From a virus, in the IMG/VR virus record IMGVR_UViG_3300045988_171772, positions 32,001 through 96,000 of that record: a stretch of DNA of 64,000 nucleotides; one strand, written 5' to 3'. The position numbers were made by a program, and so were the translations under genes. Positions 1 through 64,000 of this stretch are shown piece after piece. The first letter of the stretch is position 1, and every line of letters starts with the position of its first letter. The notes beneath the pieces are model-generated. The model had not been told where the DNA came from and made no database searches. It was given only the letters and a program-made list of their open reading frames with translations.

Positions 1-315
1 TTGAGAGAAGTAGAAGCAGAAGATAATGAGACTCCTATTCCTCTGAATGTATCTGTAGAAGTCAATAAAGAGACTGCAGATATGAAGGTAAATAAGACCA
101 CCTATGTAGATAAGGTGGAGAATAAGGAGCTTGCTAAAGTAAGAAAGATGATTACTGACTTTGCTATGGCTCCTACTACCAAGAAGAAAGAGCTTGCGAA
201 TAAGATCTACTACTATGTGATTGATCACAATGTAGATATTGATCTCAGTAAATATCGTATGATCTGGAAATTGGTAGATAAACCCTTTATCACTTCCAAG
301 AAGGAAGAGAAATAA
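1..315 (+). CDS. hypothetical protein, C-terminal fragment (gene begins upstream of window)
   Basis: Frame open from window edge to TAA 313-315; stem-loop follows at 321-364. Confidence 0.55.
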   Translation: MREVEAEDNETPIPLNVSVEVNKETADMKVNKTTYVDKVENKELAKVRKMITDFAMAPTTKKKELANKIYYYVIDHNVDIDLSKYRMIWKLVDKPFITSKKEEK

Positions 316-320
316 AAATT

Positions 321-364
321 AAACCGTAATGATGATAGTGACAAATACTACATCATTACGGTTT
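321..364 (+). terminator. stem-loop terminator
   Basis: AAACCGTAATGATG...CATCATTACGGTTT inverted repeat followed by T-rich run. Confidence 0.6.
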
Positions 365-464
365 TTCTTCCTATACATGGTTGATGATTCTAATATGACC
401 GAAATTAATGGAGGATGCGGAGGGGCTATTCTTTTTGAATCAGTCTAACCATAAGAAGAAATAA

Positions 465-503
465 AACCCCGTAATGACGAAATAAAAACGTCATTACGGG
501 GTT
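465..503 (-). terminator. stem-loop terminator downstream of 537..1244
   Basis: AACCCCGTAATGACG...CGTCATTACGGGGTT; T-run on minus strand. Confidence 0.6.
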
Positions 504-536
504 ATTTAGGATTTAAATTGTGTCAGTCCCAAGTAA

Positions 537-1244
537 TCAGGACAGAACATCGTCGGCCTTCTTGTTCAGCTTCTGAGCCTGCTCACGCTTCTTCATGGCG
601 ATGACACCCTTCTGGGCGGCCTTGTTCAGCATGGAGGTGCACTTGTTGATCAGCTTTCCAGTGGCCTTGGCTTCGTCGTTCAGGGTCTTCACGTCGGCGC
701 TCTCAGGCTTGCGCAGAGCATTCTGCAGCTTGGTGTTGGTCTTGATGCCGATAGACAGAACGGCCTTGGTGATGCAAGCCAGCTGCTCAGCGTCGACCTT
801 ACCATCGGCAGAAATGCCATTGAGTTCGAGGCCAGCCTGACGGGCCAGAGTGTTCAGTTCATCAGCATTGTCGATGGTGATAGTGTTGTCACGGATGGCT
901 TTCGCCCTGTCGCTCAGCTCACCCTTCTTGTTCTTCTGGAAGTAGGTCTTGTCGATGGATTTCTGGGTGTTCTTGAAGATGATGCCACGGACCATGGCCT
1001 GGAAACGCATCAGCAGTCTCTTGAACTAATCGGCAACCTTCTTCATTTCATCGCACATCTTAGATGCCTTGGAGAAATATTTGTAAGCCTCACTGAATAC
1101 TCCAAGTTTGTATGCTTTGACTGCATACTTTGTCATTTTGCGCATCTCATAAACCCGAGGGTCTTTGATCAGCTTGGCTGTATCCATGTTGTATCCTTCT
1201 TCAACAGGATCCAGAAACTCAAGCACAGTATCAAAATTGTCCAT
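537..1244 (-). CDS. alpha-helical paralog family A member (P1), interrupted by one in-frame TAG at 1026-1028
   Basis: ORFs 1026..1244 and 537..1010 are in the same frame, separated only by TAG plus 5 codons. The fused product aligns with paralogs at 4540..5202 and 5307..6065: KKVAD*FKRLLMRFQAMVRGIIFK vs KKIATWFKNLLIKFKAMIRKIVFK. Confidence 0.55.
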
Positions 1245-1471
1245 ATTCTATATATCTCATTTGAAATAGATCTATTCCTAATTATTAGGCAAATAGATCT
1301 CTGAACCATAAATGATCTGGGTCCCTTCTCACCCAGTAACAAAAAAGTAGGAATTTGAAACTGATTCATTTATGAATCAGAGAGAAAGCATTTTCTCCTC
1401 TATATATCTATTTGATTTATATATGTATCAAAAGAATTCATGTATTTTTCTTATAAAGGAGAATTCTCGTT

Positions 1472-2617
1472 ATGAATGAATTAGATATTGTATTGGAGTC
1501 TTATGAGACTACATCTGAGATTTATAGATCCGATATGGAGAATTCCATTGTATGCGAATCTCTGTGCCTTCCTGCTGAGGAAGGAGTTGTAGATGCAGTC
1601 AAGAAGACCGTTACGGCTATCTACGATAAATTCAAGAGATTGGTAGCAGCGTTTAAGAAGTGGGTTAAGAGCATTATTGCTCGTATCAAGGCTTTCTTTA
1701 GGAAAGGTAAGAAAAAAGATGAGCCTGCTTCTGATACTGATTCTTCAGATTCTAAATCTTCAGAACCTCCTTCTTCTGTGAAAGTAACACAGGAAGATGC
1801 AAAAGAAGATGTATCTAAGCTTCAGAATATTATCAAACAAGCGGATGCTGTGGAAACTAGTCTGAAGAAAGCTTCTACAGGTGAAGTTACTCCTGAAGAA
1901 GCAAAAGATCTGAATAAACAGGCGGATGATGCAGCTTCTGAAATGAAGGAAGCTAAAAAGACTATGGAAGTCAAATATCTAATTCTTCCTGCTAATTCTG
2001 AATCTGGGAATACAAAAGATACAGAAACCGATCAGTCTCTTGAAGAAAGGCATAATAATTACTTGAAAGCTCTTAACGATTCTAAAGATTCAAAGGATCC
2101 TACCAAGCCGACAGCGAGCGATTTTGCTGGTATGAATAAAGTCGTTAGCGAAATTGCCTCTAAAGATCCGTTTAAATTAGGAGATGCTGATTACAAAGAT
2201 CGTGGAGCGACTTGGCAGTTTATTTCCAGATGCGGGGAAATTGAAGCTGGAGGAAAGAAGTCTTTTGGATGGATTAATGCATCCGTGAGAGAACTCGTTA
2301 GACGTATATTGAGAGTTATGGATAGCGAGAATCCAAATTATAAGAGTGCGCAACTTATGCTGTCCTATATGCAATCCAGAATTCCATCCCAGCTTCAAAA
2401 GTATATCAATTCTAATAAGAATCAAGTTGCTAAACTTAAGAAAGGCCTGGCTAATTACCAGAAAAAGCCTCTTGATGTCGATAAATATAAAGAGTATGCT
2501 GGTTTTGCAAAAGCACAGGGCATCCAAGTGTATACCAAAGAAATTTTCGAGGGTGAACCTAATATGCAAAACCTGAAGAAATTCATTAAGGCTAAGGAGC
2601 AAACTAATCAATCTTAA
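1472..2617 (+). CDS. paralog family member (P2), N-terminus MNELDIVLE; frame stays open past TAA 2615-2617 to TAA 2864-2866
   Basis: AAAGGAG RBS before ATG 1472; helix KKTVTAIYDKFKRLVAAFKKWV resembles family A; the terminator hairpin lies only after 2866. Confidence 0.75.
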   Translation: MNELDIVLESYETTSEIYRSDMENSIVCESLCLPAEEGVVDAVKKTVTAIYDKFKRLVAAFKKWVKSIIARIKAFFRKGKKKDEPASDTDSSDSKSSEPPSSVKVTQEDAKEDVSKLQNIIKQADAVETSLKKASTGEVTPEEAKDLNKQADDAASEMKEAKKTMEVKYLILPANSESGNTKDTETDQSLEERHNNYLKALNDSKDSKDPTKPTASDFAGMNKVVSEIASKDPFKLGDADYKDRGATWQFISRCGEIEAGGKKSFGWINASVRELVRRILRVMDSENPNYKSAQLMLSYMQSRIPSQLQKYINSNKNQVAKLKKGLANYQKKPLDVDKYKEYAGFAKAQGIQVYTKEIFEGEPNMQNLKKFIKAKEQTNQS

Positions 2618-2870
2618 TATAATAAATTTACCATAGAGGTCAATTCGCTTAATAAAGAGATTTCCAGAATTGGAACCAAAAAAGACCCGGAATATGAGTT
2701 TATATCCGATGATGTTAAGTCAAACCCTGATCGTGCTGAGAGATTTAACAATCGTCGCAAATTCCAGTTAATGATTCGGATTTTCAAGTATCAGCCGAAT
2801 ATGAAAAACCTGAATACCATTATCTCTATGGTAAATAACGATAATTCCATCATTCATTTGATCTAACGCA

Positions 2871-2923
2871 AAATATACGCATATGAAACCTTCTATTTTG
2901 AAGATATTCATATGCGTATATTT
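2871..2923. terminator. bidirectional stem-loop between convergent genes
   Basis: AAATATACGCATATGAA...TTCATATGCGTATATTT, 17-bp arms. Confidence 0.6.
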
Positions 2924-3666
2924 CATTTCCCAGAAGATACTTTGGTTACCTTGGTAGCGTCACCATTCTTTTTATTCTCTTTATCGAGGGCCATCTTATT
3001 GGATTGCGCAGTATTGAGAATGGAGATGACTTCTTTAATAGCCTCGGTAGTCTTCTTCGCTCTGAATCGTAACCATCTGGGATAATCCTTTTCATCGAGT
3101 TTGTATTTCTCCATGAATTCTCTAGCCGGGTTGGACTTTCCAGAGATGATATTCACCAAAGCTTCATCAAGATACTGAGCATTCTTAAAGAGATTCTGAA
3201 GATAATGTGCGATCGACTGTACAGGAACTTTGCACATATCATCTTCCGCAAATCTCTCATCGGATTTCTCCGTGTAATAGTTATCATCGAATCCCTTAAG
3301 ATCCAGATTGTCAAAGACTTTCTCAAGTCTATCGACTTCTTCTGTGGAGATGAGAATGGTAACTCCATAGAGATCATTGATGAGCCTTCTTGATTTCTTC
3401 TGACGGTGCTTCCGAATAAAACTGCGGATGAATACTTCGAATTTGACCAATGCTGTATGGAAGGCCTGCTGAATCTTCTTAAAGGTCTTCTTGATCGTAT
3501 CCATAGCAGATTCAATCGCAATGGAGGTATCATATCCTTCGATAAGATACCCTACTTCTGTAAGCCTGTAATATGTCTCTTCTGCATTCTGGCATTCCAA
3601 CTCTTCATTTCTGGAAAGAGTGAATTCCAGAGCAGTATAGAGATCTTGAGCTTCTGAATAGAGCAT
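2923..3666 (-). CDS. alpha-helical paralog family A member (P3)
   Basis: 247-aa ORF; MLYSEAQDLY N-terminus, AIESAMDTIKK..QQAFHTALVKF helix, Lys-rich tail shared with P4-P6. Confidence 0.8.
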   Translation of the reverse strand: MLYSEAQDLYTALEFTLSRNEELECQNAEETYYRLTEVGYLIEGYDTSIAIESAMDTIKKTFKKIQQAFHTALVKFEVFIRSFIRKHRQKKSRRLINDLYGVTILISTEEVDRLEKVFDNLDLKGFDDNYYTEKSDERFAEDDMCKVPVQSIAHYLQNLFKNAQYLDEALVNIISGKSNPAREFMEKYKLDEKDYPRWLRFRAKKTTEAIKEVISILNTAQSNKMALDKENKKNGDATKVTKVSSGK

Positions 3667-3792
3667 GATCTAATTCATACCCTCCTCTCTAGTATACTTG
3701 CTTACTTCAATGTCCGGATATATTCCTATGCATATGATAATAAACTCTACGATGGAACTATAACGATTCCATCGTAGAGTATGAAGCGAATC

Positions 3793-4512
3793 TTATTGAT
3801 CTTTCTTTTCTTCTGATTTACCTTTTGATTTCGCGTTCTTCTTCGCAGCTTTCTGGGCATCAACAGTCTGTTTCTGAATCGTAAGCACATAAATATTCAG
3901 GAAGTTGATGGTGAGGTTGATCGCTTTTGTACACTTATTGGCATCATCACGAAGCTTCTTTGTATCAACCTCGGGATCCGGATTATCCAGCCAATCTTCG
4001 AGATTTCCATCAATCTCGGATGCTTTTGTTGTGATATCACGAATGTTGCGCTTAATTTCAGGAAGCGTAAGGACATGACTGGCATTATAGTCAAATGCAT
4101 TCCCTTGCTTCTCAGTTTTCCAACTGTCTTTCAATTCGACAGTGTTAAAAGCATCTCTCAATTCATAGATTTTGCCGAGAAGAGCAGCAGGAACTTCCAG
4201 TCCGCGATTTCCAAGCAGAAGAATATCGGATGCGAGTTTCTTAGCCTGAGCACGATGCTGGAAGGTACGGACAATAAGCCCAAATTTGATGACCAACTTA
4301 TGGAATGCTTCCTTAACTTTCTTCATGACACTCTTGATAGTATCCAGGGCGCCTTCCATAGCAGAAGAATACTCAGAGTCATGATCGATCAGAGATTCCA
4401 TAGAAACAAGAAATGATACCTTCTGCTGAGCAGATTCGAGAGCTCTTTCTTCAGATTCCTCCAGAGAGAAATTCATACACGAAAAGAGTTCATTTGCTTC
4501 TACGAGGGTCAT
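3793..4512 (-). CDS. alpha-helical paralog family A member (P4)
   Basis: 239-aa ORF; MTLVEANELF, SAMEGALDTIKSVMKKVKEAFHKLVIKF, Lys-rich C-terminus. Confidence 0.8.
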   Translation of the reverse strand: MTLVEANELFSCMNFSLEESEERALESAQQKVSFLVSMESLIDHDSEYSSAMEGALDTIKSVMKKVKEAFHKLVIKFGLIVRTFQHRAQAKKLASDILLLGNRGLEVPAALLGKIYELRDAFNTVELKDSWKTEKQGNAFDYNASHVLTLPEIKRNIRDITTKASEIDGNLEDWLDNPDPEVDTKKLRDDANKCTKAINLTINFLNIYVLTIQKQTVDAQKAAKKNAKSKGKSEEKKDQ

Positions 4513-4539
4513 GAGAAATATCCACCTTTCTTTTATGAA

Positions 4540-5202
4540 TTAGGCATGAGCCGGAAGAGCTTTGATGGTAGTGTCAACCTCTTTGTCTTTACTCTTCGAT
4601 TCAACAACCTCATCTTTGATCGCAGAGTTGATGAATTTGAGGCAAATACGAACAAGCTTCGCATAGCTATTTGCTTTCTTCTTCTCTTCCTTGAGCCAGA
4701 TGTTGATCTGCTGAGGATCTCTAATGATCTGGTCACCAGTAAATTCGGCTTTCAGTTCATTATTGATCTCATTCCCTTTCTGCAGAGCAGTCTTGCAGAT
4801 CTTAGCCAGATCCGTAGCAGTCAGCTTTTCTGGAAGCGATTCCATAGGAGTTTTGAGTTCAGAGAGAGCATCCTTCATGTTATCAAGTTCTTCTTTACTG
4901 ATTGTGATAGCAGTTTTACCAACGTCGCTCTCCAGTTTCTTCAGCTTCTTAGATGAGGCTTTGAAAGTAATGGAACGAATGACAGCCTGAAATCTTGAGA
5001 AGAGGTTCTTGAACCAGGTCGCCAGAGATTTTAAAGCTTCCATAGCAGTTCCATACGCTTCCGTAACAGCTTCATCATTATGATCAAGAAGTCCATCGAA
5101 AGGCATAACCATCATTGCTTCCTGTACAGATTTGTCTGAAAAGAAAGACTCTGCATTCATAGAAGCAAGAGCATAGAGTTCTTTTGCTTCAGTGTATTTC
5201 AT
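4540..5202 (-). CDS. alpha-helical paralog family A member (P5)
   Basis: 220-aa ORF; MKYTEAKELY, TAMEALKSLATWFKNLFSRFQAVIRSITFKA. Confidence 0.8.
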   Translation of the reverse strand: MKYTEAKELYALASMNAESFFSDKSVQEAMMVMPFDGLLDHNDEAVTEAYGTAMEALKSLATWFKNLFSRFQAVIRSITFKASSKKLKKLESDVGKTAITISKEELDNMKDALSELKTPMESLPEKLTATDLAKICKTALQKGNEINNELKAEFTGDQIIRDPQQINIWLKEEKKKANSYAKLVRICLKFINSAIKDEVVESKSKDKEVDTTIKALPAHA

Positions 5203-5306
5203 GATACATATCTCCTTATTAAATAAGCATAAAATGTACTACTAGGTACAGAATCGCATCGTACCTAGTAGTACCTATTTTAAGCAAATTGTTGATTTGC
5301 TAAATC

Positions 5307-6065
5307 TTACTTGACAGGGTTGCCGTTCTTGTCAATGACTTCGACTTCAACAGACTCAGCCTTATCGGCAGCCTTGGCATCGCTGTTCTGAACAACGCCG
5401 GCCTTGACAGCCTTGTTCAGCAGAGAGGTGGCGATCTTCATGGCGCGAGCAACCAGCTTGCAGTTCTCATTCAGATCCTTCACCGAGACATCGGCAGAAG
5501 GGTTCTTCATGGCGTCAGCCAGCTTCTTCTCGCACTCGTCGCCACGGCTGGCAATCATCTTGCACAGGTTGGCCAGAGTCATAGCGTTCATGTTGGCACC
5601 AATGAAACCAGCCTTGATGCCCTTCTCATCCAGAGCCTTGAAGACTTCGTTGTAGCTCTCGACCTCTTCATCGGTCAGATCAACAACGCCCTTGGCAGGA
5701 GCAGCAGATCCAGCAGCCTTGGCATTCTTGGACATCTTGGCAACAGCCTTGTCAGCAGCCTTCACACGAGCCTTGAAGACGATCTTACGGATCATGGCCT
5801 TGAACTTGATCAGCAGGTTCTTGAACCAAGTAGCGATCTTCTTCAGAGTCTCGGTGACAGCATTGGCAGCCTCAGTGGCGATTTCGATATTCTCACTGCG
5901 CAGCTCATCGACATCATCGACGAAAGCGCCCAGAGTGGACTCGAAAGCCATCTGATTGCGGAAGGACTCCTCAGCAGCAATCGCACGCTTGAAAGAATCC
6001 GCATAGGCAACGTCAGGCTCGAAATCCAGGAGACGAGCGTACTCCATCGCTTCAGCGTATTTCAT
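5307..6065 (-). CDS. alpha-helical paralog family A member (P6), GC-rich codon usage
   Basis: 252-aa ORF; MKYAEAMEYA, TLKKIATWFKNLLIKFKAMIRKIVFKA; C-terminal region aligns with P1 (KNPSADVSVKDLNEN vs KPESADVKTLNDE). Confidence 0.85.
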   Translation of the reverse strand: MKYAEAMEYARLLDFEPDVAYADSFKRAIAAEESFRNQMAFESTLGAFVDDVDELRSENIEIATEAANAVTETLKKIATWFKNLLIKFKAMIRKIVFKARVKAADKAVAKMSKNAKAAGSAAPAKGVVDLTDEEVESYNEVFKALDEKGIKAGFIGANMNAMTLANLCKMIASRGDECEKKLADAMKNPSADVSVKDLNENCKLVARAMKIATSLLNKAVKAGVVQNSDAKAADKAESVEVEVIDKNGNPVK

Positions 6066-6108
6066 GTTTGTCAGACTCCTTACTGTATATTTTAGGTAAT
6101 GAAAATTC

Positions 6109-6978
6109 TTAGAACTTCAGAGTGCCATCGGCATTCAGAAGATCGGAACTCTCAGAGACAGACTCCTCAGCAACCTCGAAATCGAAGTCGTCGTTCATCA
6201 TGCTCTCGCAGGAATCCGCATACTCGTTCAGCTCATCCTCAGAGAAAGTGACAGACTCCTTGCAGGACTCTTCCTCAGAATCTTCCTCATCGTCGTCATC
6301 TTCATCGTCAGACTCGTCTTCGTCCTCATCCTCTTCGTCTTCATCAGACTCATCGGAATCGTCGTCTTCCTCGTCCTTGTCCTTCTTGCACTCCTCGTCA
6401 TCAGGATCGCACTCTTCATCCTCAGACTCGGTAACCTTGCACTTCTTCTTCTTAGGAGCACAGACTTCCTCGGCATCGGACAGTTCGGCATCCAGAGACT
6501 CCAGAATAGCTCTCAGCTCAGGATCTTCGATATCCTCATAGCTCTCCTTCGCAGCAGAAGCCTTAGCCAGCTCCTTCTTGCGATCGTTCAGCAGCTTCTT
6601 CAGACCAGACAGATACTTCTGGAAGGCCTGAATCTCATCAGAAGTGACACCGGCCTTGCTCTCAACCACATTGCCGAGCTTGGCATACAGAGTCTTGATC
6701 GGAGACGCGATTGACTTGCTGGCATCTTTGATGGCGGCTTTGAATTCCTTGTCGTCCATAGAACCAGCAGCACGCTTCTTAGCGGCATCGGCCATGGTCT
6801 TCAGGGTTGTATTCACAGCTTTACCAGACTCATTGACAGCCTGCAGTTTAGCATCAACGTCTTCGACGGTCTTCAGACGAGAAACTTTCTTCTGAGCGGT
6901 AGCCAGGAGATCCTCAACAGTCTTCTTCTTGGTGAAGAGACCTTCCTGAGCAACCTGATTGTAGCTTGCTACATTCAT
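6109..6978 (-). CDS. hypothetical protein with extremely acidic, Cys-punctuated C-terminal half
   Basis: 289-aa ORF; a run of about 60 residues almost entirely D/E/S (DEEDDDSDESDEDEEDEDEDESDDEDDDDEEDSEEES); GC-rich codons; plus-strand poly-Ser ORF is its shadow. Confidence 0.8.
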   Translation of the reverse strand: MNVASYNQVAQEGLFTKKKTVEDLLATAQKKVSRLKTVEDVDAKLQAVNESGKAVNTTLKTMADAAKKRAAGSMDDKEFKAAIKDASKSIASPIKTLYAKLGNVVESKAGVTSDEIQAFQKYLSGLKKLLNDRKKELAKASAAKESYEDIEDPELRAILESLDAELSDAEEVCAPKKKKCKVTESEDEECDPDDEECKKDKDEEDDDSDESDEDEEDEDEDESDDEDDDDEEDSEEESCKESVTFSEDELNEYADSCESMMNDDFDFEVAEESVSESSDLLNADGTLKF

Positions 6979-7184
6979 GTTTCAAACCTCCAATATTTGG
7001 ATATTGGTCTTTATAATACAGGACTTGATTGACTTCTAGTGAAAGAAATCACGGGAAACCGTTTAGAATCCCATATTTAAAGCTATGTTTTCTATTTAGA
7101 TTCGTAAGGATTATAAATAATTGCGTATAGGAATCAAATAAATAGCCAATTAGGAATTTCCTAATTGGCTATTATATCCTTAGA

Positions 7185-7775
7185 TCAGGACTTCTGAACT
7201 TCTTTCATCTCGTTGACAACAGCTTCACGCATAGACATCAGATCAGCCAGAAGCTTCCGCATAGTATTCTTCGGATCTTCCTTGACACTCTTGGCGAAGG
7301 CCTTGAGGTTCTCTTCGTTCTCCTTGTCAATCTTCGCATAGTACAGATTCTGGCCAACAAGAGAAGCACTGCTTCCGGCAATCTGACCCACAAAGGCACC
7401 AGTTGTGTTTCCAGTCTTCTTAGCGAAACCCACCGCTCCGGAAAACGACAAAAGATTGCTAAGCATTGCGAGGCCGCAAGCAATCAGAATTTTCTTCACC
7501 CGATCGGAGACGCTTCCAGAAGAAAGAAGATTATTAGCCAGCTTATTGAAAGCTTTGGCAGTATTGTCGATCTCCTTGATACATTTCTTGTAGTAATCGA
7601 CAGCTTCCTTCTTGTAACCTTTCTTAGAGTTTTCTCTCGCCTGAGAAAGGTACTTTTTGGCAGCTTTCATAGATTCGGATGACTTGATGGCCTTGAGGTC
7701 TTCATACTGCTTGGTCATCGTCTTTTCCATATCTTCGGAGTAGGCTTTCTCCATGACAATATCGAAGTTTTCCAT
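7185..7775 (-). CDS. paralog family B member (P8): N-terminal MENFDIVME, central Gly/Ala-rich hydrophobic segment
   Basis: Start moved to ATG 7775 because MENFDIVMEK matches N-termini MNSFDIVMEM (8028), MDNFDTVLEF (1244) and MNELDIVLES (1472). Confidence 0.7.
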   Translation of the reverse strand: MENFDIVMEKAYSEDMEKTMTKQYEDLKAIKSSESMKAAKKYLSQARENSKKGYKKEAVDYYKKCIKEIDNTAKAFNKLANNLLSSGSVSDRVKKILIACGLAMLSNLLSFSGAVGFAKKTGNTTGAFVGQIAGSSASLVGQNLYYAKIDKENEENLKAFAKSVKEDPKNTMRKLLADLMSMREAVVNEMKEVQKS

Positions 7776-8027
7776 ATCATTCACTCTTTCGTGTATAGTT
7801 TTAAAAGTACACTGCATCTTAGATAATGAAGTGCACAGATTACCAGAATGTTTCGATACCTCAGAGGGACAACTACCAATATTCCTGTAATGATTTTATA
7901 GATTACAAGAATATTGGAAGAACTGGACCATTTATGGTCCAGAGATTTTTCTTCTATGGATTCATAATACAGTCCTTTCCTTTTAATAAATAGAAGGATC
8001 GATCTCTTATAAAGGAGAAATGGATAT

Positions 8028-8579
8028 ATGAATTCTTTCGATATTGTAATGGAAATGCTCTCTGATAAGGAAGCATCAAAGTTTAAGAGTAAAGAAGAGG
8101 GATCTAAGAAGCTTCAAGCTGATCTAAAAGAGAAAGTAAAAGAATTCCAGAAAAATGAGAAGATTGCTAGATCCTTAATTAAGAAATACTCCGATGATGC
8201 AACGAATAAGAAATCTGATCATTATAAAGAAATCAAGATCTATGTTGATAATGCTCACAAGGCATTGTCAGACGCTTCTGATCTCTATTTTAAATTCGGA
8301 AGCATTTATCCTATTAACAAAACTGTGGATAAAGCCCCGGAGATTTCCGCTATCATTGGAATCGTCACAAGCTTTTTGATTGTGCCTCTGGTTCTCACAT
8401 TACCAACTACGGCAGTATTGTCTGGAGTTAGAAAGATTTCAGAGAATAAGTGGAAGAAAAAGTATGATGAGTACAAAGCTCTGGCTAAGAGTGACTATGT
8501 AGAGGCTTATAATAAGATGTATGATGACATCAATGAGATGGCAACTGCATTTGTTGATAAGTATGAACCCTGGATCTGA
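8028..8579 (+). CDS. paralog family B member (P9) with predicted TM segment
   Basis: AAAGGAG RBS; 183 aa; hydrophobic IIGIVTSFLIVPLVLTLPTTAVL; C-terminal NKWKKKYDEYK...DKYEPWI motif. Confidence 0.8.
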   Translation: MNSFDIVMEMLSDKEASKFKSKEEGSKKLQADLKEKVKEFQKNEKIARSLIKKYSDDATNKKSDHYKEIKIYVDNAHKALSDASDLYFKFGSIYPINKTVDKAPEISAIIGIVTSFLIVPLVLTLPTTAVLSGVRKISENKWKKKYDEYKALAKSDYVEAYNKMYDDINEMATAFVDKYEPWI

Positions 8580-8600
8580 TGAATTTCATGATTAGATATA

Positions 8601-8645
8601 ATAAATCCACATACTCTGCAAGAATACGAGAGTATGTGGATTTAT
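8601..8645. terminator. bidirectional stem-loop between convergent paralogs
   Basis: ATAAATCCACATACTC...GAGTATGTGGATTTAT, 16-bp arms. Confidence 0.6.
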
Positions 8646-8654
8646 TATATTCAA

Positions 8655-9086
8655 TTATCTCTTATTATAGAAAGGATACTTATTCTCAAAGTCTCCGATA
8701 AGATCTTTGATCTGTCTTTCTACAAGTTCAAGAGACTCCCATACCGAGAGATTCTTCTTCTGCTTGTATTCTACAAGTTTCTCTTTCCACTTATTGTTAT
8801 AGTCAATAATCTCAGTCCTCTTGGAGACAGTTCCTCCAATACCAGTAAGACCTAAACCAACTCCAGCTTCAATCGGAGTGGTTTTATCCTTACGGATCAT
8901 AAGAGTGAGAATGAAGTATACAAATCCAAATACCATTGCAATGGTACTAGCGGTATGAACTTTGGATAGAGCACCTTTATTCTCAGGGACAAGATTAATC
9001 TCGATACATTTCTGAGCATTATAGAGCTCTTCACTGGTCTTCTTGCAGTAGGTATCGGAACTTCGATTGTATCTTCGAAGATTCAA
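8655..9086 (-). CDS. paralog family B member (P10), apparently 5'-truncated (TTG start)
   Basis: 143 aa; hydrophobic core plus NNKWKEKLVEYKQKK...ENKYPFY matches the C-terminus of 8028..8579; lacks the MxxFDIV N-terminal region. Confidence 0.55.
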   Translation of the reverse strand: MNLRRYNRSSDTYCKKTSEELYNAQKCIEINLVPENKGALSKVHTASTIAMVFGFVYFILTLMIRKDKTTPIEAGVGLGLTGIGGTVSKRTEIIDYNNKWKEKLVEYKQKKNLSVWESLELVERQIKDLIGDFENKYPFYNKR

Positions 9087-9098
9087 TCTGTAGTATCA

Positions 9099-9256
9099 AT
9101 TAAAAATGATAAGAAATGGGAAGAAAAGAAAAAGAAAAAGAGTGGAAAGAGCTGAATCCGAATAATGTATATGCCAAAATGGAAGAGATGGAAGATCTCG
9201 TTGATAAAATGAGATCTGCTCTTTCCGACAAATATGCGCCCTGGATGGTATGCTAA
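9099..9256 (+). pseudogene. C-terminal remnant of a family B paralog, frameshifted in a poly-A tract
   Basis: IKNDKKWEEKKKKK in one frame, then KEWKELNPNNVYAKMEEMEDLVDKMRSALSDKYAPWMVC* in another; matches SENKWKKKYDEYK...FVDKYEPWI; no start codon or RBS. Confidence 0.5.
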
Positions 9257-9282
9257 CGTATACTCCCTATATGAAGAAATAT

Positions 9283-9307
9283 GTGTATATTATCTTCATA
9301 TAGGGAG
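9283..9307 (+). promoter_or_regulatory. TATATTAT-type promoter-like motif (inside a hairpin loop, weakest member)
   Basis: TGTGTATATTATCTTCATATAGGGA, 64 nt upstream of ATG 9371. Confidence 0.25.
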
Positions 9308-9370
9308 TGTATTTCTACCTAGCAAGAAGCAAATCATGTAAAGATATCATGTATCAGAAAGGAGTAAAGT

Positions 9371-10507
9371 ATGGAAACCAGAAGAAGTATGGAAATTAAA
9401 AGAATTCCTCTAAATACCAATATCGGGTTTCTTCCTATGAGTGAATTTCTCAAAGAGGAATCCGGGATTCGATATTATCAGAAACCTATCTTGTGTATTC
9501 TGGTAGATAAAGACCTATGTTCTCACAATAGAGTTTACATCGTCCTCAGAAACGGTGCATCGATTGCGTTTGAGTATGGGTATGATTCAGTAACCGTAAA
9601 GAATCCATACAAAGAACTGGGAGATTTCTTGAGTATCCATCCAAAGAATTCTACCTCTTTCGTAGGATACAACTTCGCTATCTATCGGGATCAAGAAATT
9701 ACGAAGGGACTTCTCGATATGGATTTCATCCGTAAGGCTATCTACAATCCCGAGAATTATCCAAATCTCATCAATAATCGTCCATATGAGATATTCCAAC
9801 CGAGTATATATACCGAGATCTCTTTCTCTGTGTCGGAAGAGATAGCCAATTATACGATCACTTCTGAATTGCATAGATTTTTCAGACTTAACTATCAGAA
9901 GAATGTCAATTTCTATTCGTCGAATTTCCAGGAAAATGAAATTACGTCCTTTGGAAATCATTTGTATTGCTATACGCAAAGTACCATCGTAACTACGGCA
10001 CAGAAACGGTATGTGAAATGCCCGATTTGTGGAAATAATGATCATACCAATAAATTCGTCATGCCTCTTCGTGGCTATACCTTCGGTTTGGTATATGCTT
10101 ATAGCATCCTTCCTACGGATGAAGAAGTCACTGATGAGATGGTGAAGACTGTTATGGCCAAATCCAATGAAGAGATATTTTCTTTGCTTTATCGGAATTC
10201 CCGTAACTTTATAGAGAATCATGAAAGCGATCATTTCTTTTCTGGTAATCCTACCGCAGGGTTTATTTGGAATGAGGATTTCATTCGGAAGATTTACTTT
10301 ACTTCCGATTTAGAACCATCTGATTCAAAACCTCTCATGGTATATACCAGGGAAGATCAGAAGAATCTTGTCGATAGGTTTATGAAACTCTATAACGGAG
10401 AAGAGCGTGTAATTCCCATCTATCTGGATGTCGAAACCACTTGGAATGGTAGTCATCTCTATCATTACACACTAACCCCGGACAATGAATTGCAGGATAA
10501 GGAGTAA
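9371..10507 (+). CDS. hypothetical protein (378 aa)
   Basis: AAAGGAG RBS; long ORF; CPICGNNDH possible half zinc-ribbon; no recognisable family. Confidence 0.8.
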   Translation: METRRSMEIKRIPLNTNIGFLPMSEFLKEESGIRYYQKPILCILVDKDLCSHNRVYIVLRNGASIAFEYGYDSVTVKNPYKELGDFLSIHPKNSTSFVGYNFAIYRDQEITKGLLDMDFIRKAIYNPENYPNLINNRPYEIFQPSIYTEISFSVSEEIANYTITSELHRFFRLNYQKNVNFYSSNFQENEITSFGNHLYCYTQSTIVTTAQKRYVKCPICGNNDHTNKFVMPLRGYTFGLVYAYSILPTDEEVTDEMVKTVMAKSNEEIFSLLYRNSRNFIENHESDHFFSGNPTAGFIWNEDFIRKIYFTSDLEPSDSKPLMVYTREDQKNLVDRFMKLYNGEERVIPIYLDVETTWNGSHLYHYTLTPDNELQDKE

Positions 10508-10575
10508 TCAAGGTATTCCATTATGAGGCGGGGATTACCAAAGTAACCGATTCTAGGAGAACCGTCTATAGTGGG

Positions 10576-10761
10576 ATGCGCGGGGAGAGATTCAAATTCA
10601 TTCTTGTCACCCTTCTGGAAGAAATGGATAAGAATCTCGGTATCTTGACTAGTATGGAGGATGCTGAGGAGATCTGTAATACAATCAAGAGTCAGAATGA
10701 TCTTGAAGATTTCCAATTCTATAAAATGGAATCCATGCATCGCAAAGATCTATCAGTATGA
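10576..10761 (+). CDS. hypothetical small protein (start uncertain; frame open from 10501)
   Basis: 61-aa ORF ending in an ATGATGA overlap with the next ORF; no good RBS at 10576. Confidence 0.4.
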   Translation: MRGERFKFILVTLLEEMDKNLGILTSMEDAEEICNTIKSQNDLEDFQFYKMESMHRKDLSV

Positions 10762-10811
10762 TGACAAAGAAGAGGATCGATTCGTTGCAATTTACACGGA
10801 GGAGAATGAAG

Positions 10812-11246
10812 ATGAATGATAAAGTGATTCACTTACAAGCGAGAATGTTTCATAGGAATAATACGTGCGCTCCTCCTTTGAAGGAGAGATTCTTGAAAAT
10901 GAGAGAGCCTTCTAAGAAGGAAGATACTCCCAAGAAAATCTTTCTCAACATTGATGGATATCGTCTGATCAATGTGGATGATATCTCCTAGGTCGGCATC
11001 GAGAAAGTAACAGCACTGGAATCCTGCAAAGATCTTGCAAAAATCACGGATCCCAATGAGAAGATTAGAGCGAAGATTGTGTATACAGTAAAGATCCGAT
11101 CTTCTAGCGGGTTCATTATCTGGTCTTCGGATATTGGTGACAAAGTAGAGATTACACATCTCTATTATAGGATTCATGAGATTCTTAAGAACTATGGAAT
11201 CTCTATCAATTACGTAGAGTTTGAACCCTCTGAGTTCAGACTGTAA
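10812..11246 (+). CDS. hypothetical protein with in-frame TAG at 10989-10991; tandem paralog of 11260..11520
   Basis: GGAGGA RBS 8 nt before ATG 10812; after the TAG the frame stays open for 84 codons to TAA 11244; FLNIDGYRLINVDDIS*VGIEKV aligns with FLDIRNRLTLNVNEILTIVIVKE of the next gene. Confidence 0.55.
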
Positions 11247-11259
11247 AAGGAGAATCTTT

Positions 11260-11520
11260 ATGCTGTTTAATCAGGAACATATGCCTTGTACAACGTTTCT
11301 CGACATTCGGAATCGACTCACCCTCAATGTAAATGAGATTCTGACCATCGTCATAGTGAAAGAGAGCGAGGATGAGTATTCCGTGCAGGCTCAAATGAAA
11401 ACCGGAGTTATCGTGAAACTTCATTCCGCTTTCGATTCATTGGAGAAAGCTGAAAACTTCTATGTTGAAGTCAAGAACGCTCTGTTTGATCTTGACACTG
11501 TCCGTATGATTGGTATCTAA
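11260..11520 (+). CDS. hypothetical protein (86 aa), tandem paralog of the preceding gene
   Basis: AAAGGAG RBS before ATG 11260 (the track ORF started earlier at a non-ATG codon). Confidence 0.7.
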   Translation: MLFNQEHMPCTTFLDIRNRLTLNVNEILTIVIVKESEDEYSVQAQMKTGVIVKLHSAFDSLEKAENFYVEVKNALFDLDTVRMIGI

Positions 11521-11530
11521 AAAGAGAAAA

Positions 11531-11586
11531 AGAAAGGTTGGATGATTTTCGTAGAGTTGTATACTCACGATTTATCCAACCTTTCT
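11531..11586. terminator. bidirectional stem-loop
   Basis: AGAAAGGTTGGAT...ATCCAACCTTTCT followed by T-run. Confidence 0.6.
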
Positions 11587-11599
11587 TTTTTGTATCACA

Positions 11600-12076
11600 T
11601 TAACTTACTCTTTTCCACATACAGCATACCAAATAGGGAGGTATGTTGTTATGTGCTTTGCCTCCACCGGTATAAGCTGTTGTTCCAACACTACCCTTCG
11701 GAGTCCCATCCCACAGTTTATACCAACTATCATATTTATTGTCAAAATCTTGTAGAAATCCGGCAGTTGTTTCAGAACCAGTCGAATCTAAAACCAAAGC
11801 AGATCCTCCCTTGCTAGGGTTATTATGTTGATGACTGGGAATGGTATTCACAGTCAGAGTTACTTTTTCTTCACCACCAGTAGTATTCACCTTGTAGCTA
11901 TTGGAATTACTCAATAGAAATACTCCATTGATCTGTGTCCAACTACCACCAAAAAGACTAGCAGGTGATGTGGTATTCATACTCTGGTAGATAGCTCCTA
12001 CAGGATAGAAGGATAACTTTGTCAATGCGGTATTGTCATCAAAGTATACACAGGAAGATCTTGTAGTGGATACCAC
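11600..12076 (-). CDS. tail-fibre tip / tail-collar-like protein, copy A (GTG start; the ATG found in copy B is mutated here)
   Basis: YPVGAIYQS..SPASLFGGSWTQI..GGEEKVTLTVNTIPSHQHN..GGGKAHNNIPPY is typical of phage tail-collar/fibre tips; 5' region about 75-80 percent identical to 14723.. Confidence 0.65.
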   Translation of the reverse strand: MVSTTRSSCVYFDDNTALTKLSFYPVGAIYQSMNTTSPASLFGGSWTQINGVFLLSNSNSYKVNTTGGEEKVTLTVNTIPSHQHNNPSKGGSALVLDSTGSETTAGFLQDFDNKYDSWYKLWDGTPKGSVGTTAYTGGGKAHNNIPPYLVCCMWKRVS

Positions 12077-12185
12077 ATAATTCCCACTACGATCTTTCAG
12101 TTTTCTCTTATAGGTAGCGATACTTCACCACCCAATACGATAACAGAGAGATGAAGTGATAGTTCCCCTACATATCTTCGTCTCC

Positions 12186-12216
12186 CCCTCTATTCTATAT
12201 CTATATTAATAAATTA
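12186..12216 (-). repeat. left copy of perfect 31-nt inverted repeat (IR31)
   Basis: Reverse complement equals TAATTTATTAATATAGATATAGAATAGAGGG at 14599-14629. Confidence 0.9.
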
Positions 12217-12444
12217 ATATAGTCCACTAAGTTTAAGAAATAAAACACAATACCCTGTACATAGACCTTCTCAACTATGTACAGGGTATTGTGCTAGGAC
12301 TGTATAAGAGCATCGCTCTTAATATAAGGTAGTTAATTTCATCTAGATAACGAAAGTAATTACCTTCGAATTTAAAATAATCACCCATATAGAGAGAAGA
12401 GATATTTCCCTCTATATGGGATTTTGATTTGGAGGTAAACCAAT

Positions 12445-12525
12445 ATGAACTTAGTTAAAAACACTTTTGAACCAAGATTCTCTACCAAGGAGAATATTGC
12501 CGACATCATATACTCAATACGATGA
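12445..12525 (+). CDS. possible 26-aa micro-ORF
   Basis: GGAGGT RBS 7 nt upstream of ATG; hairpin terminator 12537-12573 follows. Confidence 0.3.
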   Translation: MNLVKNTFEPRFSTKENIADIIYSIR

Positions 12526-12777
12526 TTGATGGTTTTGAGGTCTACCTCTTACTTAGAAGGTAGACCTTTCTTTTTGATTTTAAGATAACTATTAATCCCA
12601 TCGATAGAAATGTGGTAACCAAACCATATGGTCAAACTCTATCGATGGGATTAAAACGGAGGCTCTCTTCATGACAACAACAAACCCAGAGCAAGAAGAG
12701 AAAAAGAATCTCACATGCCATTTTGTATATGAAATTCTTTATATGAGTAGTAGTCTCTTTGATAATATCTTGATAAA

Positions 12778-12800
12778 TTTCTATATATTATATTCATAGA
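12778..12800 (+). promoter_or_regulatory. TCTATATATTAT promoter-like motif
   Basis: TTTCTATATATTATATTCATAGA; same core as 49418 and 51576. Confidence 0.4.
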
Positions 12801-12879
12801 GATGGAAGAAGTAAACTGTCTTTGTCTCTATGAAAGGAAATCCATTTTGTCAAGCATGTATCACGGAGGTATGACTACA

Positions 12880-13785
12880 ATGAAATTCGTAACGCATCCC
12901 ATTCGTATTAACCCGGTGAATCTTGGAGAGGATACTGGGAAGTTATTACCCTATCTCCACGCTCGTATCGTATCTATCTATACCAGGGGATATAAATCCC
13001 ATATTGATCTTCTGATTCAGATGAGTGATGGGAATTATATCTACATCAAACTCTATAGTGTCCTGAGAAAGGATAACTCTCTTACCAATACCAGAGATGG
13101 TGTTGGTACCAAACCTGCTTGGGGTCTCAAGTATGTCAAGAAGACTTCTATCGAAGGTTGTGTCCTGGATGTGATTCCTTCTTCGGAAGAGCTTAAGGGA
13201 TTCAAACGGTATTTCTGTATCCTTCCTCTCCGTATGGCTTACTATGAGACCAATAAGTCTCTCTTTATCTGCTCTCACAATTTCGTAGAGGGTATTGATA
13301 TGGATGCCAGAGGGATTCTCATCTACACAGATAAAGATATGGAGAGTGCACTCTTTCTCAATACCCACTTCTTTGCTCCTGAGAATCTCAATTCTCGGAT
13401 TCATCCTTATCGCACTCTTCTCTTCCATATCCATGAGTCTCATGACTTCTCTACCAAGTTGGCATACTCGGATGAGACCAATGCAGGTAGATTTGAAGTC
13501 TCGGATGCACCCATAGCCTTCCATGAAACTCTCTGGAATGGTGAGGATTATCAACTCTTCATCACCAGTCAGAAACCCGTCTCCATCTATAACGATGGAT
13601 ATCAGAATGGAGAACCTGAGAATGAAGATCTGGAAAAGAGAATCTATTCCACTTTTGAGAATATCGCAGAATCTGTTTCCAGCTCCTTCTCTGTCTATGC
13701 AACGTTTGCCTTCTCCTATGCCCGCGTCTATTTCCTTGACAATGGTGAGTACATTATCGTCAAGGAGCAAGATGTAACCCGTTAA
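12880..13785 (+). CDS. hypothetical protein (301 aa)
   Basis: GGAGGT RBS 9 nt before ATG 12880 (the track ORF starts at 12802 in the same frame); long ORF; terminator at 13812-13866. Confidence 0.75.
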   Translation: MKFVTHPIRINPVNLGEDTGKLLPYLHARIVSIYTRGYKSHIDLLIQMSDGNYIYIKLYSVLRKDNSLTNTRDGVGTKPAWGLKYVKKTSIEGCVLDVIPSSEELKGFKRYFCILPLRMAYYETNKSLFICSHNFVEGIDMDARGILIYTDKDMESALFLNTHFFAPENLNSRIHPYRTLLFHIHESHDFSTKLAYSDETNAGRFEVSDAPIAFHETLWNGEDYQLFITSQKPVSIYNDGYQNGEPENEDLEKRIYSTFENIAESVSSSFSVYATFAFSYARVYFLDNGEYIIVKEQDVTR

Positions 13786-13811
13786 GAATCTCTATCTCCT
13801 CTTGTGGAGGG

Positions 13812-13866
13812 AAAAAGAATGGATACCCGAGAGACATAAAGTATCTCAAAGGTATCCATTCTTTTT
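13812..13866 (+). terminator. stem-loop terminator
   Basis: AAAAAGAATGGATACC...GGTATCCATTCTTTTT. Confidence 0.6.
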
Positions 13867-13916
13867 TGTAAATTAGTATATACTATATAGATGACTACCA
13901 GTAAGGAGGTATACTT

Positions 13917-14372
13917 ATGTCCTACGAAGAAATTGCTGTCCGTTGCTTTCTCATCAAGTCGAAGAATGTATCTCCGATACATCCTGTCATATTTTCGGAT
14001 TCCTCTATATCTTACATATAGGGAATTCTTCCAATGTATTCATCAATAAGCAGATTCTGTGATATAGGAGGAATTTTTAGATGGTTCAGTGGAATAATTA
14101 TTTCTTTAATGAGAGTCATGTGAGCTTGTATTTACGTATGTCATTCTTCTGAGAAAGATGAGAATGGAAATGCTCTATTTGAAGTGACTGTTAAATTATC
14201 TGGGAACGATAATCTAGTCATCACAAAACCAATCTCCTATGAGAAAGCACTCGCGATAGCAAAAGATATCTCGCTCATGATTGACAAGGCGAGTCATCCA
14301 GAGATGTACTCCTATGATGGAGTACCAAGAATCTTTAAGCAACATCCTATGTGGCAATCTAATGAATATTGA
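13917..14372 (+). pseudogene. 152-codon reading frame interrupted by TAG (14019-14021) and TGA (14121-14123)
   Basis: AAGGAGG RBS before ATG 13917; all three segments share one frame; the last segment (track ORF 14184..14372, GTG) has no RBS of its own. Confidence 0.4.
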
Positions 14373-14598
14373 TTCCTCTTTTTGTATATTTACCCCAATT
14401 TCTCTATCGAATTACTCATATTATCATTTTCAAAATGTCAAATATATGCGACATTCTGTAAAACATACCAGACAAAATGTAAAACGAGATATGAGATTTT
14501 CAAAATTCTGGAAAATGGTATTTACTCTAAAAATTGGAGAAGAATTACTACCCACTATAGAAGAGATACTCATATAGAGATTCTTCTATAGTGGGTAG

Positions 14599-14629
14599 TA
14601 ATTTATTAATATAGATATAGAATAGAGGG
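14599..14629 (+). repeat. right copy of perfect 31-nt inverted repeat (IR31)
   Basis: TAATTTATTAATATAGATATAGAATAGAGGG; partner at 12186-12216. Confidence 0.9.
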
Positions 14630-14722
14630 AGAATACGATACTAGGTAGGGTATTAGAGATACTAGGGATATCTCTCTATCCTATCATTAGAGGAGTATCG
14701 TATTCTTATATAGACCATTGGG

Positions 14723-15227
14723 ATGATCTATATCGCTACTTATATTAGGAAATTGAAAGATCGTAGTGGGAATTATGTAGTACCTGATACTAGAGCATCT
14801 TGTGTCTACTTTGATGACAACACCTCTCTGTCTAAGTTGACCTTCTATCCAGTAGGGTCTATCTATCAGAGTGTCAATGAGACTTCACCTGCTTCTCTTT
14901 GGTGGAGATTGGGAGAGACAGTATGACAGATTTCTCATTGGTGGAGGTAAGACATATAAGATGGGAGAAAAGGATAGCTCCGCTACTGTATATATTGCTA
15001 CAGAAAACCTTCCTAATCATACACATATGATCGGTGACCCTGAGTGGAGACTGATGATCGGGGATGAACCTACTCTACCAAACAAAATCTGGGTTGATGC
15101 TGGATATGATCAAACTTCAGATAGATCCATTCCATTATATTATGAATGGAGAGATCAGTATACCTCTGGAGTAGGTGGTGGGGTCCATCATAATAATATA
15201 CCTCCGTATAGAGCTATTGCTATGTGA
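14723..15227 (+). pseudogene. tail-fibre tip / tail-collar-like protein, copy B, frameshifted (2 nt missing in a T-run at 14898-14900)
   Basis: ORFs 14723..14926 and 14871..15227 together match copy A; SPASL then FGGDWERQ lie in different frames; copy A has T5 (11951-11955) where B has T3. Confidence 0.6.
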
Positions 15228-15341
15228 ATTCGTAATGCATAATTCCTAAATATTCACTCTATGATTTCATAAAACTAATGAAGTCATAGAGTGACTTTAT
15301 TCTATCCTATACCTTATATACTGGAAAGGAGTATATAGAAA

Positions 15342-15788
15342 ATGAATATCGTCTTTGATAATGATAGCAACCCTAATGAAATCTATTCTATCTCAATTTA
15401 TGCTAATGATCCAGAGATCTATTATATCGATGATGCTAGATTCTATAGAATGGGATATAATACCCTCATTGGTTCTATGAATTTTCGTATAGATATAGAG
15501 AAAGCCATTGAGAAATTCAAGAAACCTGAGACATCTCCCTTTATCAACTATGCGTTTCATACAGAGAGACATCCCGAATATGCCCTCATTCCTATGATGT
15601 TTACCGCTATTCCCAATAATCCAGATGTACCTCCTTTATTCGGTATTACGTACAACGATGGAAGTATCTCTTTGGATCTAGCAAATGTATTATCTATGAT
15701 ACATACATCAGAGGATATTGAGAGATACAAAGAGGGATACTCCTCTGTCAGACTCCATTTCTCTACATTCTATCGTAAGATGGAATAA
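15342..15788 (+). CDS. hypothetical protein (148 aa)
   Basis: AAAGGAG RBS; clean ORF. Confidence 0.7.
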   Translation: MNIVFDNDSNPNEIYSISIYANDPEIYYIDDARFYRMGYNTLIGSMNFRIDIEKAIEKFKKPETSPFINYAFHTERHPEYALIPMMFTAIPNNPDVPPLFGITYNDGSISLDLANVLSMIHTSEDIERYKEGYSSVRLHFSTFYRKME

Positions 15789-15897
15789 AAGAATCATCTT
15801 AGATTCTAAAAATGATCGACTATAATAGTTTACTATTATAGAATACTATAAGAAGACACGAGGGGATAAGTAGATATCATATGGAGGTATACTACTT

Positions 15898-16164
15898 ATG
15901 CCTGATAAGCTTTTATCTCCTGAATATGGACTTAGCAATTCTAAACTGGAAGAATGTAATACTTCTCCTTCTGATGTAAGAAGTGGAAAGACATTCTATA
16001 GTGGAGATACTTCAGATAGATCTCCACAGAAAGGATATGTAAACTCGACTCTTGTGAGATATTATAACTCAAGCGTGAAAGCATTTACTGCCATGCCTGA
16101 ATATATAAATGTGAATTGCTGGCAAAGGTGTCCTAAATTCAATTCCAATAAGAAACTAGATTGA
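15898..16164 (+). CDS. hypothetical protein, tail-fibre-associated N-terminal-like motif
   Basis: GGAGGT RBS; SDVRSGKTFYSGDT resembles the D-V/I-x-x-G-K-T-A/F-Y motif seen at N-termini of Firmicute phage fibre proteins (from memory). Confidence 0.5.
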   Translation: MPDKLLSPEYGLSNSKLEECNTSPSDVRSGKTFYSGDTSDRSPQKGYVNSTLVRYYNSSVKAFTAMPEYINVNCWQRCPKFNSNKKLD

Positions 16165-16420
16165 TAAGAGATATCTTAGGATGCTAGAGGGTTTTCCTTG
16201 TCGTTTTCCCTTCTAGTAGTCTGACTGAGGGTATTTCTTTACTCCTTTCTTTCCATATGAGAGATATCATTACTTCTTGCCCCCACTTCCCTTGCTAAGA
16301 AGAATCATCTCTCATATGGATCTTTTTGTATAAAAAAGAAGGGATAAGGAATTTCCCCAATAATAAATAAACTCCTTATCCCGGTAAGTGCGAATATACT
16401 ATAGAGTAAAAGGTTGAGTA

Positions 16421-16696
16421 TTATGCGCTATATGGTTCCGTAAGTTTCCTAAAGCCAATATGTCTCTCACGAAGATATCTGACCATAGGATTTCTCTTAC
16501 ACATGCCATACAGAAGATACTCCTGCTTAGTATTGACAAGATATTCATGATCCTTGGAATTCGGGTCATATTGATTGGTGAAATGTCAAAGAGCGTAGTC
16601 TTCAGAATTTTCCAATCTTTCTTTTTGGATATCTAATGTCTGAATGTAGTCAAGTACATCCTTTATTTCAAGCAGTGGGTTCTGCATAAGTATCAT
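16421..16696 (-). CDS. hypothetical small protein with in-frame TGA at 16586-16588
   Basis: ATG 16696/16687, 36 codons, TGA, then 54 more open codons to TAA 16421-16423; hairpins flank both ends. Confidence 0.45.
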
Positions 16697-16802
16697 ACCT
16701 TTAGTCCCATATGGAATGTCCCCTAAGACTTCCATATGGGATTTTCTATAAGAATCTATCCTCACTTACCTATATAATATACAGAGATTTCTGAGATTCA
16801 AT

Positions 16803-16849
16803 AAACCCAGATAGATACTTATCTTCATTCTTAGTATCTATCTGGGTTT
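16803..16849. terminator. 17-bp-arm stem-loop
   Basis: AAACCCAGATAGATACT...AGTATCTATCTGGGTTT. Confidence 0.6.
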
Positions 16850-16854
16850 ATCTC

Positions 16855-17010
16855 TTATTTCTCTTTATCTTTCAATCTCTCAATGTTCCATACATGAGTA
16901 TGGGCGATCTTTACCAGGATTTCATATGCTTTTCTTTTATTGGGAGCGTCACATTCCACAATGGAGATGTCGCCATTCTTTTTCGTCACATACCCAATAT
17001 AATGTCGCAT
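16855..17010 (-). CDS. hypothetical small protein (51 aa)
   Basis: GGAGGA RBS 8 nt before ATG 17010; below the ORF-track length cutoff; MRHYIGYVTKKNGDISIVECDAPNKRKAYEILVKIAHTHVWNIERLKDKEK. Confidence 0.55.
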   Translation of the reverse strand: MRHYIGYVTKKNGDISIVECDAPNKRKAYEILVKIAHTHVWNIERLKDKEK

Positions 17011-17118
17011 AGGAAGAATCCTCCATTTCTATATGAGAGTAAAGATTTTTACCTCTCTGTATAAAAAAGAAAGGTAGGTATCTAGCTTTGATATACTAGA
17101 TACCTACCTTCTTAAGAC

Positions 17119-17562
17119 TTAGGAGTCATCTTTCTCGTCATCCATCGGGATATCAAACCAGTGATCGTTGATATACTTACCAACTTTCACCACAGGGTCT
17201 CCCTTGAGATGGTAGCTGCCATCCTTTCTCTTCTGATATCCATACTTCTGACAGGCTTCATCGAAAAGCTTCATGAATCGGTTGAAGTTCTCATGAATAT
17301 CATCGTGCATATCAGAGAAATCAAAGAGATCGTCCATAATTCTCTCAACGGGAGTCATAGAAGGAACGACATTCTCGAATTTCTCGGGAATAGTCATCTC
17401 GGCATCATCGGTTTCTTCCTGCTTCTTGATCCGAGAAATCTCGTTGACCAAAGCTTCCTTAGCTCCCTCAGGAGTATCGAAGTCGATGAAAGGATCATCC
17501 AAGACATTCTTGGCTGCCCGCAGGATGAGATCTACCTTTCTCTTATAAATAGAATCGTTCAT
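17119..17562 (-). CDS. hypothetical protein (147 aa), paralog of the next gene
   Basis: GGAGGT RBS; FNRFMKLFDEACQKYGYQKRKDGSYHL..VGKYINDHW matches HKYVELFERACSHYCFQPSKTGEYLL..VSKFIRENW. Confidence 0.75.
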   Translation of the reverse strand: MNDSIYKRKVDLILRAAKNVLDDPFIDFDTPEGAKEALVNEISRIKKQEETDDAEMTIPEKFENVVPSMTPVERIMDDLFDFSDMHDDIHENFNRFMKLFDEACQKYGYQKRKDGSYHLKGDPVVKVGKYINDHWFDIPMDDEKDDS

Positions 17563-17566
17563 GGTA

Positions 17567-17764
17567 TTACCTCCAATTTTCCCGGATGAATTTACTGACT
17601 CTCATTTTCTGATTCTCGGTCAGAAGATACTCACCAGTCTTGGAAGGCTGGAAACAATAATGACTGCAAGCTCTCTCAAAGAGCTCGACATATTTGTGAA
17701 GACTTTCCATACCGATTTCAACCTTCCGCCGTGATCTGGGTTTGACTTCCATTGTTGCTGTCAT
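17567..17764 (-). CDS. hypothetical small protein (65 aa), paralog of 17119..17562
   Basis: GGAGGA 7 nt before ATG 17764; overlaps the 3' end of the upstream gene in another frame. Confidence 0.55.
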   Translation of the reverse strand: MTATMEVKPRSRRKVEIGMESLHKYVELFERACSHYCFQPSKTGEYLLTENQKMRVSKFIRENWR

Positions 17765-18767
17765 CTTCCATTCCTCCAACGGGTTCGACAGAGATGACTC
17801 CCTGGATAATATTCCGATGAGGAATCTCCTTCAGAAGTTCCTCGGTTTCCTCCTCTGTCTTAGGAGAGCTCATGAGCATATTGTAAGTACGCAGAGAGGA
17901 GGAGATCTGAGAACCTTCCTTCTGCTCCAAGCTGTTGCTGATCTCCTCCGAACGATCCAGAAGAGTATTCTTCATCTCCGGAGTTGCATAGGCGGTCCCT
18001 TCGATGGAATCGAGGACACTCAGCAGACAATCCGAGGAGATGATACCGAACTTCTGAGACTTGATAAATTCATGGATGGCTTCGACATAGTTGATGGCCA
18101 TCGGATGGAAGATGACACAGTGATCAAACTTCCACCAATTGATATCCAGGCGAATGTCATCTTTGATTTTGCTCATGGCATCGGTACCATAGACGATGAG
18201 ATCGATGCTCTCGAAAGGAATCTCCTCATCGAGCATCTGACGGAAGGTGAACCCCTCCATCTTATTCTCATCCAGATAGACACCACTTATGGGATCTTTG
18301 GTCATCGCCCAACGATAGAAGGTGAACCCCATCGGATCATAGGTCAGAAGTTCGGTAAAGATCTTCGGACTCACATTCTGGAAATTAGTACCAACCTTAT
18401 TGAGAAGACGATTGGTCTTAGTGACGCGGATCATCTTCTTCTGAGGAATATCCACAATGCACTCTTCCAGGGAATTCATCGGTTGATTCGCATGGTTCGG
18501 ATTGAGGATGTCCTCCATATTGAAATTGGAAGGGACATCCTCTGGTTCATGATTGGCATTCATGATCTTAGTAATCTCATCAATGCCATAGTCGTCTTTG
18601 GCCTCGGGTTTGGAATGCATCGGAAAGGAGGCGGTCACCTCCTTATTCGTCTTCGCGTGATAGTGGTTCGGATTTGCTGCTTTCTTCTTCTGGTAGATGG
18701 TCATGCTGATCATCATGATTGCAAACATACCAAAGCCTACCAAGATACCAATCATAATCGGATTCAT
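17718..18767 (-). CDS. membrane-anchored hypothetical protein (349 aa)
   Basis: N-terminal TM MNPIMIGILVGFGMFAIMMISMTIY; long ORF; plus-strand ORF 17742..18806 is its shadow. Confidence 0.8.
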   Translation of the reverse strand: MNPIMIGILVGFGMFAIMMISMTIYQKKKAANPNHYHAKTNKEVTASFPMHSKPEAKDDYGIDEITKIMNANHEPEDVPSNFNMEDILNPNHANQPMNSLEECIVDIPQKKMIRVTKTNRLLNKVGTNFQNVSPKIFTELLTYDPMGFTFYRWAMTKDPISGVYLDENKMEGFTFRQMLDEEIPFESIDLIVYGTDAMSKIKDDIRLDINWWKFDHCVIFHPMAINYVEAIHEFIKSQKFGIISSDCLLSVLDSIEGTAYATPEMKNTLLDRSEEISNSLEQKEGSQISSSLRTYNMLMSSPKTEEETEELLKEIPHRNIIQGVISVEPVGGMEDDSNNGSQTQITAEG

Positions 18768-18841
18768 AATACACTCATATCCTTTCTTTTCAAAGAGAGA
18801 ATCTGAGAGGCTCCAAATTCTGCCATACCTCCTTCCTATTC

Positions 18842-21526
18842 TTAGGATTCTGCCTCCTTGACATTCTTCTCACAGACTCTCATGACAGTGATCATACCAT
18901 TGTCTTCCACATGCTCCTCGGTCGTCATAATGACATTGACACTATGACCTTCAAAGGTATTATTGTGCGACACGAGGAAGATTTGCTCGGCATTGATCTC
19001 TGCTATCTGTTTATATAATATATCGAAAAATTTCGTTCTGTCGGAGGCGTACAATGGGCCATCCATCTCATCCAGGAGAAGGATATTATATTTGGTCGTA
19101 GCCTGACGAATGAGCGCAAAACTCAATGCAAGAGAGATGATCGACCGCTGACCCTGACTGGCTTTTACGATGTCATCCACCATCGTTCCATTGATGGAAT
19201 AGGGAATCTTGAATTCATCCTGGGTGATGACGAAATCCAATACCTCAATGGAATCTCCAAAGACATCGGAAATCAATTCATTGAGAATCTCTTTGCAGCT
19301 TCTTAGGAAGAGCTGGATATAGACCAGAGGAATTCCCTTGGAGGAAGAGACAGCTTCCACGATATACTTGAGAATCTCCTGATCCTCCTGCATCTTCTGA
19401 AGATCTTTGGAAGTGGACTCATATTCAGATAGAGCCAACCGATTTTGATCTTGGATTTCCTGCAAGACTTCGAGATCCTTCTGATTGGACTCGATCATCA
19501 TGAGGATAGGTTCCATCTTTCCTCTGAGTTGCTTGACTTTCTCCATCACATCCTTCTTGGAATCAAATTCAGATTGAAGCTGATCCTCATCACGCTTCTT
19601 CTCTGTGATCTGATCCCAGATCCTCTCATTCTCCATCAGACGAGTTAATGCTTTCTGAAGATCATCCTCCTTCTTCTGGAGATTGCGGTATTCCTCCTCT
19701 AAGTCAGAGCATTGCTTCGAGAGAGATTCTCCTTTCTTCTGTAATTCCTCATACTCTGTCTGAAGTTTCCCGGCATCACTCGCCTTGATAGATTCTAGCT
19801 GAGACTGAAGATCAGTCAATTGCAAAGAGAGCTTATTCTTCATCTCATAATTCTCAGATTTTTCAATACATCTCATGAGAAGATCATGATCATACCAGAC
19901 TTGACTCTGAAGAGAGGAGAAGATAGACTTGAAATCTCTTGCAATCAAGACATGAAGATTGGAGAGAATAGGAGCAATCTCATTCCACACCACTCTCATC
20001 GCCGAGATCTTAGAGACAATCACCGGATACTCTGCATATCGATCAATCTCCTTCTCGGTGAGATCAAGATTCTCCCGATTCTTTTTCGTCTCCTCATCCA
20101 TAGGAAGTCCCTGAAGAGTCTCCGCTACCGTAATCGGATGCGTCTTATAATAGGGACAGTCATGAGTCGGACAATCCGGAGGAAAGAATACAACATCTTC
20201 CGGTTTATACTGCTTCAGATAGTCGAAATTATTGAGTCTCTTCTGGATCTTACTCCTCACCTTGAGAAGCACCTCTGTCTTCTTCTTGGCAATGGTGAGA
20301 GAATAATCTCCATGTCGAAGAATATCCTGGACAGATTCGGGATTGTATAGAGAGATCTCGTGGATGAGAATATTGATGGTATTGATATGGCTCATGACTC
20401 TCATGAGAGTGGTGGAGTCATACTGATAGGAATAGGAAGAGACACTCTCACTCAATTCCACAAACTTCTTCTGGATCTGGTCATACTGATTCTCCAAGGT
20501 CTTGATCTGATCCTGAGAGACAGAAACCAATTTCTTTTCCAGAATGGTCTCTGCTTGCAGTCGGGTATCCTGACATTGGGCATCCAACTGCATCAACTGT
20601 GCCGAGATGGACTCCATCTTCTGCTTTCCAGCTCCAATGGCAACCAAGATATCTGAGATAGATCCATAGGGAGATTGAGAAGCATTCTCCTCCATTCTCT
20701 TTTCCAGATCTTCAATCTCTTTCTGCTTGGCATGGATCTGTACCTGGAGTTCGTCCATATACTTGGAGAATTCCGTTACGGTCATTCCATTGGTGGAAGA
20801 TTGAATCAGGACATTCATCGAGTTGAGTTTTTCTTGTAACTCTGCATTTTCTTCGGTGCGGATTCGAATCTGCTCAATCCCCTTCTCATACTGATTCCGG
20901 ATCTCATCAATATTTCCTTTACTGACTTTCGCCAGTCGATTGGTCATGACAGAGACCTGAGCATTCATCATCCGAAGATCATCATTCAGCTTTTTGTAAA
21001 GCATGGTATAGACTTCGGTATCCTGAAGAAGATTGGCCATGAAGGACTTTCTCTGAGAAGAGGGAAGATCGATCATGTTGGTGACATTGGGACCCAATCG
21101 AATGAGAGTCAAGAGATTCTGATCAATCCCAAGTTTGCTCTCCACCAGCATCTTGAAGTTGGTGGGAGATCCTGTGGGATTCAAATCTTTACCATCTTCA
21201 CTGATATAGGACCGAATGGTATGATGACCATTCTTCCAGGTATAGGTATGGACGATCTTGTAGAGTACATTTCCATCCCGGATATGGAGTTCTTTTCTCC
21301 CATTCTCTCCTGGAATTACGATTCCATCCTGGTTTCTGGCATCAATTGTACCAAAGTTGGCAAAGGGTTGGAGATGACCTAAGATCACCGTCTTACAGGA
21401 TCCCATCTTGCCAATAATAACATTGATCACCTTGGTATTCTCATAGAAGTCAAGATAGACATCTCTGACTCCGAGACCGGAATAGATATGAGAGAAATTG
21501 TGAAGGTGAAGATAAAGGATCTTCAT
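18842..21526 (-). CDS. Rad50/SbcC-like (T4 gp46-like) recombination ATPase
   Basis: Walker A GKMGSCKT near the N-terminus, long coiled-coil middle with CPTHDCPYY hook-like motif, C-terminal SQGQRS signature, LLLDEMD Walker B, VSHN. Confidence 0.8.
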   Translation of the reverse strand: MKILYLHLHNFSHIYSGLGVRDVYLDFYENTKVINVIIGKMGSCKTVILGHLQPFANFGTIDARNQDGIVIPGENGRKELHIRDGNVLYKIVHTYTWKNGHHTIRSYISEDGKDLNPTGSPTNFKMLVESKLGIDQNLLTLIRLGPNVTNMIDLPSSQRKSFMANLLQDTEVYTMLYKKLNDDLRMMNAQVSVMTNRLAKVSKGNIDEIRNQYEKGIEQIRIRTEENAELQEKLNSMNVLIQSSTNGMTVTEFSKYMDELQVQIHAKQKEIEDLEKRMEENASQSPYGSISDILVAIGAGKQKMESISAQLMQLDAQCQDTRLQAETILEKKLVSVSQDQIKTLENQYDQIQKKFVELSESVSSYSYQYDSTTLMRVMSHINTINILIHEISLYNPESVQDILRHGDYSLTIAKKKTEVLLKVRSKIQKRLNNFDYLKQYKPEDVVFFPPDCPTHDCPYYKTHPITVAETLQGLPMDEETKKNRENLDLTEKEIDRYAEYPVIVSKISAMRVVWNEIAPILSNLHVLIARDFKSIFSSLQSQVWYDHDLLMRCIEKSENYEMKNKLSLQLTDLQSQLESIKASDAGKLQTEYEELQKKGESLSKQCSDLEEEYRNLQKKEDDLQKALTRLMENERIWDQITEKKRDEDQLQSEFDSKKDVMEKVKQLRGKMEPILMMIESNQKDLEVLQEIQDQNRLALSEYESTSKDLQKMQEDQEILKYIVEAVSSSKGIPLVYIQLFLRSCKEILNELISDVFGDSIEVLDFVITQDEFKIPYSINGTMVDDIVKASQGQRSIISLALSFALIRQATTKYNILLLDEMDGPLYASDRTKFFDILYKQIAEINAEQIFLVSHNNTFEGHSVNVIMTTEEHVEDNGMITVMRVCEKNVKEAES

Positions 21527-21885
21527 ATGTTTACAATGCCTCCATGCTCACTGACGAATCTCTCGACATCATCCATGGCAACGTTTCCGTAGATATACCG
21601 AACTCCATCACCAGGAAGAAATCCAGTAGTCTCACAGAAATAATGATCGTCTAGAATCGGATCGGAATCCAGAAGACCAACCTCAACCGAGATATACTTC
21701 GAGGTAAACTCCTTCGGTTTGGAATAATGACAGGGAGATCCCTGAAGAGAGATAATGGTTCCATCTGCACAGACTGCTCAAGGTCTCACCGACATATAGA
21801 TCATACGATACTCCGGATCATGGGCATTATGATTCCGCATCTTGTAATAGGATGATTTCATCCAATCTGCTGCTGTCATAGACAT
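21523..21885 (-). CDS. hypothetical small protein with in-frame TGA at 21778-21780; translationally coupled (ATGA) to the Rad50-like gene
   Basis: AAAGGA RBS, ATG 21885, 35 codons, TGA, 84 open codons, then a terminal TGA overlapping ATG 21526. Confidence 0.5.
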
Positions 21886-21922
21886 AAAATCACATCCTTT
21901 CTGATAAGATGATATACGCTAT

Positions 21923-22189
21923 TTACTGATGTCTCTTTTTCGGTTCATCCATATAGGTGAACCAATTCCCTTGGGAATCCTGCATGATGGGTTTGTGACA
22001 GAATCTGCATCTGGAATGAAAACTACATCCATCATAGTATTCATCCCCATCATCCGGTTTGTGCCATTCCAGGATCCCATGATAGAACCAGGTCATTGCC
22101 TTGAAGGGATGGACATACCAGATGAATCCAAGGATCCATAATAGACCAAGGAGAAAACCCAGAATGGAAAAGACATACAACATACTCAA
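21923..22189 (-). CDS. small membrane protein with Cys/His cluster
   Basis: TM SILGFLLGLLWILGFIWYV; CSFHSRCRFCH; ATGA overlap with the upstream gene. Confidence 0.7.
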   Translation of the reverse strand: MSMLYVFSILGFLLGLLWILGFIWYVHPFKAMTWFYHGILEWHKPDDGDEYYDGCSFHSRCRFCHKPIMQDSQGNWFTYMDEPKKRHQ

Positions 22190-22974
22190 TCATCCTCTTC
22201 CTTCTCGAGATCTGGATTCGCGGTGCGGAATTCATCCGGATCTCCAATCGACATACTGAAGGTATCATCCGAAGATGCGATCAGAGGTTCATCGAGAGGA
22301 TCCCCAACCACATGCTTGGGATCTGCATCGGTGATGACAATGGCATACCGAAGATTGAAGGCTTCACATCCTCTCTCAAAGAGCAACCAGCTCAGCTGAG
22401 AGGTAGAGCTTCTCATCACAGATTTGAAGTTGAATCTGGCATTCTTATCCGGGAATTGATTCTGACACTGATCAATGTCAATTCCCTTCTTCTGAATTGC
22501 CATCTTCAGAATTCGTTTGAGGAGTTTGTCATTCTCCTGGATCTCAGGAATGAATGCCTTGGTAGAGACAGCCTTCTGTTTGGCATAGATACTCTCCTCA
22601 TTCTTCTCAAGATCCTTAGCCATCAGAATGGGATTCAGCTTTGCAATATGCTCCGGATCTGCCTTGAAGTACCTGCAGTGCTCCTCATTGTTGGGATCAC
22701 ATTCGACCAGATAATAGGTCTGGGTCTTTTTGTCCCAGTAGATACCAGGTTCATTTGCCAACTCTCTCAGCTGAGGACCCATATACCGATAGAAAAATCC
22801 ATTATAGAGATAGGCAGTCTTGGTGTCATACTCCCCAGAATCCGGATCCAACACCTTGATTCTCATACAGCCCATGGAACCCAGAAGAGCCATAGGCTGC
22901 TCATTCTCGTCCAAATAGCCTTTGGACTTCTCTTCTTCCACCTTGGGCAATTCGGTAAATGCAACGATTTTCAT
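22186..22974 (-). CDS. hypothetical protein (262 aa)
   Basis: AAAGGAG RBS; long ORF in operon. Confidence 0.8.
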   Translation of the reverse strand: MKIVAFTELPKVEEEKSKGYLDENEQPMALLGSMGCMRIKVLDPDSGEYDTKTAYLYNGFFYRYMGPQLRELANEPGIYWDKKTQTYYLVECDPNNEEHCRYFKADPEHIAKLNPILMAKDLEKNEESIYAKQKAVSTKAFIPEIQENDKLLKRILKMAIQKKGIDIDQCQNQFPDKNARFNFKSVMRSSTSQLSWLLFERGCEAFNLRYAIVITDADPKHVVGDPLDEPLIASSDDTFSMSIGDPDEFRTANPDLEKEEDD

Positions 22975-22992
22975 AGAACGTTACTCCTTTCT

Positions 22993-23691
22993 TTATTTGA
23001 GGGAAAACCCTCTGGAATTCTTATTGGCGATGACATTTCCATGAATGACATCGTCGATTTTGTTATTGGGATTGGTGGCACTAAAGCCATTACTCTCAAT
23101 GACATTCTTGTGTCTCTCTGCAAAGGCATAGACATTCAGCAATTTGAATGTCTCCTCTGCATAGGAATACTGCTTGAGGACATAGACAAAACTGCGAAAT
23201 TCTGCATAGGTCATCGTCGTCTGAATGTCAATGTCTCTCAGATGGATGAGGATACCTTCAAAAGTATTGTCTCCTCTCCTACATAGAGTTGGAAGAATGG
23301 TAACTTCTTGGGTATTGGGATACTTCCTGGAATCTCGGAAGGAGATCTTGAGAGAGTTATAGGCAGAATTGAAGGCCAACTTATTCTCCTCATCATAGAT
23401 AAAGAGATCCTTCATATTCTCATCGGTAAACCAATTCAACGCTGTCATACATGATTTGGTCATCTCATAATACTCATTCTCCAGAAAGAAAGTGGTCTTG
23501 GTTGAGAATGGCATCTCCCTTCTGGATTTCGGGGATATTACCAGATTCAGCCATACATTCGGAATATCCATCTCTGGTATGCTATAGCTGCCATCCTTCT
23601 TGGCATAATAGGAAAACTTCGGAATTGACACTACTGATGTGAGCTTCAATTCCGAAGTTGCAAATAGACATCTGGATAGTTTGTCAATCAT
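22993..23691 (-). CDS. hypothetical protein (232 aa)
   Basis: Long ORF in operon, tightly spaced. Confidence 0.8.
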   Translation of the reverse strand: MIDKLSRCLFATSELKLTSVVSIPKFSYYAKKDGSYSIPEMDIPNVWLNLVISPKSRREMPFSTKTTFFLENEYYEMTKSCMTALNWFTDENMKDLFIYDEENKLAFNSAYNSLKISFRDSRKYPNTQEVTILPTLCRRGDNTFEGILIHLRDIDIQTTMTYAEFRSFVYVLKQYSYAEETFKLLNVYAFAERHKNVIESNGFSATNPNNKIDDVIHGNVIANKNSRGFSLK

Positions 23692-23704
23692 GAGAGAATC
23701 TCCC

Positions 23705-25195
23705 TTATTCTTTCATCATGTAATTGATGAAATTGAGTGCTTTGCCATTTCTTAAATAATCTATGACTCTTTTTCGAGATGAGACACAATAGTCAAATCC
23801 AAAGTCATAGAGCATGACAAAGAGGGCATAATGATTCGGATCCGTAGAAGGTCTCACACGACCAGCAGCCTGATTGGCTTGAATTCTACTAATCTGATCA
23901 CAGGAGATGACACACTGGATATTCGGCACATCCAAACCGACACTGAAGGTACCATAGGTGGCCACAATGATTCTCCCATGTTGCTTCGTATCCTCTTTGG
24001 CTTCATCTTCCATATCTCCATAATATTCCATCACAGGTCCCAGGGTGTCTTCATACTTCTCTTTGACTCTGTGATAGATCTGATGAAGTCCATCCACAAA
24101 AGATGTTAGAATCAGAATTCTGGCATCCTTCTGGAATTTCTCAGAGTCTCTCAACTTATCCAGAATCACTTCAATACTCTGATAGAAGATCTCCTGGGTA
24201 TACTCATATCTCATATAATCCAAGATAGAGAAACCAATCTTCTTCTCGGTAGATTTAATAGCTCTCAGAGGAGGATGGGAATTGTAGATGATGGACATAC
24301 AGGTCACATACCGAACTCCCTTATTGGAAGTGGGTAAGATCGGTACATTCTTGAAGATATTCCGATATTTGTATGCCTTTGTGTTGCTAGACTGATTATA
24401 GTCGGCAGTCAGATAGTAGGTATACTCCACACTGGTATAGGCATCAATGGCAACCATAGATCGGATACTATGATGGGCCTCATCATAGATCTTGACTCCA
24501 ATTCCAAGAGAAGCAAAGAGATCGCTGATACCAGGATATCCATACTTCTTCGCATAGGAAGTCAACGTCTCATGGGAGATGAGAAAGATATCATAGCTGT
24601 GATATTTGAAGGGATTCTTCCTCATTCTCTCTAACATTTCCGATCCCTTGACTGTCAAGATTCTCTCTTTGGGAAGATCAGTTCTCTCCTCAAAGACTTC
24701 AGACCACTGATTGATCAATCGATCCATATAGGTGATCATCACAGTCTTCTTCTGATGGAATTGCAGCATATAGATCATAGCCAAGGTCTTACCAAAACCA
24801 GTCTGCATATTACAGAAGATCCTTCGATGTCCATTTCGGATTGCCATCTGTGCTTCCTCAATGAATTGAACCTGCTGAGGTCGTAATTCATCGATATTCA
24901 CCTGGAATGGATAACATGCCTCTGCTACTGTAGGTGGTACCATAACCGGAAGATATCCAGGAAAGTATTGACCTACTAGAAATTCCATGGATAGATCTGA
25001 GGGACATACAAAGACATGCTCTTTGGTCAGATAGAATCCGGAATAGGGCACAGCAAACTTTGCATTCTTTCTCCGGATACTGTATCTCTTTTCAAAATCC
25101 GGAGATAAATTGGATTTATAGGGACTGATCATCGTCCCTGTCGTCGTTCGATAGACATATCTCTCATGGTTGTCCATCCAACTTGCTTTTGGCAT
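23705..25195 (-). CDS. SF2 DEAD/DEAH-box helicase
   Basis: Motif I NMQTGFGKTLAM, motif II IYDEAHHS, motif V-like IVATYGTFSVGLDVP, motif VI QAAGRVRP. Confidence 0.85.
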   Translation of the reverse strand: MPKASWMDNHERYVYRTTTGTMISPYKSNLSPDFEKRYSIRRKNAKFAVPYSGFYLTKEHVFVCPSDLSMEFLVGQYFPGYLPVMVPPTVAEACYPFQVNIDELRPQQVQFIEEAQMAIRNGHRRIFCNMQTGFGKTLAMIYMLQFHQKKTVMITYMDRLINQWSEVFEERTDLPKERILTVKGSEMLERMRKNPFKYHSYDIFLISHETLTSYAKKYGYPGISDLFASLGIGVKIYDEAHHSIRSMVAIDAYTSVEYTYYLTADYNQSSNTKAYKYRNIFKNVPILPTSNKGVRYVTCMSIIYNSHPPLRAIKSTEKKIGFSILDYMRYEYTQEIFYQSIEVILDKLRDSEKFQKDARILILTSFVDGLHQIYHRVKEKYEDTLGPVMEYYGDMEDEAKEDTKQHGRIIVATYGTFSVGLDVPNIQCVISCDQISRIQANQAAGRVRPSTDPNHYALFVMLYDFGFDYCVSSRKRVIDYLRNGKALNFINYMMKE

Positions 25196-25221
25196 CTGAT
25201 TTCATCCTCTCATAAGGAAAT

Positions 25222-25818
25222 TTATACGAGAATGGGATAGAGATCACAATCAATGAGCTTCTTAGTAGGAACGCCCTCATTGATTCTCAGATAATCTAAC
25301 TTACTCCCATTCTCAAAGTGATTTTCTCGATCGGCACTGATCTTATCCAAAGTCAATACCACATCCGAAGTCAAGACTCCCAAATCTACCTCATGATAGC
25401 AGAATGCAATCGGAGTCTTGTAGGATCCTTCGAATTCGTACATGTTATAGTTGCAGAGATGAATCCTTGGATCAAATCTTTTGGTAGGTTTCGGTAACCA
25501 CCCGGATCGTACCTCCATATCATCTCCCATAGGGATTACCAACCATCCCAAGAAGACCTTTACTCTGAGATCTCTTCCGACTCTCATATAGGGTCTCTGA
25601 AATAGATAATTCAAGAAATTCGGATTGTCTTCCTGTTTATTCAATAGATGCAGGATTCCTTTTACGGTATCGGTATCATCATACCGAAAGAAGGACACTC
25701 CATTCTTCGGATAGATGGGAAGATCATTGCTCTTTGTGGCGGAATCATACAAAAGCCGTATCGATTCCTTGACAAAGGTCTTCTCTCCACTGCTGCGAAA
25801 CCTCTTCAAACCAAACAT
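25222..25818 (-). CDS. hypothetical protein (198 aa)
   Basis: Long ORF in operon. Confidence 0.75.
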   Translation of the reverse strand: MFGLKRFRSSGEKTFVKESIRLLYDSATKSNDLPIYPKNGVSFFRYDDTDTVKGILHLLNKQEDNPNFLNYLFQRPYMRVGRDLRVKVFLGWLVIPMGDDMEVRSGWLPKPTKRFDPRIHLCNYNMYEFEGSYKTPIAFCYHEVDLGVLTSDVVLTLDKISADRENHFENGSKLDYLRINEGVPTKKLIDCDLYPILV

Positions 25819-25976
25819 ATAGATCTTTCCTTTCTTTTTAACTTACTCCACGAAAATGATATATTAAGAAAAGTTTATTTTTCTAAACCGAATTTATTTT
25901 AAAGGTTAAAATCCCTATAGACGGATAAGAAGGTATATGAGTAATACGAATCTTACTCATATACCTTCTTCAAAGA

Positions 25977-26243
25977 TTACTGAGGAGTCTCTGTTTCATT
26001 GGAATCTTCTTCCACCTGTTTTGAACTCTGAATCTCGACAATCTGCTTCACAGATTTATCCAAAGATGCAGCATACTTTACCAAAGCCGCCATATTCTTA
26101 TCATTGGAGATATGGAAATGCTTCAGGCGAATCAAGATCAACTCCAACTGGACACTAATCTTGACAATAATGGCGATAAAGAAGATGATGATCAAGAGTT
26201 CGAAAGTAGGCATGTCTTGTGCACCACGCTTTCTGAATTTCAA
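25977..26243 (-). CDS. small membrane protein
   Basis: TM FELLIIIFFIAIIVKISV; hairpin 25934-25966 downstream. Confidence 0.6.
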   Translation of the reverse strand: MKFRKRGAQDMPTFELLIIIFFIAIIVKISVQLELILIRLKHFHISNDKNMAALVKYAASLDKSVKQIVEIQSSKQVEEDSNETETPQ

Positions 26244-26260
26244 AAGATTTATAGGTAGGT

Positions 26261-26473
26261 TTAGTTACCTCTCTGTGTCAACCAGAAGATGATCGCTACT
26301 GCAATCATAACCACAATCACAAAGTGTAGAATTCCTTGGAAGACTTCGATGAAGATGGAAAATGCTTCTAGGATGACAGCAGCTTTGAATATCATCGGAA
26401 AGACGAAGATGGCGACTGCCAATAGAAGAATGGAACCCAAAATGATCCATACTATGATCGATAATTTCTTCAT
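26261..26473 (-). CDS. small multi-pass membrane protein (70 aa)
   Basis: Three hydrophobic stretches; MKKLSIIVWIILGSILLLAVAIFVF. Confidence 0.6.
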   Translation of the reverse strand: MKKLSIIVWIILGSILLLAVAIFVFPMIFKAAVILEAFSIFIEVFQGILHFVIVVMIAVAIIFWLTQRGN

Positions 26474-26547
26474 AAAAGGACAATCAGCTCCTTTCTATAC
26501 AGTGTCTCCTCTTCTTTTTCTTTATTTCTATGTAAATATGTAAAAAG

Positions 26548-26586
26548 AAAGGCTATGAGAGCTTATATTAACGCCTCATAGCCTTT
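26548..26586 (-). terminator. stem-loop terminator after the RNAP genes
   Basis: AAAGGCTATGAG...CTCATAGCCTTT; T-run on minus strand. Confidence 0.6.
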
Positions 26587-26597
26587 TTAGATTTTCT

Positions 26598-28655
26598 TTA
26601 GATCATGACATCACTGCCATCATCATCCGGAATGATGGAGCTCACCTTGGATACAAAGAGAGGATCCAGATGAGAGGATGCTGTCTTCTCATAGAATTCC
26701 GGAGAGAGCAGCTGCTTCTTCAGATATCCATAAGACAGAGAGATGACCGGAGAGGGATTCTTAAAGAGAGCATCATTCAATCTCAGAATGACGTAATCAT
26801 TCAGATCCCCATTGGGTCCAAAGTCAGGGTCTTCATAGACATTGCTCTTCTTCCGGATGAGAGCACGTACCAGCATCTCCATATGGACGAAGTTGTAGTC
26901 AATGCCTGCTTCCAACTGCTGCTCTGCCATCATCTGCAAGACTTCATCAATGGTATTGCAACCCATACGGTCGTTGGTATTGAGAAGCTTGTTGATATTC
27001 TTAATGGGCCGAGTCAGCTCCTGCGATTTGACCTCTACATTGAAGAGGACCGAAGAGTCATCATCGAAATTCTCCAGAGAGATGGGCTTGCTCCGATCTT
27101 TCTGCTTCAGAATCATAGAAGCCAACTGATCACTCAGATAGAGTTTGGCTCCACCTTCTTCCTTGATGGGATAGAGCACTCGACCAGAGAAGTCGATGAT
27201 ATTGAAAGAGTTGCAATAGTAATCAACCGTATCCTCGGTCTCTTCTTTGAGAATCTCCGGAATCTGGATAAAGAGTTCTTCATCCGATTCTGCATTCGAC
27301 TTCATTGTGATGTCGTTGGAGTAGAGCTCAAACTGCTCATCGAACTCCGGAGACATGACGATGGGATCACTGTGGGTCATCTGCAGATGCTTGGAAGAAA
27401 GGACACGCTGACCCAGAGGTTCAGTCACCTTCATAGCAGCATAGGCACCAGCAGAATAGAGATCCTTATTCAACTCAAAGAGTCCACCATAGCAGTAGGC
27501 ACAGATACCATCCCGAGATGCACAGGTACAAGGAGAACGGAACTGAATGTGATGACCAATCAGATCCTTGTCTCTCTTATAGCTCAGCATTTTCAGATCC
27601 CCGTTCTCGTCATAGTAATACCGACGATCGAGCATCTTGAGGAATTTGTCATCCTTGATGAAGTATGTAACCGGCTTGGATGTATTGCACTTGAGATAAT
27701 CTCTTCTCAATTGCACAGCTGTCGCAGCAGTGGTTGCCTTCTTGGAGAATGCGCCAGGCTCACCCATCTTGGTCTTGGACATAATCAGAGACTTACGACC
27801 AGACATGGCATCCAGATAATACGCAGAGGGACTGCTGATGCCATCCACTAAGATATTCTTGTCGATCAGATGAGGAACGGTGGTACCATTGATGTCAGAC
27901 TTCAAGCCGATCATAATGGCGATCTCTTTAAACTGACCTTTGCTCAGGTTATTGCCAGACTGGAAGAGAGGTTTCAGATCATTGTCTTCATCCTGTACGA
28001 AGAGATCAATCAATCTCGAAGTCCTCTTATCCAATTCTGCTTCAATCTCAATCGGCTGCAGATTGGGATCGAGTTTCTCATGCATGAGATAATCAATCTC
28101 AGGATTTCTCTTGGCAGCCTGAATGATGGAATAAACCGAAACGCCCAAACCAAAGATGGGAGAGAATGCCCGAGAAATGGCAGTCATATGATGGGTGATC
28201 TCATCAATGATGCGACTCTGGGTATGGAAATCCACATCGGTGATATTGGGAAGAATCATATCATTGATATACTCAGTGATCTGATTCATAGAGGCATTCT
28301 TGAAATCAAAGATGAAAGATTCATCCAGGATATCATAGCAGTCACATTCCATGAATGCATACCACAGAATGAGATTGCTCAAGAAATGCCGAATTTGTAA
28401 AGTATGCAGATTCTTTTTCTTATCCTTCTCATCTCCATGATGAATATAGAAGTGAATCGGCATGGTGCGGATCTCTTTGTCTTCGAATTTGTATTTCAGA
28501 ATATCCAAAAGATCCTGGTAGACTTCCTCAAAGGAATCCTTATCCTTCAGGATATCATCGAGGAAGAAATAGACGTTGCTGTAGGTGGACATCAATTCCT
28601 CGAAGGATTTCTTCGGATGCCCATCGTATTCAATCGTAATACCTGCTCCCATCAT
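26598..28655 (-). CDS. multisubunit RNAP beta-prime-like subunit, C-terminal half
   Basis: SGNNLSKGQFKEIAIMIGLK..DGISSPSAYYLDAMSGRKSLIMSKTKMGEPGAFSKK resembles SGARG..Q..GMRGL..EYF.S.HGARKG..DTA; FRSPCTCASRDGICAYCYG resembles RSP.TC....GVC..CYG; GAGGAG RBS. Confidence 0.75.
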   Translation of the reverse strand: MMGAGITIEYDGHPKKSFEELMSTYSNVYFFLDDILKDKDSFEEVYQDLLDILKYKFEDKEIRTMPIHFYIHHGDEKDKKKNLHTLQIRHFLSNLILWYAFMECDCYDILDESFIFDFKNASMNQITEYINDMILPNITDVDFHTQSRIIDEITHHMTAISRAFSPIFGLGVSVYSIIQAAKRNPEIDYLMHEKLDPNLQPIEIEAELDKRTSRLIDLFVQDEDNDLKPLFQSGNNLSKGQFKEIAIMIGLKSDINGTTVPHLIDKNILVDGISSPSAYYLDAMSGRKSLIMSKTKMGEPGAFSKKATTAATAVQLRRDYLKCNTSKPVTYFIKDDKFLKMLDRRYYYDENGDLKMLSYKRDKDLIGHHIQFRSPCTCASRDGICAYCYGGLFELNKDLYSAGAYAAMKVTEPLGQRVLSSKHLQMTHSDPIVMSPEFDEQFELYSNDITMKSNAESDEELFIQIPEILKEETEDTVDYYCNSFNIIDFSGRVLYPIKEEGGAKLYLSDQLASMILKQKDRSKPISLENFDDDSSVLFNVEVKSQELTRPIKNINKLLNTNDRMGCNTIDEVLQMMAEQQLEAGIDYNFVHMEMLVRALIRKKSNVYEDPDFGPNGDLNDYVILRLNDALFKNPSPVISLSYGYLKKQLLSPEFYEKTASSHLDPLFVSKVSSIIPDDDGSDVMI

Positions 28656-28658
28656 TCT

Positions 28659-29171
28659 TTACTCCTCTGCTTCCGTGTTGAGTTCTTCGGAAGGAATCTC
28701 CTCATCTTCCGAAGCTTCTTCTCCATGCACCTTCTTCTCAATCTCTTTGGAGACTTTCTTCATACGATTCTCCATCGCATTCTTCCAATCGGTGGAGGTA
28801 TCCTCCTTTTCTACGATTTTGATCTCGGCATACTTCAATCCATCAAACTGGACCGAAGAGTCATACTCATTGATGAATTTGAGATAGTCCTCCAGACTGT
28901 CAAAGGAGATCTCAACGGGGAATCCTTTGGCTTGACAGGTATCACTGTTATAGTATTCAGCAATCTCCTGGTGAATGTGGTATCCGGCATCACAAGGTTC
29001 CGGATTCGGATTGAAATAGAAGTTATCGAAGAGCTCCATGAAGGGAGTGAATGCACCACTCATACCGACATCGGAGTTGGAAGAGACATTCAGGTCGATC
29101 TTCCCAAGATAGGAGGGATGGATATTACGATATTTCTGGGAAATGATTTTAGAGCTCTGCTCACCTAGAGA
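28659..29171 (-). CDS. RNAP beta-like subunit (N-terminal-half protein), exon 2
   Basis: KYRNIHPSYLGKIDLNVSSNSDVGMSGAF resembles beta [24 protein letters not shown]; the first 38 codons of track ORF 28659..29285 are intronic (they contain the S element, P8 and P9). Confidence 0.65.
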   Translation of the reverse strand, partial: SLGEQSSKIISQKYRNIHPSYLGKIDLNVSSNSDVGMSGAFTPFMELFDNFYFNPNPEPCDAGYHIHQEIAEYYNSDTCQAKGFPVEISFDSLEDYLKFINEYDSSVQFDGLKYAEIKIVEKEDTSTDWKNAMENRMKKVSKEIEKKVHGEEASEDEEIPSEELNTEAEE

Positions 29172-29579
29172 CGACTTATAGGTTTCACTATAAGACTGAC
29201 TATATCTTACCCGAGATAAGGAGTTCTTTCTTATCTCGAATCTCTCCCGCTTTGATTGAATGGAATTACGATAGACTACTGTCATCTATCTACCAACTAA
29301 GAGAAGTCTCTTAGCTCTACTCTACTCAGTTCTACCTGAGGTATTCCTACCTAAGTTACCCTTTCGATAGTCGATGAACCTTATCCTACTTTCATAGGAT
29401 CTTGGCTGCGTGATTGGCCCTACTCTCGACCTTGTTACTATACCAACTGAAATAATGTCCTCTTTAGATCAAGTCCAGTTGCCATATAGGCAGTGATGTC
29501 TATATTTAGTAGTCGGGATTTGACAGGCTATCGTCCCCGCAATTCAAGAGAGTTTATACCGAACTCTTTCAGGTATCAA
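29172..29579 (-). ncRNA. group I self-splicing intron, ORF-less (about 408 nt; 3' boundary +/- a few nt)
   Basis: Minus strand: P AATTGCGGGG 29544-29535, Q AAATCCCGAC 29521-29512, R GGTTCATCGACTA 29380-29368, S AAGATATAGTC 29208-29198. P1 pairs exon CCGAAU with GTTCGG (U.G at the splice site). P3 is 8 bp, P8 9 bp, P9 7 bp. Candidate omega-G at 29172. Confidence 0.7.
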
Positions 29580-30956
29580 ATTCGGTCCTTTAGCAGAGAA
29601 ATAGAGATCTTGGAGCATGGTCATATCATTGACCAACTCATCGGATTTCACAAGGTCTCCAATGTTTCTCATGCCATTGATGATGATGTCCGAACCAAAG
29701 TTGAAGAGTTCCAGGAGGGTATCCATGGTATTCAACTTAGACTTGGACTTCTTCTCGATGAGCTTGTTGATATTCTCGTTGATCTTCTTTCCCAGAGAAG
29801 ACATAACGATGTATTCATTCTTCCGGATTCTCTTATTATCCAGATCCATATTATTCCGATTCTTGAGAGAATCAAAATCCAGGATCATCCATCTGAGAAT
29901 CGAGTAGATATTCTTCTTATAACAGTCAGGAAGACGGAGATTGACCTGGGTAATGGTATCCAAGAGTCTCTCGATCATATGCATGGTGGTTTTGCCCTTC
30001 TCTGCAAAGGTCTCGAGATTCTTAGAGTGAGCAGATCCAATGGAACCTACTCGACAGGTCCAATACATAGTATTCTCTACCGTCTCCATGGTCATAGGAA
30101 AGTCTGCAGACATGCAGGCCGCGATCATAGCGGTGAAGTTTCCTACAAACGGTACATTCTCCATGAGGTAACGATCTACCTGGAGAATGATCTCATTCAC
30201 CCCGAAATACCGATACCGCTCATGATCATACTGATCCGCATGATCATCAAAGAAGAGCTTATCGAAGGGGAGAATCTTGATGACATCCTGGAGGCCAAAG
30301 TAGGCAATGGTATTCTTCAATCCAATCTTCGCAGAGAAGATCATGACAGGATTGATGAATTTTACCTTGGCTGCTTTGGACTTGGATGCAAATCTCGTCT
30401 TCCGATTCAATGCATAGCTATAGGTAGAGAATTGCATGACCTCACCATTCATATCGATGAGAGGACGCTTCTTACTCTTATAGACGATGATCGGCATACG
30501 GGACTTCATCGTGATCTTACCCTTCTGACTATAGGTAGATGCATCCACCAGCTGCCAGAGAGCTTTCCACTTTTTGTTATTGAGGGTATAGAATCCATCA
30601 TACTCAATCGGAATCAGAATCTTCTTGACGATATTCCTCTCATTCTTATTCGTCTTGATGTTGACGTGGAACTGGATCTCACCCACTCGATTGGTAGCCA
30701 GATATTTGAATTTGGGAATGTCATAATTCCCAGACTTTCTTTTGTAGTTGATATTGACAGAGTGCTCATTCACATCCACTTTGTCAGGATCCACTACGAT
30801 GTCATACCCGGTGATGGTGATGTTTTCAATGGCTTCAAATTCTTTCATCGCCATCACAACCAGATCGGGAATGGGGATGTCATTCTCCGATCTCAGAAAA
30901 GGAAGATTGAGCTCCTTTTCCATAGGATTGGGAAATTGATAGATATAATTTAGCAT
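29580..30956 (-). CDS. RNAP beta-like subunit (N-terminal-half protein), exon 1
   Basis: ILIPIEYDGFYTLNNKKW resembles beta IP..T..GTFIING.ERV; DLDNKRIRKNEYI resembles DHLGNRR.R..GE; LYFSAKGPN resembles ISALGPGG; AGGAG RBS; the last 11 codons and the TGA of the track ORF are intronic. Confidence 0.7.
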
Positions 30957-30989
30957 TTTCTGTGATCTCCTATGAGAATTTCAAGTAAA

Positions 30990-31037
30990 AGAAAAGGTGT
31001 CATTCCAGAGTTCTCTCTGTGAGATAACACCTTTTCT
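30990..31037 (-). terminator. stem-loop terminator
   Basis: AGAAAAGGTGT...ACACCTTTTCT. Confidence 0.5.
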
Positions 31038-31044
31038 TACGGAC

Positions 31045-31467
31045 TTACTTGGAGAATACGACCTTGGTCACATCCAGCTTCTGAGGATCGGTCTTGTTCG
31101 GTTTGGCCTCAAAGCTGCTGATCACCACCGGAGTGATATTCATCGTCTTCTGGTATTTCCCCAGAGGAAGACGAACTTCATCTCCTTCCTGAATGATCTC
31201 AGACTTCCAGTCATCTTCCGGAATCCTGGTGGTATAGATGACGACCTTCAGAATATGAACGGTGTCACCCACCAGGGCATTCAGCGGTTCCATAGGATCT
31301 TCTTTGGTGAAGTCCACCATACTCTCCAAGAGAGCTGCCACAGCAGTCTTCTCAGTGAGATAGAAGGACTCTTTCCGGGGATCGATCTTCATCGTTTCCC
31401 CATTCTTCATCTTGTATGCCTTATACAAGGTGAGGGTCTTTTTGGTACGAAGTGCTTCCGAAACCAT
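31045..31467 (-). CDS. hypothetical protein (140 aa)
   Basis: Clean ORF in operon downstream of the ligase. Confidence 0.75.
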   Translation of the reverse strand: MVSEALRTKKTLTLYKAYKMKNGETMKIDPRKESFYLTEKTAVAALLESMVDFTKEDPMEPLNALVGDTVHILKVVIYTTRIPEDDWKSEIIQEGDEVRLPLGKYQKTMNITPVVISSFEAKPNKTDPQKLDVTKVVFSK

Positions 31468-31482
31468 CTTGTATCAGCCTCT

Positions 31483-32181
31483 TTATCCTTTCTCGGTAAA
31501 GGAATCCTGCTTGATGGTGAGCTTAGCGCATACACCAGGAAGGATTCGGAAGAACGGTTCACCCTTGCGGATGACGACAGAGACTTCGATCACATCACCC
31601 AGATTATACATGATGGTGTGACCCGTCTCTTCTGCCAACTCTGCCAGCGTGTCAAACATCCCTGCCAGGAAATAGCAGCCGACCATCGCCGGAAGATCTC
31701 CATCCATCGTCATGATGGCATGTTTCTCCTGAAGGTCTTTGATGGTCGAGGTGTTGATCCTTCTCATGAGATGCTCTTCATTCGGATCATCCGGATTGTG
31801 CATCCTGAGAATATGGACATCCTGACCATTCTGCTTGGTGACCGTCACGATGAATTTCTTCATGTCATCCAGATGGACTTCCATACAACGGTCAAAGACG
31901 ACATTCAGATTGCCGTCCTTCTCCTCATCGGCATCCTTGGCACTCAGATAGGCAGTCAGGATCGGCCACAGACTAAGCTGGGTAATCCCTTGACGTTTCG
32001 CAATATCACCCAGCACCTGAATCATCGTCGTGATGGTTCTGGCTGCATAGGTATACTGTGTAAAGGGCTTCTGAAGCCAGATATCAGTATCTTCCCCGAG
32101 AACCGGACAGACTTTCTGCTCAATCCTACGGGTGATCTCCTGCTGCTTCGGGTTGGTCGGATTCATTGGGACTTGTTTCAT
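31483..32181 (-). CDS. hypothetical protein (232 aa)
   Basis: Clean ORF; GGAGG-type RBS. Confidence 0.75.
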   Translation of the reverse strand: MKQVPMNPTNPKQQEITRRIEQKVCPVLGEDTDIWLQKPFTQYTYAARTITTMIQVLGDIAKRQGITQLSLWPILTAYLSAKDADEEKDGNLNVVFDRCMEVHLDDMKKFIVTVTKQNGQDVHILRMHNPDDPNEEHLMRRINTSTIKDLQEKHAIMTMDGDLPAMVGCYFLAGMFDTLAELAEETGHTIMYNLGDVIEVSVVIRKGEPFFRILPGVCAKLTIKQDSFTEKG

Positions 32182-32229
32182 AACGATTTGCCTCCTTAGC
32201 TTTAATCCAAAGATATGATATATGCAGAT

Positions 32230-34278
32230 TTATAATTTACTGCAATAATCATAAGCATCTTCAATATCACTATAGAGAATGAGAGGGATTCCCATCTCTA
32301 CAGCTCTCTTTGCTTTGCTCGTATTCAAATTGGATGCCACCACGAGGGCGGTATTCCGATTCATTGTCTCTGCGACTCGAATTCCAATCTTCTTGAATTT
32401 CTCGACCCAGTTCTTGTCACGGAATCCAGAGAATACGATGGTGGCCTTATACTGAACCTCGCCGACGAGATTCATCATACGAGCCAGTGTTTGGATCTCG
32501 ACTCGATGCTCTGCGACAAAGTTGATGATGGTCGTTGCACGACTTTCACCAATCCCAGAAATCATAAAGAGTCGATCTCTCATCTCATGTTTTTCGAATA
32601 GATTCTTCGGTGTGATCATTCTGGACTCATTGATCAATTGATCAAAGGGAATCTCCTGGAAGATCAATTGGGATATCTTTTCAGACACACCAGGGCATCC
32701 GATCGCTCCAAAGAATTCCGAAATATTGATCGGTCTTTCTCTAAGCTTCTTAATCTCATTCAGGATGTTACTTGCCTTGGTGGGTCCAATCCCTTCAATG
32801 TCATCGAAGTCATCCATACGGAGTGCCAGAACATCCGGAAGTTCTCTGATAATCTTCTTGTCATAGAGAAGCTCAATGGTGGAGTCACTGACATCTTCCA
32901 CTCCCAGCTTCTGCAGGAAGTTTGTAATTCTTCCTGTTTTGATTCGCACACATTGGGAGTTTGTGCAGTGTGCATTCTCCAAGGGTTGCCCACAATACGG
33001 ACAAATCTCAGGAATCTGCAGATAAGGAGATCCCATATTATACTTGGGTGGGTCACACTGCTTCATCTGAGGAATGACATCTCCAGCCGAATAGATGATG
33101 ACTTCTTCCCCTTCATGAAGACCCATCTGATAGAATTTACCAAAAGACCCAAGGGACACATCGGTCACCACAGTCTCATTCACATCACATGGTTCCACTT
33201 CAATCATGGGGACGGCATATCCGGTTCTGCCCATACTGACATATCCACGAATGATATGGGTATATGCCTTGGCAGTATTGACCTTGAATGCCATAGAGTT
33301 TTCCATGACATCATTGGTATTCATATCCGTAATCATCGGATAGAGGACTACACCATCGGCCCGGAATTCATAATCAGGAGATTTCACCTTCCTCAGCACA
33401 TCTTGTGCTATACTAATCAGTTCCTGAGCCGATGACGATTTGAGTCGTACAGAGTCCTGAGGATTATAGTCAATTCCATCCTCTCCATACCAGAGAAGAG
33501 GAACTGCCTCGATATGACAGGCATTCTGGATATTCTTGGGGCTATTGACAATCGCAGAAGTTGCAGATCTCCGATTGGCATACCCTTGCTCCTTCAGAGG
33601 AGGAAACTCTCTGCTGGGTACACAGAGTTCCACCTTCAGGAATCCTGTCTCATGACCTCTCCAATAGAGAATCTGATCCAGATTACAGCACCGCAATACC
33701 ACTTCGGTGATATCCTGACCCATTTCTCTATCTCCTCTGGTAATCGCCTGGATCAGCCTGTGATCTTTAATCTCCAGATTCGCAGAGATACCATCAAACT
33801 TCGGAGCCACCACCCATTCCACAATCGGATGCTTGGTGGTAGACCCATGCTGATAGTTGATGTTATTGATGAAGGCCTCCAACTCTTTCAGAGTATACAC
33901 CTTCTGGACAGTGCCAACCATCCAAGGTGCATTGTGATGGACCATCTTCCATTCAGATCCAAAGATATCTGCATAGACCAATGGCTTATGTCCATGGACT
34001 TGCCAGAGTCTATGGATCATATCATAATCATGGTCACTGATAAAGACAGATCCATCCTCACTATAGGTATACTGATCCAAGGTGATCATTATGAGCGCTT
34101 TCAAACCATCATCGGTGGGATCGTATTCACCATTCACGATGATGGTCGCATAGGTCTGGATATCATTGATCCATTTCTCTTTGATATCATCCAGTGTAAT
34201 CGAACGATTGAGAAGCTTCGAATATAATTGGATGACCCTCTGCTCGATATTGACATAATTCAAAAGTTTATCTTTCAT
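32230..34278 (-). CDS. ligA: NAD-dependent DNA ligase (LigA family)
   Basis: Adenylation KFDGIS, ITRGD, ANRRSATSAI, ADGVVLY, OB-fold VSMGRTGYAVPMIEV, SAGDVIPQ, Zn finger CPYCGQPLENAHCTNSQC, HhH region, BRCT-like C-terminus IVFSGF. Confidence 0.9.
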   Translation of the reverse strand: MKDKLLNYVNIEQRVIQLYSKLLNRSITLDDIKEKWINDIQTYATIIVNGEYDPTDDGLKALIMITLDQYTYSEDGSVFISDHDYDMIHRLWQVHGHKPLVYADIFGSEWKMVHHNAPWMVGTVQKVYTLKELEAFINNINYQHGSTTKHPIVEWVVAPKFDGISANLEIKDHRLIQAITRGDREMGQDITEVVLRCCNLDQILYWRGHETGFLKVELCVPSREFPPLKEQGYANRRSATSAIVNSPKNIQNACHIEAVPLLWYGEDGIDYNPQDSVRLKSSSAQELISIAQDVLRKVKSPDYEFRADGVVLYPMITDMNTNDVMENSMAFKVNTAKAYTHIIRGYVSMGRTGYAVPMIEVEPCDVNETVVTDVSLGSFGKFYQMGLHEGEEVIIYSAGDVIPQMKQCDPPKYNMGSPYLQIPEICPYCGQPLENAHCTNSQCVRIKTGRITNFLQKLGVEDVSDSTIELLYDKKIIRELPDVLALRMDDFDDIEGIGPTKASNILNEIKKLRERPINISEFFGAIGCPGVSEKISQLIFQEIPFDQLINESRMITPKNLFEKHEMRDRLFMISGIGESRATTIINFVAEHRVEIQTLARMMNLVGEVQYKATIVFSGFRDKNWVEKFKKIGIRVAETMNRNTALVVASNLNTSKAKRAVEMGIPLILYSDIEDAYDYCSKL

Positions 34279-34368
34279 AGGAATTCCTCCTTATTTATTT
34301 TTCTTCATCATAATAATGATATACAGTAATTTTTACTTTTTATAAGTATAGCAAATATACCATGCATA

Positions 34369-34391
34369 TCCCTATATATTATCTATATAGA
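34369..34391 (+). promoter_or_regulatory. CTATATATTAT promoter-like motif in a divergent intergenic region (quasi-palindromic)
   Basis: TCCCTATATATTATCTATATAGA; lies between the ligase operon (minus) and 34397 (plus). Confidence 0.4.
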
Positions 34392-34396
34392 AAGGA

Positions 34397-34708
34397 TTGG
34401 TGATTATAGTGAAAAATATCAATTATCATTTTAATCTCAGATTTCCTTCTGACTTTTATGATCAGGAAGTGAAATCTGAGATTATCGGTTTTATCAGAGG
34501 TTTCTATTATGGGAGATCCTCATGTGGCAAGGATGCGTGTAGCGAGGAGGAATTGATCTCTTATCTGAATGAGATTGTCCTTTTCGAAGTATATAACATC
34601 CAATTCGTGAAATTTAACCAGGAAAGAGAGGAAGGAGAAAAGGAGATTGAGCTGACTGTAAATATCGACATAGATGTGACGGATAAAAGCCCGTATCCTT
34701 CTATGTGA
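34397..34708 (+). CDS. hypothetical protein (about 100 aa; start TTG/GTG uncertain)
   Basis: ORF with non-ATG starts at 34397/34400/34409; AAGGA upstream. Confidence 0.55.
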   Translation: MVIIVKNINYHFNLRFPSDFYDQEVKSEIIGFIRGFYYGRSSCGKDACSEEELISYLNEIVLFEVYNIQFVKFNQEREEGEKEIELTVNIDIDVTDKSPYPSM

Positions 34709-34733
34709 AAAAATCGAAAAGTCATCCATAAAA

Positions 34734-34760
34734 AGGTATATATTATATTAGTAAGATAAA
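34734..34760 (+). promoter_or_regulatory. TATATATTAT promoter-like motif
   Basis: AGGTATATATTATATTAGTAAGATAAA, about 70 nt upstream of ATG 34830. Confidence 0.35.
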
Positions 34761-34829
34761 GGAAAGAAAGGATTCCTTTTATCTATTTTAGGAAGCAGAA
34801 ATTTTGTATGATCTGAAAGGAGATCAACT

Positions 34830-35183
34830 ATGAAAACTCTTATCTCTATCATCGAAGTCAATTACGACGAAGTCGTTGTCACCAAGCTCGGGAATCGTCA
34901 GTATCTCTGCGAAAGCATTGCAGAGGACCTCGAGAATCTCGGTATCCACAACAGCACTTTCTCCTACTGCAAGAGAGTCAAAGCTGATGGTTCTCAGGAC
35001 TTCGTATCCCGCAATCCTGTTTGCTCTACTAAGCGTGGGGTTTTGAGCGGTTTCAACGAAGGTGACCATTTCAAGCAGCATGGAACCTGCACCATCGAAA
35101 TCTACGAGAACTTCGGCATCACCCAGTCTCTGTTTGGCAAGTATTCCTTTAAGCTTGCCAGCATCAACATTCCCAAACAGTAA
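34830..35183 (+). CDS. hypothetical protein (117 aa), GC-rich codon usage
   Basis: AAAGGAG RBS; C-ending codons as in the sheath and tube genes suggest high expression. Confidence 0.75.
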   Translation: MKTLISIIEVNYDEVVVTKLGNRQYLCESIAEDLENLGIHNSTFSYCKRVKADGSQDFVSRNPVCSTKRGVLSGFNEGDHFKQHGTCTIEIYENFGITQSLFGKYSFKLASINIPKQ

Positions 35184-35243
35184 TCCATCAGTCTATCCGT
35201 ATATCAACTTCATAAAATCTATTATTTAAAAGGAGATATCATC

Positions 35244-35576
35244 ATGAAAAACCTGAAAAACATCATCACTGAAAACAAACCTCTCATCGGTACCGTATAT
35301 GCTGTATCTTGCTGGTACGGATTCTGCTACCTGGCCGGCAAAGGAACCTCTGCTCTGATTAAAGAGCATTTCGACAAGCATCCCACTTCCAAGGGCAAGG
35401 TAGTCGTTGCATCCGCAGCGGCAACCGTGGGTGTCATGTGCCTTGCCAATTTCATTGGCGATCTGGTCGGTGAAAGCATCGGCCGGAATTTCTTCAAGGA
35501 ACCTAAGAAGCTCGAGGTCATCAAGAATGACCCCGAAGAGGATCTGGGTGATATGGACGACTCCGAAGTCGTCTAA
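35244..35576 (+). CDS. small membrane protein (110 aa, two hydrophobic segments, acidic tail)
   Basis: AAAGGAG RBS; LIGTVYAVSCWYGFCYLAG and VVVASAAATVGVMCLANFIGDLV; terminator 35586-35626. Confidence 0.7.
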   Translation: MKNLKNIITENKPLIGTVYAVSCWYGFCYLAGKGTSALIKEHFDKHPTSKGKVVVASAAATVGVMCLANFIGDLVGESIGRNFFKEPKKLEVIKNDPEEDLGDMDDSEVV

Positions 35577-35685
35577 AGACATCAAAAAAGAAAGGACTTA
35601 GCAGCCAGCTAGGTATCCTTTCTTTTTGCAAATTTTATGGGTACCTAAGTGGATATACAAGATTCCTCTTAGGTACCCATATTTT

Positions 35686-36087
35686 TTATTCAAATCCAGC
35701 AAAGCCGGTATTCATGAGCTGATCTCTATCAGCCTTTCCTCTGGCCATAACCAAATACTTTCGTTTGGTCTTCTTCTGTGTCAATGTGCGAATAACCTCA
35801 AATCCGAGTCCTTTATAGAGACCGATAGCAGGAGCATTGATAGACATGACAGTCAGATACTGACCATAAGTCGGATGCTTCTTTTCACAGTCTTTCAAGA
35901 CTCTCTTCAGAAGCATCTTGGCATATCCTTGTCTCTGATACTTCGGCATGGTATCCACATCATCAAGTAAGATCCAATCGAAGTTTTTGATCTCTGGAAA
36001 GATATTGATCTGAGCATGAGAAGCTTTTTCTCCATTTGCATAGAGAATGTATTCTCCATCTTTCTCAGTAATCTTAACACTATTCAT
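35686..36087 (-). CDS. GNAT-family N-acetyltransferase (small)
   Basis: Acetyl-CoA motif A-like QRQGYAKMLLKRVL...AIGLYKGLGFE; ATG 36087 preferred over TTG 36105. Confidence 0.7.
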   Translation of the reverse strand: MNSVKITEKDGEYILYANGEKASHAQINIFPEIKNFDWILLDDVDTMPKYQRQGYAKMLLKRVLKDCEKKHPTYGQYLTVMSINAPAIGLYKGLGFEVIRTLTQKKTKRKYLVMARGKADRDQLMNTGFAGFE

Positions 36088-36094
36088 GGTTCCA

Positions 36095-37069
36095 TCATTC
36101 CACAATCTTAGAGAATGCCTTCATCACGGTGGTGTAGTTTCTCGGATTCACCATGACATCTTCAAAGATTCTACGATTGAATCCGCGATTTGCATTATTC
36201 ACACTGATGTAGACATACATGAAGTAGGGGAAAGCTGCCAGAGCAAAGATGGAATTCATCCCATAGATTCTGGTAAAGACTTTCAGATAGGAAGCTGCAT
36301 TCAGATCTCCCATCGTTCTTCCAGATCCAATCCCGGAGATTTCCTGATTGAAGAGAGTATTGCAGAAGTCTTCAAAGCTCTTATAGGGATTCAGACCTCT
36401 GGTGACAATCGCTTCTTCCATCTGTCTCACATAGATGGACTTACCATCTTTAGACATCTCGGTGACAAAGATATCAGCTCTCTTCTCCTCGATATCCAGA
36501 AGATAGATCATGAAGAACTTCATGGCGAAATACATGAAGGCATTGTAACGATCCGGATTAGTATTCAGGCCAATCGCCTGATTCAGAACCTTGGTAAACA
36601 TTCTTGCCCAGGAAATGGCCATGGTCTGGATGATATCCGGAGGAATGATCGAGTTCTTCTTCAAATTCAGAAAGATGTAAGCTGCCACAATGATGGAATT
36701 CAGCTGGCGAATGTCCATACTGTACTGAGTTTCACCAGTCACCTTATTCTGACGAGCAGAGAAAGATGTCATAGAGAGATCACAGATTACAACTTCTTTT
36801 CCATTCTTGATCGTCTTGATAAACGGCATAAAGGGAGGAAGCATCTTAGCAGGATCTCCATAGACCAGGATGATATCTCCATTGGTAAGAGCTTTACATG
36901 CCTTGGTCGTCAGAATATCCCGATACGATCTTTCCATCGCCAAAATATCGGAGGCGAGTTCGGTCGTTACACGAACGCCAGCACCTCCGATCACAGATTT
37001 CAGATGCGCATTGATCTGATAGACAGATTCAAACCTCTGGAAGAGGTCTGTCGTAGCTACACTTTTCAT
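36095..37069 (-). CDS. hypothetical protein (324 aa)
   Basis: Long ORF; plus-strand 36047..37162 is its shadow. Confidence 0.8.
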   Translation of the reverse strand: MKSVATTDLFQRFESVYQINAHLKSVIGGAGVRVTTELASDILAMERSYRDILTTKACKALTNGDIILVYGDPAKMLPPFMPFIKTIKNGKEVVICDLSMTSFSARQNKVTGETQYSMDIRQLNSIIVAAYIFLNLKKNSIIPPDIIQTMAISWARMFTKVLNQAIGLNTNPDRYNAFMYFAMKFFMIYLLDIEEKRADIFVTEMSKDGKSIYVRQMEEAIVTRGLNPYKSFEDFCNTLFNQEISGIGSGRTMGDLNAASYLKVFTRIYGMNSIFALAAFPYFMYVYISVNNANRGFNRRIFEDVMVNPRNYTTVMKAFSKIVE

Positions 37070-37104
37070 GAGGGAATAAACCTCCTCTGTGAAATTCGTT
37101 TACA

Positions 37105-37797
37105 TTATCCCGTTGTTTTTCGGATATTGGGCTCCAGCTTTACATATAGTTTCCAGAATTGAAGTAATTGGGTGAAGATTTCCTCATACTCTAAGATCTC
37201 ATGGTGATTCTTGACTTCTATGGTAGGTTTTGTATCCTCATGGAAATCAACGATCATGTAGTATTTCGGAATATACCCATGAAGCTTGAGTAATTTGGAA
37301 TACCCACCCAATTGAAGAAAGTGCTTGTTATTGGGTTTCTTGGATGTCTTCCAATCTACGAGAGTATCTCGAAAGAGTCTAACTCCTTCATACCCTCTGG
37401 GAGAATCTTTGAGTTTGATATCTCCATAGTAGTCTGGACATCCTGCAAAACCTTCTTCTGGAGATAGAAATACTTTCTCCATAAAGATAGGTTGAAAAGA
37501 AGTCTTGTCATAGAATTCCCGTATGGTATTTTCATACCCAGTTACTTCTTTGAAGAGATTTGGTGTTAGATTATATCCGTTGATAGGATTCTTATCCGGA
37601 TTAATCAGATGCGCAATGATCTCATGACAGATAGTACCACGAAGTGCTACATCATCCATATACTGATTATAGCTGATATGACGAAATCCAAGACCATTTG
37701 CCCATCTCATAAGAATGGGACTTCCCAATACAGAGAGTATCTCTGTAACACTGGGGAGTATCGTCCCATCCTCTAACTTATATATCTCATGCGGCAT
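37105..37797 (-). CDS. PD-(D/E)XK nuclease (RecB/Cas4-like exonuclease fold)
   Basis: SVTEILSV, GTICHEIIAH, CPDYYGD...TLVDWKTSKK (D...D/E-x-K), LQLGGY; AAGGAG RBS before ATG 37797. Confidence 0.65.
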   Translation of the reverse strand: MPHEIYKLEDGTILPSVTEILSVLGSPILMRWANGLGFRHISYNQYMDDVALRGTICHEIIAHLINPDKNPINGYNLTPNLFKEVTGYENTIREFYDKTSFQPIFMEKVFLSPEEGFAGCPDYYGDIKLKDSPRGYEGVRLFRDTLVDWKTSKKPNNKHFLQLGGYSKLLKLHGYIPKYYMIVDFHEDTKPTIEVKNHHEILEYEEIFTQLLQFWKLYVKLEPNIRKTTG

Positions 37798-37887
37798 ATA
37801 CAAATATTCTCCTTTTGCATATATTAATTCTATGATGAAGTAATTATATATTAAGATTCAAATTTATACAGTGAGGTGCTTTGAATC

Positions 37888-39582
37888 ATGGAAAAGAAAT
37901 TAAAAACTTTCGTCTACGATGGTGTCATCTGGACGAAAGATAAAGAAGACAATAGTCATTTTAGATTCCGGGGTTATATTCCTAGTCATGGATACATTGG
38001 GAATCATGAATTCGTTAGTGATACTCTCAACTATGTCGACAAACTCACCAAGTCGGATGCTTTCAAAGCTTGGATGGGATGCACCGTACATGGATTTGTC
38101 CAGAATCTGACTCCTATCGTCATGATGGATCAATCTGAGAAAGATTCAGATGGAAATTACACTCTTCATTCTGTATCTTTCTTAGGTGCAGTGGCTCCTC
38201 ATGATGGAGACTATACTGTGGTCGATATTCCTACTAGAAAATTGGGAAATCAGATAGTATACTATTTCGATTTTCCCAAATCTTCTACTCCCATTGTGGA
38301 ATTGAAGGATATGCTTGGGAATTCCTGTGGCATTGATATCACAGGAGGCCATGCTAAAATTATAAAATCTGATAGAGTTCCTCTCTTCAATATCATTGAA
38401 GGGAATATCAAGATCACTTCTGCTTCTGTTGGTGTCTTCTATATCTCCCCTATGGATATCGTCATTAAGCATATTGGAAAGATCATCATCAAATTTCTTT
38501 CTAAGCAGATTGAAGGTCTGATTCCTCATCTGGACTATCCCTCTGGTAAGATGGAAGCTGATATGTGGAATAAGGAATTCTACTTTGAAGATGATCCTGT
38601 TCCTGATGTAACGGATGCGGATGATGCTCTCGAAGCCATCAGTAAGATGTTTTCCCTGTTTAACGAAAAGAAAGAGATCCAGATCAATTTTAGATTTGTG
38701 AGATCAATCACGATGGATGGATATTACATTCATCCTTATAAGGTCATTGGCAGTGATGGAAATCCCAATGTAGGATCTCTGAATGTAACCACCAGATCCA
38801 AGAATCGGTATTCTCTTTCTCCTCTGAATTGGGTGTATCCCCCCGAGGCAGATCTTGATCTTCGGGATATGTATTATTGGAATATCGCGTCTCGATTCAC
38901 CAACATGGATACCCGGGTATATGAGAATGAATTCAAGATTCCCTATGTCATTATCGAAAGAGAGAATTTCGATCCTCCTGCAGAAATGACATCTGCCACT
39001 ACCTTCACTCCGATTCACTTTGCTGAGGATACTCCTTCTATCATCTATTATACCGGATCCAAGCACAAGGCTACTAAATTGGATGCGAGACGAGATGATA
39101 AGATTGGAGACATCTATATTCCTATCAAGAAGAAATTCTTTGGTTGGTATAAGGAGCTTCTCCCTTATCAACTCAATGGCAATGTCTTCGAATTGAAGGA
39201 TCCCTTTACAAGAAAATGGCATGATCATTTCGATTCTATTGTGGATATCCATATTCCCAAGAGTCTCAATGATGAAGAACTCCGTTTCTATATCCAGAAT
39301 ATCGAGAATTACATGAATGAGAGACTTCAAGCAGATTCAAATCTGGACTATCTCATCGTCCAAGGTTATGATCTCCTTCGTCTCCCTCTGGATTCTTCTT
39401 ATGAAGATACCAAGAATCCCAAAATCGATTGCATGGTTGATATGGTTCGTTCCGGAGAACTCAGTCGCTATACAATTTTCTGGGGACACGTAAATACCTC
39501 TCCTGAGCAGCATATGGATAGAAAACAAAACCATAATCATCCTACACTGCTCAATGGAAGGTATGTGGTATGGATTTTCTAA
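37888..39582 (+). CDS. hypothetical protein (564 aa), possibly structural
   Basis: GAGGTG RBS; long ORF. Confidence 0.8.
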   Translation: MEKKLKTFVYDGVIWTKDKEDNSHFRFRGYIPSHGYIGNHEFVSDTLNYVDKLTKSDAFKAWMGCTVHGFVQNLTPIVMMDQSEKDSDGNYTLHSVSFLGAVAPHDGDYTVVDIPTRKLGNQIVYYFDFPKSSTPIVELKDMLGNSCGIDITGGHAKIIKSDRVPLFNIIEGNIKITSASVGVFYISPMDIVIKHIGKIIIKFLSKQIEGLIPHLDYPSGKMEADMWNKEFYFEDDPVPDVTDADDALEAISKMFSLFNEKKEIQINFRFVRSITMDGYYIHPYKVIGSDGNPNVGSLNVTTRSKNRYSLSPLNWVYPPEADLDLRDMYYWNIASRFTNMDTRVYENEFKIPYVIIERENFDPPAEMTSATTFTPIHFAEDTPSIIYYTGSKHKATKLDARRDDKIGDIYIPIKKKFFGWYKELLPYQLNGNVFELKDPFTRKWHDHFDSIVDIHIPKSLNDEELRFYIQNIENYMNERLQADSNLDYLIVQGYDLLRLPLDSSYEDTKNPKIDCMVDMVRSGELSRYTIFWGHVNTSPEQHMDRKQNHNHPTLLNGRYVVWIF

Positions 39583-39986
39583 GAGTCGGAAATTACAAAA
39601 TCGTCTTTCTTAACGATTCTTCGTTTCTGATTCTCATTATTGTGATGCTGATTCTCTTCTTGAGTATGACATTGACTATGTATTTTACCAATAGGAAATT
39701 CAGCATCCAAGAAATGATTTCCTATGTCTATGTGACACATTACGAAGTCCCTCGATTTCGTAAATGCGGAATTATCCACTGCGTCACCCAACATGGACAG
39801 AAGATCCGTTTGCTAGATCCTGAGTTTGCATTTCAATCATACGTCTCTAAGCTAACCCCTAGAGAATGCACCACCATTCGATTCAGAATTGAATTCAAAT
39901 GGAGATTCATTCTTCTGGTAGACATTGTCGTATCTGGAATGCAAACTCCTTCTTTAGGTCTTAAGAGAGTTAGACATGGAATCTGA
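39570..39986 (+). CDS. membrane protein (138 aa)
   Basis: Overlaps the upstream stop by 13 nt; TM SSFLILIIVMLILFLSMTLTMYF. Confidence 0.55.
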   Translation: MDFLRVGNYKIVFLNDSSFLILIIVMLILFLSMTLTMYFTNRKFSIQEMISYVYVTHYEVPRFRKCGIIHCVTQHGQKIRLLDPEFAFQSYVSKLTPRECTTIRFRIEFKWRFILLVDIVVSGMQTPSLGLKRVRHGI

Positions 39987-40063
39987 ATGGGAATCGCTGA
40001 TTTGATCTTTGCAATCCTATACAGGATTTGTAATTTGAAATCGGAAGGAGAGTCAATGACGAA

Positions 40064-40606
40064 ATGTATATCGATTTTAACACGATTATCACCACGATTG
40101 TCACAACGATTTGCACTGCTTTAGTCGCTTGGCTCATTGCTCAGTTGACATCCTATCTCAAGGCTAAGTCTGAGAAGGAAAAGGCAGAGAAAAAGCTGAA
40201 GATGATCGATCACTACACCAAAATTTCCAATGACACAATCACCCAGTTGGTTGACTATCTGAATAATACAGTGGTCAACGAACTCAAGACTGCTTCAGAG
40301 GATGGACAGCTCACTGAAGAGGAAGCCGTCCAAGTCAAGACTGCCTGTAAGTGTAAGCTCTATGGGGTTCTGAGTGATGATGCTCTCGAAGCCATGAAGA
40401 ATACCTATGGAGATCTCAATTCAATCTTTGATGTCTGGATTGAAAATGCGGTTGCTTCTGCTAAGACCAATGGTACTGGTATCGATAAGACTACCGCCAT
40501 GGGTATTGCGAAGCAGAATAGCATCACTCATGATCAACGTATAGAAATCAAGAATCGTCTCTCTGATCGTCTTGAACTGATTGCGGATAATACGTCAACA
40601 TCCTGA
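40064..40606 (+). CDS. LL-H-family holin-like membrane protein
   Basis: GGAAGGAG RBS; single N-terminal TM IITTIVTTICTALVAWLIAQL then a helical soluble part with WIENAVASAK, resembling the holin_LLH architecture (from memory). Confidence 0.4.
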   Translation: MYIDFNTIITTIVTTICTALVAWLIAQLTSYLKAKSEKEKAEKKLKMIDHYTKISNDTITQLVDYLNNTVVNELKTASEDGQLTEEEAVQVKTACKCKLYGVLSDDALEAMKNTYGDLNSIFDVWIENAVASAKTNGTGIDKTTAMGIAKQNSITHDQRIEIKNRLSDRLELIADNTSTS

Positions 40607-40768
40607 GGATGATTCTTAAGGGTATACGAAAAGGTTTTTCTAAACTGCTTCGTATACCCTTATTTTTGGCTCGTTCTAGGAGGCCCAAATAAACAATTGA
40701 GATAAAGCTACGGAAAAATAGCTTGTGCACAGGTTATTTTTTATCCTATCGATAGGAGGTTAATTTCC

Positions 40769-42337
40769 ATGAACGATCATCGCGTTCATCGTGCAGGTGA
40801 TATCGAATTTGGTATCACCGAAGCGATTAGCCTTGCAACAGTGAAGAGCGGCATCTCCTTTGCTGGAGGGGCTGCTCGTTCAACCGCAAAGGTAATCAAA
40901 TCTCTGACTCCGAATAAAGGAAGCATTGCTAAAATGGCACGCGATTACGTGATGCAATTTCCCGTACTCGCGTCTTCTTCTATTCCGGAGGAAGATCTGG
41001 CCCCGATCGTGAAAAACTTTGAGATCCAGTATGCACAGTTCATCGCTATGGTGCTTCAGGGTAGAGCTGGTATCAATGTCAAGGACATCGATTCTACTGC
41101 CGACATTCTGAAGCAGCTGCATAGCAATGAAGATGCTCCCAATCTTCTGGATTATGCCATGGATATTACCGGTGGCAGAAATTCCAGCGTTAAGGGTGTT
41201 GGAGAATCCGTGCAGATTGGTATCCCCGAATCTGAGCTGCAGGCTCTCGCTTTTGGTACCGATGCTGAATTCACGATGGAGAATCTGAATTCTATGTATC
41301 AACCCAATAAATCCATGCTGGATAAGTATGAGAGAGTCACTGCCGCTATGGAATCTGGTAAACCCTCTCCTGATGCTGCGAAGACTGGTTCTACGCGGTA
41401 TGGAAATGGTTATACTCGTCCTACCGACACTCCCAGTCCTTCTCAGATGACGGATGATGATCTCTCTCGTTTCACTGATGAAGCTCGATATAAGAATATC
41501 AAGAATCAGAATCTGAAACTGGATGAGGATATCGAACGTCTGAAGTATGAGAATCGGAAAGAGAGTCGTGCTCGTCGTGAGAAAGCCGATGATCTGAAGA
41601 TTGCGAATACTGAGAAGCAGAATCGGAAATTGGATATGGATTATGCTTCCAGCAAGCAGACTTCTGTCAGTGCTTCTGATCTGAATAAGATCCAGAATAC
41701 TGGCGATGCTCCCACTGTGCTTACTGCTACTCTGTATCTGGAATCTGAAGCTGGTGTTCCTGAGCCTCGTACTGTCGTCTTTGGCGTCAAGTGCATGACT
41801 CGTGCGATTCCTTCTTCGGTCATGGTTCCGAATGTGACTGATTGTATTGCTTCGAATACCTGGGCATTCCGTTTTGTCAAATGGACCAAGGGAGAGATCA
41901 AATTCTTCCGTGATATCCTCTTTGATATTACCAATGCTCGGAATGAAGCGATCAATGACAAAGATCCTGCTGGTGCCTGGTTCAATTCTGTGAAGCGTCG
42001 TAAGCGTAACTCGAAGTGGTTTGGTTCCAAGACCAACATCTCTCCGGTTATGACTCTGATCATCACAGATGAAGAAGCCGAAGCTATCAAGGCTCAGACT
42101 GGTATCGATCTGACAGATGATCGGTCTGCTGCTAAGCTGATGAAAGATATGTATCTGCTTGGCTTTGCGATCTATCACACTGCCAATGGTAATATCGATA
42201 TCATGCTGGATAAGTATAGCAATAGTCAGTTCTACAATACGACCATGACCGGCATCCGTGCCTCCAACAAGGGCAATTCCAACACCGATCTGCGGGAGAT
42301 CAACAAGCTTCTGCAGAATGGCGGGTATATTCGCTAA
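40769..42337 (+). CDS. hypothetical protein (522 aa)
   Basis: AGGAGG RBS; long ORF; minus-strand 40880..42352 is its shadow. Confidence 0.85.
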   Translation: MNDHRVHRAGDIEFGITEAISLATVKSGISFAGGAARSTAKVIKSLTPNKGSIAKMARDYVMQFPVLASSSIPEEDLAPIVKNFEIQYAQFIAMVLQGRAGINVKDIDSTADILKQLHSNEDAPNLLDYAMDITGGRNSSVKGVGESVQIGIPESELQALAFGTDAEFTMENLNSMYQPNKSMLDKYERVTAAMESGKPSPDAAKTGSTRYGNGYTRPTDTPSPSQMTDDDLSRFTDEARYKNIKNQNLKLDEDIERLKYENRKESRARREKADDLKIANTEKQNRKLDMDYASSKQTSVSASDLNKIQNTGDAPTVLTATLYLESEAGVPEPRTVVFGVKCMTRAIPSSVMVPNVTDCIASNTWAFRFVKWTKGEIKFFRDILFDITNARNEAINDKDPAGAWFNSVKRRKRNSKWFGSKTNISPVMTLIITDEEAEAIKAQTGIDLTDDRSAAKLMKDMYLLGFAIYHTANGNIDIMLDKYSNSQFYNTTMTGIRASNKGNSNTDLREINKLLQNGGYIR

Positions 42338-42352
42338 GGAGGTATAAACCAC

Positions 42353-43522
42353 ATGATTTATTCAGACAATCGTCTTCTGAATGAGGAGATTGCGCATTTT
42401 GTCTTTGAGACAATGAATGCAGTTCCTGCTCAGGAGCGTATGGGTTTCAAAGCCAAAGCCCAGAATGTGATGAGCCCCAAGGGAAATCCTGTGGAGCAAT
42501 CCAAATTGGCTAATACTCTGTATCGTTCCATCGTGAAGAGTGCGAAAGAGTATGAGGCTTCCAGCCAGACCGACATGTTCTCTTATGCGAAAGCGAGTAA
42601 GGGAGATGTCACCAAGATCAGAGATTGGCCTCGTGCTGAGATGTGCTTCAACCGTCTGGCTGGAGTTGCCGGCTCTAAGAAGATTAGTCCCAATGTCACT
42701 CTGGTTTCTACCATGATTGACTTCCGGAAGATGCTTCTGGATAGCAAAGCTGATTTCGAGTATGGATTCAAGTATCATATTGACATCATCGAGATTCTCT
42801 ATGCCTATATGGTGGAATCCTACTATGAGTTGATCGATGCTGCTATCGTCGCTCTCCAGGAAGATATGCAGGATTATGCTGGAGTCCGTCCTACCAAGTT
42901 CTCTGGTTACAATGGCATGATCGTGGTGACTTCTTGCCAGACTCTCGTCAATCTGTATAAGACTGGTGAGTGGAAGAAGTTCATGAAGTCTTTCCAGAAT
43001 GCCAAAGTTGCTGCCAATGAGTCCATTGTCTTTGATGGACTGGATGGTGAGTTTGGTATGGGTGTGATCGAGGATGATCCGTTTGCTGCTCTGGAAGGGA
43101 ATGTGATCATTGACAAAGCTCTGGGTATTATCAAGACTGCTGGTATCACCATTGGTGTGGTAGTCACCGTCTTCTTTGCCCTGCGTGGTCTGATTGCCTA
43201 TTTCTTCCATAGAGCTGCCAAGCATCGTGATCATGCTGAGAATCAAGCGAAACTGCTTGACAATATTCTCGCTACCGACACTTCTCTTACTCCTGAGGAG
43301 AGAGACAAGATCGAAAGAAAGAAGATCAAGCTGCAGGAGACTGCTGCCAACATTGACAGAAAGATCTTCAAGGCTGACAAAGCAGCGAAGGAAGACATGC
43401 GCAAAGAATCTGCCGCCATTGCAAAAGCGATGACAGATGATAGCGGATTCGTCGGTGTTACTCCCGGCACTGCTTCCAATGCTACTCCGTCTCCTGATTC
43501 TGACGACTTCGTCATTCTCTAA
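42353..43522 (+). CDS. hypothetical protein with C-proximal TM segment (389 aa)
   Basis: AAGGAGG RBS; IIKTAGITIGVVVTVFFALRGLIAYFF; terminator 43537-43576. Confidence 0.85.
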   Translation: MIYSDNRLLNEEIAHFVFETMNAVPAQERMGFKAKAQNVMSPKGNPVEQSKLANTLYRSIVKSAKEYEASSQTDMFSYAKASKGDVTKIRDWPRAEMCFNRLAGVAGSKKISPNVTLVSTMIDFRKMLLDSKADFEYGFKYHIDIIEILYAYMVESYYELIDAAIVALQEDMQDYAGVRPTKFSGYNGMIVVTSCQTLVNLYKTGEWKKFMKSFQNAKVAANESIVFDGLDGEFGMGVIEDDPFAALEGNVIIDKALGIIKTAGITIGVVVTVFFALRGLIAYFFHRAAKHRDHAENQAKLLDNILATDTSLTPEERDKIERKKIKLQETAANIDRKIFKADKAAKEDMRKESAAIAKAMTDDSGFVGVTPGTASNATPSPDSDDFVIL

Positions 43523-44548
43523 CCAAGAATGAAATTCCCTAGTTACTAATCTAAGAAAAAGAATTAGTAACTAGGGAATTGATTTTATATAATATGAAGC
43601 GATTGACTTATTATGAGCTGGCATCTCAATAGTCACCTAGTTTATAAAAATAAAGATACGATACCAGTTTCTAGAATCAGATCTAGACTTGGTATCGTAT
43701 CTTATAAAGTGATTTACCGCACAAGAATACAGAATGATTCATCATGATTCCAGTATCTCTTTCTCTATAAGAGAGCTCAATCCGGAACTAAAAAGAAGGA
43801 ATCTAACTAGCTTGCAGAATACATCTTGGGAGAACATAAAGAGCGGAGTTACCGTATAGATTCAAACCAACCCGTATGCTATACCTCCAGAGAGCTTAAC
43901 TTGATAATCTCATAGAGATAAGAGAGAGTGAAGAAGATGATCTCTCTTATATAGGAAGAGCAAGAGCAAATGCGTACTGATATTCGGAGGTTCAGTGAGC
44001 AAAAAGTATGTAAGAGAGACCTGAAAATAGAAGAAAGTAGGTATCATAATAGAGAGGTATATACTAGACAAAATCCATGGATGTATCACAAAAATGGAAT
44101 TGACTATCTATATCCCTAAGATAACATTTTGGTTTCTATTTCCAAAATATAGGAGTGATCGGTCACATGGTTCCTGTATTCCTATAAATCACTTTACTGA
44201 TGATGTAGGAATTTTTAACGAAAGTATCCACAATGCTTATAAAGCAGAAGAAATACCTTATTATCATCCTCCCTGATGTAAGATCACTTTCTATATCTGC
44301 TTAATTGGAATGATCGAGATCCGAAGAGACCCGTCTATAGTACCAGCACCTTCTGTTATAGGGTGAAACTCTTTGTTTGAACTCTCATTCCAGTGTCTGT
44401 GAAATCCTTCTCTTGAACGGTCATTTGAAGAGCTGGATTTCCCCTTTCCATTTCCCATATGGCAAGGATTGCAAGCACGCCATATGGGATTTAATTTGTC
44501 AAATATAATACGTCATTTCACCGATTCGAAAAGTCGATGGTGAAATGA

Positions 44549-44577
44549 CGTATATTATCTTGGTAAGCGAATAGAGA
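44549..44577 (+). promoter_or_regulatory. GTATATTAT promoter-like motif
   Basis: CGTATATTATCTTGGTAAGCGAATAGAGA, about 50 nt upstream of ATG 44610, directly after hairpin 44509-44549. Confidence 0.35.
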
Positions 44578-44609
44578 AATGATTAGAATCTAATTCTGTA
44601 TTCTTAGGG

Positions 44610-44939
44610 ATGATACATGAATTAGAAATCGAAAAGGAATCATATAGCGGTATGACTCACTTCGATTATTTCTTCTCCACTGTGGAGGAAATTCGTAATT
44701 TCGTTCGTTCTTCTGAATCTAGTAAGACTCAGGAAGGCAGAAATCTAAGTAGATACTTCAATATCTTGGATAATAGCTCACACCTCAACCCAAGAGAACT
44801 GAGCTCAAAAGAATATCAACTTAGAGGAATCCTGAATGAGAAAGCCTTCTGGGAATTTCATTTACGATATCCCGAATTTAGGCAACTTACTTATGATTCC
44901 TTAGGAATCGATCGAACATTACTCATCATTCCACAGTAA
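44610..44939 (+). CDS. hypothetical protein (109 aa)
   Basis: Clean ORF, weak RBS. Confidence 0.6.
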   Translation: MIHELEIEKESYSGMTHFDYFFSTVEEIRNFVRSSESSKTQEGRNLSRYFNILDNSSHLNPRELSSKEYQLRGILNEKAFWEFHLRYPEFRQLTYDSLGIDRTLLIIPQ

Positions 44940-45179
44940 CGCTTACTGACAGAATGGGCATCCCAAAGACATCCATTCTTTTTTGTTGAAATTCCTATAT
45001 CTGTCTTTTTCCTTCCTGTTGTGAAAATAACGGTCAATAGGGATTTTAACATGGACATTCTCTATTCGCTTTACGATCTTTGTATCTTTTCACATTTTAT
45101 TTTAGTTTCTCCTTCCAATTCTGTGACTATTTAGTAAGTGCCCTTTAACCCTTTGCACTAGGAAGGAGTGTAAATCGCA

Positions 45180-46076
45180 ATGGAAAATATTCTCTATGAT
45201 GCGATCGATGTCTCGAAGCATCAGGGTACTGTGAATTGGGATAATGTCAAGAATTCTGGCATTTCTCATGTCATGATTCGGGCTGGCTATGGTCGTTACT
45301 CTAGCCAGAAAGATCCTCAGTTTGAGAGGAACGTCAGAGAATGTGAAAAGAGAGGAATTCATTGGGGTGCCTATTGGTACAGCTATGCTACCAGCACTAC
45401 TCAAGCTCAGCAAGAGGCCAATGCCTTCCTGTCTGTCATGAGAGGGAAGAAACCCGATATGCCTCTGGCGTATGACATCGAGTATGAACCTGGTATTCTG
45501 GCTCTGTCTGATTCCACTCGTACTCAGATGGTCAAAGCTTTCCTCAATAAGGTAGAAGCTGCTGGATACTATGGAATTCTCTATGCTTCCAAGGATTTCA
45601 TTCAGAACTACCTGAATTACAATGAGCTGAAGTCCTATGATGCCTGGTGTGCTCAGTATGGTTCTTCTTGCACCTGTCCGCTTCCTTATGGAATTTGGCA
45701 GTATAGCTCCAAGAACGCTCTGAATATTCCTGGCTATGGCAAGTCTCTGGACTGCAACCATGTCTACAAAGACTATCCGACCATCATCAAGAATGCTGGT
45801 CTGAATGGTTGGGGGAAACCCAATGAAGATGATGGTGATAAGAATATTGCTACCAATATGCAGCTCATCGCCATTGGGCCCATCACTGGTGTAGATGTCA
45901 CCACCATCAAGAATCTCTGTGTTTCTCTGCAGTTGGTTTCTCAGGGTCTGTATAAGGAATCCAATGGAACTCTGACCATTGGGCCTGTTAGCTCTGGTGA
46001 TGCTTACCTGATCATGAAGAAATGCGAAGATCTTGATCTGGTCTCTCGTGGCTATTACAAGTCCAAGTATGTCTAA
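45180..46076 (+). CDS. endolysin: GH25 muramidase with C-terminal tandem repeat domain
   Basis: DVSKHQGTVNWDNVKNSGISHVMIRAGYG...GIHWGAYWYSY is the GH25 signature; C-terminus has two roughly 35-aa repeats (IAIGPITGVDVTTIKNLCVSLQLVSQGLYK / LTIGPVSSGDAYLIMKKCEDLDLVSRGYYK). Confidence 0.85.
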   Translation: MENILYDAIDVSKHQGTVNWDNVKNSGISHVMIRAGYGRYSSQKDPQFERNVRECEKRGIHWGAYWYSYATSTTQAQQEANAFLSVMRGKKPDMPLAYDIEYEPGILALSDSTRTQMVKAFLNKVEAAGYYGILYASKDFIQNYLNYNELKSYDAWCAQYGSSCTCPLPYGIWQYSSKNALNIPGYGKSLDCNHVYKDYPTIIKNAGLNGWGKPNEDDGDKNIATNMQLIAIGPITGVDVTTIKNLCVSLQLVSQGLYKESNGTLTIGPVSSGDAYLIMKKCEDLDLVSRGYYKSKYV

Positions 46077-46101
46077 TCTCTTCACTATCATAAACTAATT
46101 T

Positions 46102-46151
46102 AAATCCCTATATGGAATCTTCGGTTATATCAAGACTCCATATAGGGATTT
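46102..46151. terminator. bidirectional stem-loop
   Basis: AAATCCCTATATGGA...TCCATATAGGGATTT. Confidence 0.6.
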
Positions 46152-46161
46152 TTATTTCTTT

Positions 46162-49100
46162 TTAGTTCTGAAGAGCTTTTGTCTTCATATACTCTAAGAA
46201 GTCACTGTCTACATCCATCAATTGATCTTCGAGAGATTTATCTTTCATATTGATGTTACCATAGACATCGACATCATGGCTTCTCTCATAGATGGTAAAA
46301 TGAGAGGTATTCTCATTGATGAATAGGAATTTGGTAGGAGATACGAATCTTGCCATATTATGGTCCAGTCTTACTCCATCCAAGAAGTATTCATAGGTAC
46401 TATCCACAGGTCTATCCAATTCAGACAGATCCACGAGAGTATCAGACGCAGTGGGATCCTGAGGATTATTCCGATTGATATCTTTGACCTTGGTATATCT
46501 CCAGGGAAGATATTCGACCAGATAATAGTCTCCATTATCCATATCAAAGTTACTGGTAATGATAAGAGAATCAATCACTCTAGGATTCGATTGAACCATA
46601 TAGGCACTTGGATCAATGAGTGTACCAAGACCAGTATCCTTATTGCAATGCCAGATTCGAATCCGATCCTTACTAGGCTCAAGATCAAATTCTGACCAGG
46701 TGAATTGGTTGCTATAGGTATGAGTATCTTCATCTCCCACTCTGGGGCTTACTCTCCGAATACGACCAGAGGTAGAATATGTCCTTGTCGTAGTATTATC
46801 ACTATACTGCTCAGGAGGTCTTCCTTCCGCATATGTATCCTCGACATAGACACTTTCATCATCCGGATCAATATTGGTAGTAATCGTACCAGTGGGTTCG
46901 ATAATCCAGTAAGCAGCATTGGCATCATCATTCTGAGTATCCCAAATAGCAGAATGGTATTCATCGATACTCTTGATAATGATATTCTTACCAACGGCTT
47001 CCTCATTGGTAACCTGAATACGAATCTGAGGAATTATCTCATAGCTGAGCTGACTCTTCAAGACTTCCTCGGTAGGAGCAATCATCAGATCTACGGTAAT
47101 ATCCGAAGTAGCACTGACAAGACTCTGAGGAATAAAGATATACTGGAGAGTCAACCCCTCTTCATTGATGACAGTATACCGGAATACCTGATCGGTATAA
47201 TCATCATCAATCTTCACTCTGATGGGATAGAGATATCCTGTATCCGGAGCCTCTACTGAGAAGTAGATCATAGGCTCTGCAAAGGTTCTTACCTGCTTCG
47301 GATCATTGACAATATCCTCATTGGTTGTAACGGCATTCTGATAGATGGTAGAATCTGTCATATTGAAATAGAATTCTGCCACTCGAGTGCCGATCTCTTT
47401 GTAAGTGAGACCACTAGAAAGAGAATTAGCAATGACATTGCCAGTGAGAATGAACTCATCCGCATTTGTCAATACATACTCTTTGGATTTTGTCTGAAGG
47501 AAAGCAGATTCCAAACCAAAATATGCCTTCAGTCTGAAATAAGAGTTGGGATATCTCACCATGGTATCTGCATCATAATAGAGCAGATTCCTATCAGAGA
47601 AATGCTTGAAGTTTGCAGGGAATGTAATCTCTTGATAGAGCTGAGTGAAGTTGATGGGATTCTTGATGGAGAATCTCGTCTCTGCATTTTGTGTCATGAT
47701 ACAGAAATGCAGAATACTATTGGCGTTCACAAGAGATTTCGGGATGTAAGCATAGACATCATGACCATACTTGAAGGTAGTCAATTTGCCAATGATCTTA
47801 CCATCCACAAAGATCTCCATAGGGAATTTCTCTTCACTCTTCTCATAGAAACGAAACCACATCATGGGTTCCTCGAAGGTCACTTTCAGAGTATCAATCG
47901 GAGAATGATTCTCTATGACCGTATTGTTATAGATATCGGGATACTCAGCAAGGCTGACATCAAAGTCGAATACATCATGGTTTGTATCCAAGACAATATC
48001 TTTGAAGAAACCAGTGTAACGATTGACATCATCTTTCAGAATATTCACCAATCTATCCAAAGAGTATCGATCAGGTACATTGGGTTCCCATCTAGCATCA
48101 CTACCCATTGCTTCTGCATACTGGAGATAATCCTTGATGCAGTAACGAATCTTTTCGGGCATGTAATCCTTGATAGGTTCCTCCAAAGTATCATTAATAC
48201 ACTGGAGAGCATAATCTGCTCCATCCTCTTCCAGATACTTCATGTAATTCTCAATGGGATTGATGAAGGTAGTAGACACCTCATTGGAATAATAGGCATC
48301 CACAACGAGATTGTCATCTCCAGCATTCTCAATAGAATATACATTGGGATAGTAGAGAGTGGTAATGATATCCGGTCTCGGAGACATAACCCCAGTATTT
48401 GCATTGTATGCATAATATCTGAGATTATCTACCGGGACAGGATTCTTTCCATTCTCCAAAGGAATCTGGAAGTATCTTGTCTGACCCAGAGATCCTCTGA
48501 AGTCCATATCTCGTGTACCGACGATATAGATATCAATGGCTCTAGAACCAGACACCAGAGAGGAGATATAAGGCTTCTCCAACTGGAAGTATTGACCTCC
48601 ATCTGTACCAGTGATCTTATGAGTCAGAGTCATCTTCATGAGATTTCTATTCACAGCTTCCGGATCACTGATGAATGCAAAATAGGCATTGTCATTCAAT
48701 GTCTTATTGCATCCATCCAGATCGGAACCTGTGAAGATACTCAGAGGAATACCACCCTCAGATACATTGAAGCAAGTGGAAGGTTTCGCTGCATTATGGA
48801 CATAAAAATTGCTGGGTTTCTGGACATAGATCTTCCAGTCCACATTATTCATGACCATCTCTTTGATCGTAGCTTCCGGAAGACCATTATCATTGGGGAA
48901 GATCACCAAGAAGGTATACTCCTTACAAGGAATGAGATACATCTTAGAGAAGAGCTGATCTCCAATAAAGAAAAGAAGACCAGCATGGTATCTCTCAGAA
49001 TCCTTAAAGGTTTCCGTAATGGGAGTCATTCGATTCACAAGAACCGGTTCCAGCAGCACAGGTCTCTCATAGAAGTAATTCAAGAAGGTATTCTGAATCG

Positions 49101-49347
49101 AAGTTGAATAGGTAGTAGCTGGAAAGCCACAGGTGCTATTCAGATCATGATCGATCTTGAAATCCTTCATAGATCCAGAGATGAATCCGAGTTTACACGC
49201 AATTCTCTGCGCTCTAAGGCATGAGAAGTAAAGCTGATGATAGTATTTATTTATATTCTTCCTTACGGTATTGACATCGTAAGTATTATTAAAGAAATAA
49301 GAAGGAATACCATCAATCGGCGACTTTGAATCCTTATAGATAGGCAT
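46162..49347 (-). CDS. large virion structural protein (1061 aa; baseplate/tail-fibre class, unassigned)
   Basis: Longest ORF in the window, no enzymatic motifs, located between lysin and tail genes. Confidence 0.8.
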   Translation of the reverse strand: MPIYKDSKSPIDGIPSYFFNNTYDVNTVRKNINKYYHQLYFSCLRAQRIACKLGFISGSMKDFKIDHDLNSTCGFPATTYSTSIQNTFLNYFYERPVLLEPVLVNRMTPITETFKDSERYHAGLLFFIGDQLFSKMYLIPCKEYTFLVIFPNDNGLPEATIKEMVMNNVDWKIYVQKPSNFYVHNAAKPSTCFNVSEGGIPLSIFTGSDLDGCNKTLNDNAYFAFISDPEAVNRNLMKMTLTHKITGTDGGQYFQLEKPYISSLVSGSRAIDIYIVGTRDMDFRGSLGQTRYFQIPLENGKNPVPVDNLRYYAYNANTGVMSPRPDIITTLYYPNVYSIENAGDDNLVVDAYYSNEVSTTFINPIENYMKYLEEDGADYALQCINDTLEEPIKDYMPEKIRYCIKDYLQYAEAMGSDARWEPNVPDRYSLDRLVNILKDDVNRYTGFFKDIVLDTNHDVFDFDVSLAEYPDIYNNTVIENHSPIDTLKVTFEEPMMWFRFYEKSEEKFPMEIFVDGKIIGKLTTFKYGHDVYAYIPKSLVNANSILHFCIMTQNAETRFSIKNPINFTQLYQEITFPANFKHFSDRNLLYYDADTMVRYPNSYFRLKAYFGLESAFLQTKSKEYVLTNADEFILTGNVIANSLSSGLTYKEIGTRVAEFYFNMTDSTIYQNAVTTNEDIVNDPKQVRTFAEPMIYFSVEAPDTGYLYPIRVKIDDDYTDQVFRYTVINEEGLTLQYIFIPQSLVSATSDITVDLMIAPTEEVLKSQLSYEIIPQIRIQVTNEEAVGKNIIIKSIDEYHSAIWDTQNDDANAAYWIIEPTGTITTNIDPDDESVYVEDTYAEGRPPEQYSDNTTTRTYSTSGRIRRVSPRVGDEDTHTYSNQFTWSEFDLEPSKDRIRIWHCNKDTGLGTLIDPSAYMVQSNPRVIDSLIITSNFDMDNGDYYLVEYLPWRYTKVKDINRNNPQDPTASDTLVDLSELDRPVDSTYEYFLDGVRLDHNMARFVSPTKFLFINENTSHFTIYERSHDVDVYGNINMKDKSLEDQLMDVDSDFLEYMKTKALQN

Positions 49348-49417
49348 TGTCGTGTTCCCTCCTTATATAGCGTTACTTTAAGGGGCTGTTTTTCTCAATC
49401 GAATATGCGGGATAAAA

Positions 49418-49440
49418 TTTCTATATATTATTTAGGTAGA
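49418..49440 (+). promoter_or_regulatory. TCTATATATTAT promoter-like motif
   Basis: TTTCTATATATTATTTAGGTAGA, 15 nt before ATG 49455. Confidence 0.45.
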
Positions 49441-49454
49441 AAGGAGTAAAAGAT

Positions 49455-49886
49455 ATGTCGTATGGAAGTTTGTTAAAGTCACATATCTCTAAATGTATTA
49501 CAGTAAGAGATTGCTGTGAAGCGTTGAGCCATGTGTTAAACGAATTCTCGAAATCTTCAGATGAAGAGATTATCGGGGATAAGTTCTTATCATCGAAATC
49601 ATCCAATTCCAACTATGCCTATTGCGTAGCTCTCTGGGTAAAAGATCTCAGAGAGGAACCAAGAGACATCACAGAGGAATTGACTGATATAGCACTTGAG
49701 AGGTTGACTCTCTTTCCGGATGACCCTATGAGTCTTCTGGATAAGAAAATGATCAATCTCATCAGTCTGTCAAAGATCCGTCTTCATCCGGATCAAGACA
49801 TACCCAGATATCGTGAGAGATTCTCTAAGATGTATCCCGGAGAATCTCTCACGAAGTCTTTTATCAAATACGGATTAAAGGAGTAA
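49455..49886 (+). CDS. hypothetical protein (143 aa)
   Basis: AAAGGAG RBS. Confidence 0.75.
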   Translation: MSYGSLLKSHISKCITVRDCCEALSHVLNEFSKSSDEEIIGDKFLSSKSSNSNYAYCVALWVKDLREEPRDITEELTDIALERLTLFPDDPMSLLDKKMINLISLSKIRLHPDQDIPRYRERFSKMYPGESLTKSFIKYGLKE

Positions 49887-49893
49887 ATAAACT

Positions 49894-50127
49894 ATGATTA
49901 GTTATAATGGAGTCTGGCTCGATCTTAAAGATATCGAGAGAATCACTGCCGAAAACAGTGGGCTCTCTTACTTCGGAACAAAATTCGCGGTCATGGCCGT
50001 GATGAAAAACAATGATCACTTCCTGATGGATTATGCTAAATCCTACAGTGAAGCGATCGAAAAGGCAATTGACCTTCAGAAGCAGATTGACTATCTGAAG
50101 CAGAAAGAGCTCGAGGAAAACACCTAA
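49894..50127 (+). CDS. hypothetical protein (77 aa)
   Basis: AAAGGAG RBS; terminator about 50138-50175. Confidence 0.7.
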   Translation: MISYNGVWLDLKDIERITAENSGLSYFGTKFAVMAVMKNNDHFLMDYAKSYSEAIEKAIDLQKQIDYLKQKELEENT

Positions 50128-50269
50128 GAAGAAAAAGATGGGACTTACTATTACCAAGTTAGTATCCCATTCTTTTTTGTATTTTTGTATGCTCTGAAGA
50201 GGGTATACCGAAAACACTTACCATAAAATTGATGATTCTTATCCATTCAGCAAAGGATGTGATATTCAA

Positions 50270-51493
50270 ATGCCTACAATGCTGTCGGAGGACCAAAAGA
50301 AGAAACTCCTATCTATGCAGCAGAAAGATATGAGTGTATCTTTCATTACCAAGACCTTTACAAAGTCTTCTGTGAGAAAGATCGTCAATGGTAAGATTAC
50401 CTTTGTGACCAAGAATCCAGAGTTTGATCTCAGAGCTCTCTTCACTCTGAAGAAGGGTGAGTATATCAATACAGAAGATATCCAGACTTCTGTCGGTAGA
50501 TTTCTTTTCAATAAGCTCATTATTGAAAATACCATCTCCGATATTATCCCTGGTGGATACTATAACAAAGTATTCACCAAGAAATCCTGGGATGAATTGG
50601 CTGGATATATCTCTGCTTCTATCATGGAAGGAAAACTCTCTACAGAGAATCTGGTTCAGTATCTGAAGAAGTTTGAATTCTATGGATTGAAACTGGTTAC
50701 CTGTCTGAGTCCTTCTTTTGACCAGGCCGTGTTGAAACCTAATCCCATCGTCCAGAAAGAGAAGCAAAAGCTCTTGGATGAATTGGATGAAAAAGAGAAT
50801 CCAACTTTGAAAGATTATACAGACATTGAGGATAAACTGATCAATACTGCAAAGAATGCGATCGGTAAAGATCCTTCTATGTCTCTGTATGACTCTGGAT
50901 CTCGTGGTAACTTTGACAATGACTACAAGATCAATACGGTCATCGTTGGTCCTGTCAAAAATTGTGCCACTGGTGGATACGACTTTATGAAGTCTGATAT
51001 GATCGAAGGACTTCGTAAAGAGGATATTCCCAAAGCTGGTAACATGGTCGTTGGTGCTTCCTATCCGAAAGCGGTTGGTACTGCTGTCGGTGGTTATATG
51101 ACCAAAGAATTCTATGCAGTGTATCAGTCCATCATTCTCTCTGATGTAGAAGACTGTGGATCTAAGTATACACTCAAGATTCATCTTACCAAAGACAATA
51201 TTAATTCCTTCATGTATCAGTATATGATGGAAGGAGAAAAGAAAGTTTGTCTGACTCCTGATAATGCTTCTAAGTATATTGGGAAGACAGTTCACTTTAG
51301 ATCTCCCATGGGGTGTATTGGTCAGCAACTTTGCAGAACCTGTGCTGGTACCAGATTCGACAAACTGGATATCAAGAATGTCGGCCTGACTGCTGGTAAG
51401 GTATCCAATAACCTCATGAATAAACAGATGAAGAAATTCCATGAGATTCGAGTCAAACTCGATACTGTGGATCCTTCTACTCTTCTTATGTGA
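50270..51493 (+). CDS. multisubunit RNAP beta-prime-like fragment (second RNAP set)
   Basis: TSVGRFLFNKLI resembles TTVGR..FN; SGSRGNFDNDYKINTVIVGPV..EGLRKEDIPKAGNMVVGASYPKAVGTAVGGYMTKEF resembles the SGARG...RKG..DTA..SGYLTRR region; HFRSPMGCIGQQLCRTCAG; covers the same region as 26598..28655, so it is a paralog. Confidence 0.7.
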   Translation: MPTMLSEDQKKKLLSMQQKDMSVSFITKTFTKSSVRKIVNGKITFVTKNPEFDLRALFTLKKGEYINTEDIQTSVGRFLFNKLIIENTISDIIPGGYYNKVFTKKSWDELAGYISASIMEGKLSTENLVQYLKKFEFYGLKLVTCLSPSFDQAVLKPNPIVQKEKQKLLDELDEKENPTLKDYTDIEDKLINTAKNAIGKDPSMSLYDSGSRGNFDNDYKINTVIVGPVKNCATGGYDFMKSDMIEGLRKEDIPKAGNMVVGASYPKAVGTAVGGYMTKEFYAVYQSIILSDVEDCGSKYTLKIHLTKDNINSFMYQYMMEGEKKVCLTPDNASKYIGKTVHFRSPMGCIGQQLCRTCAGTRFDKLDIKNVGLTAGKVSNNLMNKQMKKFHEIRVKLDTVDPSTLLM

Positions 51494-51575
51494 TAAAACT
51501 TTATAGCCTATATAGACAATCTTTGAGATGCGTCTATATAGGCTATTTTTATTCCATCGAAAAATGAAAATGGAA

Positions 51576-51598
51576 ATTCTATATATTATTCATATAGA
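51576..51598 (+). promoter_or_regulatory. TCTATATATTAT promoter-like motif
   Basis: ATTCTATATATTATTCATATAGA, 38 nt before ATG 51637. Confidence 0.45.
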
Positions 51599-51636
51599 AA
51601 GAGAAGGAAACTCTAAAACCAGAAAGGAAATTCACT

Positions 51637-52209
51637 ATGAAGATCTATAACGATGCTGAATACCAAGCCGTTATCCATGAGCTTAAAAAAGGACGTGATG
51701 GAGATTACTCTGTAAGAATATACAATCTGATGTATTGGTGGAAACTTACTGAGGAGGATATTGACTTCATCGTTGTGATGGCACCTGGAGATGATTATGA
51801 TACACCCGATCCTGAAAGGGAGTATCTCATTGATCCCAATGAATTCTTCTCAGCCATAGAAAACGCCTTTGATTATCCGTATTTCTCCACACAATTCTCT
51901 ATCGTATTCAAGGATGGATCTCGGATTAATTCCGTCCCTGGGTTTGATGCTGATTTTGTGCAATTTGATTACATCCCTCCCATCAGAAAGCCTTCTAAGC
52001 AGGCTCATCTCAAAACCATGATTAATTGGAAGGGAAAGAAATATATCGAAGAAACACTGGAGGATATGGCAGCATATAAACTCGATGAGCTCGGCATCCA
52101 TTCTGATGATGATCGATTCGAGGAAACCAAAGACAAGATCATTTCTGAGATCATGGAAGAATGCGACATAGATGAAGAAGCCCTGGACTTTGAAGAGCGG
52201 GGCTTCTAA
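51637..52209 (+). CDS. hypothetical protein (190 aa), paralog of 53263..53742
   Basis: AAAGGA RBS; LTEEDIDFIVV, EFFSAIENAFDY, HLKTM, IISEIMEE match the 53263 product. Confidence 0.75.
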   Translation: MKIYNDAEYQAVIHELKKGRDGDYSVRIYNLMYWWKLTEEDIDFIVVMAPGDDYDTPDPEREYLIDPNEFFSAIENAFDYPYFSTQFSIVFKDGSRINSVPGFDADFVQFDYIPPIRKPSKQAHLKTMINWKGKKYIEETLEDMAAYKLDELGIHSDDDRFEETKDKIISEIMEECDIDEEALDFEERGF

Positions 52210-52261
52210 TTCTGTTTTGGAAGAGAAAGAATTCGTAAATGACTATAGGAGGTAAACTAAA

Positions 52262-52765
52262 ATGCCTAACTTAGTTTCTGGAAAAGTCGGTCATCTTCAT
52301 CTTTTGAAAAACGATGTAATTCAAAGGATTTTTCATGAGATTGAAGTGGAGCTCGATTTGAAAATAAAAACCTGGAGGCCAATCGGATTCGTTGATTTTC
52401 ATCTAGAAAAAGAGGATAAAGATATCATAGTACCAATCTTTCTTTATCTAGATAAAGTCGTTGATTCCGAAAATGAATACATCAAAAGACTTACATTTGG
52501 CTTGTCGCCGAGAACTAAAGAAGCGCAAGACTTTCTATTGATGTATCACTTAAAGGGATGCGAATCATACATTATTCAAAATGATAATCCTGCCTCTCTT
52601 GTAAATGGAATTGATGACGATAATCCAGAAGGATATCATCCTTTGCAAGAAATTCGAATCGAAGAATCTTTTGATGATAATTCCATGAAGGTTCGTAAAA
52701 CTTGTCATTTGTATGGAATCGTGTATGGGAATTCCATGAATAAAATTCATTTTATTACTATCTAA
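52262..52765 (+). CDS. hypothetical protein (167 aa), AT-rich
   Basis: AGGAGG RBS. Confidence 0.7.
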   Translation: MPNLVSGKVGHLHLLKNDVIQRIFHEIEVELDLKIKTWRPIGFVDFHLEKEDKDIIVPIFLYLDKVVDSENEYIKRLTFGLSPRTKEAQDFLLMYHLKGCESYIIQNDNPASLVNGIDDDNPEGYHPLQEIRIEESFDDNSMKVRKTCHLYGIVYGNSMNKIHFITI

Positions 52766-52786
52766 AAATAATTAGGTGATATCAAT

Positions 52787-53224
52787 ATGATTGAAAGGCT
52801 AGTGCGATCCAAAATAACTGATCCAAATTACAATGGAATTTGTTATAGGCTCTATGACTATGATGATACGAATAAAGATAGATTATTTCTGTCAGGAGCA
52901 TCTTATATCATTTACAGGAAAAAGGACTTTGATTGGATACAGATTGTCGATGTGATAACGGAAGAGCAGTATAGAGGGAGAGGATATGCTCCAGCTATAC
53001 TGCGTATTATGCTTATGGATATTCGTAAAAGATTCCCGAAAGGTACAAATTTATTCTTACTGGTAGATAGAGAAAATTTCACAGCAATCAAAATATACTT
53101 GGATCTCAGGTTTGAAATAAGATTTGCTATTTATAATGAGGGAATAAGCTATTACGTTATGACCTTATCTACACAGAGATCCGTTAAGCAACTGAAATCT
53201 ATTAATTTGCTTACCTTGTATTAA
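52787..53224 (+). CDS. GNAT-family N-acetyltransferase (small), AT-rich
   Basis: YRGRGYAPAILRIMLMDI motif A-like; 145 aa; GGTGA RBS. Confidence 0.65.
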   Translation: MIERLVRSKITDPNYNGICYRLYDYDDTNKDRLFLSGASYIIYRKKDFDWIQIVDVITEEQYRGRGYAPAILRIMLMDIRKRFPKGTNLFLLVDRENFTAIKIYLDLRFEIRFAIYNEGISYYVMTLSTQRSVKQLKSINLLTLY

Positions 53225-53262
53225 GATGTGAATGTGATTATTATGTAAGGGGAATGAAATTT

Positions 53263-53742
53263 ATGGAAGATTACACGTATAAAAATACTAATTATGCGGG
53301 CGATTTACCGATCAATCTTTATGATAGATTAAAGCACTTGAAAAAAGAAGATATTGATTATATCATCGTATATACAGAGAGCCCTATAGAAATACCAATT
53401 GACGAATTCTTTGAATTGGTCAAGTCCGTTCATGATTATGCTGGAGCAAGTTATGATTTTATCATCATTTTAAAAAATGGAAATTCAATTCTATGGACAT
53501 CAGATGATGAAGGATGGAAGATGACATTGAAGATGCTTCCGAGTATTGGTCGAGTACCAGTGGGGCATTTAAAAACACTTTCTACATATTCGGGAATTTA
53601 TAATATGAAAGATGCTATTAATAATTATGCGATAGAATCTACAAAGAATCTCCCCGAGTCGATTCGGGAATCAGCAAAGTCCGCAATTATCGATGAGATC
53701 ATTAAAAAACATTCTCTTGAAGAATATTACGAAAGCGAATAA
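53263..53742 (+). CDS. hypothetical protein, AT-rich paralog of 51637..52209
   Basis: GGGGA 9 nt before ATG 53263 (the track starts at 53254); LKKEDIDYIIV, EFFELVKSVHDY, HLKTL, IIDEIIKK. Confidence 0.7.
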   Translation: MEDYTYKNTNYAGDLPINLYDRLKHLKKEDIDYIIVYTESPIEIPIDEFFELVKSVHDYAGASYDFIIILKNGNSILWTSDDEGWKMTLKMLPSIGRVPVGHLKTLSTYSGIYNMKDAINNYAIESTKNLPESIRESAKSAIIDEIIKKHSLEEYYESE

Positions 53743-53747
53743 ATTAA

Positions 53748-53783
53748 ATAGGGTATACCCAAACCTAATTGGGTATACCCTAT
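53748..53783. terminator. bidirectional stem-loop
   Basis: ATAGGGTATACCC...GGGTATACCCTAT followed by T-run. Confidence 0.6.
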
Positions 53784-53797
53784 ATTTTTTATTTGGA

Positions 53798-54646
53798 TTA
53801 GCCCTGCGCAGCGAAAGTGGTATCGCTCGCAGCAATCTGCTCCTGAGTGATGTTCGGGTCGAAGTCCAGATAGCTCCACTTCAGAGTATCGATCGCCAGA
53901 TAGTAGGCGGCGATATCATTGATGTAGCGGGACTCATACTTGGTGCAATGCAGCACGACCTCGATCTCAGTCGCATCATGGCTGTTCGTATCATAGTTGT
54001 ACTGGTCACGGTCAACCTTCTCAGGGAAGCAGTGAGCCAGCAGGCAAGCATACTCGATAAACTTGCCAGTCGGATCCGTCACAAAGTAAATGAATTCGGC
54101 AGTGTGGTTCTTTTCACCATACTGGATCTTCTCGGTGGCATCATCCATGGGACCCATGACATTGCCATGGTAATGGGCGATACCAGTACGAGGATCGCGC
54201 ACACCAGTAATCCAGGTAGTCAGGAACTCGGTGCAGGGGGAACCACTCATCTCGTACAGACCAATGGTCACTGTATCGGTCTGGTCAGTAGCGATCTGCA
54301 CAGTCTCGAACTTCTGTCCAGTGTAACCACCCTCAAACGTGGTGAAGTCAACCTGGATATCGCCGATACCGTTGACAGAACGGAAACCAGTCTCGATATA
54401 GGATTTGAACCGGTTGGTCAGATCAGGGAAAGCCTTCTCCATGAAGTAAGGCTTTTTGTACATGAAGAGACGCGCATAACCACGGATGAAAGGATTCATC
54501 TGATCCAGGTTCTGCGAAGTAACGTCAACGCCGGTAAGGAAGTAGCTGAACTTGGAGTAGTCTCCATCGTTCGTTACCATATACCGACTCATATCGCTGT
54601 CTACGCCACTCTGGATAGGATGGTTTGTATAACGTGCATCAGCCAT
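53798..54646 (-). CDS. tail tube protein (putative)
   Basis: 282-aa ORF immediately downstream of the sheath gene, GC-rich high-expression codon usage; assignment by synteny and size. Confidence 0.5.
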   Translation of the reverse strand: MADARYTNHPIQSGVDSDMSRYMVTNDGDYSKFSYFLTGVDVTSQNLDQMNPFIRGYARLFMYKKPYFMEKAFPDLTNRFKSYIETGFRSVNGIGDIQVDFTTFEGGYTGQKFETVQIATDQTDTVTIGLYEMSGSPCTEFLTTWITGVRDPRTGIAHYHGNVMGPMDDATEKIQYGEKNHTAEFIYFVTDPTGKFIEYACLLAHCFPEKVDRDQYNYDTNSHDATEIEVVLHCTKYESRYINDIAAYYLAIDTLKWSYLDFDPNITQEQIAASDTTFAAQG

Positions 54647-54666
54647 TGCTTATATCCTCCCTTCCA

Positions 54667-56724
54667 TTATTTATTGACGTAGATGTCCACGATAGCGGTC
54701 TTGATCAGACGCTTGTGACTCAGCTCAATCGTCAGATGCAGAATACCCTGCTCCTGTTCCGCATCAGTGCTGGAGAAAGTAGCGGTAATGCTACGAACCT
54801 GAGCCTGAGCGTACTTGGTCAGAAGCTGCTCAGCATCACGATTGAAACGAGACAGGTCGGTGGTCTCCAGGAAGTTGTAAGAGTAGTTTCCGCACAGAGT
54901 CTCACAATCACGCTTGATATCCATGAGGATAAACATGTTGTTGCACTCAGACAGAGCACTCAGAATATCCTGACGAGTCGACTGCATCGCACGGATCATG
55001 ACGCTCTTGGGATTGATCTGCGCATAGTTGACACGATAAGTGGCAAGCTGATCCATAATCGCCGAATCGATCGCCTCATCATGGATGGGGAAGATCGAGT
55101 TGGAAACCAGCTCATCCATCTCGATGGTACCATAGGAACCACCAGCCAGAGGAATGTGCTTGCCATTGTTCTGGTCGAAGTTGGTGGGATAAGCACCAGC
55201 CAGCCAGTAGGTAGAAGTAACAGAAACGATCTTGCGAGAGATGGGATCACGGATCTTCATCTCATAGCCATCGACGAAGCAGTTCCGGTTGGCAGTGGCC
55301 GCATCGATATAGGTCAGACGAGTGAGGATATCCTCAGAAGTCTGCATACCAGTGCAGAGGTCAAAACCAGCCAGGCAGTCTCCGCGACGAGTGCACAGAG
55401 AAGCGATGGCATTCTTGATCGTGTAGTCATAGTTGGCATCCAGGATCAGATCCAGAGGATGACGAGTCTTGGAGTAGATGGTCTTATCGACAGAAGCGAC
55501 AAAACCCTTACTCGTATACTCTTCCTTGGTCTCCAGAGGAATCTCATCAGGATCGAAAGCATACATGTAGGCATTGTTGATGGCCTGAGTCACATCGCTG
55601 GCATTGCTGCCATCCGCCTTAACCTCAAACATACCATCGGTGCCACCCTGCATGTCGACACCAGTCAGATCGGTCAGAGCAACCACGTTCTCGGCAGAAC
55701 CAGAAGGCTCAACCTGATAACGATAGATCGCAGAGCGATTCGCCACCGTCACCTTGGTCTGCAGATTCTTGTTGATGCCCAGGAAGTAGTCGAAATTCGA
55801 AGCATCCAGCTTCATGTAGCTCTTCAGCACATTCCACGGATCATCCGAATTATCCTTCAGATTGGACATGCCAATCGAAGCCGCATACTTTTCCAGTTCA
55901 GGATTCGTCAGCTTAGAAAACACGTTGGTGTTATAAGCATTGGCGATTTCCTCGAAACCTTCGGGATTGGTGACGATCTGAATGTTGTCAGAACCAGTAT
56001 CAGGATCATTCACAACGCTGTCGGCAAACAGAGTAGCGGTGTCTGTCAAAGCGTTGTCATAGAAGCTGACCGGGATCTCTTCGATCAGAGTATCACTCTC
56101 GTAGACCTGGATGTAATAGTTCTTGTAGTCGTTCTCTCTATCAGCCCGAGAGTTGTTAGAGATACGAATACCCAGATTGTTACCATAGGCACCACGTCCC
56201 TTGGACGCAATGGCCATCAGGTAAACCATGGTATATCCTTCCGGGGGTTCAGGACGAAGTTCCTCAGCCTTCTGACCAAGGGTTTTGATATCAATCATAC
56301 CCTTCTTGGTCACAATGCTGGGGTCTTCACCATCCAAAACCTTCAGCTCACTGGCGGTGTAAAAACGAACACTCAGAACCTGAGTGCCTTCCACATCCAC
56401 CATCTTGTAAGCTGCGTAAACATACATGTTTGCACGAGTCGCATCGGGAGCGGCAATGCGCAAGCAATTCGCAGTCACAACACCGGTAGACAGAGCCCGA
56501 CGGCAGTTCATGAGAGGCTGACCGTAGCTCTTGATATCACCCATGCCGAATTTGGACACCAATTCATCGACAGTCTTGACGGCAGTCAGCTTTCCATCCT
56601 CGCCTCGGGGAGACTGAAAGATGAAGAGCATCCTGGTACCATCTGAAACACTGGCGCGCTGAACGGTGATTTGACTCTGGTCATAGATGTTTACCTCGGT
56701 ATGAGGAAAAGCATAATATGCCAT
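54667..56724 (-). CDS. contractile tail sheath protein
   Basis: GGAGGT RBS before ATG 56724; about 685 aa; C-terminal YRVNYAQINPKSVMIRAMQSTRQ resembles sheath RVNPI....G.VVWG.RT; GC-rich codons; followed by the tube-sized gene. Confidence 0.65.
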   Translation of the reverse strand: MAYYAFPHTEVNIYDQSQITVQRASVSDGTRMLFIFQSPRGEDGKLTAVKTVDELVSKFGMGDIKSYGQPLMNCRRALSTGVVTANCLRIAAPDATRANMYVYAAYKMVDVEGTQVLSVRFYTASELKVLDGEDPSIVTKKGMIDIKTLGQKAEELRPEPPEGYTMVYLMAIASKGRGAYGNNLGIRISNNSRADRENDYKNYYIQVYESDTLIEEIPVSFYDNALTDTATLFADSVVNDPDTGSDNIQIVTNPEGFEEIANAYNTNVFSKLTNPELEKYAASIGMSNLKDNSDDPWNVLKSYMKLDASNFDYFLGINKNLQTKVTVANRSAIYRYQVEPSGSAENVVALTDLTGVDMQGGTDGMFEVKADGSNASDVTQAINNAYMYAFDPDEIPLETKEEYTSKGFVASVDKTIYSKTRHPLDLILDANYDYTIKNAIASLCTRRGDCLAGFDLCTGMQTSEDILTRLTYIDAATANRNCFVDGYEMKIRDPISRKIVSVTSTYWLAGAYPTNFDQNNGKHIPLAGGSYGTIEMDELVSNSIFPIHDEAIDSAIMDQLATYRVNYAQINPKSVMIRAMQSTRQDILSALSECNNMFILMDIKRDCETLCGNYSYNFLETTDLSRFNRDAEQLLTKYAQAQVRSITATFSSTDAEQEQGILHLTIELSHKRLIKTAIVDIYVNK

Positions 56725-56839
56725 AGTATTAACCTCCATTCTGGAAAGTCGGTACAATAGTAAACGCCTGATAAGGACGTTTGTGTTACCCGATATTAAA
56801 AACTTGTTATCGGAAAGGGCCGGTGGAGGCTTCTACGGA

Positions 56840-57676
56840 TTACATAGAGAGGACCTTTTCCACAGGTGATTTGTTTTGTGTCGTGCCACTTCTTGTCATA
56901 TTGATAGAAGTGGTCAACATTTGGCTCATATCTTCAAAGGTCAATGCATTGAAGACGGATGTGTAAGATGCCACAGTTCGTACATTGGCAAAGACATAGT
57001 CATTTTCACCTGCTTTGCCAACTCCGATCTGTTTCCTAAAGGGGATCGTAGGATCATCTTTGCATCTGGCTTGCTCTGCAATGATAGCCTGAAGGATGAC
57101 CGAAGGAACACCGGGAGCGATTCCATTGATCTGAAAGTTCTTATTCCAAATTTCAAGGATATGGGAGTAGGGGATGGTATTTGGAATCTTCCCTCTCATC
57201 ATCATATTGAGGAATTTCTCACAGTTTCCGGAATCTTTGGGATTGTTGACTGGCATCATAATGGAACCACGGGTATATTGAAGCACGCTGTATTCCTGCT
57301 CTTCAATATCCCCTAAGGTTAATTTCATCTTTACAACATCATCCGGATAGGTCGTAATCGGAGATGGATAGTTAAAGGTCCGAATGGGTACCTTCTCTCT
57401 GATAGAGGGATCATCAGTGGGGAATAACCTCATATTGAAGATACCCACAGTTGTGACAGCACTGCCGTCCATAAAGGCAACTGCAGAATTCAATTGAGAT
57501 TCCTTCTCCACATTCTTGAATAACTCCACAGGGATATAGGCTTCCGCATAGGGAACATTCACCACAATGTTATCTCCGGATACAATAAACTCATTTGCCA
57601 AGTGTTTCTCACCTCGATTCTTACCAAAATGTTTCTGGGATAGATCTATAGCGGTATATCTTTTATTTTTACGCAT
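56840..57676 (-). CDS. hypothetical virion-module protein (278 aa)
   Basis: Long ORF directly upstream of the sheath. Confidence 0.75.
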   Translation of the reverse strand: MRKNKRYTAIDLSQKHFGKNRGEKHLANEFIVSGDNIVVNVPYAEAYIPVELFKNVEKESQLNSAVAFMDGSAVTTVGIFNMRLFPTDDPSIREKVPIRTFNYPSPITTYPDDVVKMKLTLGDIEEQEYSVLQYTRGSIMMPVNNPKDSGNCEKFLNMMMRGKIPNTIPYSHILEIWNKNFQINGIAPGVPSVILQAIIAEQARCKDDPTIPFRKQIGVGKAGENDYVFANVRTVASYTSVFNALTFEDMSQMLTTSINMTRSGTTQNKSPVEKVLSM

Positions 57677-57792
57677 ATCACAATAATACTATTAATGCAA
57701 GGTTTTTGGCATTATTCTTGCAGGTGTCTGTGATTTGTGCAGTAACAAATCGAGATGTTTTCTCCTAAAGAGTGTAAAATTTTCTCCGGGAA

Positions 57793-57838
57793 TTTTAACC
57801 AGATACGAGTTAGGCTTCATGCTCGTATCTGGTTAAAA
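57793..57838 (-). terminator. stem-loop terminator (first of a tandem pair)
   Basis: TTTTAACCAGATACGAG...CTCGTATCTGGTTAAAA. Confidence 0.55.
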
Positions 57839-57863
57839 GCCTCTTAAATTTTTACAAAAAATA

Positions 57864-57909
57864 ATGGGTATATACGAGAGATCCTTTCGAGATTCTCGTA
57901 TATACCCAT
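57864..57909 (-). terminator. stem-loop terminator (second of a tandem pair)
   Basis: ATGGGTATATACGAGA...TCTCGTATATACCCAT. Confidence 0.55.
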
Positions 57910-57917
57910 GTATTCCC

Positions 57918-58460
57918 TTAGCGGAACATATTCTTCCAGAAGTCCTCACTGAACGCGGAAGTGTTTACCTGCTCCGTCTCATCAGACCTGGAACGAAACC
58001 CACTCTCACGGTCCGACCTCCGGCGGTTCTTGACCTCATCGCTCTCAACACTGCGACGGTACATCGAGTCCTTACCAGGATTGTAATTGGGGGCAGGACC
58101 AGCACCAGGAATGAAGGCTTCTTTCGAGTCCTCATACTTGTCGATGCCAGAGCTGTTGGTACCATCCAGACTGAAGACCTGATCCCATGCATCAATGAGA
58201 GAGTTCTTGGTCTCGATATAGTCAAAGTAGACAGCGGTATAGACCTCACCTTTGGAGTTGGCCTTGATTCGGATCATCTTCACACGGCACAAAGCGACAG
58301 TGTGCTGATACTGACGGATCGGATAGACACCATTGATGGTATAGAGAACCATACCAGGCATCGTCACGATCTTACAACCAGTCTCAGGGTCTTCGTTAAG
58401 CTCGTTGAATTTCTGATTCGGAGAGACGGTAATCGATTTACCGATCTTGAATTCTTCCAT
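57918..58460 (-). CDS. hypothetical protein (180 aa), GC-rich codons
   Basis: GGAGGT RBS; clean ORF. Confidence 0.8.
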   Translation of the reverse strand: MEEFKIGKSITVSPNQKFNELNEDPETGCKIVTMPGMVLYTINGVYPIRQYQHTVALCRVKMIRIKANSKGEVYTAVYFDYIETKNSLIDAWDQVFSLDGTNSSGIDKYEDSKEAFIPGAGPAPNYNPGKDSMYRRSVESDEVKNRRRSDRESGFRSRSDETEQVNTSAFSEDFWKNMFR

Positions 58461-58532
58461 AATCGTACCTCCTTAGTGTATTCGAAGAATCTAAGCACTA
58501 TATCTCCTAATGCTTACTAGAATAATATACAC

Positions 58533-59756
58533 TTATTTCTTCTTTTTAGAATCCTTCTGCATCTGGTACATGTACCGCTCATACATCTTCTTGGTAGTAG
58601 AAGAGATGGAGTCTTTATACAGACCCAGAATCTCAGTCAAGGTACGGATCATGGTCTCTTTATCTTTTCCTTCTTCGGTATAGTCATAGGTCTCACCCAT
58701 GATACCAAAGACCATATTCAGAAGTCTGGTGGAATACAGAATCGTATCCGGATTCTTACCAACTTTCACCATGGAAGCCATAAAGACCAAAGCAGTCAGT
58801 CTTCCAATAGCAACTCCATTCTGATCTTTCTCATCCACAGGGACAAGAGAGAAGAGATAGGAATAGAAAGACACAAAGCTTTCTTTGGTAACACCCAAAT
58901 TGATTCTATGAAGACCAACCAAGACATCAGCAAGAGATTTGAGGAAATCCTTACGGACATCCTTTTCGATTCTCTTGATGTGAGCAGTCAAGGTTGCTCT
59001 CTCTTTCCAGAACTTCATCTCGAATCGATCTTCCATAATAGCCAATTTCACATCGGTATTATGGATCTGATCTCGATAGGCCTGGATCTCTCTTCCGGTG
59101 ATGTTGGGTTTCCCCAGAGAATGAATTGCTTCCTTCTTGACTTTCTCAAGATATTCGATGGTCTGTTCATCCCAGAATCTCATCGTCTTCTTGACATTGC
59201 CATAGCGCTCTTCAATCTCATTCTCCACCAGAGAGATCACCAGATCAAACTTCTTCAGATTCTTCTGGAATTCTGCCTCATACTTTTCGGAGTCTTCCAG
59301 ATATTTCATCATATCTTCTTCCGAGTCTTTCATCTGCTCATCTGCTTCAATCGCATTCTTCAGAGCATCTTTCATTTCCTCAGCAGAAGAATAGATGGTC
59401 TTGATATGCTTGACAGCTTCCAGAGTATTCACCATATCGGTGCGATTCTTATTCAGATCCTTCTGAAGCTGTGTCAGCTCAACATAATTCATCTCATGGA
59501 GTTTGCTGACATCAATCAGAGGAGTATCATCATCCTCTTCCTCATCCGTAGAGTCAGTCGGAGTATCCTCCACTTTATCTACAGATTCTTCTTCTGTATC
59601 AACAGTCTCCTGAGAAACTTTTTCTTCCTTAGCATCAACCTTTACAGGAATGATAGGAATATCCTCCACTGTACCAATAGCAGAGTTTACGAGAAGATCT
59701 GCTACCGGAGTTCCTTCAGTGGGAACATTCATCGGAGTATTCGTAGTGTCTGTCAT
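58533..59756 (-). CDS. hypothetical protein with acidic N-terminal region (407 aa)
   Basis: Long ORF; EEESVDKVEDTPTDSTDEEEDDD. Confidence 0.8.
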   Translation of the reverse strand: MTDTTNTPMNVPTEGTPVADLLVNSAIGTVEDIPIIPVKVDAKEEKVSQETVDTEEESVDKVEDTPTDSTDEEEDDDTPLIDVSKLHEMNYVELTQLQKDLNKNRTDMVNTLEAVKHIKTIYSSAEEMKDALKNAIEADEQMKDSEEDMMKYLEDSEKYEAEFQKNLKKFDLVISLVENEIEERYGNVKKTMRFWDEQTIEYLEKVKKEAIHSLGKPNITGREIQAYRDQIHNTDVKLAIMEDRFEMKFWKERATLTAHIKRIEKDVRKDFLKSLADVLVGLHRINLGVTKESFVSFYSYLFSLVPVDEKDQNGVAIGRLTALVFMASMVKVGKNPDTILYSTRLLNMVFGIMGETYDYTEEGKDKETMIRTLTEILGLYKDSISSTTKKMYERYMYQMQKDSKKKK

Positions 59757-59786
59757 ATTGATTTTCCTCCATAGATAATAGAATCT

Positions 59787-60656
59787 TTAACCTTCGTCAT
59801 CCTCGCCAATAACAACAAAGTCAGACGGATTCTGAGTCGTCTCCATCAGATCTTTCTTGCCGTTATTCTCAGATCCAGGGACAGTAAATTCCTTCATCAG
59901 GCGATTTGACAAGTTAAAGCAAAGTACACCCTTCACGGATGTATCCTTCTTGAAAATCGTAGTAATTTGATCCACAAAGGTTACGGCTACCGGAGGTTCA
60001 CCCTCTTCGGAATCCATAAGATCTGCAGATTCATACATTGAATGGATCAGTGCCATATCCACTTCTTCCAGATCTGAATATTCAAACCATTTATCCACGG
60101 TCATATTATCCAGAATCCATGCGCAAATATCATAGATATCGGCGAGAATCACCGCATCTTCGATATTGAAGTTTTTCTTTTTGGAGATCGTAGAAGCATC
60201 TCTCTTATTGCGGTCATCTTCAAACACCTGGAAGATCTCCATCTTATTCTTGATGATGAATCGGAATAAGACATCCTCCATATGGGTAATAAAATTCAAT
60301 ACGAATGTATTGTAGAGGGCTTCTGTAATATCAGGAATATCATTCCGATGAGTCTCTTTCCACTCATCGGAAACTTTGATCGCAAATTTTGTTTCGATGG
60401 CATCCAGGAAGATACCACAGATGGAAAGAAAGCGATCCTGCACTTCGAGCAATACATCAGGATCCTCATTTTCTTCAATGATGCCCTCATATCTGGTTTT
60501 CAACGGAGAGAATTGGTCGACACTTGCGTCACCGACCATATCGAATCTCGGATCCAGGATCTGAGAATCTACAATCAGAGCAATTTCTTCAGTATCAAAG
60601 GTATCCAGAATTTCAGACAATTCCAGATTTTCATTATCAATCTGATATTCTGCCAT
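59787..60656 (-). CDS. hypothetical acidic protein (289 aa)
   Basis: GGAGGA 9 nt before ATG 60656. Confidence 0.8.
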   Translation of the reverse strand: MAEYQIDNENLELSEILDTFDTEEIALIVDSQILDPRFDMVGDASVDQFSPLKTRYEGIIEENEDPDVLLEVQDRFLSICGIFLDAIETKFAIKVSDEWKETHRNDIPDITEALYNTFVLNFITHMEDVLFRFIIKNKMEIFQVFEDDRNKRDASTISKKKNFNIEDAVILADIYDICAWILDNMTVDKWFEYSDLEEVDMALIHSMYESADLMDSEEGEPPVAVTFVDQITTIFKKDTSVKGVLCFNLSNRLMKEFTVPGSENNGKKDLMETTQNPSDFVVIGEDDEG

Positions 60657-60876
60657 TTTGCGGCATCCTCCATTCACGTTGATTTAGGCACTTACCATTT
60701 TGTGTAAATGGAGCTTAAGAAATAATAATTCCATCGTAGAAACCTTAATGTAAGCAGACCCTTGCCTTATCACGATCAGAATCTCTATATACTCTATAGA
60801 GAGAATGAGAATGGTAAGGTCTCCTCATTTATAAAATCACTATAAAGCTATATCCTACAGTAAAGGAGAGAACGAT

Positions 60877-61338
60877 ATGAGAATTCTCGACGTGAATGGT
60901 AACGAAGTCCAGAACCCTGATCTGGACCTTGGTTACCTTACCAACGATCGAATTTTCATTGCTCATCACGAAGCAGTTGAGGCTGTCAAGGAAGTCTACC
61001 ACTATGAGACTGAGCGTGAATACCCCAATGGTGGACGCGATGTCAAGAAGGTTGTGGATGTCCCTGCAGTCGAAGCCAAGGAAGCTTGGGATGAGTATGA
61101 GGACATTCAGCGCTACAAACTGTACACTCCCGAGGAGTATGCAGAGCGTCATAAGTATGACAACATTCCCACTACCGAGACTCGTATTGGCGTTCTGGAA
61201 TCCACCGTTTCGGAGCTGACCAACATGATCGCCATGATGATGGCTACCATGGTTCCTACGGAAAACCCGGTTGCTGGAACCGGTTCGGAAGAGGGTACTC
61301 CTCCGACTACCGAACCCGAAGCCGATGGTACTGTCTGA
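60877..61338 (+). CDS. hypothetical protein, XkdW-like / tail-fibre-associated
   Basis: AAAGGAG RBS; MRILDVNGNEVQNPDLDLGYL...EYPNGGRD pattern recalled from Firmicute prophage tail modules. Confidence 0.35.
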   Translation: MRILDVNGNEVQNPDLDLGYLTNDRIFIAHHEAVEAVKEVYHYETEREYPNGGRDVKKVVDVPAVEAKEAWDEYEDIQRYKLYTPEEYAERHKYDNIPTTETRIGVLESTVSELTNMIAMMMATMVPTENPVAGTGSEEGTPPTTEPEADGTV

Positions 61339-61356
61339 GGAAAGGAGTGCTAAGCT

Positions 61357-61638
61357 ATGAATTGCCCTTCAGGAATCAAGAGCTTCTATGTGAACGCGAT
61401 TTACTATACGAAGTCTATGACCATCGCCTCTGTCCCCGCCATGTGGCGTGATGAAGTCCAGGCTGCAATTGATGAAATCGTTGCTGCGGAGAAAGCTGCT
61501 CTGCAGGAAAAGCTGGACAAGCTGGAAGAGGCTCATCAGAAGCTGGAAGAGGAAGCCAAGGATAAGGAAGAGTCTGAGGAATCTGACACTTCTTCTGCCG
61601 AGGAGACTCCTATTCAGCAGCCTTCTGACGCTGAATAA
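61357..61638 (+). CDS. XkdX-like small protein with coiled-coil, acidic tail
   Basis: AAAGGAG RBS; IKSFYVNAIYYTKSMTIASVPAMWRDEV resembles XkdX-family W..IK.FY..G.YT. Confidence 0.4.
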   Translation: MNCPSGIKSFYVNAIYYTKSMTIASVPAMWRDEVQAAIDEIVAAEKAALQEKLDKLEEAHQKLEEEAKDKEESEESDTSSAEETPIQQPSDAE

Positions 61639-61646
61639 GTTACATT

Positions 61647-61690
61647 AAATCCCATATGGATTTCTTTATCTAAGAATCCATATGGGATTT
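61647..61690. terminator. bidirectional stem-loop
   Basis: AAATCCCATATGGA...TCCATATGGGATTT. Confidence 0.6.
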
Positions 61691-61701
61691 ATATTGTCAT
61701 T

Positions 61702-62466
61702 TTAGATAGAGATGTCATCACCGATCTTGAAAGAAGTCGGAGATCCCTCAGGAAGTTCCTTAGGATTCTCAATAGCTTCTTCCAAAACTTTCTTTCTGAC
61801 TCCCCATTCTTCCGGTACACTCGGGAACTCAAATCCATCGACATTGAGATAGACAAACTCCGGAGTCAATACATTTGACTGGAATTGTCCACACTTCATA
61901 CTCATGTCTACCTTATACTGAATCAGCTCCTGGACTTTATCCGGAATGTAATCTTCATACTCTTCCACAAATCCGGTATAATCCTGATAGATCTGCTGAA
62001 GAGGAATAAAGATTCTTCCATCATGGACCAGTTTATGCTGAGTAGCACTCAGAGGAATCAGACCTACCTTACCAGCATAATGAAGTTCCATCACTTCATT
62101 GGCAAGCTCATAGGGATTCAGATCTTTCTCAAGAATCTGGTACTTGGCCAAGACTGTCTGGACGATCTGGAAGAGATTGAAAGGTTCGTGATGGATCTCA
62201 ATGGTATATTTCTTACCTTCACCATTCTTGAGTCCTCTCAGAATGGCACACTTATTGAAATCCATATTCTTCTTCAACCAGGAGATATAGTCTTTATACT
62301 CCTGAGAGTGTCTTACAATCATCTCAATCTTCTTGACAAACTTGACCATATCCTTCTCAGTCCGAAAGACATAAGTAGGTCTCTTGGGAAGTTCTTCGAT
62401 GGTGATATTAACAGTACGACGATCTCTATACTTTTTGGCAATATCAGAATCTTTAACCAAAATCAT
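61702..62466 (-). CDS. hypothetical protein (254 aa) with His-rich motifs
   Basis: Clean ORF; TIEIHHEPF and QHKLVHDG; no confident family. Confidence 0.75.
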   Translation of the reverse strand: MILVKDSDIAKKYRDRRTVNITIEELPKRPTYVFRTEKDMVKFVKKIEMIVRHSQEYKDYISWLKKNMDFNKCAILRGLKNGEGKKYTIEIHHEPFNLFQIVQTVLAKYQILEKDLNPYELANEVMELHYAGKVGLIPLSATQHKLVHDGRIFIPLQQIYQDYTGFVEEYEDYIPDKVQELIQYKVDMSMKCGQFQSNVLTPEFVYLNVDGFEFPSVPEEWGVRKKVLEEAIENPKELPEGSPTSFKIGDDISI

Positions 62467-62486
62467 AGAAAAGAGATCTCTCCTTC

Positions 62487-63296
62487 TTATTGGAATCTCC
62501 GAATAATTGCATTTGGATACAAAGGTGCTGGATTGAAATTGGGATCTGTATTCTTAGCAGTCACATAGGTTGTCCATGTCGGGAAAGAACGAATCTGGAC
62601 ATACTTGGAATACTTAGGAAGCCAATAGTGATTCATAGTGAGATCACTAAAGGTCAGAGAGTGATCATAGAATCTAGTGCAATAGGGAAGAAGAACTTTT
62701 CTTCCATCTTTACACCAGACACTCAGTTTGTCATACGTGACCAATGCAGGAAGATAGACGATCTCCTTAGGCATCTTAATGACGATATCGTAATAGAGTT
62801 CTTCCTTAGGAATTTCACCTTTCTCATAGGCTTCTTTATCCACAGGATCACTGATACGATATTCTACAGAAAGATCACTATAGGACTGGGAAATCCAGTT
62901 AGACATCTTCTTGAATCGATTTCTGACGTAGTCATCCGGAATCTGATTCTTATTGAATCTCTCAGGATAATAGACATAGGTGTCAATATTTCGATCTGTC
63001 AGATCTCTCACCAGATTAAAAAGTGTGGATATCGTACGAATGTTGATCTGATTCGCAAAGATATTCACCCTCTGATAGTATGCAATGGTGGCATACTTCA
63101 TACACTCCCGATAGCAATCCGGAGTCTGAATGAAGAGACAGAGCTCATTCGGTTCCTGAGAGTCTGTAAGAGCAAACACAGGAGCTGCACCAGTGGAATC
63201 GGCATCATAGAAATTCTCCAGATATCCAGTCATACCATAGCATGGCATCCTGAAATGAATATTTGGGTTATCATAATGGGGCATGATATTCATCAC
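62487..63296 (-). CDS. hypothetical protein (269 aa)
   Basis: Clean ORF; plus-strand 62490..63320 is its shadow. Confidence 0.8.
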   Translation of the reverse strand: MMNIMPHYDNPNIHFRMPCYGMTGYLENFYDADSTGAAPVFALTDSQEPNELCLFIQTPDCYRECMKYATIAYYQRVNIFANQINIRTISTLFNLVRDLTDRNIDTYVYYPERFNKNQIPDDYVRNRFKKMSNWISQSYSDLSVEYRISDPVDKEAYEKGEIPKEELYYDIVIKMPKEIVYLPALVTYDKLSVWCKDGRKVLLPYCTRFYDHSLTFSDLTMNHYWLPKYSKYVQIRSFPTWTTYVTAKNTDPNFNPAPLYPNAIIRRFQ

Positions 63297-63377
63297 CTCT
63301 CGTTAAAGGCCTGTTTTTGAGGGCAAATACCCTACCTAGAGCTATTTATTAGTCCTAGGTAGGGTATTATAAATCTT

Positions 63378-63941
63378 TTATTGATTCGAGAATTTGACGA
63401 AACCTTTATTCTTCTCGTAATTGGCTTCGACTTCTTGAATGGTAGGTACAGAATCTGACCAAGCTACTTTAGCCGGATACGTATCTTCCGAATCATAGCT
63501 ATCCACTTTCGGAGCCAGCATTACGATAGCTTCCGCATTATTCTCATAAACAGGATTCTTGACATACAGAAGGAGAGTACCATTGGGATACAATTCCAAC
63601 TTTGTAGGTGTGTGAATCCTCTGGAAATCTTCCGAAGTCTGAGGATACTTAAGATTCGCATCTTCATAGTAATCCTCATACTCACGAATCAGCTCTTTCA
63701 GCTTAGCGGTACAAGAAGGAGTCTTCATCCAACCCTTTACCACTTTTCTGAAGTTTGATCTTGCCTTGTCTGTAATGACAGCAAGTTTCTTCAGAAGCTC
63801 AGGGTCATGTTCCTTCTTATCCCGATTTCCATATTGGTATGAAAAATCGACCGGCATCATCTTCCCCATATAGGGAATTTCCATCTTCCCATGGATGGTA
63901 ACCACCCATGTGCCATGAGAGAAATAAGAATTTAGCGTCAT
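63378..63941 (-). CDS. hypothetical protein (187 aa)
   Basis: Clean ORF; its ATG overlaps the upstream stop (ATGA). Confidence 0.75.
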   Translation of the reverse strand: MTLNSYFSHGTWVVTIHGKMEIPYMGKMMPVDFSYQYGNRDKKEHDPELLKKLAVITDKARSNFRKVVKGWMKTPSCTAKLKELIREYEDYYEDANLKYPQTSEDFQRIHTPTKLELYPNGTLLLYVKNPVYENNAEAIVMLAPKVDSYDSEDTYPAKVAWSDSVPTIQEVEANYEKNKGFVKFSNQ

Positions 63942-64000
63942 CTGTCCAAGATCTTTATCCTCGAACGAATTATTGTTTTCCTTCTTACGAGATCCCCATT
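63938..64000 (-). CDS. hypothetical protein, C-terminal fragment (gene begins beyond window end)
   Basis: Open frame ...RSRIKILDR then TGA 63938-63940 overlapping ATG 63941. Confidence 0.4.
   Translation of the reverse strand, partial: NGDLVRRKTIIRSRIKILDR

Follow-up and report, generated by a model that had tools for sequence, protein, structure and literature searches.

The window, meaning the whole 64,000-nt stretch of phage DNA analysed here, holds two accessory genes interrupted by a TAG codon, the remnant of a third that ends in TAG, a polymerase gene split by a group I intron, and three short open reading frames ending in TAG (Table 1).

Table 1. Features of the window that bear on the reading of TAG
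Position	Strand	Feature	Basis
537..1244	-	Chimeric accessory gene, 235 codons	Module homology and intact alleles
1008..1010	-	In-frame ATG 15 nt after the TAG, possible restart for a putative 157-aa C-terminal product	
1026..1028	-	Amber at codon 73 of the chimeric gene (Trp73, TGG to TAG)	Strain-polymorphic
10576..10819	+	Upstream neighbour of the second interrupted gene, frameshifted in the window	Alignment with L002-L005
10812..11246	+	Decaying accessory gene, ~144 codons once restored	Disrupted in 5/5 strains
10989..10991	+	Amber codon (Tyr, TAT to TAG)	Strain comparison
12445..12563	+	Internally deleted remnant of a 120-aa accessory gene; natural stop TAG 12561-12563	
12537..12576	+	Intrinsic-terminator hairpin (GAGGTCTACC...GGTAGACC, -17.8 kcal/mol) followed by a T run	
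12671..12799	+	42-codon ORF ending in TAG	Coding score negative
13917..14021	+	Weak 34-codon ORF ending in TAG	ORF-poor hypervariable stretch; negative coding score
29175..29604	-	Group I intron splitting the polymerase gene	Rfam RF00028
43734..43859	+	Weak 41-codon ORF ending in TAG	ORF-poor 1.66-kb stretch; negative coding score

In-frame TAG codons and the genes that contain them

The TAG codons that an earlier, sequence-only reading had listed as ending open reading frames are all present, at 1026-1028 (minus strand, CTA on the plus strand), 10989-10991, 12797-12799 and 14019-14021; the weak ORF that it placed near 43867 is that at 43734..43859. The open extensions beyond them are 162, 84, 4, 33 and 14 codons long, as had been claimed (the last was given as 15). 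How many of these exceed chance? In a random frame of the window, stops lie 20.5 codons apart on average. Chance alone would then leave 4, 14 or 33 codons open with probabilities of 0.82, 0.50 and 0.19, and 84 or 162 codons with 0.015 and 0.0003. The three short extensions are unremarkable and compatible with chance; the two long ones are real coding continuations. We treat 13917..14021 as noise, on its coding score and the chance probability of its extension, and likewise 43734..43859 on its coding score and 14-codon extension; no gene is called at the latter position in the near-identical contig L001. The ORF 12671..12799 differs by a 1-nt indel in strains L002 and L005, where it ends at TGA after 33 codons; it is probably not a gene, and if it is one, its end is unconstrained. 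This leaves only two in-frame TAG codons within genuine gene frames in 64 kb, both in accessory genes.

The first lies in a chimeric gene. Its N-terminal 72 codons come from a 183-aa gene family beginning MDNFD, and the remainder from a 240-aa family whose paralogues in the window are 5307..6065 and 4540..5202. Proteins P0003, P0004 and P0006 (183-186 aa) match the N-terminal part only and P0002 (240 aa) the C-terminal part only, and the paralogue alignment spans the TAG. Intact 235-aa alleles exist (P0016, P0017 and P0022). Codon 73 encodes tryptophan in the paralogues and in P0001, P0002, P0016, P0017 and P0022, and glutamine (CAG) in P0019; it is TGG in strain L020 and again TAG in L005. 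L020 carries a separate amber at codon 52 (GAG to TAG), so that the alleles of the gene comprise intact, W73 amber, E52 amber and Q73 forms. Most contigs that carry the chimeric gene have the amber at codon 73 (~33 versus ~6 with a sense codon), and the 72-aa fragment P0009 was found on 21 contigs. Within the window, codon usage scores highest in the part downstream of this TAG, at 0.457 per codon; comparison of this part with L005 gives nine synonymous and four non-synonymous changes, small counts that still look constrained.

Re-initiation of translation after a premature stop is familiar from classical amber mutants and pseudogenes. The amber at 1026 would split the chimeric gene into 72-aa and 157-aa cistrons, and translation of the second may restart at the ATG 15 nt past the stop. 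Public assemblies annotate the 157-aa ORF as a gene (P0023, nine contigs). An in-frame ATG follows each amber of this gene within 6-11 codons (M63 and M79), and no strong Shine-Dalgarno sequence precedes either.

The second in-frame TAG lies in a gene that is damaged in several ways. TAG is present in the window and in L004, and in L002 together with a 1-nt insertion; these three are independent samples. Strains L003 and L005 have TAT at this position, but carry a 48-nt deletion and a 1-nt insertion in the gene. Constraint is weak on both sides of the TAG, with six synonymous and 10 non-synonymous changes upstream, and 12 and 10 downstream, where the counts are small. The upstream neighbour is a single 80-aa ORF in L002-L005; in the window, one extra nucleotide has been inserted into its run of A near 10723.

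Three in-frame TGA codons and one TAA had also been reported. This holds only in part. The TGA at 29544-29546, in the polymerase gene, is explained by the group I intron within which it lies, and which matches the full RF00028 model at 58.2 bits (gathering score 50; E = 3.4e-12); joining the exons at the intron ends, 29175 and 29604, gives a single uninterrupted 622-aa ORF. The TGA at 10759-10761 appears in frame because the 1-nt insertion shifts the frame of the neighbour gene 10576..10819. When relatives' ORFs were compared with the window by tblastn, no further stop interrupted the frame of a genuine gene.

Natural TAG terminators and stop-codon usage

TAG is still read as a stop: in sister strains some accessory genes naturally end in it. 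The 120-aa accessory gene is intact in L002 (3318..3680), where it ends in TAG inside a terminator hairpin. By tblastn, residues 1-25 and 99-120 of this gene recur in the window, in frames that differ; its TAG stop sits in the 3' arm of the hairpin, of which a remnant persists at 12537-12568. In L005 the same gene has a CGA to TGA nonsense mutation. A GNAT acetyltransferase in L012 ends in TAG exactly where its homologues in L013 and L015 have TGA. Further lesions among accessory genes include an AAG to TAG change in L014, and frameshifts.

The curated list of 67 ORFs in the window, made from our own codon-model calls and the gene calls on the near-identical public contigs L001, L006 and L012, has 48 ending in TAA, 16 in TGA and three in TAG; a first crude call gave 45, 13 and 2. 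These agree with the count by eye of about 55 TAA, about 18 TGA and no TAG in the sequence-only reading. In the same order the relatives L017, L018 and L019 give 18/4/0, 12/1/0 and 19/4/0, and the left flank in L020 has 10 TAA and three TGA with one amber allele. The outgroups use TAG more freely: AR9 has 40 TAA, eight TGA and eight TAG (8/56, 14%), and the more distant relative L022 has 13, one and four (4/18, 22%). For core genes the comparison is 0 TAG in ~140 terminators from this phage and three relatives versus 12 in 74 from AR9 and L022 (Fisher p = 1.6e-6). TAG terminators are thus abnormally scarce, as had been proposed, beyond what chance would give, and the gut subclade shares this lack.

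What might underlie this scarcity? Core genes of this human-gut jumbo-phage subclade end in TAA (~80%) or TGA (~20%), and essentially never in TAG; the order TAA >> TGA > TAG is that of TAG-depleted gut phages using the standard code. GC content is ~41%, and 48% in L018, so that low GC alone is an unlikely cause. TAG occurs off-frame without special avoidance, and amber-adjacent codons predominate. Codon usage favours codons ending in G (CAG, AAG and GAG) together with TGG, TAT and TTG. About half of the codons one step from any stop are one step from TAG, and new nonsense mutations are therefore expected to be mostly amber.

Standard code or recoding?

The phage probably uses the standard bacterial code, with two separate causes behind the pattern: a lineage-wide stop preference that is poor in TAG, and nonsense mutation of accessory genes. 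The preference would leave core genes ending in TAA or TGA, and TAG in a few strain-specific accessory genes; the depletion would reflect long-term selection on termination, and not decoding of TAG. The two TAG codons with long extensions would have arisen by nonsense mutation, in genes that are dispensable, vary between strains and sit in a mosaic, hypervariable region. Direct observation covers which codons homologues have at these sites, the polymorphism between strains, the additional lesions and the natural TAG terminators. Sense codons one mutation from the stop are found in orthologues or paralogues (TGG, TAT, GAG, AAG and CGA), including TGG in L020 and TAT in L003 and L005 at the two long sites. 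The decay of accessory genes by point mutation, the last alternative offered by the sequence-only reading, with TGG to TAG among its examples, is the one that the data bear out.

Amber suppression or reassignment of TAG, which had been put forward as what the pattern resembles, is not supported, given that ambers are confined to accessory genes and that sister strains have natural TAG stops. Recoded phages concentrate TAG in late and lysis genes. Here the conserved and late genes (sheath, tube, virion proteins, lysozyme, polymerases, ligase and helicase) are free of in-frame TAG, both in the window and in relatives. Where in-frame TAG codons do occur, the homologues show any of four residues (W, Y, E and K) and no consistent glutamine; a single Q variant occurs, at codon 73 (P0019). 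Treating TAG as sense raises six-frame ORF coverage by 4-5%, the least of the three stops (TGA 8-11%, TAA 7.5-12%), and the ORF-poor gaps stay fragmented. No tRNA gene was found in the window and ~30 kb of flanks (~95 kb of the ~255-kb genome), no Rfam tRNA match appeared at E <= 1, and tRNA(CUA) was absent from the ~25 loci scanned, which included those of relatives. Among the genes checked there was no Pfam match to a release factor or an aminoacyl-tRNA synthetase. The relatives L017, L018, L019 and L022, a small sampling at 19-23 kb each, have neither in-frame TAG nor tRNA(CUA). Transfer RNA genes do occur in some strains and relatives, with five in L019 and a tRNA-Leu(CAA) in L024.

It is possible, though doubtful, that the ambers of the chimeric gene are adaptive and not the product of neutral decay: fusion with the foreign N-terminal module might be harmful, with nonsense changes at E52 and W73 repeatedly favoured because they uncouple the modules and leave the C-terminal one to be expressed from an internal ATG. 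Two independent ambers upstream of a conserved C-terminal module, each closely followed by an ATG, are consistent with this, as are the frequency of the W73 amber and the downstream codon-usage score and mostly synonymous variation. Against it, neither ATG has a strong Shine-Dalgarno sequence, intact 235-aa alleles persist, and neither module has a known function; the synonymous variation may predate the ambers or stem from gene conversion with the 240-aa paralogue.

Partial amber suppression is unlikely. A tRNA(CUA) would come from the rest of the phage genome, the host or co-infecting TAG-recoded gut phages, core genes would have been purged of TAG terminators, and accessory ambers would be tolerated or serve regulated read-through. 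The clade-wide lack of core TAG terminators beside outgroups at 14-22% would fit, and read-through would also produce the majority amber allele at W73, the second independent amber, the CAG (Gln) variant at the same codon and the mostly synonymous changes downstream of the first TAG. TAG depletion and suppressor acquisition are moreover described as steps toward recoding in standard-code relatives of recoded phages (Borges et al., bioRxiv 10.1101/2021.08.26.457843), and some strains and relatives, among them L019 and L024, carry tRNA genes. Yet none of the ~25 loci scanned has a tRNA(CUA), and the in-frame TAG codons occur only in two mosaic or decaying genes, replacing several residues and not one. 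Frameshifts accompany the amber in the second gene, opal nonsense occurs too, and TAG stands at the natural C-terminus of accessory genes, once within a transcription terminator. The ATG 15 nt past the TAG is a simpler route to a downstream product. There is only a slim chance that the subclade is a natural TAG-free intermediate toward amber recoding, or lives under chronic amber suppression; on that reading the E52 and W73 ambers, with the CAG variant at codon 73, may be read through and not be null alleles.

Full reassignment of TAG (genetic code 15 or similar) in at least part of the genome is very improbable and is already contradicted within the window: only the TAG-less core terminators and the two long extensions speak for it, whereas under code 11 there are unbroken genes for the sheath, tube, virion proteins and GH25 lysozyme, with full-length homologues, coverage gains least from reading TAG as sense, homologues do not have glutamine opposite TAG, and sister strains have natural TAG terminators. 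Sequencing or assembly error is scarcely credible, for although metagenome assemblies contain homopolymer indels, and the 1-nt A-run differences at ~10723 and ~11040-11090 could be such, both long-extension TAG codons are substitutions and recur in different samples or runs (TAG 1026 in L005 and in 72-aa fragments on >30 contigs, TAG 10989 in L002, L004 and L006).

Comparison with known systems

With the standard code preferred, the pattern comes down to a known, TAG-depleted stop usage together with amber pseudogenes or polymorphisms, and this lineage by itself shows nothing new on decoding. Borges et al. describe standard-code phages, depleted in TAG terminators, that are closely related to recoded gut phages. 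The present phage resembles them in its gut origin, strong TAA preference, TAG rarer than TGA, and rare stops that are mainly nonsense mutations; it differs in that none of the four relatives sampled is recoded and no suppressor tRNA was found (19-23 kb each). It shares with the code-15 (TAG to Gln) crAss-like and Lak phages (PMC9523058; Borges et al.) a human-gut habitat, a large genome and core genes without TAG terminators. Unlike them, its late, structural and lysis genes have no in-frame TAG, its TAG codons align with W, Y, E and K and terminate accessory genes, no tRNA(CUA) lies in the ~95 kb scanned, and recoding brings no gain in coding density. The interrupted genes recall classical amber mutants in their one-step changes, strain polymorphism, nearby downstream in-frame ATG and non-essential character. 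They depart from these in that the amber is common in natural populations and the chimeric gene has a second independent amber; re-initiation there is inferred.

For this widely distributed jumbo phage of the gut, code 11 is the right one for annotation. Its two split ORFs, 537..1244 and 10812..11246, are to be recorded as pseudogenes or as genes interrupted by an amber, and not as recoded genes, and the polymerase as split by an intron. The subclade is a clean example of a clade almost without TAG terminators in which TAG is unrecoded, with more distant relatives using TAG normally. Loss of TAG without recoding has been proposed as the condition from which gut phages go on to amber recoding, which makes the subclade a useful test case. 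In its wider affinities the phage is like the jumbo phages of the AR9, PBS1, phiR1-37 and Staphylococcus S6 type, with a tail sheath (26-27% identity), SbcC, a split multisubunit RNA polymerase, a polymerase gene and self-splicing introns, but it belongs to a very distant, uncultured human-gut lineage, and AR9 uses TAG for 14% of its terminators.

Scarcity of TAG as a terminator

TAG is scarce as a terminator in this phage, and the scarcity is wider than one genome. The curated list of 67 ORFs in the window ends in 48 TAA, 16 TGA and 3 TAG codons. The sequence-only reading had held that TAG never truly terminates a gene here, each TAG being followed by an open in-frame extension. Every TAG it listed is present, with extensions of 162, 84, 33, 4 and 14 codons, and the shortage of TAG terminators it described is real, recurring in the relatives L017, L018 and L019 and in the strain flanks. 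A random frame in the window meets a stop each 20.5 codons on average, and the three short extensions (33, 4 and 14 codons; chance probability 0.19 to 0.82) are therefore unremarkable. Those of 84 and 162 codons are beyond chance (0.015 and 0.0003, respectively).

The window is a portion of an uncultured human-gut jumbo phage with a GC content of ~41%. The tail sheath shares 26-27% identity with its counterparts in Yersinia phiR1-37, Bacillus AR9/PBS1 and Staphylococcus S6-type phages. PHROG identifies an SbcC-like protein, a split RNA-polymerase beta subunit, a polymerase, a virion protein and the tail sheath, and Pfam an NAD-dependent ligase and a helicase. Identical copies of window proteins occur in human-gut metagenomes from hundreds of samples, on contigs of 253-267 kb. 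Independent gene calls and comparisons were taken from the near-identical contigs L001 and L006, with further calls and natural comparisons from strain variants at 94-98% identity (L002-L005, L012-L015, L020, L023-L026). Megablast against a phage collection gave no match for 20 kb of the window, the 389-aa protein had no relatives in a scan of IMG/VR, and the sheath had no matches among GTDB genomes, so that there is no hint of the host. Exact look-up of the helicase returned a single 3.5-kb contig, and that of 63378..63941 and 12802..13785 returned no exact protein match, probably reflecting differing start choices in public gene calls. A concatenated 2248-aa query made from relatives' proteins and aimed at the rest of the genome also had no matches.

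How general is the bias? In other strains the window's flanks contribute ~18 more genes, and no gene common to strains ends in TAG. Across the core genes of the subclade there are 0 TAG terminators in ~140, as against 12 of 74 in AR9 and the more distant L022 taken together (Fisher p = 1.6e-6), giving a 95% upper bound of ~2% for core-gene TAG use in the subclade.

Features of the window and stop codon usage in related phages
Feature or genome	Coordinates	Strand	Observation
Chimeric gene	537..1244	minus	First 72 codons match start of 183-aa family (P0003, P0004, P0006)
Remnant of 120-aa accessory gene	12445-12576		Internally deleted; TAG at 12561-12563, hairpin retained
Group I intron	29175-29604	minus	Rfam RF00028, 58.2 bits; splits polymerase gene
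L017, sister species			Sheath 83% identical; 18 TAA, 4 TGA, 0 TAG
L018, relative			Sheath 51%, GC 48%; 12 TAA, 1 TGA, 0 TAG
L019, relative			Sheath 43%; 19 TAA, 4 TGA, 0 TAG
L022, more distant metagenomic relative			Sheath 37%; TAG in 4 of 18 genes, sheath gene included
AR9			8 TAG terminators among 56 annotated genes

Sequence-level avoidance of TAG or CTAG is rejected as the cause. At codon junctions, off-frame TAG and off-frame TAA each occur at about half the codon-shuffle expectation. This equal depletion is a general avoidance of TA, and the bias against TAG is therefore specific to terminators. Phages that keep the standard code but are closely related to recoded gut phages have a strong preference for TAA, with TAG a rarer terminator than TGA; TAG depletion has been proposed as a first step to recoding, after which rare stops arise mainly as harmful nonsense mutations (Borges et al., bioRxiv 10.1101/2021.08.26.457843). 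The window phage fits this description, and the phenomenon is therefore already known.

Tests of TAG decoding

Is TAG decoded in this phage? Several independent tests say no. Reciprocal tblastn, with window proteins as queries on every strain and relative locus and each ORF of those loci as a query on the window, placed in-frame TAG codons of genuine gene frames only at 1026-1028 and 10989-10991; the conserved genes had none. Sheath homologues are full length throughout the clade. Recoded phages concentrate their recoded stops in late and lysis genes (Borges et al., bioRxiv 10.1101/2021.08.26.457843), and those genes are intact in the window. With TAG taken as a sense codon, six-frame ORF coverage grows by 4-5%, as against 8-11% for TGA and 7.5-12% for TAA, two codons that plainly act as stops. 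The ORF-poor gaps at 11520-12800, 13785-15342, 15788-16855 and 43522-45180 were considered as recoded genes and rejected, as they stay fragmented with TAG, TGA or TAA read as sense.

No tRNA gene was found in the window or in ~30 kb of flanks (~95 kb of the ~255-kb genome), and a permissive Rfam scan gave no tRNA matches. The tRNAs that relatives and some strains carry do not include a CUA anticodon, and neither the proteins scanned nor the precomputed Pfam lists contain a release-factor or synthetase domain. In the ~95 kb covered, the phage lacks the features that define code-15 phages, in which TAG is read as glutamine.

TAG functions as a terminator in sister strains. The 120-aa accessory gene of L002 and L005 stops at a TAG placed inside the 3′ arm of a strong hairpin that is followed by a T run. 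A GNAT acetyltransferase ends in TAG in L012, at the very position at which the L013 and L015 homologues have TGA, and a third ORF ending in TAG, with a good coding score, lies in L023 ~16 kb left of the window. Together with the conserved genes free of in-frame TAG and the smallest coverage gain for TAG, these natural terminators leave the proposed amber suppression or TAG reassignment unconfirmed. The original observation is borne out and its recoding interpretation is not; this is ordinary biology atop a known TAG-poor stop usage.

At 3644-4220 of L023, a 91-aa ORF ending ...ACA TAG G is followed in the +1 frame by a 101-codon ORF that has no start codon, in one strain. A mutational frameshift could explain this arrangement, as could +1 frameshifting, with the rare stop as the candidate site.

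Amber codons in accessory genes

The third alternative offered by the sequence-only reading, that accessory genes decay through point mutations, is correct: the ambers are polymorphic and the genes that carry them have further lesions. The first amber, at 1026-1028, lies in the chimeric gene. From KKVAD onward the match is to a 240-aa family (P0002), of which the tandem window genes 5307..6065 and 4540..5202 are paralogues, and the gene is the product of recombination between two families at their common MKKV(A/V)D motif. The alignment with the paralogues spans the TAG without a break, placing Trp opposite (...LKKIATWFKNLL... vs ...MKKVAD*FKRLL...). Other strains have an intact 235-aa chimera with W73 (P0016, P0017, P0022). 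In strain L020/L021 codon 73 is TGG, and a separate amber occurs at codon 52 (GAG to TAG). One strain has Q73 (P0019), encoded by CAG. Since a single change separates this codon from TAG but two separate it from TGG, it has the look of a pseudo-revertant of the amber allele. The W73 amber is a frequent allele: its 72-aa fragment is present on ~33 contigs and the allele recurs in L005, which rules out an assembly error. Its high frequency, together with the other amber at codon 52 and the CAG codon, leaves room for a scenario in which a suppressor reads through TAG in the subclade; we judge this very unlikely.

Differences between strains downstream of this amber are mostly synonymous (9, with 4 non-synonymous), and thus the C-terminal module may still be made. 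The simplest route would be re-initiation at an in-frame ATG 15 nt past the TAG. Pfam and PHROG give no function for the chimeric gene or its parent families. The stretches 2923-6065 (-), 537-1244 (-) and 7185-7775 (-) include four paralogous genes in a tandem array with very strong codon bias. Separately, an N-terminal motif, M-x-N/A-F-D-x-V-M/L-E, is common to otherwise unrelated small proteins, including the right-end DUF6582 gene and accessory genes of L002 and L004, and may serve in targeting or packaging.

The gene at 10812..11246, with its amber at 10989-10991, is decaying. It is broken in five of five strains by three kinds of lesion. TAG is the sole lesion in the window and L004, while L002 has TAG plus an additional 1-nt insertion. 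L003 and L005 have TAT (Tyr) at this codon, and in both a 48-nt deletion and a 1-nt insertion frameshift the C-terminal third. Constraint is weak, and Pfam and PHROG give no function. The gene next upstream is frameshifted in the window, and the 42-codon ORF ending at 12797-12799 has a frame that is not conserved. All this lies in a mosaic, hypervariable accessory region (10.5-16.9 kb). Between 10500 and 16900 there are gene remnants, frameshifts and perfect hairpins at 14543-14603 (22 bp) and 16801-16851 (19 bp). The L024 version of the region contains a tRNA-Leu(CAA) gene (9349-9437), absent from that of the window.

Other nonsense changes are found in the phage population, namely CGA to TGA, and AAG to TAG at 316-318 of L014, seven codons short of where a conserved 397-aa gene naturally stops. 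At the right window edge, the DUF6582-like gene (63378-64000; 7996-9089 in L012-L015) is a single 363-aa ORF in L012, frameshifted in L014 and L015, and partly replaced in L013.

The window is rich in codons a single change away from TAG (CAG 406, AAG 859, GAG 641, TGG 128, TAT 644, TAC 203, TTG 205, TCG 85); they account for about half of the codon sites at which one change gives a stop, so that new nonsense codons are mostly amber. If terminators are under selection for TAA or TGA, the outcome is the pattern of the sequence-only reading, with TAG within reading frames and not at their ends.

Other in-frame stops and composition

Two of the in-frame TGA codons cited against a clean recoding have other explanations. 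That at 29544-29546 is inside the group I intron, whose excision at the model ends joins ORFs 29544..30956 and 28659..29285 into one 622-aa frame; that at 10759-10761 is downstream of a 1-nt insertion. The remaining same-frame pairs are adjacent genes (e.g. 22993..23691/22186..22974 and 28659..29285/26598..28655).

An ORF-poor stretch of 1.66 kb with 36% GC (43523-45180) separates the 389-aa late gene from a GH25 lysozyme, and has no Rfam matches. In L017 the two flanking genes have neither spacer nor lysozyme between them. Only the ORF 44610..44939 (109 aa, TAA) shows conservation: a 115-aa L017 gene matches it at 40% identity. A TGA-sense frame at 44031..44939 (303 codons) was rejected as a gene, since its coding score is negative and conservation in L017 is confined to the last 109 codons. 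The simple codon model also scores some true AT-rich genes negatively (e.g. 52262..52765), and calls on weak ORFs therefore lean on conservation plus score.

Many very long antisense 'shadow' ORFs lie opposite true genes, such as 29493..30953(+), 40880..42352(-) and 54625..56646(+), which is unusual at 41% GC. They accompany the general TA depletion: over all frames there are 824 TAA and 772 TAG as against 1523 TGA, and TTA and CTA codons are rare.

Follow-up and report, generated by a model that had tools for sequence, protein, structure and literature searches.

The window, by which term we refer to the whole 64-kb stretch of viral DNA that was analysed, contains on its minus strand two open reading frames, 29544..30956 (470 aa) and 28659..29285 (208 aa), separated by an ORF-free gap of 258 nt, an arrangement already described in the initial annotation of this DNA and confirmed here. 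The two exons that we delimit within those frames (Table 1) both match the profile phrog_2943 ('polymerase'), in which the two matched segments follow one another (83-414 and 466-519 of 535); that match, the adjoining gene for the beta C-terminal half, and the alignment with PDB 7S00 described below identify the host gene as encoding an AR9/phiKZ-type non-virion RNA-polymerase (nvRNAP) beta N-terminal half. Other genes of the window encode a tail sheath, an SbcC-like nuclease, a helicase, and an NAD-type ligase, which gene set fits a giant myovirus. Among the 50,697 phage records of the INPHARED collection we found no near DNA match of the window, nor were any tRNAs found within it; scans for promoters and terminators near the interruption gave results at chance level.

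Minus-strand positions 29176-29604 match the Rfam model RF00028 (Intron_gpI) over its full length (1-253) with 58.2 bits (E 3.4e-12), the gathering score being 50 bits. That match is the sole one of gathering level across the 64-kb window, in which a permissive scan to E <= 1 disclosed no second intron; and the margin over the threshold is just 8 bits because of two large peripheral insertions. The intron begins with UUGAUACC and ends with ...AAGUCG, the last residue being the omega-G, G29172; and the 408 nt in between contain no ORF of at least 29 aa, in agreement with the earlier statement that no homing-endonuclease ORF is present. The original proposal of an ORF-less group I intron splitting an RNAP beta-like gene is thus sustained by the Rfam score, by 99%-identical intact alleles, by the match of both exons to one PHROG family together with the unbroken alignment to AR9 gp105, and by covariation, and the base strings quoted in its favor were all found where they had been placed. 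We consider it very probable that 29172-29579 represents a group I intron that is able to splice, its junction being 29580/29171 (here and below, a slash within a coding sequence or between these two positions marks the junction), and, to judge from its sequence, the intron would be catalytic.

Table 1. Features of the interrupted polymerase gene and of its intron, the helices being those of the proposed secondary structure (window positions; RNA strands written 5' to 3').
Feature	Position	Strand	Remarks
Exon 1, nvRNAP beta N-terminal half	29580..30956	-	codons 1-459, ends ...SAKGPN
Exon 2	28659..29171	-	begins SLGEQSSKIISQKYRNIHPSYLGK, runs to stop codon
RNAP beta C-terminal half, next gene downstream	26598..28655	-	phrog_3015, E 4.1e-47
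Group I intron	29172..29579	-	408 nt, ORF-less; RF00028; boundaries set by intron-less alleles
P1	exon CCGAAU 29585-29580 / guide GUUCGG 29564-29559	-	U29580.G29564 at 5' splice site
P10	guide AGA 29567-29565 / exon-2 UCU 29171-29169	-	3 bp in window copy
P3	CUCUCUUG 29552-29545 / CGGGAGAG 29249-29242	-	2 pairs with both-sided changes, 3 with one-sided; 100% paired
P element of the initial annotation	29544-29535	-	includes P4 5' strand
P4	UGCGGG 29541-29536 / UC-A-CGCA 29413-29407	-	one bulged A
P5	29528-29525 / 29420-29417	-	
P5 extension domain	29518-29424	-	~95 nt, three helices; 14 pairs changed on both sides
P5a	UCCCGAC 29518-29512 / GUCGAGA 29430-29424	-	6/7 pairs with both-sided changes among relatives
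P5b hairpin	29504-29485	-	
P5c	29480-29474 / 29451-29445	-	
Q element AAUCACGCAGCC	~29416-29405	-	P4 3' strand and start of P6; Rfam alignment
P6/P6a hairpin (CC..AUCCUA UGAAAG UAGGAU..GG)	29405-29379	-	ORF-bearing loop in sibling introns
R element GGUUCAUCGACUA	29380-29368	-	Rfam alignment
P7	GACUA 29372-29368 / UAGUC 29202-29198	-	invariant
P7.1 hairpin	29355-29336	-	GGAA (GNRA) loop; 3 pairs with both-sided changes
Second peripheral hairpin (P7.2-like) CUAAGAG ACUU CUCUUAG	29314-29297	-	covariation
Third peripheral hairpin GAUAGA UGACAGUAG UCUAUC	29290-29270	-	6/6 pairs with both-sided changes; 100% paired
P8 hairpin	29238-29212	-	9 bp
S element AAGAUAUAGUC	29208-29198	-	carries P7 3' strand
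P9 hairpin	29194-29175	-	7 bp

The joining in silico of 29580 to 29171 yields a protein of 629 aa, the predicted ligated-exon sequence being ...GGACCGAAU joined to UCUCUAGGU. A search of ~5.8 billion proteins retrieved five uninterrupted homologues of 629 aa with 99% identity (P0001-P0005), all reading ...SAKGPN/SLGEQSSK..., together with dozens of further uninterrupted homologues whose identity extended down to 52%; and the string SAKGPNSLGE(Q/N)SSK runs across the predicted junction in each of the 11 full-length homologues retrieved. These uninterrupted alleles (on L001, L144, L145) are genomic and not cDNAs, being located on multi-gene contigs of 30-270 kb that carry genes on both strands and share with the window the order of a DNA ligase gene, two small genes, those for beta-N and beta-C, and a helicase gene. 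The 11-aa stretch LIPERVRYKLS at the apparent 3' end of the upstream frame, followed there by a stop, is intron-derived, and so, in the downstream six-frame ORF, are its ATG (29285) and its initial 38 codons; that tail and that leader are missing from the intron-less homologues, so that the end of the one frame and the start of the other are, as had been supposed, artefacts inside the intron.

Residues 100-518 of the spliced protein align in a single stretch over the junction with chain c of PDB 7S00 (E 5.9e-39), which chain is AR9 gp105 (AR9_g105), annotated as the nvRNAP beta N-terminal half; and the junction 459/460 falls in that alignment at 'SGPQ/SP', shortly before HPSYLGR. This alignment with an AR9-type beta subunit and the 99%-identical uninterrupted alleles agree with the in-frame splice as first claimed. 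Among the cultured-phage homologues in INPHARED (AR9/PBS1, Staphylococcus giant phages, LPJP1, phiR1-37), 21 of the 21 tblastn matches are likewise single pieces spanning 459/460, and no cultured phage of that collection has an intron at this position; since AR9 gp105 and these 21 matches are uninterrupted there, the insertion site would be new relative to cultured phages. The site presumably adjoins the region to which rifampicin binds in the bacterial enzyme, and we take it to correspond in E. coli RpoB to a point between G536 and G537.

With respect to the secondary structure, P1, P3, R, S, P7, P8, P9, the omega-G at 29172, and the 3-bp P10 all stand as first annotated. The four core elements had been said to occur in the canonical order, and P, Q, R, and S do follow in that order, but the placement of Q does not hold: the string originally designated as Q, AAATCCCGAC (29521-29512), is the 5' strand of P5a, whereas both the Rfam alignment and the covariation assign Q to the element listed in Table 1. 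Similarly, the guess that the 118-nt insert between R and the 3' strand of P3 represents a domain of the P7.1/P7.2 type proved sound, but not the count of two hairpins, the insert containing three that covary. The P5 extension was missing from that first description. No P2 helix is evident in the window intron. We also note that a 5-bp hairpin (AUACC 29576-29572 / GGUAU 29560-29556) would compete with two of the P1 pairs.

The wobble pair U29580.G29564 of P1 and the terminal G are present in all ten distinct introns known from this site, and P1 as a whole is unchanged in 11 of the 11 intron-bearing alleles; P10, for its part, is extended to 5 bp (AAAGA/UCUUU) in four relatives (L006, L003, L007, L112). 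Two further pairings were considered and set aside. The pairing of P with the formerly proposed Q (AAUUGCGGGG / AAAUCCCGAC) could form 5 bp here (CGGGG/UCCCG), but is unconserved—being impossible in L112—and the covariation favors P4 (with CGCA 29410-29407) and P5a in its stead. A candidate tertiary pairing between ACUGA, at the GUAGAACUGAGUAGAGUAG junction, and UCAGU, directly after S, is invariant within the introns of this site; in the wider IMG/VR family, the ACUGA is unconserved and the GUCAG mostly conserved.

The structure was scored on a MAFFT alignment of six window-type introns from which the P6-loop ORFs had been removed. Standard pairs occupied 96.6% of the 595 cells, versus 35-41% when the 3' partners were slid by 1-3 columns; changes on both sides were seen in 37 of the 100 pairs, versus 2-6 upon sliding; and in none of 500 shuffles did the pairing, the covariation score, or the numbers of pairs changed on both sides attain the values observed. 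In that six-intron alignment both-sided changes occurred in P3, P5a-c, P6, P7.1, and P8, while P4 and P5 covary only between two subtypes, the window-type and the compact; P1 and P7 are invariant in all the relatives and hence uninformative for covariation. Between the subtypes, compensatory differences are found in P3, P4 (G-C to U-A), P5 (GCCU/GGGC versus UCUC/GAGA), P6, P7.1, P8, and P9, with the core helices intact in five divergent representatives and fully paired in the compact subtype. In the precursor, the fold of minimum free energy (z = -2.5) contains P1, P3, P8, P9, P5c, P6a, and one of the peripheral hairpins.

The relatives entering into these comparisons were obtained from the contigs of truncated proteins and from a metagenome scan for the 5' terminus of the intron, which is specific to this site. 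Gene callers split the gene, giving rise to many truncated database entries of 470 aa—e.g., P0010, the cluster of which comprises 115 sequences—and proteins of 469-482 aa that end in ...GPNLI(P/L)(E/K)RVRYKL, mostly followed by S and a stop, mark the intron-bearing alleles. The metagenome scan, performed with an 18-mer, returned 37 loci, of which eight were real and seven of these complete; the other 29 were discarded, having neither the exon context nor the R and S motifs. That 5' terminus was not found in IMG/VR. The ten distinct introns thus assembled, of 324-1040 nt, occupy one identical site, following GGACCGAAU and ending in a G before UCU, and the alleles that bear them span three host-gene lineages (98%, ~85%, and 66% protein identity); empty-site alleles are known in the 99%, 82%, and 66% lineages.

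These introns differ above all in the loop of P6. Those of the window and of L002, which are identical, have 408 nt and are ORF-less, as are those of L132 (405 nt), L134 (408 nt), and L112 (414 nt) as well as the compact introns of L006 and L117/L140 (324 nt). The introns of L126 (1024 nt) and L007 (1040 nt), by comparison, contain in that loop an ORF of 206 and 207 aa, respectively, the two products sharing 71% identity across 204 aligned aa; the L007 ORF matches the HNH-endonuclease family phrog_59 (E 1.9e-25) and falls below the cut-off for Pfam HNH_3 (21 bits vs 24.8). In the L123 intron (549 nt), an ORF of the L126/L007 type is reduced to its N- and C-terminal ends, while the L003/L004 introns (874 nt) have in the P6 loop an ORF of 148-167 aa for which there was no Pfam or PHROG match. 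In the 64-kb window itself, no homologue of the sibling HNH protein occurs elsewhere. Against RF00028, sibling introns score 61.2 and 89.2 bits, the latter being the compact one of L006. Related metagenomic loci accordingly display, at a single site, the stages of a homing cycle: empty, endonuclease-bearing, decaying, ORF-less, and provided with a different ORF. The polymorphism between empty and intron-bearing alleles, along with the decay of the ORF, is the pattern expected of a homing intron, of which mobile element the window copy is the ORF-less state.

Whether that copy is still functional can be approached from its blemishes, all of which are peripheral, the elements of the catalytic core being intact throughout. 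P10 has just 3 bp, P5a contains a C x A mismatch (29516/29426), and the tip of P5b has undergone a 12-nt inversion, in that GACATCACTGCC (29500-29489) is the exact reverse complement of the L126 sequence GGCAGTGATGTC, which inversion preserves the stem and exchanges the GNRA loop (GUGA in L126, L134, and L007; GCGA in L112) for UCAC. Phages of the AR9/phiKZ type require their non-virion polymerase, for which reason we would expect efficient splicing; and because the core is intact, the host polymerase essential in phages of that type, and an identical intron present in two samples, we infer that the window copy splices.

The alternative that these blemishes bring to mind is that of a decaying, splicing-defective intron in a defective or misassembled genome, the polymerase gene being then a pseudogene. 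The loss of the endonuclease ORF, the mismatch in P5a, the loss of the GNRA loop from P5b, and the short P10 would all accord with such a decay, which we nevertheless judge to be very unlikely: all the core helices, the U.G pair, and the omega-G are intact; both exons are open, with 99% protein identity to the intron-less alleles; the identical copy in a second sample, in exons that differ by 2.8%, argues for persistence in replicating lineages; and the close variants L132 and L134 maintain the pairing through compensatory changes. Less probable still is a gene that is truly split, whose polypeptides of 470 and 208 aa (or shorter) would be made from unspliced RNA and then assemble, the intervening RNA being a dead or non-splicing relic. 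The beta and beta' subunits of giant phages are indeed naturally split into separate genes (PMC7598289), and here both six-frame ORFs are open, the downstream one with an ATG; yet the break would lie in the most conserved beta motif (SAKGPN/SLGEQ...HPSYLG), a motif that runs without a break through AR9 gp105 and the 21 of 21 cultured-phage matches, and it is covarying ribozyme helices that encode the tail of 11 aa and the leader of 38 aa, both of which are missing in intron-less homologues. In L007, moreover, an in-frame stop lies one codon ahead of the junction, so that an exon-2 product containing the HPSY motif could not be initiated there, and the ATG at 29285 is not preceded by a ribosome-binding site of the AGGAG type, which both neighboring genes possess. 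As to the exact 3' splice site, the use of G29175 instead of G29172, although that residue directly follows P9, the Rfam alignment stops at 29176, and the frame would be kept (...GPN-S-SLGEQ), is the most improbable of all, inasmuch as the uninterrupted homologues down to 52% identity all read GPNSLGE without an additional Ser, P10 would have 2 bp as opposed to the 3 bp with G29172, and the sibling spacers after P9 vary yet all end in a G directly before UCU.

Retaining, then, a functional intron excised at G29172, we can outline its operation following the established chemistry of group I introns. The gene would be transcribed as a single RNA, within which the intron would fold into P1, P3-P8, P4-P6 with the P5 extension, P7 with P7.1 and the two additional hairpins, and P9. 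In the first step, an external guanosine occupying P7 would attack after U29580, held in P1 as the U.G wobble; the 3'-OH of exon 1 would then attack after the omega-G at 29172, with P10 aligning exon 2; and the ligation of ...SAKGPN to SLGEQSSK... would restore the 629-aa protein. The element would belong to a mobile family tied to one site, and the window copy would represent the ORF-less stage of the homing cycle, a stage at which the intron would no longer promote its own spread and would be harmless because it is spliced out.

The comparison with L002 bears upon that history. The introns of the window and L002 differ at none of 408 positions, as against 53 of 1890 (2.8%) in their exons, a rate that would predict some 11 differences for the intron; this identity points to a recent transfer, to a very strong constraint, or to both. 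Ungapped exon-difference counts for L007 and L112 were not used, being inflated by indels. The immediate flanks likewise distinguish the two classes of alleles: all 11 of the 11 intron-bearing ones read GGACCGAAU/UCU(C/U)U(A/G)GG, in which GGACCGAAU/UCU comprises the exon strands of P1 and P10, whereas the empty alleles L001, L144, L145, L146, and L147, from the 99% and 82% lineages, have UCC CUC GGC instead, with three synonymous substitutions among the 9 nt beyond the site (TCC CTC GGC vs TCT CTA GGT). The natural empty allele reads CCGAAT/TCCCTCGGC across the site, where a precise loss of the intron would have left CCGAAT/TCTCTAGGT. The exon strand of P1 is altered as well (GGACCCAAU, GGCCCGAAU, GGGCCGAAU) in several of the empty alleles, one of them being L010 from the 66% lineage.

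Such differences in the flanks fit a co-conversion during homing, a selection for P1/P10 pairing, and/or empty alleles resistant to the endonuclease. The ORF-less intron may still spread through sibling endonucleases acting in trans. We would also entertain, with considerable reserve, that the ORF-less intron might be more than a spent parasite and, by filling the homing site, might shield the polymerase gene from cleavage by the HNH endonucleases of siblings of the L126/L007 types in co-infections, weapons between phages of the sort exemplified by PhiPA3 gp210, a doubtful notion with which the identity of the intron despite the 2.8% difference in the exons, the changes shared by the empty alleles, and the coexistence of HNH-bearing and ORF-less ribozymes are consistent.

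As to the subgroup, the presence of hairpins between P7 and the 3' strand of P3 is reportedly the hallmark of subgroup IA in the scheme of Michel and Westhof from 1990, and the window intron has, between the 5' strand of P7 and the 3' strand of P3, three such extra hairpins of the P7.1/P7.2 kind, all of which covary. We would therefore label the intron provisionally as IA-type and IA2-like, a label derived from the architecture and from consensus strings. The introns to be compared are the classical IA2 phage introns—those of T4 td, nrdB, and sunY, of the SPO1/SP82 DNA polymerase, and of Twort orf142 and nrdE—which, as known through Michel and Westhof (in 1990) and the Shub and Belfort laboratories, have P7.1/P7.2 hairpins between P7 and P3', and in which the ORF is located in a peripheral loop, overlapping the core at its 3' end; the introns of SPO1 and Bastille encode HNH nicking endonucleases. 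In the placement of the ORF and in its HNH type the present family agrees with them. Common to these and to the window intron are, we believe, the J3/4-P4 string AAUUGCGGG, the Q string AAUC(A)CGCAGC, the R string GUUCAnnGACUA, and the S string AAGAUAUAGUC. The window intron differs from them in having neither an evident P2 nor an ORF, in its three-helix P5 extension, and in the two hairpins, rather than one, that follow P7.1.

The R core, as an 18-mer, was found in 95 IMG/VR contig stretches, the S motif lying 60-200 nt downstream of the R core in 89 of the 96 matches examined there; and the layout R-P7.1-GAGUAGAGUA-P7.2-P3'-P8-S recurs widely in viral contigs, a few of the IMG/VR relatives likewise having two hairpins after the conserved GAGUAGAGUA. 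From this recurrence of R core and layout, the ribozyme is an ordinary member of a widespread lineage of phage introns.

For annotation, these results mean that the ORFs 29544..30956 and 28659..29285 should be merged into a single 629-aa beta N-terminal-half protein. They add an insertion site to the conserved polymerase positions that are hit by mobile introns in giant phages, and the set of alleles could serve as a natural system for the study of intron-mediated competition among giant phages of the gut; the current understanding is unchanged by them. Introns in the RNAP genes of giant phages are already documented for AR9, PhiPA3, and MarsHill; new in the present case are the site, GPN/S, within the SALGPGG-like motif of the N-terminal half of nvRNAP beta, the clade of uncultured host phages, and the fact that the alleles together represent the homing cycle in its entirety.

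Among the known systems, the AR9-like giant phages (AR9 and the Staphylococcus phages MarsHill, Madawaska, and Machias) are of the same type, with two multisubunit RNAPs, and AR9 gp105 is the nearest solved homologue, whereas the window belongs to an uncultured gut phage without a near DNA match. The RNAP-subunit genes of giant phages are often disrupted by introns, according to a preprint in which the interrupted nvRNAP-subunit gene named for AR9 is the one for the beta' N-terminal portion (bioRxiv 10.1101/2020.12.14.422802). In PhiPA3, gp210 is an HNH homing endonuclease within a group I intron of the virion-RNAP beta gene gp211/209 and constitutes a weapon against phiKZ (Birkholz et al. 2024, PMC11620839). 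That system resembles the present one in that a group I intron interrupts the RNAP beta gene of a giant phage at a highly conserved motif, HNH ORFs being present in the siblings of the window intron; it differs in involving the virion RNAP instead of the non-virion enzyme, in belonging to chimalliviruses of Pseudomonas and not to a group of gut phages, and in retaining the endonuclease that the window copy lacks, while the PhiPA3 site lies after a conserved Asp-Asp (the second Asp aligning with E. coli D675), in contrast to the GPN/S of the SALGPGG-like motif. The Jug giant phages of the gut, finally, with genomes of 360-402 kb, have ~18 group I introns per genome, averaging ~206 nt and many of them ORF-less, in genes that include terL, nrdD, and that of the DNA polymerase, and metatranscriptome reads support the splicing of 37 of the 76 introns predicted in three of those genomes (PMC12880540). 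Like the phage of the window, these are giant gut phages whose essential genes are interrupted by introns, many without an ORF, from which the relatives of the window differ in their size of ~235-290 kb and the window intron in its length of 408 nt.

Over the first 9 nt on the 3' side of the insertion site, five empty alleles (L001, L144, L145, L146, and L147), which come from the 99% and 82% lineages (named by host-protein identity to the window), read TCC CTC GGC, versus TCT CTA GGT in the intron-bearing alleles of the window type (window 29163-29171), the three differences being all synonymous. The exon strand of P1 is likewise altered in some empty alleles, that of contig L010 from the 66% lineage among them, and none of the empty alleles carried flanks of the intron type.

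Within the intron, the 12 nt at the tip of the P5b hairpin, GACATCACTGCC, match base for base the reverse complement of GGCAGTGATGTC, the counterpart in the sibling intron of contig L126, to which the tip of the L134 intron is nearly identical. The window tip is inverted relative to that of L126, an inversion that is common to the window and L002 and that preserves the stem, but leaves a UCAC loop where the introns of L126, L134, L007, and L112 conserve a GNRA tetraloop. Near the splice site, where no P2 helix was evident in the window intron, a possible 5-bp hairpin would form in competition with the outer two P1 pairs; this hairpin is kept in all the siblings, with a single wobble-compatible change in L007. 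In the compact subtype (L006, L117, and L003), the 9-nt loop UCUCAUUUG tops two distinct hairpins, one within the P5 extension and the other within P7.2; the window intron lacks this loop.

As to the cargo of the siblings, the P6 loop that holds an HNH endonuclease in some of them is occupied in L003 and L004 by an ORF with no match in Pfam or PHROG, which frame could represent an unrecognised homing-endonuclease family or some other cargo. The compact-type intron of L123, for its part, has kept no more of the HNH ORF than its N-terminal 27 codons and a C-terminal part; this is an endonuclease gene with an internal deletion, in mid-decay.

Features of the intron, its siblings, the surrounding window and the protein databases
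Feature	Location	Strand	Detail
P5b hairpin tip	window 29489-29500	-	12 nt, GACATCACTGCC
Hairpin near P1	window 29556-29576	-	possible pairing, 5 bp, AUACC 29576-29572 with GGUAU 29560-29556
ORF in intron P6 loop, 66% lineage	L003 7601-8047; L004 5120-5623		148-167 aa
Compact-type intron with remnant HNH ORF	L123 4490-5038		
Open frame antisense to exon 1	window 29493-30953	+	486 aa
Sub-threshold Rfam matches	window 17069-17112; 14541-14606	both	IBV_D-RNA, 32.5 bits vs 35; miRNA-precursor models
Truncated database entries			P0009-P0011, P0013-P0017, P0082, P0105

Elsewhere in the window, the sub-threshold Rfam matches fell in the same places on both strands, therefore indicating strong intergenic hairpins or inverted repeats, which stems are probably terminators or regulatory elements. 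The frame antisense to exon 1 has similar long counterparts opposite the neighbouring genes, all of which can most probably be put down to sequence composition rather than to real genes.

In the public gene calls for the polymerase subunit, hundreds of entries are truncations of 469-482 aa that end in intron-encoded residues, the clusters including ones of 115, 39, 32, and 29 members. Mis-annotation of the intron is therefore systematic across metagenome gene catalogues.
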